A stretch of 53,531 nucleotides of DNA from Flavobacteriaceae bacterium (GCA_029248455.1 JAQWJH010000042.1:1-53531); one strand, 5' to 3'. Shown: positions 1 to 53,531, numbered from the stretch's first letter. The notes: a model not told the origin generated them from the sequence alone. Numbers and translations are program-made.

Positions 1-38
1 GCTTTTCGTTTTAAACCCTTTTTCTTATACGTTGCCAT
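1..38 (-). CDS. 5-prime fragment (12-13 codons) of a second copy of the TPR/YfgM-like membrane protein encoded at 17386..18147; runs off the window
   Basis: Reverse complement of 1..38 reads MATYKKKGLKRK, versus MATYKKKASKTKKK at 17386. It sits in the same divergent position relative to recF. Confidence 0.45.
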   Translation of the reverse strand, partial: MATYKKKGLKRK

Positions 39-149
39 AATGATTTTTAATAATGGGTAAAAATAAAATTTTATTCCAATGAATTAGAGATAAAAACTAA
101 TTATTTTACATAATTTGCATTGTTTTCTTTAATTTTTTAAAAATAACTA

Positions 150-1238
150 ATGAATTCTCTACATCTAGATAAAATAAGCGTTGTAAACTATAAGAATATT
201 ACAGCGGCTGAATATAATCTTGATAGAAAAATTAATTGTTTTGTTGGGGATAATGGAATTGGAAAAACTAACATATTAGATTCGATTTATCACCTTTGTG
301 CAGGGAAAAGCTATTTTAATTCTATTAGTTCACAAACTATTAATCACGATCAAGATTTTATGTTTATTAATGGAAGTTTTATAAAAAATGATCAAGAAGA
401 AAATTTAATTTGTAGTTTAAAAAGAGGTAAAAAGAAAACATTAAAAAGAAATGGAAAAGTTTATAAAAAACTTTCAGAACATGTAGGCTTAATTCCACTG
501 GTAATGATTTCTCCGTCTGACAGAGATTTAATTCAAGAAGGGAGTTCGTATAGAAGAAAATTTATTGATAGTATTATTTCACAAAACAACAAAGTCTATT
601 TAAATCAAATTATAAATTATCATAAAGTTTTAAATCAAAGAAATGCTTTATTAAAATATTTTAACAGAACTAATTCTTTCGATAAAGTCAATATTAATAT
701 TTACAATAATCAATTATTTGAATTAAGTATACCTATTTACGAAACAAGAAAAATATTTTTCAAAAACTTTTCTCCGGTGTTTTTTAAGCATTATAATTCA
801 ATTAGTCAAAACAAAGAAGAAATAAATATATCTTTTCGAAGTCAATTAGAATTTGAATCTTTAGAGTCATTATTAGAAAATAGTATCAAAAAAGACAGAA
901 TTCTTCAGTACACTAGTTGTGGTATTCATAAAGATGATTTAGTAATGGAGATTAATGGTTATCCAATAAAAAAATACGGCAGTCAAGGTCAACAAAAATC
1001 ATTTTTAATAGCTTTGAAATTAGCACAATTTGATTATTTAAAATCAGAATGTAATTCATCACCAATTTTATTACTTGATGATATTTTTGATAAACTTGAT
1101 AACGGAAGAGTTAAACAATTAATTCAATTAGTTAATAATAATTTATTTGGACAAATTTTTATTTCTGACACAGATTATGATAGAACAAGTAAAATTATTA
1201 GAGAAATTGATTCAACCCATAAAATATTTAAATTATGA
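150..1238 (+). CDS. recF: DNA replication/repair protein RecF (copy A)
   Basis: 362 aa. N-terminal Walker A FVGDNGIGKTNILDSI, SMC-like signature GSQGQQKSF, Walker B ILLLDDIFDKLD. Confidence 0.9.
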   Translation: MNSLHLDKISVVNYKNITAAEYNLDRKINCFVGDNGIGKTNILDSIYHLCAGKSYFNSISSQTINHDQDFMFINGSFIKNDQEENLICSLKRGKKKTLKRNGKVYKKLSEHVGLIPLVMISPSDRDLIQEGSSYRRKFIDSIISQNNKVYLNQIINYHKVLNQRNALLKYFNRTNSFDKVNINIYNNQLFELSIPIYETRKIFFKNFSPVFFKHYNSISQNKEEINISFRSQLEFESLESLLENSIKKDRILQYTSCGIHKDDLVMEINGYPIKKYGSQGQQKSFLIALKLAQFDYLKSECNSSPILLLDDIFDKLDNGRVKQLIQLVNNNLFGQIFISDTDYDRTSKIIREIDSTHKIFKL

Positions 1239-1531
1239 AAAGAAATTTTGAATCAAAAAGTATAAAAAATATTCTCGGAAAATTAATCGATAGCTCCTCA
1301 AATTTAAATTCTGGACTCAATAATATAAAAGTTCAAAAATTGTGGAAAGAAGTTATGGGTTCAAATGTTAATTCTTACACAAAAGAAGTAGTATTAAAAA
1401 ATAAAACATTGTACGTTAATCTGAGTTCATCTATCCTAAGGCAAGAACTTAGTTATGGAAAACAAAAAATAGTTGACTTGTTAAACAAAGAGCTTGGTAA
1501 AAAGATTATTCAGAAAATCGTACTAAGATAG
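1235..1531 (+). CDS. DUF721 domain protein (recF-associated, copy A)
   Basis: 98 aa. ATGA overlap with the recF stop. Position and sequence are typical of the DUF721 gene that follows recF. Paralog at 15891..16184. Confidence 0.75.
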
Positions 1532-1942
1532 AATCTCTTCTTTTGAGAAATGAAACGAACCTTCAATTTCAGCATTTTCATCACTATCAGATCCGTGAAC
1601 TGCATTTTCACCCATGGATGTTGCAAATAAATTTCTGATGGTTCCTTCTGCAGCTTCAGATGGATTTGTAGATCCAATTAATTTTCTAAACTAATTGACG
1701 GCGTTATCTTTTTCTAAAATTGCAGCTACAATTGCCCCCCTGCTCATAAACGAAACTAATTCACCAAAAAATGGACGTTCATTATGAACTTCGTAAAATT
1801 TTTCTGCCTTTTCTTTACTTAACTTAGTTAATTTCATTGCAATGATTTTAAAGCCAGCACCATTAATTTTCTCTAAAATTGCACCTAAATGGCCATTCTC
1901 AACAGCATCGGGCTTAATCATTGTAAAAGTTCTATTACTCAT
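1523..1942 (-). pseudogene. ndk: Nucleoside diphosphate kinase (copy A) interrupted by an in-frame TAG at codon 84 (1691..1693)
   Basis: 83-aa [21 protein letters not shown]... stops at TAG. The same frame continues [10 protein letters not shown]...[10 protein letters not shown]...EEILS for 55 more codons. Total of 139 codons is collinear with the intact copy at 15480..15899. Confidence 0.85.
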
Positions 1943-1959
1943 TTTTTTATAATTTTCTG

Positions 1960-1967
1960 CAAACCTA
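1960..1967 (-). promoter_or_regulatory. Bacteroidetes-type -7 promoter box TAGGTTTG upstream of ndk copy A
   Basis: Perfect TAnnTTTG, 17 nt before the ATG. The identical octamer is conserved upstream of ndk copy B. Confidence 0.4.
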
Positions 1968-2016
1968 AGAAAAAAATGAATTTAATTGTAATGAACATAA
2001 TTTGTATTTTTATAAA

Positions 2017-2781
2017 GTGATAAATGTAACTATTATTGGTACTGGAAATTTAGCATTCCACCTTAGTGAAGCCTTTTCAAAAAATCAAAAGATTAATTTG
2101 GTTGAGATATGTGGAAGAAAAAAGAACTTATCCTCTGAATTTAATAAATTAATCAATTACTCTAACAGTATTTTTAAACTAAAAAAATCAGATTTTTACA
2201 TAATTTGTGTTTCAGATGAACAAATTGAAACTATTTCAAAAAATTTAAATGTCGACGACAGTAGTACAGTCTTGCATTGTTCTGGATCTACACATATAAA
2301 TGAATTATCAAATCATTATTCATATGGTGTATTTTATCCTTTACAGACCTTTAGCATAAAAAAAAGTATAAATTTTAGTAATATTCCTATCATTATTGAA
2401 GGAAATTCTAATAAGAGTTTAAATAAAATAAAAGATTTAGCATTAATGCTTTCTAAAAAAGTATTTGAGACTACTAGTAAACAAAGAATAGCGATTCATG
2501 TTTCTGCTGTATTTACAAACAATTTCACTAATTACATGAGAATTGTTGCAGATGAAATTTTAAAATCAAATGAAATTGATACTAAAATTTTAAATCCTTT
2601 AGCTTTTGAAACATCAGATAAATTAAAATACTTATCATCAAAAGATGCTCAAACTGGACCTGCATTAAGAAATGATTTAAAAACAATAAAAAAACACTTA
2701 AATTTATTGAAAGGAACAGATTATGAAAAAGTTTACAAAATTATTTCAACTGAAATTACAAAACTAAACAATGAACTATAA
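2017..2781 (+). CDS. Rossmann-like + DUF2520 domain protein (copy A); GTG start at 2017 or TTG at 2002
   Basis: N-terminal IIGTGNLAFHL dinucleotide-binding motif and C-terminal HVSAVFTNNF...TGPALRND block. Paralog at 14647..15408 starts at the equivalent position with ATG. Confidence 0.7.
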   Translation: MINVTIIGTGNLAFHLSEAFSKNQKINLVEICGRKKNLSSEFNKLINYSNSIFKLKKSDFYIICVSDEQIETISKNLNVDDSSTVLHCSGSTHINELSNHYSYGVFYPLQTFSIKKSINFSNIPIIIEGNSNKSLNKIKDLALMLSKKVFETTSKQRIAIHVSAVFTNNFTNYMRIVADEILKSNEIDTKILNPLAFETSDKLKYLSSKDAQTGPALRNDLKTIKKHLNLLKGTDYEKVYKIISTEITKLNNEL

Positions 2782-3292
2782 AGAAAAACTTAATAAAATT
2801 GAAACATTCGTTTTTGACATTGACGGTGTATTTACAGACGGAAAAATTGTAGTAGATAGCCAAGGAAAAGAATCTAGATCATTTAATACAAAAGATGGAA
2901 TTGCTATAAAGATTGCAAACGATTTAGGATATAATATAGCTATAATTACAGGTGCTAATAATGATGGCATAAAAGCTAGATTGAACAGACTAGGTATTAA
3001 AAATGTTTTTCTAAACTCAAATGACAAAGTAAAAGACATCTTAAATTACTCAAAAACCAATAATATTAATCTTGGAAAAACTGTTTATATGGGAGATGAT
3101 CTTCCTGACATATTCCCAATGAAATTAGTTTATTTAAAAACATGTCCATATGATGCTGCCCCCGAGGTTAGAGAAATATCTGACTATATTTCCCATAAAA
3201 AAGGTGGAGAAGGATGTGTAAGAGATATTATTGAACAAACACTTAAAGTTCAAAGAAATTGGAATTTTAGCAAAAAAAATCAAAACATTTAA
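2771..3292 (+). CDS. kdsC: KDO 8-phosphate phosphatase, HAD-IIIA family (copy A)
   Basis: 173 aa. HAD motifs FVFDIDGVFTDG, ITG, GDDLPD. Confidence 0.8.
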   Translation: MNYKEKLNKIETFVFDIDGVFTDGKIVVDSQGKESRSFNTKDGIAIKIANDLGYNIAIITGANNDGIKARLNRLGIKNVFLNSNDKVKDILNYSKTNNINLGKTVYMGDDLPDIFPMKLVYLKTCPYDAAPEVREISDYISHKKGGEGCVRDIIEQTLKVQRNWNFSKKNQNI

Positions 3293-3295
3293 TAG

Positions 3296-3883
3296 ATGTT
3301 TTTTGAAAATTTAAAAAACTATAACGTTTTATTAGCTTCAAATTCGAAAAGGAGACACGAACTTCTTAACCAACTTGGTGTTCAATTTAAAATCATTAAT
3401 CAAGAAGTAAATGAGTCTTTTTCAAATGATTTAAAAAGTAGTATGATTACAGATTATTTGGCAAAAAAAAAATCATCAAAATTAGTTAAAAGCTTAAAAA
3501 AAAATGATTTACTAATAACATCAGACACTATAGTTTGGCACAAAAATATTGCTCTTGGTAAACCCAAAAACAGAACTGAAGCATTTAAAATGATCAAATC
3601 ATTAGAAAATTCTTCTCACGAAGTAATTACTTCTTTATGCATATCAACTGTAAATTTTCAAGTAATTGTTAATGAAAAAACTTTAGTATTTTTCGATAGT
3701 ATTGATGATAATGACTTGTTATATTACACAAAAACATCTGATGTTTTAGATCGTGCAGGTAGCTATGGAATACAAGACTATATTGGACATGTTGGTATAA
3801 CAAAAATTGAAGGCTCTTACAATAATGTATTAGGATTTCCAACAAATCTATTTGTAAAGACAATTAAATCTATGAATCTATGA
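3296..3883 (+). CDS. maf: Maf-like nucleoside triphosphate pyrophosphatase (copy A)
   Basis: 195 aa. LASNSKRRHELL, ITSDTIV and RAGSYGIQD motifs typical of Maf/YhdE. Confidence 0.85.
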   Translation: MFFENLKNYNVLLASNSKRRHELLNQLGVQFKIINQEVNESFSNDLKSSMITDYLAKKKSSKLVKSLKKNDLLITSDTIVWHKNIALGKPKNRTEAFKMIKSLENSSHEVITSLCISTVNFQVIVNEKTLVFFDSIDDNDLLYYTKTSDVLDRAGSYGIQDYIGHVGITKIEGSYNNVLGFPTNLFVKTIKSMNL

Positions 3884-3972
3884 AATGGTTAAAACCTTAC
3901 TCTCTAATTTTAATAATAAATTTTTTGTACATAATTTATTTTACAATTTTAACTAACAAATATTTTTTATAG

Positions 3973-5637
3973 ATGTCTAATTTAGATTGGTTAGTTCTTG
4001 TTTGTACAATATCTTTTATAGTTATTTATGGCATATACAAAACTAGAAAGTTCAATACAATTAATGATCACTTAAAAGGTGGTAAATCAGCTAACTGGCT
4101 AACTATTGGTCTTTCCGTTATGGCCACTCAAGCAAGCGCGATAACATTCCTGTCGACTCCAGGTCAAGCTTATGATCAAGGTATGGGGTTTGTACAATTT
4201 TACTTTGGACTTCCTTTGGCTATAATTGTAATTTGCATGGTATTTATTCCTATTTACCACAAACTAAATGTATATACAGCATACGAATACTTAGAAAAAA
4301 GATTTGATAAAAAAACTAGAACACTAGCTGCAATTTTATTTTTAGTTCAAAGAGGTTTAGCAGCTGGAATTACAATTTTTGCTCCAGCTATTATTTTATC
4401 CACTATACTAGGATGGAACTTAAAACTTTTAATACTTACCATTGGATTATTAGTCATAATATACACTGTCAGTGGGGGAACTAAAGCAGTAAGCATTACT
4501 CAAAAACAACAAATGTTTGTAATAATGAGTGGAATGATTATAACTTTTTTTATAATACTTAATTCTCTTCCACCAGATATTAATTTTAGTAATGCTCTTA
4601 GTATGGCTGGAATTGGAGGAAAGATGGAAATTATAAATTTTTCTTTTGATATAGAAAAAAAATATACATTTTGGAGTGGCATTACAGGCGGATTCTTTTT
4701 AGCACTTTCTTACTTTGGAACTGATCAAAGCCAAGTTCAAAGGTATTTGTCTGGTAAGTCAGTTAAAGAAAGTCAATTAGGCTTAATGTTTAATGCTGTT
4801 CTAAAAATACCAATGCAATTTTTTATTCTAATTACCGGGGTAATGGTATTCGTTTTTTTTGAATTCAATGACACGCCCATAAACTTTAATCCACAAGTAA
4901 CTAATTATTTAGAACAGGTTCAAAATCAAGATTATCTTAACGAAAAAGAAAACTTCATTTTTATCAGAGACAAAAAAAGAAGTTTACAGGAAAAATATAT
5001 TAAAAAAATTAAAACGGGAGTTACCAAAAATTTAGAAAAAGAAATAATACAACTTCACAGTAAAGAAAAAGAGATTAGACAAAACGTTAGAGAAATAACT
5101 AATAAAATTGCACCATCATCAATTGAGACAAATGATTTAGATTATATTTTCATTTTTTTTATTATTAACTATCTTCCAAAAGGATTAATAGGCTTGTTAC
5201 TTGCTGTAATTCTAAGTGCAGCAATGTCCTCAACTGCTTCTGAACTTAATGCATTATCTACAACAACTGTAATTGATTTATATAAGAGAAATCAAAAAGA
5301 AATAAAATCTGACAATCATTATTTAAAAGCTTCCAAATGGTTTACTGTCATGTGGGGAATAATCGCAATTATTTTCGCAAGTTTTGGATCGCTATTTGAA
5401 AATTTAATAGAACTTGTAAACATAATTGGGTCTATTTTTTATGGAACTATCTTAGGTATTTTTATAGTTGCTTTCTTTCTTAAAAATGTAAAAGGAAATC
5501 ATGTATTTTATGCAGCGTGCATTTCTCAAATAGCAATATTTTTTATTTACGGATTTATAGGAATAGGTTACTTGTGGTTAAATTTTATTGGAGCTGTTTT
5601 AACGATAACAATTTCAAGCTTAATCAGCAAAAAATAA
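3973..5637 (+). CDS. Sodium:solute symporter family transporter (copy A)
   Basis: 554 aa, many hydrophobic helices, SSS-type N-terminal region (GGKSANWLTIGLSVMATQASAITFLSTPG). Long Lys/Glu-rich hydrophilic insert in the middle. Confidence 0.85.
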   Translation: MSNLDWLVLVCTISFIVIYGIYKTRKFNTINDHLKGGKSANWLTIGLSVMATQASAITFLSTPGQAYDQGMGFVQFYFGLPLAIIVICMVFIPIYHKLNVYTAYEYLEKRFDKKTRTLAAILFLVQRGLAAGITIFAPAIILSTILGWNLKLLILTIGLLVIIYTVSGGTKAVSITQKQQMFVIMSGMIITFFIILNSLPPDINFSNALSMAGIGGKMEIINFSFDIEKKYTFWSGITGGFFLALSYFGTDQSQVQRYLSGKSVKESQLGLMFNAVLKIPMQFFILITGVMVFVFFEFNDTPINFNPQVTNYLEQVQNQDYLNEKENFIFIRDKKRSLQEKYIKKIKTGVTKNLEKEIIQLHSKEKEIRQNVREITNKIAPSSIETNDLDYIFIFFIINYLPKGLIGLLLAVILSAAMSSTASELNALSTTTVIDLYKRNQKEIKSDNHYLKASKWFTVMWGIIAIIFASFGSLFENLIELVNIIGSIFYGTILGIFIVAFFLKNVKGNHVFYAACISQIAIFFIYGFIGIGYLWLNFIGAVLTITISSLISKK

Positions 5638-5713
5638 TTAATAACTAGAAATATAATTTTTATTCATAATCATAATTTGGAATGATCTTTGTTTATATTA
5701 ATAAAAATTAAAC

Positions 5714-6175
5714 TTGAAAATATTTCAAATTAAAACAAAACAAAAACTACCAATTTCAGCCTCTGAAGCTTGGAAGTTTTTGAGCAATCCCAAAAACCTT
5801 GCAGAAATAACTCCGAAATACATGAATTTCAAAATTCTTAGTGGAGCTGATAGATCAATTTTTGCCGGACAAATAATTCAATACAAAGTCACTCCTATTT
5901 TAGGAATAACCTTAAAATGGGTAACAGAAATAACCCATGTAAAAGAGAATGAATATTTTGTAGATGAACAAAGATTTGGCCCCTACTCCTTGTGGCACCA
6001 TAAACACTTTATAAAAGAAATTGATGGTGGCATAGAAATGGAAGATATTGTAGATTATAAAATACCTTTTGGAATTTTAGGGCAAATTGCTCATCCTTTA
6101 TTTATAAAAAATAAGCTCAGAGATATTTTTAAATTCAGAGAAAAAAAACTAGTAAAACTTTTTGGTAAATTATAA
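5714..6175 (+). CDS. SRPBCC (START/polyketide-cyclase-like) family protein (copy A), TTG start
   Basis: 153 aa. The FVDEQRFGPYSLWHHKHFI block is typical of the COG4276-type SRPBCC proteins found next to photolyase genes. The TTG start is conserved in copy B. Confidence 0.65.
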   Translation: MKIFQIKTKQKLPISASEAWKFLSNPKNLAEITPKYMNFKILSGADRSIFAGQIIQYKVTPILGITLKWVTEITHVKENEYFVDEQRFGPYSLWHHKHFIKEIDGGIEMEDIVDYKIPFGILGQIAHPLFIKNKLRDIFKFREKKLVKLFGKL

Positions 6176-6179
6176 AATT

Positions 6180-6878
6180 ATGAAAAAAAATATTTTGTTC
6201 ATTGGAGGTTCATCCGGAATTGGATATGAAACTATTAAACAAATACATACTCAACATAACATTTATGTTGCTAGCAGAACTAATAATAATTTTAAAGATT
6301 TAAAAGTAAATCACATTAAATATGATGTTTTGTGCGATGAATTAAATTCTGAATCAATTCCTGAAGAGTTACATGGTTTTGTATACTGTCCTGGCAGTAT
6401 TAACTTAAGACCTTTTAGAAGCTTAAAACTTAGCACATTTGAGGAAGATTTGAATATAAATTTTTTATCAATGGTAAAATCTCTTCAAAAAGTTATAAAT
6501 AATCTAAAAAAATCTGGAAATTCCAGTGTTGTTTTATTCAGTACAGTTGCTGTAAAAGTTGGAATGCCGTTTCATACTAGCGTTTCAGCATCTAAAGGTG
6601 CAATTGAAGGTTTTGCCAGGTCATTAGCAGCTGAATATGCTCCAGGTTTAAGAGTTAATGTCATTGCACCGTCTCTAACAGATACTCCAATGGCTGAAAG
6701 ATTTTTAAACAATGATTTAAAAAAAGAAAAAGTTGGAGAAAAGCATCCACTAAAGAGGCACGGAAACCCTAATGATATAGCTAACACTGTTGTACATTTA
6801 TTAAGTGACAACAGCTCATGGATTACTGGACAAATATTTGGAATAGATGGTGGAATGTCATCAATTAATCTCTCATAA
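6180..6878 (+). CDS. Short-chain dehydrogenase/reductase (copy A)
   Basis: MKKNILFIGGSSGIG Rossmann motif, SASKGA catalytic region (YxxxK position is S-A-S-K here), PGLRVNVIAP. I chose the start at the MKKN aligned with copy B. Confidence 0.85.
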   Translation: MKKNILFIGGSSGIGYETIKQIHTQHNIYVASRTNNNFKDLKVNHIKYDVLCDELNSESIPEELHGFVYCPGSINLRPFRSLKLSTFEEDLNINFLSMVKSLQKVINNLKKSGNSSVVLFSTVAVKVGMPFHTSVSASKGAIEGFARSLAAEYAPGLRVNVIAPSLTDTPMAERFLNNDLKKEKVGEKHPLKRHGNPNDIANTVVHLLSDNSSWITGQIFGIDGGMSSINLS

Positions 6879-8177
6879 TTGAAAAAAGAAATTTCAATTT
6901 TTTGGTTTAGAAGAGATCTAAGAATAGATGACAATAAAGGTTTATACTATGCCTTAAAAGATAATGACTCAGTGCTTCCAATTTTTATATATGATAAAAA
7001 CATATTAGATAAATTAAAAAAAATTGATCATAGAATTGATTATATAAATTATTCGATTTCAGAAATAAATAATTCACTTTCAAAAAAGAATAAGTCAATT
7101 TCTAGTTTTTATGGATATCCAAAGGAAGTTTTTTCTAAACTAATAAATAAGTTTGATGTAAAAAAAGTATATGTTAACAGGGATTACACACCCTACTCAA
7201 TCAAAAGAGATCTTGTTATCCAAAAATTGCTGGAAAATAATAAAATACAATTTTGCGATTTCAAAGATCATGTTTTGTTCGAAAAAAATGAGATTGTAAA
7301 AGATGATGGAACACCTTATAAAGTATACACTCCTTTTTCAAAAAAATGGATTAATAAAATGAATGAACAAGGTGTTGCTAGTTATCCATCAGAAAATTTA
7401 ATTGATAAATTACTAATTAATAATAATGAATTTGAAACAAAATCTATTGGATTCACAAAATCTGAGATTAAGTATTTAAAAAGTGACACATCTAATGAAA
7501 TAATTAAAAATTACGAATCAAAAAGAAATTTCCCAAGTTTTAACGGAACATCAAAAGCAGGTGTGCAATTAAGATTTGGAACTATTAGTACAAGAAAATT
7601 AATAACGAAAGCGTGTAAATCAAACAACAATACGTTTTTAAAAGAATTGATTTGGAGAGAGTTTTTTCAACAAATTCTTTATCATTTCCCAAAAACAGTT
7701 ACAGAAAGTTTTAAACCAAAATATGAAAGAATAGAATGGTTAAATAATGAAAATGATTTCAAAAAATGGTGTAAAGGTAAAACTGGATACCCCTTAGTTG
7801 ATGCTGGTATGAGAGAATTAAATAAAACTGGATTCATGCACAACAGAGTTAGAATGGTTGTAGGTAGCTTTTTATGTAAACATTTACTTATTGATTGGAG
7901 ATGGGGAGAAGCATATTTTAGAGAAAAATTATTTGATTATGAGACTGCTAGTAATGTTGGTAATTGGCAATGGGTTGCAGGATGTGGTGTAGATGCAGCA
8001 CCATACTTTAGAATATTTAATCCGCACGAGCAACTAAAAAAATTTGACAAACACTTTGAATACGTAAAAAAATGGGTTCCTGAATTTGAAAGCAATAAAT
8101 ATATAAATCAAATAGTAGATCATAAAAAAGCCAGAGAAAGATGTCTATCAACTTATAAAAAAGCTTTAAACAATTGA
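6879..8177 (+). CDS. Deoxyribodipyrimidine photolyase / cryptochrome-DASH family flavoprotein (copy A), TTG start
   Basis: 432 aa. FWFRRDLRIDDN N-terminal motif. FAD-binding region TGYPLVDAGMRELNKTGFMHNRVRM...WQWVAGCGVDAAPYFRIFNP. Confidence 0.85.
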   Translation: MKKEISIFWFRRDLRIDDNKGLYYALKDNDSVLPIFIYDKNILDKLKKIDHRIDYINYSISEINNSLSKKNKSISSFYGYPKEVFSKLINKFDVKKVYVNRDYTPYSIKRDLVIQKLLENNKIQFCDFKDHVLFEKNEIVKDDGTPYKVYTPFSKKWINKMNEQGVASYPSENLIDKLLINNNEFETKSIGFTKSEIKYLKSDTSNEIIKNYESKRNFPSFNGTSKAGVQLRFGTISTRKLITKACKSNNNTFLKELIWREFFQQILYHFPKTVTESFKPKYERIEWLNNENDFKKWCKGKTGYPLVDAGMRELNKTGFMHNRVRMVVGSFLCKHLLIDWRWGEAYFREKLFDYETASNVGNWQWVAGCGVDAAPYFRIFNPHEQLKKFDKHFEYVKKWVPEFESNKYINQIVDHKKARERCLSTYKKALNN

Positions 8178-8388
8178 ATATAAATTTAATTTTTCAAAAT
8201 CAACTTTTCGAAAAAAGTATAGCTTTTAAGAACTCAAATATCACTTTTTTGATTGAATAATATTTTTTGTTTATGAAATTTATATTGTTTAAAAAATAAA
8301 TATTCCTCAATTAAATAGGTGTTATTTAAATTTTCAATTAATAAACTTTTTTCAAAAAGTTGATTTGGAAAAATAATATTAATATTAC

Positions 8389-9690
8389 TCAATTGTTTAG
8401 GGCTTTTTTATAGGTTAATAAACATCTTTCTCTAGCATCTTTGTGAATTACAATTGGTTCAACATACTGAACAGACTCGAACTCTGGAACCCATTTTTTG
8501 GTATAAATTAAATTTTTATCAAACTTTTTAATTTGTTCATGAGGGTTAAAAATTCTAAAGTAAGGTGAAGCATCTACGCCACATCCAGCAACCCACTGCC
8601 AATTACCAACATTACTTGCAGTTTCGTAATCATATAATTTTTTTGCAAAATATGCTTCTCCCCATCTCCAATCAATTAGTAAGTGTTTGCATAAAAAACT
8701 TCCCACCAACATTCTAACTCTATTGTGCATAAACCCTGTTTGATTTAACTCTCTCATTCCAGCGTCCACTAGTGGGTATCCTGTTTGTCCAGAACACCAT
8801 TTTTTAAATTGATTTTCATTATTTAACCATTCAATCCTATCATATTTTGGTTTAAAACTCTTGTTTATGGTGTGTGGATAATGAAATAATATTTGCTGAA
8901 AAAATTCTCTCCAAACTAATTCTTTTAAAAAAGTTTTATTTTTAGAGGCCTCAGCTTTAACAATCATTTCTCGAGTGCTAATTGTTCCAAATCTTAAATG
9001 AAGTCCAATTTTTGAAGTTCCATTTACATAGGGGAAATTCCTAGTTTTCTCGTAGTTGTTTATTGTATCACTGGATAAATTTAAATTCAAAGGACTTAAT
9101 ACACTTTTTTCAAAACCGATTTCTTTTAAGGAAAGAAATCTCCTTTTTTCATTAAAGAACTTGTGTATATATTTTTCTGAATTAAAAAAATCGATTTTAT
9201 TTTCAGACATTTTTATCAACCATTTTCTTGAAAAAGGAGTATAAACTTTATAGGGTGTATTATCATCTTTCACAACCTCATATTTTTCGAATAAAACATG
9301 ATCCTTATAACTATTAAAATCTATATTATTCACTTTAAGGAGTTCTTCAACTTTTTTATCCCTTTTAATGGAGTAGGGGGTATAATCTTTGTTGGAGTAT
9401 ACTTTAGTAACATTATATTTTTTAATTAATTCTGAAAAAACTTTCACAGGTTTTCCATAATATATAGAAATAGATTTATTATTTTTTTTCAGTAAATCAT
9501 TCAATTTTTTTAATGAATATTCAATAAAGTCCACCCTGTGGTCTGATTTGTTAAGTTTATCAAGTGTATTTTTATCATAAATAAAAATTGGTAAAACTTT
9601 ATCGTTTTCATTTAATGCATGAAATAATCCTGCATTATCTTTCAAACGGAGGTCTCTTCTAAACCAAAAAATTACTAAATTATCTTTCAA
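8389..9690 (-). CDS. Deoxyribodipyrimidine photolyase / cryptochrome-DASH family flavoprotein (copy B), TTG start overlapping the SDR stop (TTGA)
   Basis: 433 aa with the same motifs as copy A. Both copies end KKALNN. Confidence 0.85.
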   Translation of the reverse strand: MKDNLVIFWFRRDLRLKDNAGLFHALNENDKVLPIFIYDKNTLDKLNKSDHRVDFIEYSLKKLNDLLKKNNKSISIYYGKPVKVFSELIKKYNVTKVYSNKDYTPYSIKRDKKVEELLKVNNIDFNSYKDHVLFEKYEVVKDDNTPYKVYTPFSRKWLIKMSENKIDFFNSEKYIHKFFNEKRRFLSLKEIGFEKSVLSPLNLNLSSDTINNYEKTRNFPYVNGTSKIGLHLRFGTISTREMIVKAEASKNKTFLKELVWREFFQQILFHYPHTINKSFKPKYDRIEWLNNENQFKKWCSGQTGYPLVDAGMRELNQTGFMHNRVRMLVGSFLCKHLLIDWRWGEAYFAKKLYDYETASNVGNWQWVAGCGVDASPYFRIFNPHEQIKKFDKNLIYTKKWVPEFESVQYVEPIVIHKDARERCLLTYKKALNN

Positions 9691-10388
9691 TTAGACGTGT
9701 TTAATGTAGACATTCCCCCGTCAACACCCAATATTTGCCCAGTAAGCCAAGAACTTTCTTCACTCAATAAAAAAGCAGTTGAATTGGCTATATCAATTGC
9801 ATTACCGTGTCTTTTTAAGGGGTGTCTATGTCCCACCTTTTCTTTTTTAAGGTCATTATTAAGAAACCTACTAGCTAAAGGAGTGTCAGTAAGAGAGGGT
9901 GCTATTACATTTACCCTAATATCAGGGGCAAATTCTGCAGCTAATGATTTAGCAAATCCTTCAATAGCTCCCTTTGATGCAGAAATACTACTATGAAATG
10001 GCATACCAATTTTTACAGCAACTGTACTGTACAAAACAATACTAGAGCATTCTGATTTTTTTAAATTATTTAAAACTTGTTGTAATATCTTAACCATTGA
10101 TAGAAAATTAATGTTCAAATCATCCTGAAAAGTATTAATTTTTAATCCTCTAAAAGGTCTTAGGTTGATGCTGCCTGGACAGTACACAAATCCATCTAAA
10201 ATTTCAGGAATTTCATTTAAATCTAACTCATCATTCAATACGTCAAATTTCAAGTGCTTTACATCTAAATTTTCTAGATTTTCATTTGTTCTACTAGCAA
10301 CAATTAGATTACATTTTTCATGTAATAATTTTATCGTTTCTAAACCAATTCCGGTGGAACCACCAATAAATAAGATATTTTTTTTCAT
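9687..10388 (-). CDS. Short-chain dehydrogenase/reductase (copy B)
   Basis: 233 aa, MKKNILFIGGSTGIG, collinear with 6180..6878. Confidence 0.85.
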   Translation of the reverse strand: MKKNILFIGGSTGIGLETIKLLHEKCNLIVASRTNENLENLDVKHLKFDVLNDELDLNEIPEILDGFVYCPGSINLRPFRGLKINTFQDDLNINFLSMVKILQQVLNNLKKSECSSIVLYSTVAVKIGMPFHSSISASKGAIEGFAKSLAAEFAPDIRVNVIAPSLTDTPLASRFLNNDLKKEKVGHRHPLKRHGNAIDIANSTAFLLSEESSWLTGQILGVDGGMSTLNTSN

Positions 10389-10390
10389 AA

Positions 10391-10852
10391 TTAAATTTTT
10401 CCAAATAATTCTATTAATTTATTTTCTCTGTACTTAAAAATTTGCTTTAATTTATTTTTCACAAATAAAAAATGCGCTATTTGTCCAATAAAGCCAAAAG
10501 GAATTTTATAATCAACTATGTCTTCCATTTCTATTCCTCCATCAATCTTTTTAATAAAATGTTTATGATGCCACAATGAATAGGGTCCAAATCTCTGCTC
10601 ATCAACAAAATACTCCTTTTCTTTTACATGTGTTATTTCAGTAACCCATTTTGTTGAAATTCCTAAAACAGGTGAAACTTTATATTGAATAATTTGACCA
10701 GAGAAAATAGACCTATCAGCGCCACTCATTATTCTAAAATTCATTTCTTTTGGAGTGATTTCTTTTAAATTTTTAGGATTACTAAAAAAATTCCATGCTT
10801 TTTCAACAGGAATTGGTAATTGTTGTTTGGTTTTAATTTGATATAATTTCAA
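10391..10852 (-). CDS. SRPBCC family protein (copy B), TTG start
   Basis: 153 aa, about 80% identical to 5714..6175 by hand count (31 differences). Confidence 0.65.
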   Translation of the reverse strand: MKLYQIKTKQQLPIPVEKAWNFFSNPKNLKEITPKEMNFRIMSGADRSIFSGQIIQYKVSPVLGISTKWVTEITHVKEKEYFVDEQRFGPYSLWHHKHFIKKIDGGIEMEDIVDYKIPFGFIGQIAHFLFVKNKLKQIFKYRENKLIELFGKI

Positions 10853-10946
10853 TGATAAATTTTAAAAACCAAATTTAACCTTTTTAAAAATTATAACAAT
10901 CCTATTAAAATAGATTTAATAAATTTGACTATTCAAAATACTTATT

Positions 10947-11792
10947 ATGAAAAATAAATTAGCATTAACATTAATATTCATTTCTTATTTGTCCTATTCT
11001 CAATTACTGTCACCCGTTGCTAGTCCTAAAACAAAAATTATTCAAAAAGTCGGTTTGGTTGATATAAATTTGGAATACTCGAGACCATCTAAAAAAAATA
11101 GAAAAATATTTGGAGGATTAGTTCCTTATGGAAAGATTTGGAGAACAGGCGCAAATAATCCAACTTTAATTTCATTTTCAGAGAATATTAAATTAAATAA
11201 TAAATTAATTGAAAAGGGTGATTACCACATTTACTCAGTACCCAGTGAATCAAAACTAGATCTAATTATTTATGAAAAAACTGATGCTTGGGGATCACTT
11301 TCAGATTTTGATGAGTCCCTAATTAAGGCTAGGGTTGTAAGTAATTTTATAGATTTACCTTTAACAGTAGAGACATTTACTATTGCGTTTAATGATATTT
11401 CAAATAATGGAGCTTCCTTAATTATTAATTGGGATAATAAACAAGCAGTTTACATGATCGATGTTTTAACAAAAGGTAAGATGATTGAAAATATTAACAA
11501 AACCTTATCAGAAAACCCTTCAGCTAATGATTATCGTAAAGCTGCAGTATACTATTATGAGGAAAAAATAGATATTGCTAAAGCAGTAAAGTGGATTGAC
11601 AGTGCGTTTAAAGATACAGACAATCTTAAATATTGGCAGTTAAGATACAAGGCACTTATTTATGAAAAAGCGGGAAATATTATAAAAGCAAAAGAATATG
11701 CCGAAAAGGGTTTTAAAAATGCAAAAGAAATTAATACTATAGATGGAATAAATGCTTTAGAAATTGTAGTTGAAAGATTAAATAATTATTAA
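10947..11792 (+). CDS. Secreted DUF2911 domain protein with helical TPR-like C-terminal region; present only in arm B
   Basis: Signal-peptide-like N-terminus MKNKLALTLIFISYLSYSQ. YSRPSKKNRKIFGGLVPYGKIWRTGAN block is characteristic of DUF2911. Opposite orientation to its neighbours. Confidence 0.7.
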   Translation: MKNKLALTLIFISYLSYSQLLSPVASPKTKIIQKVGLVDINLEYSRPSKKNRKIFGGLVPYGKIWRTGANNPTLISFSENIKLNNKLIEKGDYHIYSVPSESKLDLIIYEKTDAWGSLSDFDESLIKARVVSNFIDLPLTVETFTIAFNDISNNGASLIINWDNKQAVYMIDVLTKGKMIENINKTLSENPSANDYRKAAVYYYEEKIDIAKAVKWIDSAFKDTDNLKYWQLRYKALIYEKAGNIIKAKEYAEKGFKNAKEINTIDGINALEIVVERLNNY

Positions 11793-11793
11793 T

Positions 11794-13455
11794 CTATTTT
11801 TTAATAATATTTGAAAGTAAAATTGTTAAAACTGCACCTACAAAATTTAACCATAAATATCCAATTTCTGTAAATCCGTAAATGAAAAATATTGCTATTT
11901 GAGATAGGCATGCTGCATAAAATACATGATTTCCTTTTACATTTTTAAAAAAGAAAGCAACTATAAAAATACCTAATATAGTTCCGTAAAAAATTGACCC
12001 AATTATATTTACTAGTTCAATTAAATTTTCAAATAATGATCCAAAACTTGCAAAAATAATTGCAATTATTCCCCACATGACAGTAAACCATTTTGAGGCT
12101 TTTAAATAATGATTATCAGATTTTATTTCAATTTGATTTCTTTTATATAAATCAATTACGGTTGTCGTAGATAAAGCATTAAGTTCAGAAGCAGTTGAAG
12201 ACATCGCTGCACTAAGAATTACAGCAAGCAACAAACCTATTAATCCCTTTGGAAGATAGTTAATAATAAAAAAAATGAAAATGTAATCTAAATCATTAGA
12301 TTCAATTGAGGATGGTGCTACTTTATTAGTTATTTCTCTCACATTTTGTCTAATTTCTTTTTCTTCATCGTGAAGTTGTATTATTTCTTTTTCTAAATTT
12401 TTTGAAACTCCAGTTCTAATCTTTTTAATATATTTTTTTTGTAAACTTCTTTTCTTTTCCCTAATAAAAATGAAGTTTTCTTTTTCATTTAAATAATCTT
12501 GATTTTGAACCCGTTCCAAATAATTAGTCACCTGAGGATTAAAGTTTACCGGTGTGTCATTGAACTCAAAAAAAACGAATACCATTACGCCGGTAATTAA
12601 TATAAAAAATTGCATTGGTATTTTTAAAATAGCATTAAATAATAAACCTAATTGACTTTCCTTAATTGATTTTCCAGATAAATATCTTTGAACCTGACTT
12701 TGATCAGTTCCAAAGTAAGAAAGTGCTAAAAAGAATCCTCCCGTGATGCCACTCCAAAAAGTATATTTTTTTTCTATGTCAAAAGAAAAATTTACAATTT
12801 CCATCTTTCCTCCGATTCCTGCCATTGTTAAAGCATTACTAAAATTAATGTCTGGTGGAAGAGAATTAAGTATAATGAAAAAGGTTATAATCATTCCACT
12901 CATTATCACAAACATTTGTTGCTTTTGAGTAATACTTACTGCTTTAGTCCCTCCACTAACAGTGTATATTATGACTAATAATCCAATTGTAAGTATTAAA
13001 AGTTTTAAGTTCCATCCAAGTATTGTAGATAAAATAATAGCAGGGGCAAAAATCGTAATTCCAGCTGCCAATCCTCTTTGAACTAAAAATAAAATTGCAG
13101 CAAGTGTTCTAGTTTTTCTATCGAATCTTTTTTCTAAGTATTCATATGCTGTGTAAACTTTTAGCTTGTGGTATATTGGAATAAAAACCATACAAATAAC
13201 AATGATTGCTAGAGGTAAACCAAAATAAAATTGTACAAATCCCATACCATCATTATAAGCTTGACCTGGTGTCGATAGGAATGTTATGGCACTAGCTTGA
13301 GTAGCCATAACCGAAAGACCAATAGTAAGCCAGTTAGCTGATTTACCCCCCTTTAGGTGATCTTTAATAGTATTGAATTTTCTAGTTTTGTAAATACCAT
13401 AAATGACTATAAAAGATATTGTACAAATAAGAACAAACCAATCTAAATTAGACAT
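11794..13455 (-). CDS. Sodium:solute symporter family transporter (copy B)
   Basis: 553 aa, about 94% identical to 3973..5637 by hand count (about 33 differences). Confidence 0.85.
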   Translation of the reverse strand: MSNLDWFVLICTISFIVIYGIYKTRKFNTIKDHLKGGKSANWLTIGLSVMATQASAITFLSTPGQAYNDGMGFVQFYFGLPLAIIVICMVFIPIYHKLKVYTAYEYLEKRFDRKTRTLAAILFLVQRGLAAGITIFAPAIILSTILGWNLKLLILTIGLLVIIYTVSGGTKAVSITQKQQMFVIMSGMIITFFIILNSLPPDINFSNALTMAGIGGKMEIVNFSFDIEKKYTFWSGITGGFFLALSYFGTDQSQVQRYLSGKSIKESQLGLLFNAILKIPMQFFILITGVMVFVFFEFNDTPVNFNPQVTNYLERVQNQDYLNEKENFIFIREKKRSLQKKYIKKIRTGVSKNLEKEIIQLHDEEKEIRQNVREITNKVAPSSIESNDLDYIFIFFIINYLPKGLIGLLLAVILSAAMSSTASELNALSTTTVIDLYKRNQIEIKSDNHYLKASKWFTVMWGIIAIIFASFGSLFENLIELVNIIGSIFYGTILGIFIVAFFFKNVKGNHVFYAACLSQIAIFFIYGFTEIGYLWLNFVGAVLTILLSNIIKK

Positions 13456-13544
13456 CTACAAAAAATATTTATTAGTTAAAATTGTAAAAAAAATTATATA
13501 CAAACAATTTATTATTAAAATTAAGGAGTAAGATTTTAACCACT

Positions 13545-14135
13545 TCATAGATTCATAGAATTAATTGTTTTTACAAATAGATTTGTTGGAAAGCCTAAAA
13601 CGTTACTGTATGAACCTTCAATTTTTTTTATGCTGACATGTCCAATATAGTCTTGTATTCCATAGCCGCCTGCTCTGTCTAATACATCAGATGTATTTGT
13701 ATAGTATAACAAATCATTTTGATCAATACTATCGAAATAAACTAAAGTCTTTTGATTAACAATTACTTGAAAATCCACAACTGAAATACAAATAGATGTA
13801 ATTACTTCATGAGAAGAATTTTCAAGTGATTTGATCATTTCAAATGCTTCGTTTCTATTTTTGGGCTTTGCAAGAGCAGTGTTTTTGTGCCATACTATTG
13901 TATCACACGTAATAAGTAAATCATTTTTTTTTAAGTTTTTGATTAATGGGGATGATTTTTTTTTAGCTAAATAATCTGAGATCTCGCTGCTTTTTAAGTC
14001 ATTTGAAAAAGACTCGTCTATATCTTGATTAATAATTTTAAACTTAACACCAAGTTGGAAAAGAAGTTCATGTCTTCTTTTCGAACCTGAAGCTAATAGA
14101 ACGTTATAGTTTTTTAATTTTTCAAAAAACATCAA
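13545..14135 (-). CDS. maf: Maf-like nucleoside triphosphate pyrophosphatase (copy B)
   Basis: 196 aa, collinear with 3296..3883. Confidence 0.85.
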   Translation of the reverse strand: MMFFEKLKNYNVLLASGSKRRHELLFQLGVKFKIINQDIDESFSNDLKSSEISDYLAKKKSSPLIKNLKKNDLLITCDTIVWHKNTALAKPKNRNEAFEMIKSLENSSHEVITSICISVVDFQVIVNQKTLVYFDSIDQNDLLYYTNTSDVLDRAGGYGIQDYIGHVSIKKIEGSYSNVLGFPTNLFVKTINSMNL

Positions 14136-14660
14136 TTAAATGTTTTGATTTTTTTTACTAAAATTCCAATTTCCCTGAACTTTAAGTGTTTGTTCAATAA
14201 TATCTCTCACACATCCTTCTCCACCATTTTTATTAGAAATATAATCAGATATTTCTCTTACTTCAGAAACAGCATCAAATGGACATGTTTTTAAGTAAAC
14301 TAATTTCATTGGAAAGGTGTCAGGAAGGTCATCTCCCATATAAACAGTTTTTTCAAGATTTATATTGTTAGTTTTGGAGTAATTTAGAAGGTCTTTTACT
14401 TTGTCATTTGAGTTTAGAAAAACATTTTTAACACCTAGTCTATTCAATCTAGCTTCGATACCTTTATTATTAGCACCTGTTATAACAGCAATATTATAAC
14501 CTAAGTCATTTGCTAATTTTACAGCTATTCCGTCTTTTGTGTCAAATGATCTGGATTCATTTCCGTGGCTATCAACCATAATTTTTCCGTTGGTGAAAAC
14601 ACCATCGATATCAAAAACAAATGTTTTAATTTTATTGAGTTTTTCTTTATAGTTCATCAT
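14136..14660 (-). CDS. kdsC: KDO 8-phosphate phosphatase, HAD-IIIA family (copy B)
   Basis: 174 aa, FVFDIDGVFTNG and GDDLPD motifs. Confidence 0.8.
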   Translation of the reverse strand: MMNYKEKLNKIKTFVFDIDGVFTNGKIMVDSHGNESRSFDTKDGIAVKLANDLGYNIAVITGANNKGIEARLNRLGVKNVFLNSNDKVKDLLNYSKTNNINLEKTVYMGDDLPDTFPMKLVYLKTCPFDAVSEVREISDYISNKNGGEGCVRDIIEQTLKVQGNWNFSKKNQNI

Positions 14661-15408
14661 TTAGTTTTATAATTTCAGTTGAAATAGTTTTATAAATCTT
14701 CTCATATTTAGATCCTTTTAATAAACTTAAGTGTTTTTTTATAGTTATTTTATCATTTCTAACTGCAGGTCCTGTTTGAGATTTTTTTGCTGTCAAATGT
14801 TTTAGTTTATCACATGTTTCTTGAATTAATGGTTTAAGTATTTGGGGATCTATATTTTGAGATTTCAATATATTCTCAGAAATAACGTTCATATAATTTC
14901 CAAAATTATTTGAAAAAACTGCACTTATGTGAATTAAAGTTCTTTGATCACTATTACACACTATTACATTTTTTGATAATTGTAAGCTAATTTTTTTAAT
15001 TTCATTTAAAACTTTTTTTGAGTTGGCATCTATTATTATAGGAATATTTTTAAAAGACAGCTCTCTATTTTTGCTAAAAGTTTGCAAAGGATAAAGTACT
15101 CCATGATTCTTATGTTTAGATAAAATATCTAATCTTGTTGAACCAGAAGTATGCACAATTATGGAATCCTTAAAAATTAATTTATCACTAATTTCTAGTA
15201 TTGCATCATCACTTACACATATTATATAAAAATCAGCTTTTTTTAACTCGTCTAAATTATTAGTGTAAACTATTTTTTGATTAAAATTTTCAGGTAATTT
15301 TTCAATTCTGCCAAATAATTGCAGAAGATTCAATACTTTGCTATTTTCAATAGTCCTGCAAAGGTGATGAGAAACATTTCCAGTTCCTATAATAACAATA
15401 TTCAACAT
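14647..15408 (-). CDS. Rossmann-like + DUF2520 domain protein (copy B)
   Basis: 253 aa, [21 protein letters not shown]...TGPAVRND. Confidence 0.7.
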
Positions 15409-15457
15409 TTACCAAAAATACAAATAAAGTGAGTGATGTTGTAGTAGAATTTTTTAT

Positions 15458-15465
15458 TAGGTTTG
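15458..15465 (+). promoter_or_regulatory. Bacteroidetes-type -7 promoter box TAGGTTTG upstream of ndk copy B
   Basis: Perfect TAnnTTTG, 14 nt before the ATG at 15480. Same octamer as in arm A. Confidence 0.4.
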
Positions 15466-15479
15466 CAAAAAAAATTATA

Positions 15480-15899
15480 ATGAATAACATAACTTTTACA
15501 ATGATTAAGCCTGATGCAGTTGAAAATGGACATATTGGAGCTATTTTAGAAAAAATAAATTCAGCTGGGTTTAAAATAATAGCAATGAAATACACAAAAT
15601 TGAGTTTAGAAAAAGCTCAAAAATTTTATGAAATTCATAAAGATCGTCCTTTTTTTAATGAATTAGTAACTTTTATGAGTAGGGGACCAATTGTTGCTGC
15701 TATTTTAGAAAAAGATAATGCTGTGGAAGATTTTAGAGAATTAATAGGATCAACCAATCCCGCAGATGCTAAAAAGGGAACTATTAGAAACTTGTATGCT
15801 ACATCAATGGGTGAGAATGCCGTTCATGGATCTGACAGTAATGAAAATGCAAAAATTGAAGGAACATTTCATTTTAGTGATTCCGAAATATTATCTTAA
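15480..15899 (+). CDS. ndk: Nucleoside diphosphate kinase (copy B, intact)
   Basis: 139 aa from [18 protein letters not shown], active-site NAVHGSDS. The ORF-track start at 15429 is an unsupported upstream extension. Confidence 0.9.
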
Positions 15900-16184
15900 T
15901 ACTATCTTATTTATCAAATTCTTTCCAATTTCTTCGTTAATTAAATCAACAATCTTTTGTTTACCATAACTTAATTCTTGCCTAAGAACGGAAGATGATA
16001 GACTAACATAAAGAGTTTTTTTTTTTAAATATATTTCTGTTGTATAGGAATTAACATTAACACCCATAGTTTTTTTCCATAAACTTTGAATTTTAACATT
16101 ATTTAAACCGTCATTTAAAGAATTTTTATCTATTAAATTATTTAGGACCGATTTTAGACTTTTTATTTCAAAATTTCTCTTCAT
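15891..16184 (-). CDS. DUF721 domain protein (copy B)
   Basis: 97 aa, collinear with 1235..1531. Same 9-nt convergent overlap with ndk. Confidence 0.75.
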
Positions 16185-17269
16185 AATCTGAACATTTTAT
16201 AAGTTGAGTTAATTTCTTTAATAATATTTTCAGTTCTTTTATAATCAGTATCAGATATAAATAATTGTCCGAACTCATCATCATTTACCAAGTTTATAAG
16301 TTCTTGAACTCTTTTATTATCTAATTTATCAAAAATATCATCTAAAAGTAAAATAGGTGATGAGTTACACTCAGTTTTTAAATAATCAAACTGAGCAAGT
16401 TTAAGTGAAATAAGAAAAGATTTCTGTTGTCCTTGACTACCTAATTTTTTGATAGGGAAACCATCAATTTCAAATATCATATCATCTTTATGTATTCCGC
16501 AGCTTGTATATTGAATTATTCTGTCTTTTTCTAAACTATTTTGAAGTAACGAATCTAATGATTCATGATTAAGTTGGCTTTCGTAAGAAATATCAACCTT
16601 TTCTTTATTTTGACTTATTGAATTATATCTGTTAATGAACACAGGAACAAAATTTTTAAAAAACTCTATTCTTTTTTTATATATAGGTATGCTTAAGTCT
16701 GACAATTGATTGTCATAAACCTTGAGAATAGATAAATCAAATGTGTTATTTTTTTTAAAATATTTTAAAAGTGCATTTCTTTGAGATAATATTTTTTGAT
16801 AACTAATTATTTGGGTTAAGTAAATTTTATTATTTTGAGAAATTACATTATCAATAAATTTTCTTCTATTTGAGCTACCTTCTTGAATTAAATCTCTGTC
16901 GTAAGGTGAAATCATAACTACAGGTATTAGGCCTATGTGATTTGAAAATTTTTTATATAATTTACCATTTCTTTTAATTGTCTTTTTTTTCCCTTTTTTT
17001 AAACTATTGATAATATTTTCATTCTTATTACCCTTTTTAAAATTACCTTCAATTAACATGAATTCTGCACTATGATTAATTGATTGTGAGCCAATTGAAT
17101 GAAAACAACTTTTTGTCATTGCTAAATGGTATATTGAATCAAGGACATTAGTTTTACCGACCCCGTTGTCGCCAACAAAACAATTAATTTTTTCATCTAA
17201 ATTAAATGATTGATTATTAAAATTTTTGTAATTGACAAGAGTTAGTTGGTTTAGAATTAGACTTTTCAT
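16181..17269 (-). CDS. recF: DNA replication/repair protein RecF (copy B)
   Basis: 362 aa, FVGDNGVGKTNVLDSI, GSQGQQKSF, ILLLDDIFDKLD. About 70% identical to copy A (110 differences by hand count). Confidence 0.9.
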   Translation of the reverse strand: MKSLILNQLTLVNYKNFNNQSFNLDEKINCFVGDNGVGKTNVLDSIYHLAMTKSCFHSIGSQSINHSAEFMLIEGNFKKGNKNENIINSLKKGKKKTIKRNGKLYKKFSNHIGLIPVVMISPYDRDLIQEGSSNRRKFIDNVISQNNKIYLTQIISYQKILSQRNALLKYFKKNNTFDLSILKVYDNQLSDLSIPIYKKRIEFFKNFVPVFINRYNSISQNKEKVDISYESQLNHESLDSLLQNSLEKDRIIQYTSCGIHKDDMIFEIDGFPIKKLGSQGQQKSFLISLKLAQFDYLKTECNSSPILLLDDIFDKLDNKRVQELINLVNDDEFGQLFISDTDYKRTENIIKEINSTYKMFRL

Positions 17270-17385
17270 TTATAATTTTATATCAAATATTTAATAACCA
17301 TCATGCAAATTATATAAAATAATTAGTTTTTTATCCTTAATCATTAGAATAAAATTTTATTTTTACGCAATTATTAAAATGTAAT

Positions 17386-18147
17386 ATGGCAACCTATAAA
17401 AAAAAGGCTTCTAAAACTAAAAAGAAAGGATTTGATTCGTCAAAAAAAGAAAGTACAACTGCAGAGGTTTTTGAAACGTTAGATGTAAGTGCTTCAAGAT
17501 CTGAACGTTTTGTTGCTAAATATCAAAATTATATAATTGGTTTTGTATCCTTAGCTGTAATAGTTGTTTTAGGATATTTGGGATATGAGAATTTAATACT
17601 TAAACCAAAGTCTGAAGAAGCAAATAATGAACTTTTTACAGCTCAAAATTATTTTAACCAAGCATTAAATGGCTCCGAAAAAAGTGATTCTTTATTCCTA
17701 TTGTCATTGAATGGTGGTGATGGTAAATATGGTTTTTTGGATATTATTAAAAATTATTCAGGCACCAATGCTGCCAATCTTTCGACTTACAGTGCTGGAA
17801 TGGCTTATTATAATTTAAATGATTTCGAAAATTCGATTGATTATCTTCAAAATTTTAATTCCGATGATAAAGTTTTAAAATCTTTAGCGGTTGGTGTTAT
17901 TGGCGATTCATTTGCCGAACTTAATCAGTTGGATGATGCTTTAGATGCATATAGATCCGCTGCAAACTTAAGTTCAAACAGTTATACCTCTCCAAAATTT
18001 TTATTAAAAGCAGGAAATATAGCCTCTCTTCTTGGAAGAAAATCTGAGGCTTTAAAGTACTACAATAGAATTAAAGATTTGTTTCCAAAATCGCCTGAGG
18101 CAACCTTAATTGAGGTTCAAATTGGAAAGAATTCTACAAAAAATTAA
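17386..18147 (+). CDS. Membrane-anchored tetratricopeptide-repeat (YfgM-like) protein
   Basis: 253 aa. Lys-rich N-terminus, one TM helix (IIGFVSLAVIVVLGYLGY), then helical repeats with TPR-like A/Y/L spacing. Confidence 0.6.
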   Translation: MATYKKKASKTKKKGFDSSKKESTTAEVFETLDVSASRSERFVAKYQNYIIGFVSLAVIVVLGYLGYENLILKPKSEEANNELFTAQNYFNQALNGSEKSDSLFLLSLNGGDGKYGFLDIIKNYSGTNAANLSTYSAGMAYYNLNDFENSIDYLQNFNSDDKVLKSLAVGVIGDSFAELNQLDDALDAYRSAANLSSNSYTSPKFLLKAGNIASLLGRKSEALKYYNRIKDLFPKSPEATLIEVQIGKNSTKN

Positions 18148-18149
18148 AA

Positions 18150-18614
18150 ATGTCTTCTGAATCTTACAAAGTTGATTCAAATAACATTCCTGATGCTTCA
18201 AATTTGAAGATTGGAATAGTAGTTTCAAGGTGGAATCATAGCATTACCGACAACTTATTGAAGGGAAGCATAGCCCTACTAGAGTCAAAAAATACTGCTC
18301 CAGAAAATATTCAAATTATTTACGTTCCTGGAAGTTTTGAATTAGTATACGGTTGCAGAAAAATGCAAAAAAAAGGTGTTGATGTTGTAATAGCGATTGG
18401 AAGCGTTATTCGTGGAGAAACAAAACATTTTGATTTTATATGTAATGCCACTGCCAATGGTATTAAAGATCTTAATATTTCCGGGAATTGTCCAGTTATT
18501 TTTTGTGTTTTGACTGATGATAATATTCAGCAGTCGATTGATCGTAGTGGTGGTAAGTTTGGAAATAAAGGGAAAGAAGCGGCGATCGCTGCCATACAAA
18601 TGGCCTCTATTTGA
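18150..18614 (+). CDS. ribH: 6,7-dimethyl-8-ribityllumazine synthase
   Basis: 154 aa. KIGIVVSRWNHSIT, GSFELV, IAIGSVIRGETKHFDF. Confidence 0.9.
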   Translation: MSSESYKVDSNNIPDASNLKIGIVVSRWNHSITDNLLKGSIALLESKNTAPENIQIIYVPGSFELVYGCRKMQKKGVDVVIAIGSVIRGETKHFDFICNATANGIKDLNISGNCPVIFCVLTDDNIQQSIDRSGGKFGNKGKEAAIAAIQMASI

Positions 18615-19053
18615 AATATTTCTTTGGAACCCAAAGCATTCCAAAACATTCTCCATCTTCCTTTCCTATGTGTTTGTGATGTATTTTATGCCCCCTTCTG
18701 ATTCCTCTTGCGTATTTGTTGTCTATGTTTCTGAAAATTTTAAAACGCTGATGAATAAAAATATCATGAACAATAAAGTAAGTAAGTCCATATAAAAAAA
18801 TACCAATTGCTATAGGAAGACCAAACCAAAAGTCGTACTCACCCCACAAAACAACAAAAATTGCACTAATGCCTGCAAACTGTAAGAAAAATAAATCATT
18901 TCTTTCAAACCAGGAATTATGATCTTTTTTATGATGATCTTTGTGCAAAAACCATAATAATCCATGCATTATGTACTTGTGGGAAGCCCATGCAACGATT
19001 TCCATTAAACAAAATGTAATAGTTATAGTAAAAATCCATAAAATAGTGACCAT
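18607..19053 (-). CDS. crtZ: Beta-carotene hydroxylase
   Basis: 148 aa. His-box motifs HKYIMHG, HKDHHK, HDIFIHQRF, HKIHHKH of the fatty-acid-hydroxylase-type CrtZ. Confidence 0.85.
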   Translation of the reverse strand: MVTILWIFTITITFCLMEIVAWASHKYIMHGLLWFLHKDHHKKDHNSWFERNDLFFLQFAGISAIFVVLWGEYDFWFGLPIAIGIFLYGLTYFIVHDIFIHQRFKIFRNIDNKYARGIRRGHKIHHKHIGKEDGECFGMLWVPKKYFK

Positions 19054-19055
19054 AG

Positions 19056-19895
19056 TTATAAAATATTTAATCGGTAACGCACATAAGATCTAGCCAAAAC
19101 ATTAACTTTTTGATAGTTTGGAACTCTTATTCTTGATGATTTTATTTTAAGAGGGGGAGTTTTTCGCAACTTATTTAATAATTTAAGGTAATATTTGTAG
19201 GCTGTATATACACCAAATTTTGCAGAAGAAGGTAGTTGAAAAATCCCCTTTAATGCATGAGAAAAATCCTTATCAATTTCACTGAGAATAATTTGTTTTG
19301 ACTCTTCATCAAATTCTTCAATATTTAGATTTGGAAAGTAACTTCTATTTAAACCATCATGATCAGCCTTGAGATCTCTTAAAAAATTAACTTTTTGAAA
19401 TGCAGAGCCTAGTGACATTGCATAAGGTTTTAAATTATTGTAGTCCTGATTATTTCCTTTAACAAAAACTTTGAGACACATCAATCCAACAACGTCCGCA
19501 GAACCATAGACATACTGATCAAATTCTTTTTTTGTTAAATATTTACTTTTATCTAAATCAAGTTTCATACTTTTTAAAAAACTATCGACTAATTCATAAT
19601 CAATTTGATAATTGTGTATTGTTTTTTGAAAAGAATTTAATATAGGATTGAGACTTATTTTGTCTTCAATTGATTTTTTTAAATCTTTTTCAAAAAGATT
19701 TAGAAGTTCCTTTTTATCATAATTATGAAAGCTATCAACAATTTCATCTGCAAATCTTACAAAACCATATATATTGTAAATATCTTGTCGGATCGAGCTA
19801 TCTAACATTTTTGTCGCTAGAGTAAATGATGTACTGTAAGATTCAGTAACGATCTTAGAGCAACTTTCAGAAACTTGGTCAAATAGTTTTTTCAT
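19056..19895 (-). CDS. crtB: Phytoene synthase
   Basis: 279 aa. Squalene/phytoene synthase motifs YGFVRFADEIVD and GSADVVGLM...GSAFQKVNFLRDLKAD. Confidence 0.9.
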   Translation of the reverse strand: MKKLFDQVSESCSKIVTESYSTSFTLATKMLDSSIRQDIYNIYGFVRFADEIVDSFHNYDKKELLNLFEKDLKKSIEDKISLNPILNSFQKTIHNYQIDYELVDSFLKSMKLDLDKSKYLTKKEFDQYVYGSADVVGLMCLKVFVKGNNQDYNNLKPYAMSLGSAFQKVNFLRDLKADHDGLNRSYFPNLNIEEFDEESKQIILSEIDKDFSHALKGIFQLPSSAKFGVYTAYKYYLKLLNKLRKTPPLKIKSSRIRVPNYQKVNVLARSYVRYRLNIL

Positions 19896-21352
19896 TACTA
19901 ATAATTAAGTCACTGACAAGTTTTCCAGAAACTATTGCTGGTGGCACACCAGGGCCTGGAACAGTCAGCTGACCACTAAAATACAAATTTTTAAGTTTCT
20001 TACTTTTAATTTTTGGTCTTAAAAAAGCAGTTTGTAAAAGTGTGTTCGCCAATCCATAAGCATTCCCACCATATGAATTGTAATCTTTTTTAAAATCATT
20101 TACACAATAGCTCGTTTTAAAAATGATATTTTTCTTAAGGGTTTGACCAGTCAAATTCTCTAATCTTTTAATAATAATTTCAAAATACTTTTCTCTTGTA
20201 TCATGGTTGTCATTTAGATTTGTTGCAATTGGAATTAAAAAAAAATGCATTTTCACAGCCCTTTGGTGCTGTTTTTGGATTGGTAATTGAGGTGAAATTA
20301 GCATAAAATAGGGGGTCTTTTGGCCAATTTGAAATATCGTAAATATTCTTTGCATGATTGTCAATATCAGTATCAAAAAATAGATTATGGTGAGATACGT
20401 TTTTGAGTTTTTTATCAAAACCTACGTAAAACAATAAAGACGATGGTGCCCATGTTCTCTTTGACCAATATTTTTTTGAATATTGACGAAATTTATTTCT
20501 AAATAGAGTTTCTGTGTGAGCGTAATCTGCTCCTGAAACTACTATGTCACTTTTTATTTTTTTATTATTTATTGTAATGGAATCAACTTTCTTCTCAACA
20601 ATATTTATTAACGTAACCTCATGGTCAACATAATATTTAACTCCTAGTGATTTGCCAAGGTCTACCATTGCTAAAACAACATCGTAAAAACCATTTGTTG
20701 GTTGCCATGTTCCTAAACCATAATCAGCATGGTTCATAAAACTATAAAAGGCTGGAGTATTTGAAGATTTAGCACCAAGAAACAAAACTGGAAATTCAAG
20801 AAGTAATCTAAGTTTTTTGTTTTTAAATCTTTTTCTTACCTCTTTTCTTATATTACTTAGAAATGAACCTGCTTTTAATACTGTTTTTTTTGTTATTAAC
20901 TCAAGGGGGCTTAATCCGGGCATTTTGTATAAAAGATCAGTTACAGCTATTGCATAATTGTCTTTTGCAATTGCCATGAATTTTTCTAACGCAATAGAGC
21001 TACCTTTTTCGTGTTTTTCAAAAACTTTTTTGATCTTTTCTAAAGAATCTTCTATTTCTATAAAATCGTTTTTACCAAAAAACACTTTGTATGCTGGATT
21101 TAATTTTTTTAGGGTATAGTAATCAGATGTTTTTTTTCCAAAATCATTGAAAAACTTATCAAATACATCAGGCATCCAATACCAGCTCGGACCCATATCA
21201 AAAGTAAATCCTTCTTTTTTAAATTGTCTTGCTCTTCCACCTAGGGAATTATTTTTTTCAAAAACCGAAACGTCATAACCTTGTTTTGCTAAATAACAGG
21301 CTGAAGCTAGAGAAGAAAACCCAGAACCGATAATTGAAATTTTTTTACTCAT
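19879..21352 (-). pseudogene. crtI: Phytoene desaturase CrtI split by a +1 frameshift in an A9/T9 homopolymer (20237..20245); may be a sequencing error
   Basis: ORF 20210..21409 holds the FAD motif KISIIGSGFSSLASACYLAKQGY...GGRA through ...APKGCENAFF. ORF 19879..20418 continues FLIPIATNLNDN...GGNAYG...FSGQLTVPGPGVP in the next frame. Deleting one base of the run gives one 490-aa CrtI. Confidence 0.85.
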
Positions 21353-21367
21353 TAAATTTAATGTTTG

Positions 21368-21452
21368 TGCGCACGAGAGGACTTGAACCTCCACGGGATT
21401 AACTCCCACTAGGCCCTCAACCTAGCGCGTCTACCAATTCCGCCACGTGCGC
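21368..21452 (-). tRNA. tRNA-Leu (anticodon GAG), 85 nt, long variable arm, no encoded CCA
   Basis: Reverse complement GCGCACGTGGCGGAATTGGTAGACGCGCTAGG-TTGAGGG-CCTAG...GGAGGTTCAAGTCCTCTCGTGCGCA. The 7-bp acceptor stem pairs. The D-arm is identical to classical bacterial tRNA-Leu. Confidence 0.9.
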
Positions 21453-21464
21453 AAAATTAGGAAG

Positions 21465-21537
21465 TGACCTGGCTGGGGCTCGAACCCAGGACCCTCTCCT
21501 TAAAAGGGAGATGCTCTACCAGCTGAGCTACCAGGTC
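21465..21537 (-). tRNA. tRNA-Lys (anticodon TTT), 73 nt, copy 1
   Basis: Reverse complement GACCTGGTAGCTCAGCTGGTAGAGCATCTCC-CTTTTAA-GGAGAGGGTCCTGGGTTCGAGCCCCAGCCAGGTCA. Full cloverleaf by hand folding. Confidence 0.9.
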
Positions 21538-21541
21538 TTAG

Positions 21542-21614
21542 TGATTTGGCTGGGGTTCGAACCCAGGACCCTCTCCTTAAAAGGGAGATGCTCTACCAGC
21601 TGAGCTACCAAATC
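21542..21614 (-). tRNA. tRNA-Lys (anticodon TTT), 73 nt, copy 2
   Basis: Same body as copy 1, with acceptor stem GATTTGG/CCAAATC and T-loop TTCGAAC. Confidence 0.9.
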
Positions 21615-21635
21615 TTAAGTTAAATTTAATGGCTG

Positions 21636-21643
21636 CAAATATA
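21636..21643 (-). promoter_or_regulatory. Candidate -7 promoter box TATATTTG for the tRNA-Lys/Lys/Leu (and possibly crt) transcript
   Basis: Perfect TAnnTTTG on the minus strand, 21 nt upstream of the 5-prime end of the first tRNA. Confidence 0.35.
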
Positions 21644-21697
21644 GGCTCAATAAATTTATTATTCAAAGAGAATTTCTTATAAATTTGTTATTACAGT

Positions 21698-22252
21698 TTG
21701 AATGATTTGAAAAAAAATAAAACTCCTATAAACTCTCACATAATTATCTTAGGATATATGGCCTGTGGAAAATCTTCAGTGGGTAAATACTTGGAAAAAC
21801 AAACTAACTTAAAATTTATAGATCTCGATGAAATTATTGAAAGAAGTGAGGATATGACGATTTCTAATATTTTTAAATCTAAAGGAGAGGTTGAATTTAG
21901 AAAAATAGAAAATAAAATTTTGATTGAAACTTTAAATTCCTCAGAAACTTCTATTATTTCTTTGGGTGGCGGTACACCATGTTATTTTAATAATATGAAT
22001 TTAATCAATAGTAACTCAAAAAATGTTTTCTTTTTAAATACACCCAATGAAATACTATCAAAAAGGCTTTATCTAGAAAAAGATAGTAGACCTTTAATTT
22101 CTCATTTTAGTTCTTTAAGTCAAATAAAAGAGTTTGTTTCCAAACATATATTTGAAAGAACAAAGTTTTATAACATGGCTGCCCACAAAATATATGCTAG
22201 AGAAAAAAAAATTGAGGAAATTTCAAATGAAATAATCGCCATTATTAGTTAA
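21698..22252 (+). CDS. aroK: Shikimate kinase (TTG start as in the ORF track)
   Basis: 184 aa. P-loop ILGYMACGKSSVGK, DLDEIIE, ISLGGGTP. Confidence 0.8.
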   Translation: MNDLKKNKTPINSHIIILGYMACGKSSVGKYLEKQTNLKFIDLDEIIERSEDMTISNIFKSKGEVEFRKIENKILIETLNSSETSIISLGGGTPCYFNNMNLINSNSKNVFFLNTPNEILSKRLYLEKDSRPLISHFSSLSQIKEFVSKHIFERTKFYNMAAHKIYAREKKIEEISNEIIAIIS

Positions 22253-22745
22253 TAATAGCAAAGGCATTATTTTTTTCAAAAATAACACTCACATTTTCCT
22301 CAATAGAAGTGGATAATGAAATCCCTTTAAAATCTATTTTTATTGGATATTTTTTATGATTTCTGTCTATTAACACAGCAGTATTAAAATTTGACAAAGG
22401 AATATCTAATAAAAATTTGACACCATATAGTAGTGTTCTTCCTGAATTTAAAACATCATCAATTAAAACAATTGATTTATTCTTCATTTTTTTTAAATCA
22501 AAATTATGTTCAATGCCTTTTAATGGATCTTTTTTGTTTATTTGAATTGAATAAAGTGTGATATTCAAATTAGAAATGTGTTTTAATTGATGATAAATTA
22601 ATTCAGCTAAAATATATCCGTTATTTTTAATTCCTATTAAGAAAATTTCTAATTCCTCACTATTATTTTCCAATATTTGATATGCAATCCTTTTAACAAT
22701 CTTATCAATTTGATCTTGCTCTAAAATTTTTTGTGTTTTTTTCAA
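22245..22745 (-). CDS. Phosphoribosyltransferase family protein (PyrR-like)
   Basis: 166 aa with PRPP-binding motif VLIDDVLNSGRT. Confidence 0.75.
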   Translation of the reverse strand: MKKTQKILEQDQIDKIVKRIAYQILENNSEELEIFLIGIKNNGYILAELIYHQLKHISNLNITLYSIQINKKDPLKGIEHNFDLKKMKNKSIVLIDDVLNSGRTLLYGVKFLLDIPLSNFNTAVLIDRNHKKYPIKIDFKGISLSTSIEENVSVIFEKNNAFAIIN

Positions 22746-22769
22746 TTTTTTTTGTTAGTATAATTAAAG

Positions 22770-23129
22770 TTAGTCATTTAAATAATTTTTTAAATCTCTT
22801 CTGTCTTTTTTACTAGGTTTACCATCATACTTAAAATTATTTTTATTTAGATTAATAATTTCCTTTTTATTAATTTCAGAATTTGGAGTAATATTATCAA
22901 TATAAAGGTTGACTATTTTAGCTCCAACTCTTGAATTAGGTAAATCTTTTATGGTGTAGGTGTAATTAATTTGATTTTTTTTGACATTTATCGTCATATT
23001 AGGATAAACTTCATCAGAGGGTTTTAGTGATTTAGAATTCTTTTTTATATGACCTTTCTTACAGGCATTTGAAGCAATTGTTCTTGATTTAAAAATTCTT
23101 GAAAACCATAAAAACTGATCTATTCTCAT
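22770..23129 (-). CDS. S4-domain RNA-binding protein (Hsp15-like)
   Basis: 119 aa. MRIDQFLWFSRIFKSRTIASNACKKGHIK matches the S4 fold signature. Confidence 0.65.
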   Translation of the reverse strand: MRIDQFLWFSRIFKSRTIASNACKKGHIKKNSKSLKPSDEVYPNMTINVKKNQINYTYTIKDLPNSRVGAKIVNLYIDNITPNSEINKKEIINLNKNNFKYDGKPSKKDRRDLKNYLND

Positions 23130-23200
23130 TATTTTAATATCTATATTATTTTTTATCTAAAATATAAGAAAATTGTATCTTGCGCCATATTTATTTGAAC

Positions 23201-24097
23201 ATGAAAAATTTTGTTAAAGTAATTTTTTTTAATCTACTGTTACTGGTAATAATTTATTCTTGTTCAAAAGACCCGTCAGATGCTATTGAAACTGTTCCTG
23301 CCGAGCCAATCGCAAGTCAGTATGCTATTGAAAATGATTCTATAATTGATTTTTTGCAAACACATTTTTATAATTATCAAGATTTTGTGAAATTAAGTTC
23401 TAATGAAACTACAGAATTAATCATTGACACTATATCAGGGGATAACGCTGATAAAATACCCTTATTTAATCAGGTCACTACCATGTCTATCGATATTGTT
23501 GACGAAAACGATGATATCGTTCCTCACAATTTATACTATGTAATTAATAGAAATGGTAATGGAGCTAATCCTACGGTTGCCGATTCAGTTTTTGTTTCAT
23601 ACAAAGGAATGATTCTCAATAAAAGCACCTTTGATTCTAGAAAATTACCTACCTGGTTAGACCAAACATCTGTCGTCCGCGGATTTCAAGAGTTTACTGC
23701 TTTATTAAAAAGAGGTGATATTAATGTTAATAGTAATGGAACATATGGTTTTGAAAATTTTGGAATAGGATTTGTTATTATGCCCTCAGGTCTTGGGTAT
23801 TATAATAGAGCTAGTGTTACAATTCCAGCTTACTCTCCTTTGATTTTTCAAATCAATTTAAACACTCTTAATACGACTGATCACGATGGTGATGGAGTTA
23901 ATTCAATTAATGAAGATTTAGATGGCAATCATATTTTTAGGGATGATGATACAGATGCTGACAACACACCTAACTACTTGGACCCAGATGATGATGGTGA
24001 TGGTGTTTTAACAAAAGATGAATATGACACTGATGGTAATGGTATTCCAGATGATACTGATGGAGATGGTACCCCTGATTATTTAGACAATGATTAA
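23201..24097 (+). CDS. Lipoprotein with FKBP-type peptidyl-prolyl isomerase-like domain and C-terminal Asp-rich calcium-binding (thrombospondin type 3-like) repeats
   Basis: Lipobox-like LLLVIIYSC. FKBP-like VFVSYKGMILNKSTFDS...VRGFQE...PLIFQINL. Tail of DxDxDG-type repeats DHDGDGV, DPDDDGDGV, DTDGNGIPDDTDGDGTPD. Confidence 0.65.
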   Translation: MKNFVKVIFFNLLLLVIIYSCSKDPSDAIETVPAEPIASQYAIENDSIIDFLQTHFYNYQDFVKLSSNETTELIIDTISGDNADKIPLFNQVTTMSIDIVDENDDIVPHNLYYVINRNGNGANPTVADSVFVSYKGMILNKSTFDSRKLPTWLDQTSVVRGFQEFTALLKRGDINVNSNGTYGFENFGIGFVIMPSGLGYYNRASVTIPAYSPLIFQINLNTLNTTDHDGDGVNSINEDLDGNHIFRDDDTDADNTPNYLDPDDDGDGVLTKDEYDTDGNGIPDDTDGDGTPDYLDND

Positions 24098-24101
24098 TAT
24101 C

Positions 24102-24731
24102 CTACAAGTAATAAGATATTGCTAATAAATATAGTTTTCCCTTTGAGGTTATGAATTGATTTTTTATTCCCGCATTCTCTTTCATATATTTAATTTCATT
24201 TTTTTCAAATCCTCTTTCAACTCTAATATCAATTTCGAATTTGGAAATTTTTAATCCAATTCCAAATTGCAGACCTATTCTGTAGTCATTTTTTAAATCA
24301 TTAATATCGAAACTTTCAAAGTCAACATTTTTTACAAATTCAAATCTTGGCCCTGTGAAAACACTTAATTGATTAAAAATATTATATCCAATTAATACTG
24401 GGATATCAATTTTATTTTGATTAAAATTAGTTACAATATTTTCTGTTTTAATAGAAACGTTAGGAATGTCATAATTATTTTTTATTTGAGAATAATTTAT
24501 TTCGGGTTTTAAATAAAAATCTTTAAACGATAATTTTAAAAAACCCCCAAAATGATGTCCCTTGCGAGTTTCAAAAATATTTGAAGTATTTGAAATCGAT
24601 TCTATGTTGGAAGTTATATTTAATTGATTATTAAAATTTATTCCAGCTTTTAATCCGTATTCAAATGAAAAAGACTGACCATAATTGTGTAATGAAATAA
24701 AAATAAAAAAATAAAAAAATATTTTTTTCAA
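24102..24731 (-). CDS. Outer-membrane beta-barrel (porin-family) protein
   Basis: 209 aa. Signal peptide, alternating hydrophobic beta-strand pattern, C-terminal aromatic residue. Confidence 0.55.
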   Translation of the reverse strand: MKKIFFYFFIFISLHNYGQSFSFEYGLKAGINFNNQLNITSNIESISNTSNIFETRKGHHFGGFLKLSFKDFYLKPEINYSQIKNNYDIPNVSIKTENIVTNFNQNKIDIPVLIGYNIFNQLSVFTGPRFEFVKNVDFESFDINDLKNDYRIGLQFGIGLKISKFEIDIRVERGFEKNEIKYMKENAGIKNQFITSKGKLYLLAISYYL

Positions 24732-24734
24732 CGA

Positions 24735-25688
24735 CTATTTTCTTTTAATTATTTCAGATGCGGATTTAATGATTGATTGTGAGTTAAGTCCATACTTTTC
24801 CATTAATTGTTCTGGTGTTCCAGATTCTCCAAAAGTATCATTTGTGGCAATAAAATTTTGAGGTACTGGGTTGTTTTGTGCTAATACTCTTGAAATGCTT
24901 TCACCTAAACCTCCATAATAATTATGTTCTTCAGCCGAAATTAAACAACCTGTCTTAGCTACAGAATTCAATATTATTTTTGAATCGAGGGGCTTGATTG
25001 TGTGAATATTAATAATTTCTGCACTAATTCCAATTTTTTTTAATTCCTCACCAGCTTTTAATGCTTGCCAAACCAAGTGACCAGTTGCAACAATTGTTAC
25101 ATCCTCTCCTTCTTGCATTAATATTCCTTTTCCTATTTGAAATTTTTCTTTTTCATTTGTAAAATTAGGGACTTTAGGTCTTCCGAATCTTAAATAAACA
25201 GGTCCTTTGTATTTTGCAATTTCAATAGTAGCCGCCTTTGTTTGATTATAGTCACATGTGTTAATAACTGTCATTCCTGGTAACATTTTCATTAGTCCGA
25301 TATCTTCCAATATTTGATGGGTTGCACCATCCTCTCCTAGTGTTATTCCAGCATGAGAAGCACATATTTTAACATTTTTATTTGAATATGCAATTGACTG
25401 ACGTATTTGATCATAAACTCTTCCAGTTGAAAAATTTGCAAATGTTCCAGTAAATGGAATTTTCCCTCCAATTGTTAACCCGGCAGCTATCCCCATCATA
25501 TTTGCCTCAGCTATTCCTACTTGAATAAATCTTTCAGGATTTTCTTTTTTGAATTCATTCATTTTTAAAGAACCTGTTAAATCGGCGCAAAGTGCAACTA
25601 CATCATTGTTAGTTCTACCAAGCTCTGTAAGACCATCTCCAAAACCAGATCTTGTATCTTTTTTGCCTAAGTCAGTGAATTTTGTCAT
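24735..25688 (-). CDS. Transketolase, C-terminal (pyrimidine-binding) subunit
   Basis: 317 aa. GIAEANMMGIAAGL, ICASHAGITLGEDGATHQ. Confidence 0.9.
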   Translation of the reverse strand: MTKFTDLGKKDTRSGFGDGLTELGRTNNDVVALCADLTGSLKMNEFKKENPERFIQVGIAEANMMGIAAGLTIGGKIPFTGTFANFSTGRVYDQIRQSIAYSNKNVKICASHAGITLGEDGATHQILEDIGLMKMLPGMTVINTCDYNQTKAATIEIAKYKGPVYLRFGRPKVPNFTNEKEKFQIGKGILMQEGEDVTIVATGHLVWQALKAGEELKKIGISAEIINIHTIKPLDSKIILNSVAKTGCLISAEEHNYYGGLGESISRVLAQNNPVPQNFIATNDTFGESGTPEQLMEKYGLNSQSIIKSASEIIKRK

Positions 25689-25698
25689 ATAAATTTAT

Positions 25699-26538
25699 TT
25701 AATAATCTCCCAGAGTTTCAGGATTTTGGTTTAATGCATTTTTTAATTGTTCATCATTGGGAGCAACCCCATGCCAAGCATGCGTATTCATCATGAAATC
25801 TACTCCATTACCCATTTCGGTATACATTAATATAACAATGGGTTTAGATTTTTTTGTAATAGATTTTGCGTGAGTTAAGGTCTCTAAAATTTTTTCTAAA
25901 TTATTTCCCTCTTTAATTTCTAAAACTTTCCACCCAAACGATTGGAATTTTTCGTTTAAACTTCCCATTGGCAATACATCATCAGTAGAACCATCAATTT
26001 GTTTACCGTTAAGATCAATAGTTACAATTATGTTATCTACTTTTTTTGCAGCAGCAAACATAATTGCTTCCCAATTTTGTCCTTCTTGCAGCTCACCATC
26101 ACCTAATAAGGTGAATATTAAACTTTCATCTTTGTTCAATTTCTTTGATAAGGCTGCTCCAATTGATACCGACAGGCCTTGTCCAAGTGAACCACTAGCA
26201 ATTCTAATTCCAGGAAGACCTTCGTGGGTAGTAGGATGACCTTGTAATCTTGAATTGAGCTTTCTAAAAGTTTTTAGTTCTGAAACAGGAAAATATCCTC
26301 TTCTGGCGAGAACACTATAAAAAACTGGGGATATGTGACCGTTAGAAAGAAAAAACAAATCTTCTTTAACACCATCCATATCAAACTCTAAATTAATTTT
26401 CATTATTTTAAAATAAAGTGCAATGAGAAATTCAGTACATCCAAGGGATCCGCCTGGGTGTCCTGAATTTACCTGATGAACCATTCTTAAAATATCTCTT
26501 CTAACTTGAGTGGTAATATCGTTTAAATTTATATTCAT
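25699..26538 (-). CDS. Transketolase, N-terminal (TPP-binding) subunit
   Basis: 279 aa. SGHPGGSLG, SNGH, GSLGQGLS, GDGELQEG. Confidence 0.9.
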   Translation of the reverse strand: MNINLNDITTQVRRDILRMVHQVNSGHPGGSLGCTEFLIALYFKIMKINLEFDMDGVKEDLFFLSNGHISPVFYSVLARRGYFPVSELKTFRKLNSRLQGHPTTHEGLPGIRIASGSLGQGLSVSIGAALSKKLNKDESLIFTLLGDGELQEGQNWEAIMFAAAKKVDNIIVTIDLNGKQIDGSTDDVLPMGSLNEKFQSFGWKVLEIKEGNNLEKILETLTHAKSITKKSKPIVILMYTEMGNGVDFMMNTHAWHGVAPNDEQLKNALNQNPETLGDY

Positions 26539-26659
26539 TATGTGATGATGATTTAACTTTATAAAATTAAATATATCCTAATAATGAACAAGTTATTTTA
26601 AATGTTTAAATACATTATTAATTAACAATTTGTAATGTTTTTTTGTTTATTAAGTTGAT

Positions 26660-26667
26660 TATATTTG
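26660..26667 (+). promoter_or_regulatory. Candidate -7 promoter box TATATTTG for tgt
   Basis: Perfect TAnnTTTG, 12 nt before the ATG at 26680. Confidence 0.4.
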
Positions 26668-26679
26668 ACTATTTAGAAT

Positions 26680-27810
26680 ATGATTTTTAATCTAGACTCA
26701 AAAGATCCAAACTCAAAAGCAAGAGCTGGGACAATAAAAACTGATCATGGATTAATTCATACTCCTATTTTTATGCCTGTTGGCACTTCTGCTACTGTAA
26801 AAGGTGTTCATCAAAGAGACTTAAAGCAAGAAGTCAACCCTGATATAATTCTAGGAAACACCTATCATCTTTATTTACGTCCCGGTGAAAAAATTATTGA
26901 AAAAGCAGGGGGAATTCATAAATTCATGAATTGGGATAGAAACATCTTGACAGATAGTGGGGGGTATCAAGTTTATTCTTTGTCCAATAATAGAAAAATT
27001 AATGAAGAAGGAGTAGAGTTTAAATCACACATTGATGGTTCATATCATTTTTTTTCACCTGAAAAAGCTATTAAAATTCAGAAAAAAATTGGAGCAGATA
27101 TAATAATGGCATTTGACGAATGCACTCCTTATCCTTGTGAATATAATTATGCTAAAAAATCTATGAATATGACTCATAGATGGTTAAAAAGATGCATTAA
27201 AGAATTCAATAAATACCCGTCTGTTTATGACTATGATCAAACTTTATTTCCAATTGTTCAAGGCAGTACTTTCAAAGATTTGAGAGCCGAATCTGCTGAC
27301 TTTATTACCAATATTGGAGCAAAGGGTAATGCAATTGGTGGTCTGTCAGTTGGAGAACCAGCTGATGAAATGTATGAAATGACACAAGTTGTATGTGACA
27401 TTCTACCTGAGGATAAACCAAGGTACTTAATGGGAGTTGGTACTCCGATTAATTTATTAGAAAATATAGCTCTTGGAGTTGATATGTTTGATTGTGTTAT
27501 GCCCTCAAGAAATGCAAGAAACGGAATGTTATTTACTGCAAATGGAACCATTAATATTAAAAATGAAAAATGGAAAGATAATTTTGAAGTTATTGATTCC
27601 GATAACTATTCGTTTGTTGATGTCAACTATTCTAAAGCCTATTTAAGACATTTATTTTCAACTAAAGAAGCATTGGGAAGGCAAATCGCAACAATACATA
27701 ATTTATCATTTTATTTGTGGCTCGTTAAAGAAGCTCGAAATAAAATTATTGATGGAACTTTTAAAGATTGGAAAGTTGGTATGGTAAAAAGAATGAATAA
27801 AAGATTATAA
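26680..27810 (+). CDS. tgt: Queuine tRNA-ribosyltransferase
   Basis: 376 aa. TPIFMPVGT, LTDSGGYQV, MAFDEC, GLSVGEP, FDCVMPSRNARNG. Confidence 0.92.
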   Translation: MIFNLDSKDPNSKARAGTIKTDHGLIHTPIFMPVGTSATVKGVHQRDLKQEVNPDIILGNTYHLYLRPGEKIIEKAGGIHKFMNWDRNILTDSGGYQVYSLSNNRKINEEGVEFKSHIDGSYHFFSPEKAIKIQKKIGADIIMAFDECTPYPCEYNYAKKSMNMTHRWLKRCIKEFNKYPSVYDYDQTLFPIVQGSTFKDLRAESADFITNIGAKGNAIGGLSVGEPADEMYEMTQVVCDILPEDKPRYLMGVGTPINLLENIALGVDMFDCVMPSRNARNGMLFTANGTINIKNEKWKDNFEVIDSDNYSFVDVNYSKAYLRHLFSTKEALGRQIATIHNLSFYLWLVKEARNKIIDGTFKDWKVGMVKRMNKRL

Positions 27811-27812
27811 AA

Positions 27813-28889
27813 GTGAAAATTTTAGATAGGTATATTATTGTAAAATACTTGAGCACTTTTTTTACCATGCTTTTTTTATTTATTCCTATTGGAATACTGG
27901 TAGATGTCTCTGAAAAAATTGATAAATTCAAAGAATTTGATGTTCCGCTTGAAGAAATTATTGATTATTACATTGATTTTGTTTGGTATTTTGGAAATAC
28001 ACTATACCCACTTTTTGTTTTTCTTTCAGTAATTTGGTTTACATCTAAAATTGCTAGTAACTCAGAAGTAATAGCTATTTTAAGTTCAGGAATATCTTTT
28101 AATAGATATTTAAAACCATTTATGCTGGGTGCTTTAATTGTAGCTATACTTGCTTTTTTCTCAGGAATGTTTATTGTTCCCGAAAAAAATAAAAGCTACA
28201 ATGAGTTTTCATATAAATATTTAAAAAAAAATAAAAAATCGAGAGTGACCTCCAAAATATACAAACAAGTTGACGAGAATGATTTTGTTTACGTAAGTAG
28301 TTACAATCCAACAAGAGAATTAGCTTATGACTTTTCTTACGAGCATTTTGAGGGTAATGATTTACAATTTAAAATTAGTGCACGAAACATACGCTGGATT
28401 GAGGATGATTCAATCTATAGACTAACTGATTATTTTAAAAGAAGTTTCAAGAATGATGCAGAATTTATTGAATCAAAGAAAATTTTAGACACTGTTTTTT
28501 CTTTTAAAATAAATGAGTTATCCTCAGTAAATTATATGGCTGAAACTCAGAATTTTTTTGAACTAAATAAATTTATTCAACAAGAAAAAGAAAGTGGGTC
28601 TCCTTTAATAAATAATCATTTATTGGTACGACATAAAAGATGGAGTCTTCCATTATCGACATTTATACTAACCCTTTTGGCAGTTTCAACTTCCTCTTTT
28701 AAAAGAAGAGAGGGTATGGGTGTAAACTTAGCTTTTGGAATAATTACAGCTTTCACATTTGTTTTTTTTGATAAGTTTTTTTCTGTAATGGTTAGTAAAT
28801 CAGGTCTTAACCCATTTTTAGGTGCATGGATACCAAATTTTATTTTTCTTTTTTTAGCAATTTATTTTTTAAAATATGCAAAAAAATAA
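27813..28889 (+). CDS. LptF/LptG (YjgP/YjgQ) family permease, GTG start
   Basis: 358 aa. MKILDRYI N-terminus typical of the family, six hydrophobic segments around a central periplasmic domain. Confidence 0.75.
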   Translation: MKILDRYIIVKYLSTFFTMLFLFIPIGILVDVSEKIDKFKEFDVPLEEIIDYYIDFVWYFGNTLYPLFVFLSVIWFTSKIASNSEVIAILSSGISFNRYLKPFMLGALIVAILAFFSGMFIVPEKNKSYNEFSYKYLKKNKKSRVTSKIYKQVDENDFVYVSSYNPTRELAYDFSYEHFEGNDLQFKISARNIRWIEDDSIYRLTDYFKRSFKNDAEFIESKKILDTVFSFKINELSSVNYMAETQNFFELNKFIQQEKESGSPLINNHLLVRHKRWSLPLSTFILTLLAVSTSSFKRREGMGVNLAFGIITAFTFVFFDKFFSVMVSKSGLNPFLGAWIPNFIFLFLAIYFLKYAKK

Positions 28890-29751
28890 AATTAAAAGTT
28901 TAATTCATTTTCATTTTATTGTTTTTGTTTTCGGATTTACAGCTATCCTTGGTTCATTAATTTCAATTAGCTCATTGAGTTTAGTTTGGTATAGAATGTT
29001 AATAGCGGTAATGTGTCTATTGATTATACTACCATTATTAAAGAAAAAGTTAATTATTCCAAAACCGCTTTTTTTAAAATTATTATTCTGTGGAATTTTA
29101 ATCTCATTACATTGGGTGTTTTTTTTTAAAGCCATAAAAGCTTCAAATGTTTCTATTACCTTATCTATTTTATCTTTAGGAGCATTTATGACATCTTTTT
29201 TGGAACCTTTATTTTACAAGAAAAAAATAATATTTTATGAGGTTTTTTTCGGTTTGTTGGTTGTATTAGGAACTGCAATAATTTTCAAAACTCAATTTAA
29301 ATATATGGAGGGGATAATTTATTCTCTAATTTCTGTAATTTTTAGTGTTTTATTTACATTGATTAACGGAAAGTTAGTTGGTCAAGCTTCTTCGTATACA
29401 ATTTCACTCTATGAACTACTGGGTGGTTTTATCACATTATCATTTATACTAATATTGAGTAATGATTTTAATACAGAATTATTTGTTTTGAAAAATAATG
29501 ATTTCTTGTGGCTTTTAATTTTAGGAACTATTTGTACTGCATACGCTTTTGTTGTTTCAGTAGACGTTATGAAACATTTATCACCCTACTCTTTGATGTT
29601 GTCAATTAATATGGAGCCTATTTATGGAATATTATTAGCTAGCCTATTTTTAAATGAATCAAAAAATATGTCATATCAATTTTATATGGGATTTAGTTTT
29701 ATTTTTTTAGCAGTTATTTTAAATGGTATTTTGAAGATTCGTCAAAAATAG
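28876..29751 (+). CDS. DMT/EamA-type membrane transporter
   Basis: 291 aa, about ten hydrophobic helices in two similar halves. Confidence 0.55.
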   Translation: MQKNKIKSLIHFHFIVFVFGFTAILGSLISISSLSLVWYRMLIAVMCLLIILPLLKKKLIIPKPLFLKLLFCGILISLHWVFFFKAIKASNVSITLSILSLGAFMTSFLEPLFYKKKIIFYEVFFGLLVVLGTAIIFKTQFKYMEGIIYSLISVIFSVLFTLINGKLVGQASSYTISLYELLGGFITLSFILILSNDFNTELFVLKNNDFLWLLILGTICTAYAFVVSVDVMKHLSPYSLMLSINMEPIYGILLASLFLNESKNMSYQFYMGFSFIFLAVILNGILKIRQK

Positions 29752-29772
29752 AAATAGTGTAGTTTATTATTT

Positions 29773-29780
29773 TATATTTG
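29773..29780 (+). promoter_or_regulatory. Candidate -7 promoter box TATATTTG for accA
   Basis: Perfect TAnnTTTG, 16 nt before the ATG at 29797. Confidence 0.4.
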
Positions 29781-29796
29781 ATAAGATTTTAAATTT

Positions 29797-30750
29797 ATGG
29801 AATATTTAGATTTCGAAACTCCCTTAAAAGATCTAGAAGATCAATTAATTGAATGTAAATTAATTGGCGATAAGAGTGATATTGATGTTTCTCAAACATG
29901 TAAGAAATTAACTAATAAAATTCAAGAAACTAAAAAACAGATATATAAAAATATTACACCATGGCAACGTGTACAATTATCAAGACACCCATCTCGTCCA
30001 TATACACTCGATTACATTAAAGCCTTAACAAATAATACTTTTTTAGAGCTTCATGGTGATAGAAATATAAGAGACGATAAAGCGATGATAGGAGGTTTAG
30101 GAAAAATTAATGACCAGTCATACATGTTTATTGGCCAACAAAAAGGATATAATACAAAAACCAGACAATACCGCAACTTTGGAATGGCAAATCCTGAGGG
30201 ATATAGAAAAGCCCTCAGATTAATGAAGTCTGCTGAAAAATTCAATATTCCTATAATTACATTAATTGATACACCTGGAGCTTATCCTGGTTTGGAAGCT
30301 GAAGAAAGAGGACAAGGTGAAGCAATTGCTAAAAATTTATTTGAAATGTTTAAACTTAAAACTCAAATAATTTGTATTGTTATTGGTGAGGGTGCTTCCG
30401 GAGGTGCTTTAGGAATTGGTATAGGAGATTCTGTAATGATGCTTGAGAACACTTGGTATTCTGTTATTTCACCGGAATCATGTTCATCAATTTTATGGAG
30501 AAGTTGGGATTTTAAGGAAAATGCTGCCGAAGCTTTAAAATTAACTCCACACGATATGAAAAAAAATAATTTAATTGACAAAATCATTTCTGAACCACTC
30601 GGAGGTGCTCATAGAGATAGAGAAAAGACATTTTTAAATGTAAAAAACGCTATTTTAAATTCATACGACATATTAAAGACTAAAGATTTAGATGTTTTGG
30701 TTGAAGAGAGAATGAAAAAGTTTACTTCGATGGGCGTTTATAATTCTTAA
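29797..30750 (+). CDS. accA: Acetyl-CoA carboxylase carboxyltransferase alpha subunit
   Basis: 317 aa. [45 protein letters not shown]. Confidence 0.92.
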
Positions 30751-30853
30751 TTTTCTAGATATCAACATTTTTTTTTTCGTTGTTAACAAAAATTGTTCGT
30801 TATAATTACTTTTAATATTATTCTCTGGTGTTATGTTTTATTAAGTTAGCTTA

Positions 30854-32374
30854 ATGGAAAAACCTAAACCTCTTTTTGAACGAGTTAACAAATCCCCCTC
30901 AGTTGTTTCTTTTGAAAGGGGCAAAATTCCTCCCCAGGCTTTAGATTTAGAAGAGGTTGTTTTGGGTGCTATGATGATTGATAAAAAAGGTGTTGATGCA
31001 GTAATTGATATTTTACACCCTTATGCTTTTTATAAGGAAGCTCATCAGTTCGTTTTTGAAGCTATTGTTAAATTGTTTGAAAATACAGAACCGATTGACT
31101 TGTTGACAGTATCGTCAAAGTTAAAGTCTGAGGGAAGACTGGATAAGGTAGGGGGAGATTACTATTTAGTTCAGTTAACTCAAAAAGTTTCTTCATCTGC
31201 TCATATTGAGTATCATGCAAGAATTATTTTACAAAAATATATTCAGCGAAGTTTAATAAAGATATCTACAGAAATTATTGAAGATTCTTATGATGAAACA
31301 CAAGATGTTTTTGATCTTTTAGATACTGCTGAATCTAAATTGTATGATGTAACCCAAGGTAATATTAAAAAATCTACTGAAACTGCTCAAAGTTTAGTAA
31401 TACAGGCGAAAAAGAAAATTGAAGAAATTTCTAACAAAGACGGCTTAAGTGGAGTCCCCTCAGGTTTTTCTGATGTTGATAAGCTCACATCAGGTTGGCA
31501 GCCCAGTGACCTTGTAATAATTGCCGCAAGACCTGGAATGGGAAAAACTGCTCTAACTTTATCAATGGCTAGAAACATGGCTGTAGCAAAAAATATTCCT
31601 GTCGCATTTTTTTCATTAGAAATGTCTTCAATTCAACTTATAACAAGATTAATTTCTTCTGAAACTGGTTTGTCCTCTGAGAAGCTTAGAACAGGTAATT
31701 TAGAAAAATTTGAGTGGGAGCAATTAAATGTTAAAGTATCTTCATTGGAAAATGCTCCTTTATATATAGATGACACTCCCTCTTTATCAATTTTTGATTT
31801 AAGAGCAAAAGCTAGAAGATTATCCTCTCAATATGGGATTAAACTGATAGTTATTGATTATTTACAATTAATGACAGCTGGTGGTAGTAATAAAAATGGA
31901 AATAGAGAACAAGAAATTTCCACTATTTCAAGAAACTTAAAAGCATTAGCTAAAGAGCTGAATGTTCCAGTAATAGCATTATCTCAGTTATCAAGGGCGG
32001 TTGAAACACGAGGAGGAAGTAAAAGACCTATTCTTTCTGATTTAAGAGAGTCTGGTGCTATTGAACAAGATGCGGATATTGTTTCGTTTATTTATAGACC
32101 TGAATATTATAAAATTGATGAATGGGATGATGAGGAAAGAACACCATCAACTGGTCAAGCAGAATTTATAGTAGCCAAGCATAGAAATGGTGGTTTGAGC
32201 AATATAAGACTTAAGTTTATTTCCAACCTGGGTAAATTTGAAAATATTGATAACTTCGATTCACCTTTTGAATATCAATCAAAAATAAACCAAGAAAGTC
32301 CTAAGATTAATCCAGATCAAGCATTTGAAAGTGGAACATACAGGGCAGAGGATGGAGAAGATATACCGTTCTAG
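30854..32374 (+). CDS. dnaB: Replicative DNA helicase
   Basis: 506 aa. PPQALDLEEVVLGAMM, Walker A AARPGMGKT, IDYLQLM, SQLSRAVE, HRNG. Confidence 0.95.
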   Translation: MEKPKPLFERVNKSPSVVSFERGKIPPQALDLEEVVLGAMMIDKKGVDAVIDILHPYAFYKEAHQFVFEAIVKLFENTEPIDLLTVSSKLKSEGRLDKVGGDYYLVQLTQKVSSSAHIEYHARIILQKYIQRSLIKISTEIIEDSYDETQDVFDLLDTAESKLYDVTQGNIKKSTETAQSLVIQAKKKIEEISNKDGLSGVPSGFSDVDKLTSGWQPSDLVIIAARPGMGKTALTLSMARNMAVAKNIPVAFFSLEMSSIQLITRLISSETGLSSEKLRTGNLEKFEWEQLNVKVSSLENAPLYIDDTPSLSIFDLRAKARRLSSQYGIKLIVIDYLQLMTAGGSNKNGNREQEISTISRNLKALAKELNVPVIALSQLSRAVETRGGSKRPILSDLRESGAIEQDADIVSFIYRPEYYKIDEWDDEERTPSTGQAEFIVAKHRNGGLSNIRLKFISNLGKFENIDNFDSPFEYQSKINQESPKINPDQAFESGTYRAEDGEDIPF

Positions 32375-32375
32375 T

Positions 32376-32720
32376 TTACTTAACTTTTTTAACAATATCT
32401 GAAAATGCTTCAGGATTGTTCATTGCCAAATCTGCAAGAACCTTTCTGTTAATATCTATATTGTTTTGCTTTAATTTACCCATTAGTTCTGAATAAGACA
32501 AGCCATGTAATCTGGCTCCTGCATTTATTCTAGTAATCCACAAAGCTCTAAAAGTTCTTTTTTTATTTTTTCTATCCCTGTATGCATATGTTAACCCTTT
32601 TTCTACTGCATTTTTTGCAACAGTCCAAACGTTTTTTCTCCTTCCAAAATATCCTTTTGCTTGTTTAAGAATTTTTTTTCTTCTTTTTCTTGATGCTACT
32701 GAATTTACTGATTTTGGCAT
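32376..32720 (-). CDS. rplT: 50S ribosomal protein L20
   Basis: 114 aa. [33 protein letters not shown]. Confidence 0.95.
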
Positions 32721-32797
32721 AATTTTTTATTTTTTAGATTAGGCGTCACGTAGTGAACTTTTGGCCTTTTTCTTGGTTAAATTTGACTTTTAAACCG

Positions 32798-32995
32798 TTA
32801 CTTTAAACGTAATTGTTTTTTTATGTTATCACTATCACTTTCATGAACTAAAGTCGAATGAGTAAGAGCCAATTTTCTTTTTTTCGATTTTTTAGTTAAA
32901 ATATGGCTTTTGAAAGCGTGTTTTCTCTTTATTTTACCTGTTCCAGTTACTTTAAATCTTTTTTTAGCACTGGATTTTGTTTTCATTTTAGGCAT
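32798..32995 (-). CDS. rpmI: 50S ribosomal protein L35
   Basis: 65 aa. [31 protein letters not shown]. Confidence 0.95.
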
Positions 32996-33019
32996 AGCTA
33001 ATATCTTCTTAATTAATTT

Positions 33020-33571
33020 TTATTTCTTAGGGGCCACAAACATAATCATTTTTTTTCCTTCCATGGTAGGTAATGACTCAACTTTTCCATATTCTTCTAG
33101 TTCTTGGGCTAATTTTAATAATAATATCTGACCTTTTTCTTTAAAAATTATTGACCTTCCCTTAAAAAAAACAAAAGCTTTAAGTTTTGCTCCTTCTTTT
33201 AAAAATTTAATACCATGTTTTTTCTTGAACTCATAGTCGTGCTGATCTGTGTTGGGACCAAATCTAATTTCTTTAACAATTACTTTTGTTGATTTGGATT
33301 TGATTATTTTCTCTCTTTTCTTTTGTTCATATAGAAATTTCTTGTATTCCATTACTTTACAAACCGGTGGTGTTGCTTTGGGAGATATTTCTACAAGATC
33401 TAACTCTAATTCTTTGGCAATTTGTAGTGCCTTATTAAGATTATATATTCCAACATCTACGTTATCACCAACTAATCTTATTTCGTTAGCTCTAATATCC
33501 TCATTAATTTTATGAGGATTTTGTTTAATTATTCTAGCAGGTTGTCTGCTTCTTTTTCTTCGAATTGCTAT
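33020..33571 (-). CDS. infC: Translation initiation factor IF-3 with non-canonical start (ATA at 33571..33569, or ATT at 33565..33563)
   Basis: The ORF track shows only the C-terminal 110 aa. The same frame is open upstream and encodes the IF3 N-domain (I)AIRRKRSRQPARIIKQNPHKINEDIRANEIRLVGDNVDVGIYNLNKALQIAKELELDLVEISPKATPPVCKVMEYKKF. No ATG/GTG/TTG lies between the in-frame TAA at 33589..33587 and residue M74. Confidence 0.85.
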   Translation of the reverse strand: MAIRRKRSRQPARIIKQNPHKINEDIRANEIRLVGDNVDVGIYNLNKALQIAKELELDLVEISPKATPPVCKVMEYKKFLYEQKKREKIIKSKSTKVIVKEIRFGPNTDQHDYEFKKKHGIKFLKEGAKLKAFVFFKGRSIIFKEKGQILLLKLAQELEEYGKVESLPTMEGKKMIMFVAPKK

Positions 33572-33586
33572 AGCTGTAAATTTAAG

Positions 33587-35530
33587 TTAATTAAAATCTT
33601 TTATTGTTTTTTTTGATTCTTGAGTTATAAAATTTATTAATTCTTTAATATTTTTATTTCCAAAATCATTACCACCATGACCTCTAACTGAAAAAATATT
33701 ACTTTTTTCTTCTTCATCTCCAATAATAATCATGAAGGGAATTTTCTCTAATTCAGCTTCTCTTATTTTTTTACTAACAGTTTCATTTCTAAAATCTGCG
33801 AGTGCGCGAATTTCGTCATTTTCTAGTAATTTTAAAACTTTTTCAGTGTATTTTTTATGTTTTTCTCCAACAGGAATTAGTTTTATCTGATTGGAAGTCA
33901 ACCATAAAGGAAAATTCCCACCAGTGTGTTCAATCAAAATTGCTATGAACCTTTCCATACTACCAAACGGAGCTCTATGAATCATTACAGGACGTTTGGT
34001 ATTATTTTCGCTATCAACATAGCTCAAATCAAATCTTTCAGGAAGATTATAATCAACTTGAATGGTTCCCAATTGCCATTCTCGTCCAAGAGCATCTTTT
34101 ACCATAAAGTCGAGTTTAGGACCATAGAAAGCGGCTTCACCATATTCAATTTTGTAATTAATACCCTTCTCATTTGTCGCATTTATAATAGCTTGTTCTG
34201 CGGTGTTCCAAACTTCATCAGTTCCGATGTATTTTTGTTTATTATTAGGATCTCTCAGTGATATTTGAGCTGTAAAATTTTCAAAACCTAAAGAATTAAA
34301 AACATATAAAACAAGATCTATTACATTTTTAAATTCTGAATTTAGTTGATCTTGAGTGCAAAAAATATGCGCATCATCTTGAGTAAACCCTCTCACTCTT
34401 GTTAAACCGTGAAGCTCTCCACTTTGTTCATATCTGTAAACTGTCCCAAATTCTGCATATCTAACAGGAAGTTCCTTATAACTCCACTGTTTAGCATTAA
34501 ACATTTCACAGTGGTGCGGGCAATTCATTGGTTTTAAAAGAAATTCTTCTCCATCAGCTGGTGTGGAAATAGGTTGAAAACTACTTTCACCATACTTTTG
34601 ATAATGACCTGAAGTTTCATAGAGTTCTTTATTTCCAATGTGTGGAGAAATAACTTGTTGATATCCTGCTTTCTTTTGTGCTTTTTTAAGAAAGGCTTCT
34701 AATCTTTCTCTTAGCTCAGCACCTTTTGGAAGCCAAAGAGGTAACCCTTGTCCAACTTTGGTTGAAAAAGTAAAAAGTTCCAATTGTTTCCCCAATTTTC
34801 TATGGTCTCTTTTTTTTGCTTCCTCCAAAAGAGAAAGGTGTTGAGTAAGTTCCTTTTGCTTGGGAAATGAAATCCCGTAAACTCTTGTTAGTTGTTTGTT
34901 GTTCTGATCTCCTTTCCAATAGGCACCAGCAACACTTAATAATTTTACTGCTTTTATTAGCCCAGTATTAGGAATATGACCTCCTCTGCATAAATCTGAG
35001 AAATTATCGTGGTTACAAAAAGTTATAGTCCCATCATCTAAATTATTTATTAACTCAATTTTATATTGATTTTCTTTCTTTTTGTAATAATCAAGTGCTT
35101 CTTTTTTTGATTTTGATTCTAGTTCAAACACATGTTTATTTCTTGAAATTTCTATCATCTTTTTTTCAATTTCTGGAAAATCTTTTTCTGACATCACATG
35201 ATTTCCAAAATCAACATCGTAATAAAAACCATTTGAAATTGCGGGTCCAATCGTGAGTTTAATCCCTGGGTAAAAATTTTCAAGAGCTTGAGCTAGAACA
35301 TGCGCAGAAGAGTGCCAAAAAGCTTTTTTACCCTCTGAATCATTCCATGTATAAAAAATAAGCTTTCCACTTTTTTTAAGCTTTGTGGATGTTTCTATGG
35401 TCTTGTTATTAAAATTTGCGGATATTATGTTTCTAGCTAAACCTTCACTTATTGAAGACGCTATTTCATAAGGACTTGAATTTATTTTGTAGGACCTTGT
35501 TGCTCCATCTGGAAAAGTAATTTCAATCAT
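33587..35530 (-). CDS. thrS: Threonine--tRNA ligase
   Basis: 647 aa. TGS N-terminus, HSSAHVLA editing motif, class II core FLLKPMNCPHH, RVRGFTQDDAHIF. Confidence 0.95.
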   Translation of the reverse strand: MIEITFPDGATRSYKINSSPYEIASSISEGLARNIISANFNNKTIETSTKLKKSGKLIFYTWNDSEGKKAFWHSSAHVLAQALENFYPGIKLTIGPAISNGFYYDVDFGNHVMSEKDFPEIEKKMIEISRNKHVFELESKSKKEALDYYKKKENQYKIELINNLDDGTITFCNHDNFSDLCRGGHIPNTGLIKAVKLLSVAGAYWKGDQNNKQLTRVYGISFPKQKELTQHLSLLEEAKKRDHRKLGKQLELFTFSTKVGQGLPLWLPKGAELRERLEAFLKKAQKKAGYQQVISPHIGNKELYETSGHYQKYGESSFQPISTPADGEEFLLKPMNCPHHCEMFNAKQWSYKELPVRYAEFGTVYRYEQSGELHGLTRVRGFTQDDAHIFCTQDQLNSEFKNVIDLVLYVFNSLGFENFTAQISLRDPNNKQKYIGTDEVWNTAEQAIINATNEKGINYKIEYGEAAFYGPKLDFMVKDALGREWQLGTIQVDYNLPERFDLSYVDSENNTKRPVMIHRAPFGSMERFIAILIEHTGGNFPLWLTSNQIKLIPVGEKHKKYTEKVLKLLENDEIRALADFRNETVSKKIREAELEKIPFMIIIGDEEEKSNIFSVRGHGGNDFGNKNIKELINFITQESKKTIKDFN

Positions 35531-35570
35531 TTACTTAATTAATTATAATTGTAAAGATAATATCATTGAT

Positions 35571-35807
35571 TTACTTAACAACATTACTGTCTTCTTTTTT
35601 AAAAATAGAACTCATAATATTTTTTAATCCTATGAACCCAATAAAAATAGATAAAAGACATAGAATTAGACTTATTATTAATACTCCTTCAAACCAAGGA
35701 TGATTTTGGTTTTTAAAAGATTGAAAAAGAAGGGTTGGTCCAACAAACATTAAAAAAAGTGATAAAAAAATATTTTTTAACCCTTTTTTAAAAAGATTAG
35801 ATTTCAT
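35571..35807 (-). CDS. Small hypothetical membrane protein (two predicted TM helices)
   Basis: 78 aa, two hydrophobic stretches, 2-nt gap from murQ. No recognisable family. Confidence 0.4.
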   Translation of the reverse strand: MKSNLFKKGLKNIFLSLFLMFVGPTLLFQSFKNQNHPWFEGVLIISLILCLLSIFIGFIGLKNIMSSIFKKEDSNVVK

Positions 35808-35809
35808 TT

Positions 35810-36616
35810 TTAAAAATTTTTAATAGCATTTCTTACACTTTTATATTCACTTAAAAGTAATTTGGCTTTTTTTTCAGTAATATTTAATTGAGTCATTAAC
35901 ATTAAAGTAGCTCTGTTAACAAGTTTTTTATTAGAAAGCTGCATATCAATCATTTTATTTCCTTTCACTCGTCCCATTTTAATCATTACAGTCGTAGAAA
36001 TCATATTTAAAATTAATTTCTGAGCTGTTCCGGCTTTCATTCTGGAACTTCCAGTTATTACCTCAGGCCCAACGGCAACTTCAATTGGATAGTTAGATAT
36101 TTTAGAAATTGGACTCCCTGGATTGCATGTTATGCAACCTGTTGGGATTTTATTTTTATTACAATTCTCTATCGCACCTAGTACATAAGGTGTAGTTCCA
36201 GATGCAGCAATTCCAATAACAAAATCATTCGTTGATATGTTGTATTTTACAAGATCTTTCCAGCCTTGATTAGGTTCATCCTCAGCATTTTCAACACTTT
36301 TTCTTATTGCTTTATCTCCTCCTGCTATAATTCCTGTAACTAATTCAGAACTTACTCCGAAGGTCGGAGGGCACTCTGAAGCATCAACTACACCAAGCCT
36401 TCCACTAGTGCCTGAACCAATATAAAAAAGTCTTCCTCTATTTTTTATTTGGGCTACTGCTTTTGTAATAAGCTTATTAATTTTAGGTATTACTTTTTTT
36501 ACGGAAATTGCTACGGTTTGATCTTCTAAATTTATAATTTTTAAAAGTCTATCTACTGACTTCTTTTCCAAGTTATCATAATTAGAATCTGATTCGGTTA
36601 TTTTTTCGAAACTCAT
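35810..36616 (-). CDS. murQ: N-acetylmuramic acid 6-phosphate etherase
   Basis: 268 aa. SIS-domain motif GSGTSGRLGVVDASECPPTFG, TGSSRMKAGTAQK. Confidence 0.88.
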   Translation of the reverse strand: MSFEKITESDSNYDNLEKKSVDRLLKIINLEDQTVAISVKKVIPKINKLITKAVAQIKNRGRLFYIGSGTSGRLGVVDASECPPTFGVSSELVTGIIAGGDKAIRKSVENAEDEPNQGWKDLVKYNISTNDFVIGIAASGTTPYVLGAIENCNKNKIPTGCITCNPGSPISKISNYPIEVAVGPEVITGSSRMKAGTAQKLILNMISTTVMIKMGRVKGNKMIDMQLSNKKLVNRATLMLMTQLNITEKKAKLLLSEYKSVRNAIKNF

Positions 36617-36626
36617 TAATCATTTT

Positions 36627-37472
36627 TTAATCAAAAAGTCCATCTGGAGCATCTTCCTTTGATAATCTAAAATAATCAAATTCTGAAACTCTATAGAACC
36701 CCAAAGGAAATTTTTCAGGATTTGATTGGTTTGTAATATTTCCTCTGATAATTGCACTGGCAGACGAGAATGGTCTACCATTTTGCGCTCCGGCTTGAGC
36801 TGTTAATATATTAAGATAATTAAAACCTTCTTCAGTTAATCCTGTCATTTCTATGTTAACAAACTTATCATTTTTAAAATATTTTGTTTTATCAATAAAA
36901 AAAGAAAAAGTGAATTGATTTCCATTAGTGTAAAGGTCTCTTGACACTAGATAATCGTATGTATTTGCCTCTCCTTTTGGACCAAATTTCCAGAGATTAA
37001 AATCACCAATTTCTTTAGGATCGGTAAAGGTAATTAGTAATTCTATCTCATCTTTATTGAGTGATTTTCTATCTCCAAACACCACAGATTCAATACCTGA
37101 AATTTTTATTAATTTTTCAGTTGAATAATAATTTTCATTGCCGAACTTAACAAAGAACTCATAATTTTCTTTAAAATTTATGTAATCGATTGTGTTTGTG
37201 TAATATTTATGTTTTGTATCAAAATCTAAATCAATATTTCCATTTTTAGTTTTAATATAAACATTTGCATTTTCTATTATAGTGTTGTTTTCTCCAAAAT
37301 ATGGAGCAGTTTTACTAACTGTTACCACAGCAGTGGCAAAATCTTCATTAATATTCTTAAAAATTGATGCATCGAAAACAATTCTTTCATCAGAATAATC
37401 TGCTTCGATATTTATAACTTTTTCACAGCTATATAAAATTATAATTATTGTACAAAAAAAATATTTTTTCAT
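36627..37472 (-). CDS. DUF4249-like lipoprotein (partner of the upstream TonB-dependent receptor)
   Basis: 281 aa, lipobox IIILYSC. Sits immediately after the TBDR with zero gap, the usual Bacteroidetes TBDR-DUF4249 arrangement. Confidence 0.55.
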   Translation of the reverse strand: MKKYFFCTIIIILYSCEKVINIEADYSDERIVFDASIFKNINEDFATAVVTVSKTAPYFGENNTIIENANVYIKTKNGNIDLDFDTKHKYYTNTIDYINFKENYEFFVKFGNENYYSTEKLIKISGIESVVFGDRKSLNKDEIELLITFTDPKEIGDFNLWKFGPKGEANTYDYLVSRDLYTNGNQFTFSFFIDKTKYFKNDKFVNIEMTGLTEEGFNYLNILTAQAGAQNGRPFSSASAIIRGNITNQSNPEKFPLGFYRVSEFDYFRLSKEDAPDGLFD

Positions 37473-39848
37473 TTAAAATTTAAAATTATAAGATACACTT
37501 GGAACAATTCCGAAAATTGATAATTGAATTGCTTCATTTTTCAATGTTTTATCATTTTGCTTAAACGATATGGAATTTGCATTGTCTCTGTTATAGATAT
37601 TATAAAAGCCAAATACCCATTCACTTTTATAATCTCTTTTTTTATTCTTATTAGAAATTAGAGTTAGAGATACATCCAGCCTATGGTAGTTTGGAAGTCT
37701 ATTGGAATTACGTTCCCCATAATTTGGTATAATTAGATCCATGTAAGTATATTGCCCAGTAGGATAATTAATTGGTTGACCCGTCTGAAAAATAAAATTA
37801 GTATTAAAAGTTAATTTTTTATTCAACTTAAAATTTGAGACAAAACTAAAATCATGAGTCTTATCATAACCTGTGTTATACCATTTTCCCATATTAATTC
37901 CAGTTTCAACTGAGTTTCTTCCATTTGTTTTTTGTTCAGATTTAGAAATTGTATATGCAAGCCAATAATTGTGTCTTCCTTTATTTTTTTTAAATAAAAA
38001 CTCTAATCCATATGCCCTGGCTTTTCCGGCCAATAAGATTCTTTCTACAGCTGCATTAGCAACTAAATCAGCGCCTGGAATATAATCGAGTCTGTTTTTA
38101 ATTTTTTTATAAAAAACTTCTGTTTCTAATTTATTACTATTTTTTAATTGTGAATGATAACCTAATGCCCACTGATCTAATTTTTGAGGCTTTAAATATG
38201 GTCCACTAGGGGCCCAAACGTCTAATGGGGCAGGTGCATTGGTATTAGATATTAAATGAATATATTGATTCAATCTATTGTAACTAGCTTTAATGGATTG
38301 ATTTTTAAAATTATAGGATAAATTAAATCTTGGCTCAAAATTATAAAAAGATTTAATGGTTTTAGAATTATCGGGATTTAGGTAATCTCCAATTATTTCA
38401 GCCTCCTTATAAATACCAAGTTCTTGATCAAAAGTTACAGGATTGTCATTTAAATAACTGTTAAGACCATTTTGTTTGAATCTTAAGAACTGATTAATTC
38501 TAAAACCATAGCGAAGAGATATTTTTGTAGAGGCTTTATGAACTACATCAAAATAAGCTGCATTTTCTAAAGCAAACTTTCTTTCAAGTATTGTAAAATT
38601 AATTCCTGATTGGTTAATTGGACTAATTTTTCCAGGATTAAACTCATAATAAATAGAATTTAATCCATAGTTGAATTGTATTTTGTTGGAAAAATAATTT
38701 TTCAAATCAAACTTAATGTTTAAATTTTTAATTCCCGAGTTCCAATCAAACCCAACGAAGTTTAGAGTCAAACCATAGTAGTAATCGCTAAAGATTAAAG
38801 AAGTATTAGAAAATGTTTTTTCGTTAATTAGATGATTCCACCTTAAGTTAAAAGTGGAATTCCCGTATGTATTAGAAAATGTGTTACTAAGTTTAAATTT
38901 ATCTCTACCAAAGTATCCTGAAAAATATAGGGTATTATTTTTATCTAGTTTATAATTTAATTTTGTATTAATATCATAAAAATAGGCAATATTTTCAATG
39001 TCCGTAAATTTTAAAAAAAGGTGTGCGTAAGAACCTCTAGTGGCTATTAAATAAGAGCCCTTGTTTTTTTTGATTGGACCTTCTCCTAATAATCTACTTG
39101 AAATTAGACCAATCCCCCCACTTAATTTGTGTTCTTTACTATTTCCATCTTTTTGATATACATCTAAAACTGAAGAAAGTCTCCCTCCGTATGAAGAGGG
39201 TATACCACCTTTGAAAAGTTTAATTTCTTTTATAGCATCAGAATTAAAAATAGAAAAGAGACCAAATAAGTGAGATGAGCTATATATTATGGCTTCATCA
39301 AACAAAATTAAATTTTGATCAGCAGCACCACCTCGAACATTAAAACCGCCAGTTCCTTCCCCAGCATTTGACACTCCAGGAAGTAATTGTATTGTTTTTA
39401 ATAAATCAGATTCTCCAAATAAAACTGGAGTTTGTTTTATGGTTTGATTTGATAAAATATTTAAACTCATTATTGGTTTTTTAATATCTATCTCCTCAAT
39501 ATCCTGAACAATAATAACTTCCTCTAAATTTTCAATGTTTTCCTCTAAAAAAAATGTATTATTTATGTTTTTCGTAAGATCTACACTTTGAAGTATGTTT
39601 TTATAACCAATAGAGCTAATTTGTATATCGTATTTTCCTTTTGGAACTGTAATAGAGAAGAAACCATAAGTATTAGTTATTGTTCCTGAACTAATACTAG
39701 GTATAATAATATTTGCCCCTATGATAGATTCATTGCTGTTTTGATCTAAAACATAGCCATTTAAAGTGAAGTTTTCTTGAGAATAAATGCAATTCAATGC
39801 AACTAGAAGTGAGAAAAAATTTAAAAAAAAAATCCTAAAGTAAATCAC
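37473..39848 (-). CDS. TonB-dependent receptor with N-terminal carboxypeptidase-regulatory-like domain
   Basis: 791 aa. Signal peptide, NGYVLDQNSNESIIGANI CarbopepD_reg-like start, plug region, C-terminal beta-barrel ending in aromatic F. Confidence 0.85.
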   Translation of the reverse strand: MIYFRIFFLNFFSLLVALNCIYSQENFTLNGYVLDQNSNESIIGANIIIPSISSGTITNTYGFFSITVPKGKYDIQISSIGYKNILQSVDLTKNINNTFFLEENIENLEEVIIVQDIEEIDIKKPIMSLNILSNQTIKQTPVLFGESDLLKTIQLLPGVSNAGEGTGGFNVRGGAADQNLILFDEAIIYSSSHLFGLFSIFNSDAIKEIKLFKGGIPSSYGGRLSSVLDVYQKDGNSKEHKLSGGIGLISSRLLGEGPIKKNKGSYLIATRGSYAHLFLKFTDIENIAYFYDINTKLNYKLDKNNTLYFSGYFGRDKFKLSNTFSNTYGNSTFNLRWNHLINEKTFSNTSLIFSDYYYGLTLNFVGFDWNSGIKNLNIKFDLKNYFSNKIQFNYGLNSIYYEFNPGKISPINQSGINFTILERKFALENAAYFDVVHKASTKISLRYGFRINQFLRFKQNGLNSYLNDNPVTFDQELGIYKEAEIIGDYLNPDNSKTIKSFYNFEPRFNLSYNFKNQSIKASYNRLNQYIHLISNTNAPAPLDVWAPSGPYLKPQKLDQWALGYHSQLKNSNKLETEVFYKKIKNRLDYIPGADLVANAAVERILLAGKARAYGLEFLFKKNKGRHNYWLAYTISKSEQKTNGRNSVETGINMGKWYNTGYDKTHDFSFVSNFKLNKKLTFNTNFIFQTGQPINYPTGQYTYMDLIIPNYGERNSNRLPNYHRLDVSLTLISNKNKKRDYKSEWVFGFYNIYNRDNANSISFKQNDKTLKNEAIQLSIFGIVPSVSYNFKF

Positions 39849-39895
39849 AGCTATAACCTAATTAAAATATTTCAATACGACAAACTAAAATAAAA

Positions 39896-41122
39896 TTACT
39901 GAAATTTTAATTCAAGATTTTGTTTAATATAATCTAAAAATTCTTGAGTATTTAAGTAATGTGATCGATTAAGTTTATTGCCATGAATTAATAAGGCAAG
40001 ATCTTTAGTCATTTTACCACTCTCAACAGTTTCGATACATACAGATTCAAGTTCTTGACAAAAGTTAACTAAATCAGAATTATTATCTAATTTTCCTCTG
40101 TGTGAGAGACCCCTAGTCCAGGCAAAGATTGATGCAATAGGATTGGTCGAGGTTTCGTTCCCTTTTTTGTGTTCTCTGTAATGTCTAGTTACCGTTCCGT
40201 GAGCAGCTTCAGCTTCCATAGTTTTTCCGTCAGGCGTAACTAATGTCGAAGTCATTAATCCTAAAGAACCAAATCCCTGTGCAACTGTATCAGATTGGAC
40301 ATCTCCATCATAATTTTTACATGCCCAAACAAATCCACCATTCCATTTCATGGCAGCGGCCACCATGTCATCAATTAATCTGTGCTCATAAGTAATGCCT
40401 GCCTTCTCAAACTTATCTTTAAATTCCGTTGTATAAACTTCTTGAAAAATATCTTTAAATCTTCCGTCGTAAGCTTTTAGAATAGTATTTTTTGTTGATA
40501 AGTATAGCGGCCAATTTTTTGTTAATGCTTGGTTCATACAAGATCTTGCGAAACCAAAAATGGAAGAATCTATGTTGTACATACTCATGGCTACTCCATC
40601 CTCTTGAAAATTATAAACTTCCCATGATTTTACTGCATCACCGTTTTCTGGAGTGAAGGTCATTGTAAGCTTTCCTTTTCCGTGGGTAACAATATCAGTT
40701 GCTTTATATTGATCTCCAAAAGCGTGTCTTCCAATACAAATAGGCTTAACCCAGCCCTGAACGTACCTTGGAACATTACTCATGATTATAGGCTCTCTAA
40801 ACACAGTACCTCCAACTATATTTCTAATAGTCCCGTTTGGTGACCTCCACATTTTTTTCAAAGTGAATTCTTTGACCCTATCTTCATCAGGTGTGATTGT
40901 CGCACATTTAATACCTACATTATATTTTTTGATTGCTTCAGCAGAATCAATTGTGACCTGGTCGTCGGTAAAATCTCTGTTTTTAACTCCTAAGTCAAAA
41001 TATTTAATATCTAGTTCTATATAGGGTAGTATAAGTTTAGTTTTTATAAAATCCCAGATAATTCTGGTCATTTCGTCTCCATCTAGTTCAACAACTGGAT
41101 TTTTTACAATAATTTTTTTCAT
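39896..41122 (-). CDS. icd: NADP-dependent isocitrate dehydrogenase (homodimeric, eukaryote-like subfamily)
   Basis: 408 aa. [45 protein letters not shown]. Confidence 0.92.
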
Positions 41123-41136
41123 GAAAAGTACTGAAA

Positions 41137-41487
41137 TTAAATTTTAATTTCTTTGATTCTTGCCTTTTTCCCTCTAAGTTCTCTGAAATAATATATTCTT
41201 GATCTTCTTACTTTACCACGTTTATTAACTTCAATTTTTTGAATTGTTGGTAAATTGATTGGAAAAATTCTTTCAATTCCTATAGTACCGGACATTTTTC
41301 TTATCGTGAAGGTTTTTGTTAAACCAGTGCCTTTAATTTGAATAACAACCCCCTTGAAAAATTGGGTACGAACTTTTTCACCTTCTCTAATTTCGTAATA
41401 AACTGTTATTGTATCTCCTGATTTAAAAGTTGGGATTTCTTTTTTCGTAACAAATTCATCTTGTACGAATTTTACTAAGGATTCCAT
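41137..41487 (-). CDS. rplS: 50S ribosomal protein L19
   Basis: 116 aa. [38 protein letters not shown]. Confidence 0.95.
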
Positions 41488-41555
41488 TTTGCAAAATTTT
41501 AATTAAAATGATTTAACATACACGATTATCGTCAGCGGTTAAACCAAATGGATTG

Positions 41556-41563
41556 CAAAATTA
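41556..41563 (-). promoter_or_regulatory. Candidate -7 promoter box TAATTTTG upstream of rplS
   Basis: Perfect TAnnTTTG on the minus strand, about 68 nt before the rplS ATG. Implies a 60-nt leader. Confidence 0.3.
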
Positions 41564-41588
41564 CTATTTTTTTTTCTTTCAAAGAAAT

Positions 41589-42269
41589 TTAGTCACTTAA
41601 AAAATTTGGTCTTATTTTTTTGGTTCTTTCTAATGCTTTTTTCTCTCGCCAATTCTCAATTTTAGCTTTATCGCCAGAAAGTAAAATACTAGGCACTTCA
41701 ATATTTTCAAAATTAGCAGGTCGTGTGTAAACTGGGGGAGCGAGAATTTCGTCCTGAAAAGAATCTGTAAGTGCTGAAGTTTCGTCTCCCAGCACTCCAG
41801 GAATTAATCTTATTATTGAATCACATAATACAGCTGCAGGAAGTTCTCCACCCGATAAAACATAATCTCCTATTGAAATTTCCATAGTTATTAGTTTATC
41901 ACGAACTCTTTGATCAACTCCTTTATAGTGTCCGCATAAAATTATTATATTTCCGACAAGAGATAACTTGTTGGCTAACTTTTGGTTCAATATTGGCGCA
42001 TCAGGTGTCATGTAAATAACTTCACTATAATGTCTTTGTTTTTTTAATTTATCAATACATTTTTTAATTGGCTCAATCATCATAACCATTCCAGATCCTC
42101 CACCAAACTGGTAATCATCTACTTGTTTTCTTTTTTTTGATGCATAATTTTTTAAATCGTGAAAATTAATTTCTACAATCTGTTTTTCAATAGCTCTTTT
42201 GATAATTGAGGCACTAAAAGGACTCTCAATTAACTGAGGCAAAACACTTATAATATCAATTCTAATCAT
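41589..42269 (-). CDS. trmD: tRNA (guanine37-N1)-methyltransferase
   Basis: 226 aa. DDYQFGGGSGMVM, CGHYKGVDQRV, SIGDYVLSGGELPA. Confidence 0.93.
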   Translation of the reverse strand: MIRIDIISVLPQLIESPFSASIIKRAIEKQIVEINFHDLKNYASKKRKQVDDYQFGGGSGMVMMIEPIKKCIDKLKKQRHYSEVIYMTPDAPILNQKLANKLSLVGNIIILCGHYKGVDQRVRDKLITMEISIGDYVLSGGELPAAVLCDSIIRLIPGVLGDETSALTDSFQDEILAPPVYTRPANFENIEVPSILLSGDKAKIENWREKKALERTKKIRPNFLSD

Positions 42270-42272
42270 TAA

Positions 42273-43658
42273 TTATTCAAAAATTAATTTTTCTTTTTCT
42301 CCATCAGGACTAACAAAAGTTATTTGACTGATTTTAATGTTATTTTTAAATTTTTTGATTTCGGAAGTATTCTTGACAGCTTCTCCGTTAATTTCTGTAA
42401 TAATATATCCAGGGTTAATTCCCATTCTATATAATGTATTATTTCTATGATTCAATACTTTAACACCATAATCTAAATCTAATGTTTCAAGTTCTTCTTT
42501 AGACATATTTTTTATTTGCATTCCGTAAAAATCTATATTTTCATTTTTTTCTAGTACAACTTTTAACTTTAATTTCTTGTTATCACGAGTTAGTCCAACT
42601 AATATTTCATCGCCTGGTCTTTTAGTGCTCAAATAGCCGGATAAATCTGAAAATTTAGCTATTTTAAGATTATCCAAACTTAGAATAACATCTCCTTTCT
42701 TAATACCTGCCATTGCTGCGCCCATGGTTGGTTCCACATCATTGACATAAAATCCCTCTGTTAAGTTTATGTTTAATTCGTTGGCGTTTCTTGAATTAAG
42801 TCCAAAGCCAGTAACACCTAGCAGTCCTTTTTGAACATTTCCAAATTCAATGATATCTTCAAATATTTTTCTTGCGACGTTGCTCGGAACAGCAAAAGAA
42901 TAACCTACAAACCCACCTGTTCCACTGGTTATTGCAGTATTAATTCCAATTAGATCACCAGATGTATTTACAAGGGCACCTCCACTATTACCTGAATTAA
43001 CTGCGGCATCTGTTTGGATAAATGATTGATTTTTTGAATCATAGTCATTCAAATCTCTAGATTTTGCACTGATAATTCCAGCTGTTACCGTAGAAGTTAA
43101 ATTATATGGATTACCAACCGCAAGAACCCATTCGCCAATTTTAGTTTGATCAGAATTTGCAAATCTTATATAGGGAAATGTTTCTTTGCTGTCAATTTTT
43201 AATACGGCAATATCAGCAACTTCATCAGTACCAATTAAATTAGCTGTGTAGCTTTTGTTATTGTTTGTTGTTATTTCAATTTTTGTAGCTTCTTCTATCA
43301 CATGATTATTAGTTATAATGTAACCATCTTTTGAAACAATTACGCCTGAACCCATACCTACTCTTGTTCTGTTATTTTGATTATTATTGAAATAATCCCA
43401 AACTGAAGAGGGGCCACTCGAAACACTCGTATTTTTTACATGGACAACAGAATTAATTGTTTTTTCAGCGGCCACTGTAAAATCGATATTAGTACTGGAT
43501 TCACTAATAGAATTGGGATCAAATGAAATATTTACCATTTTATTTTCTGGAAATATATTTTTTGAGGATAAATTATGATCAAAATTTAAATTATGGATTA
43601 AAAGAGCTACTATTCCACCAATTATGGATATTGATAAAGGATATATAATTTTTTTCAT
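42273..43658 (-). CDS. HtrA/DegP-family periplasmic serine protease with PDZ domains
   Basis: 461 aa. N-terminal TM, catalytic triad context (TNNHV, DIAVLK, GNSGGAL), C-terminal PDZ-like GDVILSLDN and ITEINGEAV. Confidence 0.88.
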   Translation of the reverse strand: MKKIIYPLSISIIGGIVALLIHNLNFDHNLSSKNIFPENKMVNISFDPNSISESSTNIDFTVAAEKTINSVVHVKNTSVSSGPSSVWDYFNNNQNNRTRVGMGSGVIVSKDGYIITNNHVIEEATKIEITTNNNKSYTANLIGTDEVADIAVLKIDSKETFPYIRFANSDQTKIGEWVLAVGNPYNLTSTVTAGIISAKSRDLNDYDSKNQSFIQTDAAVNSGNSGGALVNTSGDLIGINTAITSGTGGFVGYSFAVPSNVARKIFEDIIEFGNVQKGLLGVTGFGLNSRNANELNINLTEGFYVNDVEPTMGAAMAGIKKGDVILSLDNLKIAKFSDLSGYLSTKRPGDEILVGLTRDNKKLKLKVVLEKNENIDFYGMQIKNMSKEELETLDLDYGVKVLNHRNNTLYRMGINPGYIITEINGEAVKNTSEIKKFKNNIKISQITFVSPDGEKEKLIFE

Positions 43659-43762
43659 TTTACATTATTTTAAATCAAAATTAAATTTTTAAATTATAGA
43701 AAAATATATTTTAACTACTTTTTAACAGCATCTACTTTTTTTTATCTTCGTGAATTATTAAA

Positions 43763-44542
43763 ATGAAAATAAAATTTCAAAAATATCAAGGTACAGGAAA
43801 TGATTTTATTATAATTAACAATAATGATTTACTTTTTCCAACAAATAATAGAAGTTTTATTAAACGTCTGTGTAACAGAAAGTTTGGTATTGGTTCAGAT
43901 GGTTTAATACTTATTAATCCATCTAAAAATACTGATTTTGAAATGTTATATTTTAATTCTGATGGAAATTTAGGTTCCATGTGTGGCAACGGAGCGAGGT
44001 GTTCTGTAAAATTTGCTCAAAATAATAAAATAGTTACTGACAAAACTTTATTTAACGCATTTGATGGAAATCACCGTGCAAATATTCATAATAATACTGT
44101 TTCTCTTTCAATGAACGATGTCAGTGATATAAAAACTTATGGAGAGGATCTGTTTTTAGATACCGGCTCACCACATTATGTAAAAATTGTAAAAAATTTA
44201 GAAAATTTTGATGTTTATAATCAGGGTAAGTTAATTAGAAACAGCAATGAATTTTTCAGACATGGAGTAAATATCAATTTTGTTAAGATAATATCTGAAA
44301 AAGAGTTTGAAGTTAGAACTTTTGAAAGAGGGGTAGAGGATGAAACATTATCCTGTGGAACAGGTGTAACTGCTGTGGCTTTATCAATGCATTACTTAAA
44401 TAAAACATTACTAAATAATTTAAAAATTAAAACCAAAGGTGGTGTTTTAGATGTAAAATTTATTAAAAATAATAACAGATATGAAAAAATTATTCTTTCT
44501 GGAAATGTAGAATTAATATTTGAAGGAGAAATAGATATGTAA
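43763..44542 (+). CDS. dapF: Diaminopimelate epimerase
   Basis: 259 aa. GTGNDFII, GSDG, catalytic SMCGNGARC and LSCGTG. Confidence 0.9.
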   Translation: MKIKFQKYQGTGNDFIIINNNDLLFPTNNRSFIKRLCNRKFGIGSDGLILINPSKNTDFEMLYFNSDGNLGSMCGNGARCSVKFAQNNKIVTDKTLFNAFDGNHRANIHNNTVSLSMNDVSDIKTYGEDLFLDTGSPHYVKIVKNLENFDVYNQGKLIRNSNEFFRHGVNINFVKIISEKEFEVRTFERGVEDETLSCGTGVTAVALSMHYLNKTLLNNLKIKTKGGVLDVKFIKNNNRYEKIILSGNVELIFEGEIDM

Positions 44543-45595
44543 ATGGAAAATAAAAAATTATATAAAATAATTATTAGTGTTGGTGTTTTAAGCTTTTTAT
44601 TTATTTCCAGTTTTTTTCTTTTAAACTTTTATAAAACTTATTATTCTGATAACACAAATTTTAATGATGAATCGATTTTTATTTTTATTAAATCTGGTAC
44701 GGGATTAAACAATTTACAACTACAAATTATTCCATTTTTAAAAGATTCTACAACATTTTTAGATGCTGCATATAAAACCAATTATGTTTTTAACATAAAA
44801 GCAGGTAAATACGAAATTAAAAAGGGTTTTTCTAATAAAGAAATTATCAATTCACTAAGATTTAAAAATATTCCAGTCAAATTGACCTTCAACAATATGG
44901 AAAGAATTGAAAATTTAGCCTCGAGAGTATCAAAATTTATAGAAGCTGATAGTTTAAGTTTGATGAATTCATTCAATAAAAAAACTTTTTTAGAAAGTAA
45001 TGATTTAGATACTGAATCTGTGTTTTCTATTTTTTTACCAAACACATATGAATTTTATTGGAACACAAGCGCTGATCAATTTAGAGATAAAATGTTGGAT
45101 CAATTTAAATTGTTTTGGAATCCATCCAGAATTAAAAAAGCGAAATCATATAATTTAAATCCAATTGAAGTTTCAATTTTGGCTTCTATTGTACAAAGAG
45201 AAACACCGAAAGTAGACGAAAGACCTACTATTTCTGGAGTTTATTACAATAGACTCAGAAGAAAAATGAAATTACAGGCAGATCCAACAATTGTATATAC
45301 AATCAAACTAGAAAAAGGATTTGATACTCGAATTAGAAGAGTCTTATATAGAGATTTAAGAATAAGGTCTCCTTTCAATACTTATTTAAACAAAGGTTTA
45401 CCGCCCGGTCCTATTTACATGCCAGATATAAGTTCAATTGAGTCAGTTTTAAATTTAGAAAATCATGACTACCTATTTTTTGTTGCTGATGTTAAAAGAC
45501 CTGGCTATCACATGTTTGCCAAAACCAATTCACAGCACAATAAAAATAAAAGACAATATACTTCATGGTTGAGGAAAAATAAAATAAAGAGATAA
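44543..45595 (+). CDS. mltG: Endolytic murein transglycosylase MltG (YceG family)
   Basis: 350 aa. N-terminal TM, ILASIVQRE, LQADPTIVY, SPFNTYLNKGLPPGPI. Confidence 0.85.
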   Translation: MENKKLYKIIISVGVLSFLFISSFFLLNFYKTYYSDNTNFNDESIFIFIKSGTGLNNLQLQIIPFLKDSTTFLDAAYKTNYVFNIKAGKYEIKKGFSNKEIINSLRFKNIPVKLTFNNMERIENLASRVSKFIEADSLSLMNSFNKKTFLESNDLDTESVFSIFLPNTYEFYWNTSADQFRDKMLDQFKLFWNPSRIKKAKSYNLNPIEVSILASIVQRETPKVDERPTISGVYYNRLRRKMKLQADPTIVYTIKLEKGFDTRIRRVLYRDLRIRSPFNTYLNKGLPPGPIYMPDISSIESVLNLENHDYLFFVADVKRPGYHMFAKTNSQHNKNKRQYTSWLRKNKIKR

Positions 45596-45627
45596 CAATC
45601 TGATTTACAGATAATTAAAATTTTATG

Positions 45628-45635
45628 TATGTTTG
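45628..45635 (+). promoter_or_regulatory. Candidate -7 promoter box TATGTTTG for the 45662 gene
   Basis: Perfect TAnnTTTG, 26 nt before the TTG start. Confidence 0.3.
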
Positions 45636-45661
45636 CGGAAATTTTTAAATAAATTTTTGTT

Positions 45662-46279
45662 TTGAAAACATTTAAAACCAACATAATATTATTTCTAATT
45701 GCTCTTTTATTTAATAGCTCTTTTTATAAACCAGTCCCTAAAAAAAATATTGCTAACAATTCAGATAATCTAGAATTTACTGTTTTAAACAAAAAAACAT
45801 TAAGCATAGTTGAGAATTTTATTTTTTTGAAAAAAGATTTTAATGGTTTTAAAGAAAAATTAGCCTTTAAAGAATCTGGTGGTAGATACCATTGCATTAA
45901 TGAGTTTGGATATATGGGTAAATATCAATTTAATTTGAGCACTTTGAAAATGTTTAAAATTTATAATGGAAGAAAATTCTTAAATAATCCAGAATTACAA
46001 GAAAAAGTCTTTTTAATGAACATACAAAGAAATAAATGGATTCTAAGAAAAGATATTAACTGGTTTGTTGGTTCAGTTATAAATGGATTAGAAATCACAG
46101 AATCAGGAATATTAGCCGCTGCACACTTATCAGGTCCAGGAAATGTAAAAAAGTTTTTAAGAGAAAATGGTAAAGCTGATTTGAAAGATGCATTTGGCAC
46201 CTCAATTTCTCATTATATGAATTACTTTAAAAACTTTGATATGTCCTTTGTCGAAGGAATTAAAAAACCTAGAATTTAA
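45662..46279 (+). CDS. Secreted hypothetical protein, possibly lysozyme/lytic-transglycosylase-like
   Basis: 205 aa. Signal peptide; KESGGRYHCINEFGYMGKYQF and AAAHLSGPGNVKKFL resemble SLT/goose-lysozyme-type E-S...GxxQ...AAHxxG blocks. Assignment is from memory only. Confidence 0.4.
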   Translation: MKTFKTNIILFLIALLFNSSFYKPVPKKNIANNSDNLEFTVLNKKTLSIVENFIFLKKDFNGFKEKLAFKESGGRYHCINEFGYMGKYQFNLSTLKMFKIYNGRKFLNNPELQEKVFLMNIQRNKWILRKDINWFVGSVINGLEITESGILAAAHLSGPGNVKKFLRENGKADLKDAFGTSISHYMNYFKNFDMSFVEGIKKPRI

Positions 46280-46977
46280 TTAGATTGAATTAAAAATATT
46301 GAAGGTCTTTTATCATAGTTCTCTAGGTTATTCTTCCATTGTTTTATAGTTTGTGTTTTAACTAATTCACTATTTAAAGTAAGGTCAGTAGCAATACAGA
46401 GTTTGGTTGTAGGTTTTAAAAATTTTAATAAATCAATTATTAATTTCCTATTTCTGTAAGGCGTTTCCATAAAGATTTGGGTAGTGTCGTAAGATTGTTT
46501 TTCAAGAAATTTTATTTTATTTTTTCTATCATTTTTTTCAATAGGTAAGTAACCGTTAAATTTAAAATTTTGACCGTTGAGTCCTGACGCCATAAGGGCT
46601 AATAATATTGAAGAAGGACCAACTAAAGGAATAACTTTCAAGTTTAACAGATGAGCATTATAGATTAATTCAGCGCCAGGATCTGCTATGCCTGGACATC
46701 CAGCATCAGAAACCAAGCCTATATTATATCCTTTAAAACATGGATTTAAAAAAGAACTAATGGATTCTTTGCTGGTAAATTTATTTAATGTATTTATTAT
46801 TAATTTTGTTTGACATTTATTTGGAGAAATAATTTTAATAAAGGCTCTTCCAGGTTTTTCATTTTCAAATATAAAATGATTGATTTTATCAATTATTTTA
46901 AATGAGTGATTATCAAAATTAAAATTTGAATTTTTACCTAAATAATTTGGAATTAAGTACAAAGAACCATATTCCAT
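46276..46977 (-). CDS. SAM-dependent methyltransferase of the tetrapyrrole-methylase fold (RsmI-like)
   Basis: 233 aa. LVSDAGCPGIADPGAELI, VGPSSILLAL. Confidence 0.7.
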   Translation of the reverse strand: MEYGSLYLIPNYLGKNSNFNFDNHSFKIIDKINHFIFENEKPGRAFIKIISPNKCQTKLIINTLNKFTSKESISSFLNPCFKGYNIGLVSDAGCPGIADPGAELIYNAHLLNLKVIPLVGPSSILLALMASGLNGQNFKFNGYLPIEKNDRKNKIKFLEKQSYDTTQIFMETPYRNRKLIIDLLKFLKPTTKLCIATDLTLNSELVKTQTIKQWKNNLENYDKRPSIFLIQSN

Positions 46978-46996
46978 AAATAGATTTTATTTTTTT

Positions 46997-48421
46997 CTAA
47001 ATAGTAAACTTTTTGGACAAGTCTTCTACATATTTTCTAAATTGTTTGTCAGTAAAAGAAAGATTATCTACTGTTTTGCAAGCGTGAAGGACTGTAGCAT
47101 GGTCCCTATGACCGATTTGTGAACCAATGCTAGCCAATGAAGCTTTGGTGTATTTTTTAGCAAAAAACATAGCTAATTGCCTCGCTTGGACAATATGTCT
47201 TTTTCTAGTTTTGGATTGTAATGTGGATACATCCATTTGAAAATATTCAGAAACAATTTTTTGAATGTAGTCTATAGAAACTTCTCGTTTGGTGTTTTTG
47301 ACAAATTTGTCGACAACATTTTTAGCAAGTTCAAGAGTTATTTCTTTTTTATTAAAAGACGACTGTGCAATTAAGGATATTATTGCGCCTTCCAGTTCTC
47401 TTATGTTAATTGTTATATTTTTTGCAATAAAATCTACAATCTCATCTGAAATTTCAACACCATCCCTAAATAACTTATTTTTTAATATTGACACTCTTGT
47501 CTCGTAATCTGGTCTTTGAAGTTCTGCTGATAAACCCCATTTAAATCTAGATAGTAATCTCTGCTCGATATCCTGCATGTCGACAGGTGCTTTATCAGAT
47601 GTTAATATAACTTGCTTGCCATTTTGATGCAAGTGATTAAATATGTGAAAAAAAACATCTTGTGTTCCAGTTTTTCCAGAAAAAAATTGAACATCATCGA
47701 TGATCAACACATCGATTATTTGATAAAAATGTATAAAATCGTTTCTGTTATTTTTTTTGACTGAATCAATGTACTGTTGAGTAAATTTCTCAGCTGAAAT
47801 ATAAAGAACTGTTTTTTCAGGGAACTTTTCTTTAACATTAACACCAATTGCATGAGCAAGATGTGTTTTTCCTAATCCAACTCCACCAAAAATTAACAAT
47901 GGGTTAAAAGATGTTCCACCGGGTTTGTTGGAAACAGCCATTCCAGCCGAACGCGCCAATCTGTTAGCATCTCCCTCTAAAAAATTATCAAAATTATAAT
48001 TAGGGTTTAGTTGAGATTCAATTTTTAAATTTTTTATACCAGGAATTATAAATGGATTTTTTAATTCTGTACTAAGATTGCCTAGTGGGATATCAACCTT
48101 TTGAGATGGAATATTAGACTTGTATTGACTTGGAATTTTTTCAATAAAAGGTTTAAGATTTCCAAAAGTATTTTCCATTTTAATTATATACACTAACCTT
48201 GCATTATTTCCAAGCTCTTTAGTCAATGCTAGTTTGAGTAACTTTACATAATGTTCTTCCAACCATTCATAAAAAAATTTACTTGGAACTTGAACGTTGA
48301 GTATGTTTTCTTCTAGCTTAATTGGTTTGATGGGTTCAAACCATGTTTTGTATGCTTGGATCTGTATGTTGTCCTTTACGAACTTGAGACAATTATTCCA
48401 TACAGATTCTGCAGTTAACAT
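46997..48421 (-). CDS. dnaA: Chromosomal replication initiator protein DnaA
   Basis: 474 aa. NPLLIFGGVGLGKTHL, IIDDVQFF, SDKAP, C-terminal DNA-binding HRDHATVLHA. Confidence 0.95.
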   Translation of the reverse strand: MLTAESVWNNCLKFVKDNIQIQAYKTWFEPIKPIKLEENILNVQVPSKFFYEWLEEHYVKLLKLALTKELGNNARLVYIIKMENTFGNLKPFIEKIPSQYKSNIPSQKVDIPLGNLSTELKNPFIIPGIKNLKIESQLNPNYNFDNFLEGDANRLARSAGMAVSNKPGGTSFNPLLIFGGVGLGKTHLAHAIGVNVKEKFPEKTVLYISAEKFTQQYIDSVKKNNRNDFIHFYQIIDVLIIDDVQFFSGKTGTQDVFFHIFNHLHQNGKQVILTSDKAPVDMQDIEQRLLSRFKWGLSAELQRPDYETRVSILKNKLFRDGVEISDEIVDFIAKNITINIRELEGAIISLIAQSSFNKKEITLELAKNVVDKFVKNTKREVSIDYIQKIVSEYFQMDVSTLQSKTRKRHIVQARQLAMFFAKKYTKASLASIGSQIGHRDHATVLHACKTVDNLSFTDKQFRKYVEDLSKKFTI

Positions 48422-48600
48422 TAATTATAATATATTTTTGGTTGTTATAATTGACAATAAATTTGAAAAAAAATATTGTTTAATTAATAGCAACAAATAT
48501 GTGCAAATTTTTATTAAAAAAAAATCATTTTGCTATTGAATTTTAATTTTTTTTTGTTCATATTATTGAAGTTGTCAAATAATGATTTTTTAATAACAAT

Positions 48601-48996
48601 TTGGAGAATAAAATTAATTTTTTTGTAAGGTATAGTGAAACGGACCAAATGTCTTTTGTTTACCATGGTAATTATGTAAAATACTTTGAAATGGGAAGAA
48701 TTGATTGGTTAAATAAATTAGGTTTTTCTTATAAAAAAATGGAAGAAGATGGGATTTTACTTCCTGTAATTGATCTTAAAATAAATTTTAAAAAATCAGC
48801 ACTGTTTGATGATAAATTATCCTTAACAACTAAATTAGTTAAAACCCCTTCATACATGATTGAATTTGATTATAAAATTTCTAGAGATGAACAGTTAATT
48901 ACGACTGGTTATACAAAATTAATTTTTTTAAATGCCAAAACAAATAAACCTATGAGATGCCCTAGCTCAATTATTGAAGCTATTAAAAAGGTTTAA
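48601..48996 (+). CDS. Acyl-CoA thioesterase, 4HBT/YbgC family (TTG start)
   Basis: 131 aa. YSETDQMSFVYHGNYVKYFEMGR hot-dog thioesterase motif. Confidence 0.75.
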   Translation: MENKINFFVRYSETDQMSFVYHGNYVKYFEMGRIDWLNKLGFSYKKMEEDGILLPVIDLKINFKKSALFDDKLSLTTKLVKTPSYMIEFDYKISRDEQLITTGYTKLIFLNAKTNKPMRCPSSIIEAIKKV

Positions 48997-49996
48997 TAAT
49001 TTCAAGTTCATCATTTCCAATTTTCTTCTTTACTATTATATTTCCGTTAATTTTTGGTGCCTTTAGACCTTTTACTAATTTTTTATTACTGCTAAAAACT
49101 CTAGCCTCATCCCAAATGTTATTTTTGATGAACAAGTCCAATGTTTTTCTTCCACCCTCAACTATTATGGATTGAATATTTTTTTTAAATAAAAATTTAA
49201 TAATTTCATCAATTAAAGGATTGGATAAGTTAATTTCTTTTTCAGTTATTTTTAAAGTTGTGGCTTCTTTATTAAAAATATTAAAACCTTCATTTAAATT
49301 ATTATCCAAATCCACAACAATTCTTGTTGGATTATGTCCACTCCAATCTCTAATGTTTAATTTTGGATTATCATCAATTATTGTATTGTAACCAACTAAA
49401 ATAGCATGTTCCTTAGCTCTCCATTTATGAACTAATTGTCTGCTTTTTAATGAGCTAATCCAAAAAGGTTTTTTTTCTATTTTTTTTAAAGGTGATATGA
49501 ATTTTTCATTCGATTGTGCCCATTTTAAAATTATATATGGTCTACTGTTTTTATTGAAACATAGAAAATTCTTGTGCAATTCGTCGCATTCATTTTTTAA
49601 TACTCCAAAAACTACATTTATATTATTTTTTTTTAAATATTCAATTCCTTTTCCATTTACTTTTTTACTGTTGTCAAGAGTCCCAATAACCACCCTAGGA
49701 ATGTTATATTTAGATATTGTGTTACAACATGGTGGAGTTTTTCCGAAATGAGAGCAGGGTTCTAAAGTAACATATAGGGTAGATGTTTTTAATAATTTAA
49801 TATCCTTGATTTTGTTAATTGCATTTATTTCTGCATGGCTTCCACCATGCTCACTTGAATATGCTTCGGAAATAATAGAATTGTTGTTCACAATTATACA
49901 ACCAACACTGGGGTTAGGATATGTTTTACCAATCCCCTGTTTTGCAACTTCAATACAACGCGACATGAAATAAATATCTGAAAATTTGTTATCCAT
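48983..49996 (-). CDS. ribD: Bifunctional riboflavin biosynthesis deaminase/reductase
   Basis: 337 aa. NPSVGCIIV, HAEINAI, TLEPCSHFGKTPPC deaminase zinc motif plus C-terminal reductase domain. Confidence 0.9.
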   Translation of the reverse strand: MDNKFSDIYFMSRCIEVAKQGIGKTYPNPSVGCIIVNNNSIISEAYSSEHGGSHAEINAINKIKDIKLLKTSTLYVTLEPCSHFGKTPPCCNTISKYNIPRVVIGTLDNSKKVNGKGIEYLKKNNINVVFGVLKNECDELHKNFLCFNKNSRPYIILKWAQSNEKFISPLKKIEKKPFWISSLKSRQLVHKWRAKEHAILVGYNTIIDDNPKLNIRDWSGHNPTRIVVDLDNNLNEGFNIFNKEATTLKITEKEINLSNPLIDEIIKFLFKKNIQSIIVEGGRKTLDLFIKNNIWDEARVFSSNKKLVKGLKAPKINGNIIVKKKIGNDELEIIKPF

Positions 49997-50064
49997 TATT
50001 CTTATTAGAAGTTTTGTCTATTATTATTAAGATGTATCTTCACTTAACAAAAATAATCTAAAAA

Positions 50065-50562
50065 ATGGAAGAAAATTCTAAATGGATTATAAGAGAGGTT
50101 AATGATTTTGACAATGCTGAATTACATAACGTATTATCAGACGTAATGATAGAGTTTGGTGTTCCTAAAAAAGGTACTGCGCTTGGAGATCCTGAACTAA
50201 AAAAAATGAGTAATGCTTACAAAAATAAAAGAAGTGTTTATTACATAATTGAAAATGATAACAAAATTTTTGGGGGAGCGGGAATTTCTAAATTAAAAAA
50301 TTCAAATAAAAATATATGTGAACTTCAAAAAATGTATTTTTTAAAAGAAGCACGAGGAATTGGTATGGGTAGGATAATGATTGAAAAATGTTTAGGTGAT
50401 GCTAAAAATTTCGGATATACTAATTGTTATATTGAAACTATGATTAATATGAAATCAGCTCAGAAACTTTATTTATCTCAAGGCTTTAAATTTATTGAAA
50501 AACCATTGGGAAATACTGGACATAATGCTTGTCCAGTTTGGATGATAAAAAAAATATTATGA
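50065..50562 (+). CDS. GNAT-family N-acetyltransferase
   Basis: 165 aa. Acetyl-CoA-binding ELQKMYFLKEARGIGMGRIMIEK. Confidence 0.75.
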   Translation: MEENSKWIIREVNDFDNAELHNVLSDVMIEFGVPKKGTALGDPELKKMSNAYKNKRSVYYIIENDNKIFGGAGISKLKNSNKNICELQKMYFLKEARGIGMGRIMIEKCLGDAKNFGYTNCYIETMINMKSAQKLYLSQGFKFIEKPLGNTGHNACPVWMIKKIL

Positions 50563-51398
50563 CACTATTGGAGTATCATGATTTATTTTTTAAATCTCTA
50601 AAATTAAAAATTGATACAAATGAGCTTGGCGAGTTTTTTTTCTGGATTATTGAGCACACTCTTGGTGTCAATAGAATCAATTACATGTTAAATCCTCAAT
50701 ATTTAATTAACATCAATAAAATCCCTAGTCTTATAAATTCTATTAATCAATTAAAAAATGATATGCCGATTCAGTATGTTGTTGGTCAGACAGAATTTAT
50801 GGGAATGAAATATTTTTTGAATCTTGAAGTTTTAATTCCAAGGCCTGAGACAGAAGAATTGGTTTCTTGGGTTTTAGTAAGTAATCCAAAAAATCAAAAA
50901 ATTTTGGATATTGGAACAGGTAGTGGTTGTATTGCTATTAGTTTGGCTAAATTTTTAAAATCATGTGAGATTACCGGTTGGGATTTAAATAATAAAATTT
51001 TGAACGTTGCAAGAAAAAATGCTGAATCAAATAATGTTGATGTTTCTTTTGAAATTCAAGATATAAAATCTATAACATCCAAAGAAAAATTTGATGTCAT
51101 AATTTCTAATCCCCCATATATAACCTTGCGAGAAAAACAATTTATCAAAAAAAATGTTCTACTACACGAGCCCCACAAAGCATTATTTGTATATGACAAA
51201 GACCCATTATTTTTTTATAAAAAAATAATAAGTTTTGCTTTAAGTAGTTTAAAAAAAAATGGTTGTATATATTTTGAAATTAATGAAATGTTTTTGGAAG
51301 ATGTTACAAAACTTTTAAATAATCGAGGTTTTTACGATATTGAGCATAAAAAAGATTTTAGATCTAAAAATCGAATGGTAAAAGCTTTTATTCAATGA
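50559..51398 (+). CDS. prmC: Peptide chain release factor N5-glutamine methyltransferase
   Basis: LIPRPETE, DIGTGSGCIAI and NPPY motifs. The start is set at the ATG forming an ATGA overlap with the GNAT stop. Confidence 0.85.
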   Translation: MTLLEYHDLFFKSLKLKIDTNELGEFFFWIIEHTLGVNRINYMLNPQYLININKIPSLINSINQLKNDMPIQYVVGQTEFMGMKYFLNLEVLIPRPETEELVSWVLVSNPKNQKILDIGTGSGCIAISLAKFLKSCEITGWDLNNKILNVARKNAESNNVDVSFEIQDIKSITSKEKFDVIISNPPYITLREKQFIKKNVLLHEPHKALFVYDKDPLFFYKKIISFALSSLKKNGCIYFEINEMFLEDVTKLLNNRGFYDIEHKKDFRSKNRMVKAFIQ

Positions 51399-53401
51399 AT
51401 TTAGTACTTGAAAAAATTGAAAAGTTAAGAGATGAATTACATTTTCATAATTATAATTATTACGTACTAGATAAACCGTTGATTAGTGATTATGATTTTG
51501 ATATGAAATTGAAAGATTTAATAAATCTTGAAAAAAAATATCCACAATTTTATGATAATAATTCTCCAACTTTAAGAGTCGGTGGGTCTATCATAAAAAG
51601 CTTTGACAGTGTCAAACATGATTTTCCAATGTATTCTTTAGACAACTCCTATTCAAAAAATGATTTAGAGGATTGGAACGATAGGATTTTTAAAAATATT
51701 GGACATAATAATCTTCAATTTCTATGTGAATTAAAATTTGATGGAGTCTCAATAAATTTAACTTACAAGAGTGGAAGGTTGATAAAGGCTGTCACAAGAG
51801 GAGATGGTATTGAAGGTGATGATGTTACTGAGAACATCAAAACAATTAAAACAATACCATTAAAATTAAAAGGATCTTTCCCAAAGAATTTTCAAATTAG
51901 AGGGGAAATAATTATTGAAAAAAATGATTTCCTAAAAATGAATGAAATCAGATTAAACCAAGGACTGGATCCTTACATGAATCCAAGAAATACAGCATCG
52001 GGAAGTTTAAAGTTGCAAGATAGTTCTGAAGTAGCAAGAAGACCTTTAAAATGCTTTTTATATCAAATCGTTTCCAATGAAGAGAATTATAAAACTCAAC
52101 AAAATTATTTAGAGAATGCTTTAGATTGGGGTTTTAATGTTTCCCAAACATATAAACTATGTAATAATTTAAATGAAGTGATGAATTATATAAACCATTG
52201 GGATCAAAAACGACATCTCTTAAATTATGAAATTGATGGTATTGTGGTAAAGGTAAATGATATTAATTATCAAAAGGAACTTGGTTTTACATCAAAATAT
52301 CCACGATGGTCTATTGCTTATAAATATAAAACTGAACAAGTTTACACCAGGCTAAAAAGTGTTTCCTATCAAGTTGGTAGAACTGGAGCCATAACACCAG
52401 TTGCGAATTTAGAGCCTGTACTTTTGGGTGGGACTTATGTCAAAAGAGCTTCTCTTCATAATGAAGATCAAATAAACAAGTTAGATTTACATGTAAATGA
52501 CATTGTAAATATTGAAAAGGGAGGTGAGATTATTCCAAAAATAGTTGGTGTTGATTTAGAAAAAAGAAATTTTGAGTGTGATAAAATTGAATTTGTTGAA
52601 AATTGTCCATCATGTTTTAAAATTCTTTCAAGAAACGAGTCGGAATCTCAACATTATTGTTTGAATTTTAAGAATTGTCCACCTCAAATAACTGGACGAA
52701 TTCAACATTTTATTTCTAGAAAAGCAATGGATATAAATGGGTTAGGCAATGAAACGATTGATTTACTTTATCAAAGTGGTTTAGTTTCAAACTATGCTGA
52801 TTTATATGACTTAAAAAGAGATGATTTACTGCCATTAGAAAGGATGGCTAATAAATCGGTTAATAATATTTTTATTGGATTGGAGGAGTCAAAAAAAATT
52901 CCTTTTGAAAGGGTTTTGTTTGCACTTGGGATTAGGTATGTTGGTCAAACCGTTGCAAAAAAAATAGCGCTAGCTTTTAAATCAATTGACAACTTAAAGA
53001 CAAAAAAAATTGAAGATTTGATTTTAGTTGATGAAATAGGAAATAGAATATCAGAAAGTATTGTTGATTTCTTTCAAGATGAAGAAAATTGTTTTATGGT
53101 AGATAGACTTAAATCATTAGGACTTCAATTTGAAATAATGCAAGATAAGAAGCCTGTAAATAATGTGCTGAAGGGTGACTCGTTTGTAATTTCTGGGGTT
53201 TTTGAAAATTATTCTAGAGACCAGTTAAAAAAAATGATAGAATTAAATGGTGGTAAAATTTTATCATCTATTTCTTCAAAAACTAATTATCTTTTGGGTG
53301 GAAATAATATTGGGCCAAGCAAATTATTGAAGGTGGAAAAGTTAAAAATACCGATAATCGGCATAGACAGTTTTATTAATATGTTGAAATCTAAACCTTA
53401 A
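51395..53401 (+). CDS. ligA: NAD-dependent DNA ligase
   Basis: 668 aa. Adenylation motif CELKFDGVS, OB fold, Cys4 zinc finger CPSC...C...C, HhH region and C-terminal BRCT. Confidence 0.95.
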   Translation: MNLVLEKIEKLRDELHFHNYNYYVLDKPLISDYDFDMKLKDLINLEKKYPQFYDNNSPTLRVGGSIIKSFDSVKHDFPMYSLDNSYSKNDLEDWNDRIFKNIGHNNLQFLCELKFDGVSINLTYKSGRLIKAVTRGDGIEGDDVTENIKTIKTIPLKLKGSFPKNFQIRGEIIIEKNDFLKMNEIRLNQGLDPYMNPRNTASGSLKLQDSSEVARRPLKCFLYQIVSNEENYKTQQNYLENALDWGFNVSQTYKLCNNLNEVMNYINHWDQKRHLLNYEIDGIVVKVNDINYQKELGFTSKYPRWSIAYKYKTEQVYTRLKSVSYQVGRTGAITPVANLEPVLLGGTYVKRASLHNEDQINKLDLHVNDIVNIEKGGEIIPKIVGVDLEKRNFECDKIEFVENCPSCFKILSRNESESQHYCLNFKNCPPQITGRIQHFISRKAMDINGLGNETIDLLYQSGLVSNYADLYDLKRDDLLPLERMANKSVNNIFIGLEESKKIPFERVLFALGIRYVGQTVAKKIALAFKSIDNLKTKKIEDLILVDEIGNRISESIVDFFQDEENCFMVDRLKSLGLQFEIMQDKKPVNNVLKGDSFVISGVFENYSRDQLKKMIELNGGKILSSISSKTNYLLGGNNIGPSKLLKVEKLKIPIIGIDSFINMLKSKP

Positions 53402-53531
53402 TAGAATTAGATTCTTCTTTAATTTCTTTTCCTGATAAATAGAAATCAATTTTTCCAATATTTATTCCAAAACAACCCACTTGATTAATTAAAACATTAT
53501 TACCATTTAAGTTAGTCACCTGCACAGGCTT
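53391..53531 (-). CDS. 3-prime fragment of an unidentified gene entering from the right edge (possibly metallophosphatase/5-prime-nucleotidase-like)
   Basis: Open minus-strand frame ...KPVQVTNLNGNNVLINQVGCFGINIGKIDFYLSGKEIKEESNSIKV ending at TAG (53393..53391). Overlaps the ligA end by 11 nt. Family guess is weak. Confidence 0.3.
   Translation of the reverse strand, partial: KPVQVTNLNGNNVLINQVGCFGINIGKIDFYLSGKEIKEESNSIKV

Follow-up and report, generated by a model that had tools for sequence, protein, structure and literature searches.

The window, that is, the whole 53,531-nucleotide stretch of DNA analysed here (JAQWJH010000042.1:1-53531 of GCA_029248455.1, Flavobacteriaceae bacterium), is an inter-population fold-back chimera with a probability that we put at about 94%. 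It is a mosaic, A(+)|C(+)|B(-), of three co-existing related populations of marine Flavobacteriales. The mirror-image block at its left end is an assembly or library artefact and does not represent a duplication inside one genome. The two apparent copies, with ~72-89% nucleotide identity, are orthologues of different species rather than paralogues, and for this reason each seems ancient and subject to selective constraint. We identified all three sources, located the breakpoints exactly, and found the block in a normal single-copy context in each source. The preliminary description had left two explanations side by side, an ancient inverted duplication and a tail-to-tail chimera of two related genomes. 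The second is upheld and the first is not, as the arms are ~99-99.5% identical to different populations that each carry a single block. The number of sources, however, has to be raised from two, since a third population, C, contributes positions 8197-8257.

Mirror-image arrangement of the window

We compared the left part of the window with the reverse complement of the right part by blastn, and the reverse-complement diagonal noted in the preliminary description is present. Positions 3-8273 match 17422-8290 on the opposite strand with 74-80% nucleotide identity, a signal far above chance expectation. The match consists of two collinear blocks, the first pairing 3-5647 with 17422-11783 (80.1% over 5669 columns) and the second pairing 5702-8273 with 10864-8290 (74.0% over 2592 columns). 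The mirror had been thought to be bounded by the photolyase stop codons (8177/8389), but the diagonal continues to 8273/8290, which is 8 nt on each side of the symmetry axis. It extends past the stop codons because both arms also include the 5' end of the cryptochrome-like gene DPRP, which comes next.

The ORF listing agrees with the partners and lengths described previously, and the ORFs are intact in nine of the ten gene pairs. At the amino acid level, the arms share 69.6% identity for RecF, 72.2% for DciA (DUF721), 81.3% for Ndk, 54.9% for DUF2520, 87.9% for KdsC, 85.1% for Maf, 94.2% for the symporter, 79.7% for SRPBCC, 73.7% for SDR, and 69.0% for the photolyase. Nucleotide identity between the arms is uneven, being 85-89% in kdsC-maf-SSF versus 65-78% in the remaining genes. 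The GC content is 23-30% in 1-kb windows along both arms, and the GC and skew profiles contain no informative compositional difference between them.

The left arm derives from population A

Positions 1..8195 (+) align without gaps to population A, with ~99.5% identity to the ten A loci L001-L010, which come from independent metagenome assemblies. Against L001 there are 33 mismatches in 8195 nt (~99.6% identity). The segment comprises the first 38 nt of the TPR gene (-), followed by recF, dciA, ndk, DUF2520, kdsC, maf, SSF, SRPBCC, SDR, and photolyase, and it ends 18 nt past the photolyase stop codon. In the subsequent 78 nt (8196-8273), 18 mismatches to A were counted base by base, and the same ones recur in each of the eight A loci used for this. 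At least 23 independently assembled contigs of A carry the arm-1 photolyase in exact form. All ten A loci shown have the order crtI-crtB-crtZ-ribH-TPR-recF-...-photolyase-DPRP-DUF2805-aroA, with the mirror absent.

The A-type ndk had been described as a full-length partner of its counterpart, but it contains an in-frame TAG at 1691..1693 (-), which turns E84 into a stop codon and leaves an ORF of only 83 aa. The change is C to A at window position 1693. The codon is GAG in all eight A loci compared, and the stop is private to this contig.

The right arm derives from population B, as the remainder probably does

Window positions 8256-20388 correspond to the minus strand of L011-L019 (12133..1), with an identity of 98.8-99.3%. 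The first part, 8256..8388 (-), is a truncated population B DPRP consisting of its first 133 nt; in L011-L019 the gene starts at 11997 and encodes 490 aa. It is followed by the population B copy of the block at 8389..17423 (-), which is 98.8-99.3% identical to L011-L019 and contains photolyase, SDR, SRPBCC, SSF, maf, kdsC, DUF2520, ndk (on the plus strand), dciA, and recF. L011-L019 originate from TARA, JGI, ENA, and one NCBI MAG. Population B is represented by at least 23 contigs, and the index of the contig collection lists the arm-2 SDR, as an exact match, in 72 blocks. Each of the ten B loci shown has a single unidirectional block and then DPRP-DUF2805-aroA.

The two arms were described earlier as carrying the same genes. 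This does not hold for a DUF2911 gene (10947..11792, +, 281 aa), which is present in the B arm only and sits in ~0.9 kb lacking a counterpart in arm 1 (mirror gap ~10865-11782). A PF11138 gene occupies the same place in all B loci, and the presence of DUF2911 is an ordinary difference in gene content between B and A.

The remainder of the window, 17424..53531 (-), has the gene content of a normal population B chromosome, including TPR, ribH, crtZ, crtB, crtI, tRNAs, and housekeeping genes. Collinearity with B-type sequences rests on 17424-20388, which matches L011-L019, and on 25778-46616, which matches the contigs L103-L106 with 98.1-99.5% identity. With the exact 268-aa SIS-domain protein of the window as a query, other B-type contigs only were retrieved. 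Five further exact proteins, namely the photolyase and RecF of arm 2, DUF2911, and the products of 668 aa and 165 aa close to the right end, had no match in the collection, from which this contig is apparently absent. L103-L106 include a contig of MAG GCA_029243205.1, the MAG from which L018 also comes. The stretch from 8256 to at least 46616 is true population B chromosome in minus-strand orientation, and it probably continues as such from 46616 to the end of the window.

Breakpoints at the join

Per-base comparison places the switch from A to C in 8154..8195 (+), where 42 nt are identical in A and C. The match to population C (L021/L022) is broken at 8153 and further upstream, that to A is broken from 8196 onward, and position 8196 agrees with neither. 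The segment 8197..8257 (+) belongs to population C and lies within the first 84 nt of its DPRP, a gene related to cryptochromes and photolyases. All of its 61 nt are identical to L021, L022, and L029, the last being the GTDB species representative of C (MAG W_MB115), versus 47/61 for A and 45/61 for B. Its counterpart in the C loci is located in the ordinary context of photolyase followed by DPRP.

The strand flip from C(+) to B(-) has an exact overlap of 2 nt (AA) at 8256..8257, C matching up to 8257 and B(-) matching from 8256. It joins nearly homologous positions of DPRP, 84 nt into the gene on the C side and 133 nt on the B side, a difference of ~50 nt, and the gene is cut short on both sides. 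Around the junction the arms are imperfectly complementary (77% over 97 nt), and populations C and B are ~74% identical. A 57-mer spanning the junction had no match in the GTDB species genomes or in the JGI metagenome contigs, an absence that fits an artefact without proving one, and that is weak evidence if this mix of populations is rarely sampled. K-mers of at least 15 nt (15-31 nt) across 8255-8258 occurred in none of the A, B, and C loci retrieved.

We inspected the axis for structures that might underlie the fold-back. A long perfect palindrome, which could explain a de Bruijn fold-back, does not exist there. Within 8181-8390, the exact inverted matches found reach no more than 13 nt, the longest being a trivial AT-rich, self-overlapping match at 8374-8387. 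No stable hairpin was found in the natural DPRP 5' ends, only weak folds of -2.6 to -7.4 kcal/mol (z-scores 0.4 to -2.1). These folds are not clearly better than those of shuffled sequences, and we make no claim for a hairpin-driven mechanism.

Natural context and divergence of the arms

The populations belong to a clade of marine Flavobacteriales MAGs and SAGs that includes MAG-121220-bin8. In the 20 natural contigs read, the block is single-copy, runs in one direction, and leads from photolyase into DPRP, DUF2805, and aroA. Photolyase is followed by a full DPRP, DUF2805, and aroA in every one of ten loci from A, ten from B, and two from C, and in the 8 GTDB representatives; these eight representatives of related species all have the block once, ahead of DPRP-DUF2805-aroA. 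A two-copy structure was found neither in any conspecific (~99%) A or B assembly read nor in related species.

The arm-by-arm comparison with related genomes that had been proposed earlier proved informative, in that the arms match different populations, A at ~99.5% and B at ~99%. Each arm has a ~99% identical relative in a different population. The sides of the breakpoints are near-identical to different sources (A ~99.5%, C 100%, B 98.8-99.3%), each independently assembled source has a different continuation, and none of the independent assemblies searched contains the junction. This is the pattern of a chimera. For a true duplication, one would look for both arms in one genome together with two-copy relatives, and for a divergence between the arms that is independent of or below that between species; the data contain neither.

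The dS between the arms is 1.4-1.8 in seven of the ten pairs, 1.10 for DUF2520, and 0.55-0.61 for kdsC-maf-SSF, with dN/dS of 0.06-0.33. These values bear out the earlier view of the arms as ancient sequences that have both been subject to purifying selection. For A-versus-B genes outside the block, dS is 1.05-1.8 and dN/dS is 0.05-0.35, so the seven pairs fall within the range of genes outside the block.

Relatives of the symporter in GTDB species genomes have at most 88% identity among the matches listed. In the SSF segment, the identity between A and B exceeds that between A and its sister, and the two lineages appear to have exchanged the symporter gene.

Formation of the join and alternative explanations

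The join was most likely caused by a chimeric DNA molecule or read, which we infer because the overlap at the flip is only 2 nt and the k-mers spanning it are found in none of the three natural sequences. Read from the B side, the contig reverses at 133 nt into the DPRP of B and continues along the other strand of this locus. From there it passes through 61 nt of C and the 42-nt stretch shared by A and C, and proceeds along 8.2 kb of A to its presumed end inside the TPR gene of A. A nascent or single-stranded C(+) end may have mis-primed on a nearly complementary stretch of the B(+) strand, in a manner comparable to artefacts of strand-displacement amplification or end repair. The assembler could have used the resulting chimeric read as a bridge across a tangle of strain variants. 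The switch between A and C would be a graph-path hop between close relatives, and its position within 42 shared bases is typical of such hops. The in vitro mechanism is only one possibility, because chimeras of multiple displacement amplification (MDA) are mostly intramolecular and this join links different populations.

It is conceivable, though on the unlikely side, that the join was made purely in silico, by an assembler, scaffolder, or gap closer linking contig ends, and that a chimeric molecule never existed. The A-to-C hop within 42 shared nt is typical of graph traversal, and inter-species misassemblies are common. A de Bruijn path, however, can only use k-mers that the reads contain, and k-mers of at least 15 nt across 8255-8258 occur in no natural A, B, or C sequence fetched, the overlap being 2 nt. 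Since the verdict is an artefact either way, this scenario is a sub-variant of the chimera explanation rather than a true rival.

A real hybrid chromosome is very improbable. Here, a cell of population B would have taken up DNA of A/C type and inserted no less than 8.2 kb of it, inverted, beside its own homologous locus, by illegitimate (microhomology or fold-back) recombination in DPRP, and would be merodiploid for ten housekeeping genes with the orthologues of another species. The different lineages of the arms and the 2-nt microhomology at the join would suit such an event, and the SSF segment, with A-B identity above A-sister identity, reflects that these lineages do exchange DNA. However, the insertion point would have to be near-homologous (within ~50 nt) yet inverted, with no guiding homology, and the DNA taken up would need to have been a mosaic of A and C beforehand. 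The event would also disrupt DPRP and part the B photolyase from DPRP-DUF2805-aroA, an arrangement conserved in every relative. Moreover, the junction occurs only in this contig among the sequences searched, and the A arm occupies the very start of the window, breaking off within the TPR gene, as an assembly artefact predicts.

A true inverted segmental duplication of ancient origin, in which purifying selection has preserved ten housekeeping genes in duplicate, would account for the ~8.2-kb collinear mirror, the intact ORFs in nine of ten pairs, and the low dN/dS, but it is practically untenable: each arm is ~99-99.5% identical to a different population with a single block and normal downstream genes, the representatives of related species are single-copy (8/8), the divergence of the arms equals the species-level divergence of A and B found genome-wide outside the block, 61 nt at the axis come from a third population, the conserved DPRP is cut on both sides of the join, and the junction is absent from both collections scanned and from every other assembly searched.

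Consequences for the use of the contig

The chimera is of relevance for quality control, not for biology; the mirror block is not a real genomic feature. Taken at face value, the contig would yield false duplicates of single-copy genes such as recF, ndk, maf, and kdsC, raise the contamination and heterogeneity estimates of the bin, and create the false impression that a streamlined marine flavobacterium harbours an ancient palindromic duplication. The remedy is to cut at 8195/8196 and 8255/8256 and to assign 1-8195 to another population. Where related populations share a sample, a palindrome that is diverged rather than identical is no evidence against an artefact, and arm-by-arm comparison with independent assemblies settles such cases fast.

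Comparison with known systems

Genuine bacterial inverted duplications and chromosomal palindromes resemble the window in appearance, a short spacer being flanked by two collinear arms that lie on opposite strands. They differ from it in having both arms within a single genome and a junction that recurs across assemblies, neither of which holds here.

The chimeras that strand-displacement amplification typically produces are inverted joins at which 2 bp or more are complementary (Lasken & Stockwell 2007, PMC1855051). The window shares with MDA chimeras an inverted join near the original position, a small loss in between, and complementarity of at least 2 bp. The arms of MDA chimeras are identical, and such chimeras are mostly intramolecular, intermolecular events being rarer (PMC1855051). 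In contrast, the segments joined here, C and B, do not come from one molecule or genome. Because the arms come from different populations, an MDA origin would need the rarer intermolecular event.

In benchmark metagenome assemblies, no class of error is more frequent than inter-species misassembly (metaMIC preprint), which MetaQUAST and metaMIC recognize as 'inter-species translocation/inversion'. The window differs from this class in its additional strand flip at a nearly homologous position, which creates a diverged palindrome mimicking an ancient duplication, and in its three populations and 2-nt flip overlap, which is too short for an ordinary k-mer overlap. It agrees with this class in that parts of the contig are ~99% identical to different populations, that a breakpoint lies in sequence shared by relatives (42 nt, A and C), and that each source continues normally and differently.

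Mirror arrangement of the gene block

The mirror-image gene block claimed in the preliminary description is borne out by a mechanical ORF list, which recovers two gene series on opposite strands of the window, and by a blastn alignment between the left part and the reverse-complemented right part. The two blastn blocks are both long and collinear, and a repeat finder agrees with them. Specifically, 3-5647 pairs with 17422-11783 at 80.1% identity, and 5702-8273 pairs with 10864-8290 at 74.0% identity. The mirror extends beyond both photolyase stop codons to 8273/8290, 8 nt on each side of the symmetry axis. Amino acid identities between the arms are 69.6% for RecF, 81.3% for Ndk, 79.7% for SRPBCC, 69.0% for photolyase, and 94.2% for the symporter, in agreement with the earlier hand alignments. 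Three features had been missed: a TAG codon in ndk of arm 1 (left), an extra DUF2911 gene in arm 2 (right), and the unevenness of the divergence along the arms. At 21367-21614, the minus strand carries a tRNA-Leu(GAG) gene and, after it, two tRNA-Lys(UUU) genes in tandem that are 93% identical; this ordinary arrangement accounts for the sole other repeat in the window.

The arms match different populations, each with a single block

Arms 1 and 2 match A and B, respectively, two of three related marine flavobacterial populations (A, B, and C). At least 23 contigs, drawn from many independent assemblies, encode the exact arm-1 photolyase protein. In all ten population A loci listed with it, the order crtI-crtB-crtZ-ribH-TPR-recF-dciA-ndk-DUF2520-kdsC-maf-SSF-SRPBCC-SDR-photolyase-DPRP-DUF2805-aroA runs in one direction, and none of the ten has a mirror structure (SSF, the symporter gene; DPRP, a cryptochrome/photolyase-related gene). 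Window 1-8195 aligns without gaps to L001, an A locus, with 33 mismatches (~99.6%), and is gap-free against the other A loci too. The short A/C piece at the window start ends abruptly inside the TPR gene. As 53,531 nt is no round length, the window probably represents a complete contig. Within 1233-8195, 12 substitutions are private to this contig, including a C-to-A change at 1693 that converts Glu84 of ndk to an in-frame TAG (1691-1693, minus strand) and leaves an 83-aa ORF; the site is GAG in eight of eight A loci compared. The TAG may be a consensus error from low coverage, in keeping with a contig end of poor support; alternatively, it may mark a strain-specific pseudogene. No gene of the block has diverged more than DUF2520 (55% amino acid identity between A and B, dN/dS 0.33). 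In L004, the A locus of GCA_900632135.1, ~85 nt are missing at ~5600-5630 relative to the window (2393-2508, in DUF2520) and the other A loci, and DUF2520 is split into 145 and 81 aa.

The SDR protein of arm 2 has exact entries in 72 indexed blocks of the collection. All ten loci listed with it, including TARA and JGI contigs of up to 662 kb, share that gene order in a single, unidirectional block and also carry the DUF2911 gene. B loci, read on the minus strand, match window 8256-20388 at 98.8-99.3%, and 25778-46616 is collinear with further B-type contigs at 98.1-99.5%, one of which comes from a MAG that also carries the arm-2 locus (GCA_029243205.1).

Eight GTDB species representatives from this clade, which are marine Flavobacteriales MAGs and SAGs with contigs of up to 858 kb, each carry the block once, followed by DPRP-DUF2805-aroA. 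The DUF2911 gene (PF11138; 10947-11792, plus strand) lies between SSF and SRPBCC in B and is absent in A. Among the representatives, wider SSF-SRPBCC spacing suggests its presence in L023, L024, L025, L028, and L030, and by gene spacing only it is judged absent in L026 and in L027, a close sister of A. Spacing thus indicates a variable accessory gene within an otherwise rigidly syntenic block.

Divergence between the arms equals that between populations

In seven of ten gene pairs, dS between the arms has reached saturation at ~1.4-1.8; it is 1.10 in DUF2520 and 0.55-0.61 in kdsC-maf-SSF, and dN/dS is 0.06-0.33. Outside the block (crtB, ribH, TPR, DPRP, DUF2805, aroA, fmt, DUF179, and class IV aminotransferase), A and B differ with dS of 1.05-1.8 and dN/dS of 0.05-0.35. 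As these values are equal inside and outside the block, the arms are two species' versions of one locus, orthologues rather than paralogues. The earlier view of old arms under purifying selection holds, but the divergence is that of orthologues.

The kdsC-maf-SSF segment (2273-5617 versus 11811-15155) is 85-89% identical in nucleotides between A and B (dS 0.55-0.6), versus 65-78% in the rest of the locus (dS 1.1-1.8). Within SSF, A is 89-91% identical to B and 80-83% to L027, whereas A and L027 share 91-96% outside SSF. The incongruent phylogeny suggests that the symporter region has passed between lineages through recombination or gene transfer in the past. Both this exchange and the DUF2911 variation are real but ordinary biology.

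Anatomy of the join

The close match to A ends at 8195, 18 nt past the photolyase stop, and each of the eight A loci compared base by base has an identical set of 18 mismatches over 8196-8273. A 36-mer from this stretch matched two contigs of population C, which is ~88% identical to A and 74% to B. In base-by-base comparison, the window matches A only up to about 8152, A and C identically over 8154-8195, neither at 8196, C exactly over 8197-8257 (61/61; also the representative L029), and the minus strand of B exactly from 8256 onward. By these source assignments, the contig is A(+)|C(+)|B(-). Position 8196, at the switch from A to C identity, is adenine where both populations have cytosine, and none of the A, B, and C loci fetched contains k-mers across it; a strain variant may account for this base, or an error in the consensus at the switch.

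The strand flip has an exact overlap of only 2 nt (AA) and lies inside the 5' end of DPRP, of which 84 nt remain on the plus side and 133 nt on the minus side. Some mirror similarity persists across the axis simply because each fragment is the beginning of one and the same gene. No k-mer of 15-31 nt that crosses the flip is present in any of the 22 natural A, B, and C loci, and a 57-mer across it has no match in GTDB species genomes or JGI metagenome contigs. For population A, gene callers give DPRP as 489 aa, with a start that overlaps the photolyase stop, or as 440 aa (L001 11296 versus 11443), in assemblies that do not differ over the stretch compared, which reaches L001 11462; in another A locus, L005, it is split into 372 and 77 aa. 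The join falls in the stretch found only in the long form, which is favored, as translation indicates that A, B, and C all maintain this stretch as a coding region.

Origin of the structure

The parsimonious reading is a fold-back chimera joining one locus from co-occurring relatives. This sustains the chimeric contig, one of two explanations offered in the preliminary description: the arms match different populations, each with a single block. A real hybrid chromosome, in which B integrated A/C DNA in inverted orientation at a near-homologous site, is very improbable. It would need an illegitimate insertion that is inverted yet position-matched, with incoming DNA already an A/C mosaic; it would break the gene order kept in every relative, and its junction is seen nowhere else. 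The single block in the population behind each arm, the three sources in the join, and an arm divergence equal to that of A and B outside the block all contradict the other earlier explanation, a genuine ancient inverted duplication.

For the chimeric contig, the hop from A to C within 42 common bases would be the behavior of a graph assembler between close relatives. The flip from C(+) to B(-) overlaps by 2 nt, and its junction k-mers are not known from natural sequence; a chimeric molecule or read, which would have served the assembler as a bridge, seems the likelier source. A join made purely in silico is the other option. DNA folding gives only weak hairpins at natural DPRP 5' ends, so no specific hairpin is invoked. 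In strand-displacement amplification, inverted joins primed at complementarity of at least 2 bp are the dominant chimeras, usually intramolecular (PMC1855051). Among the errors in benchmark metagenome assemblies, inter-species misassemblies form the commonest class (metaMIC preprint).

Splitting the contig at 8195/8196 and 8255/8256 is recommended. The structure is an artefact of a known kind, an inter-population chimeric contig, and no biological feature; its unusual look here is that of a diverged palindrome, which arises as each of the two strands is from a different species.
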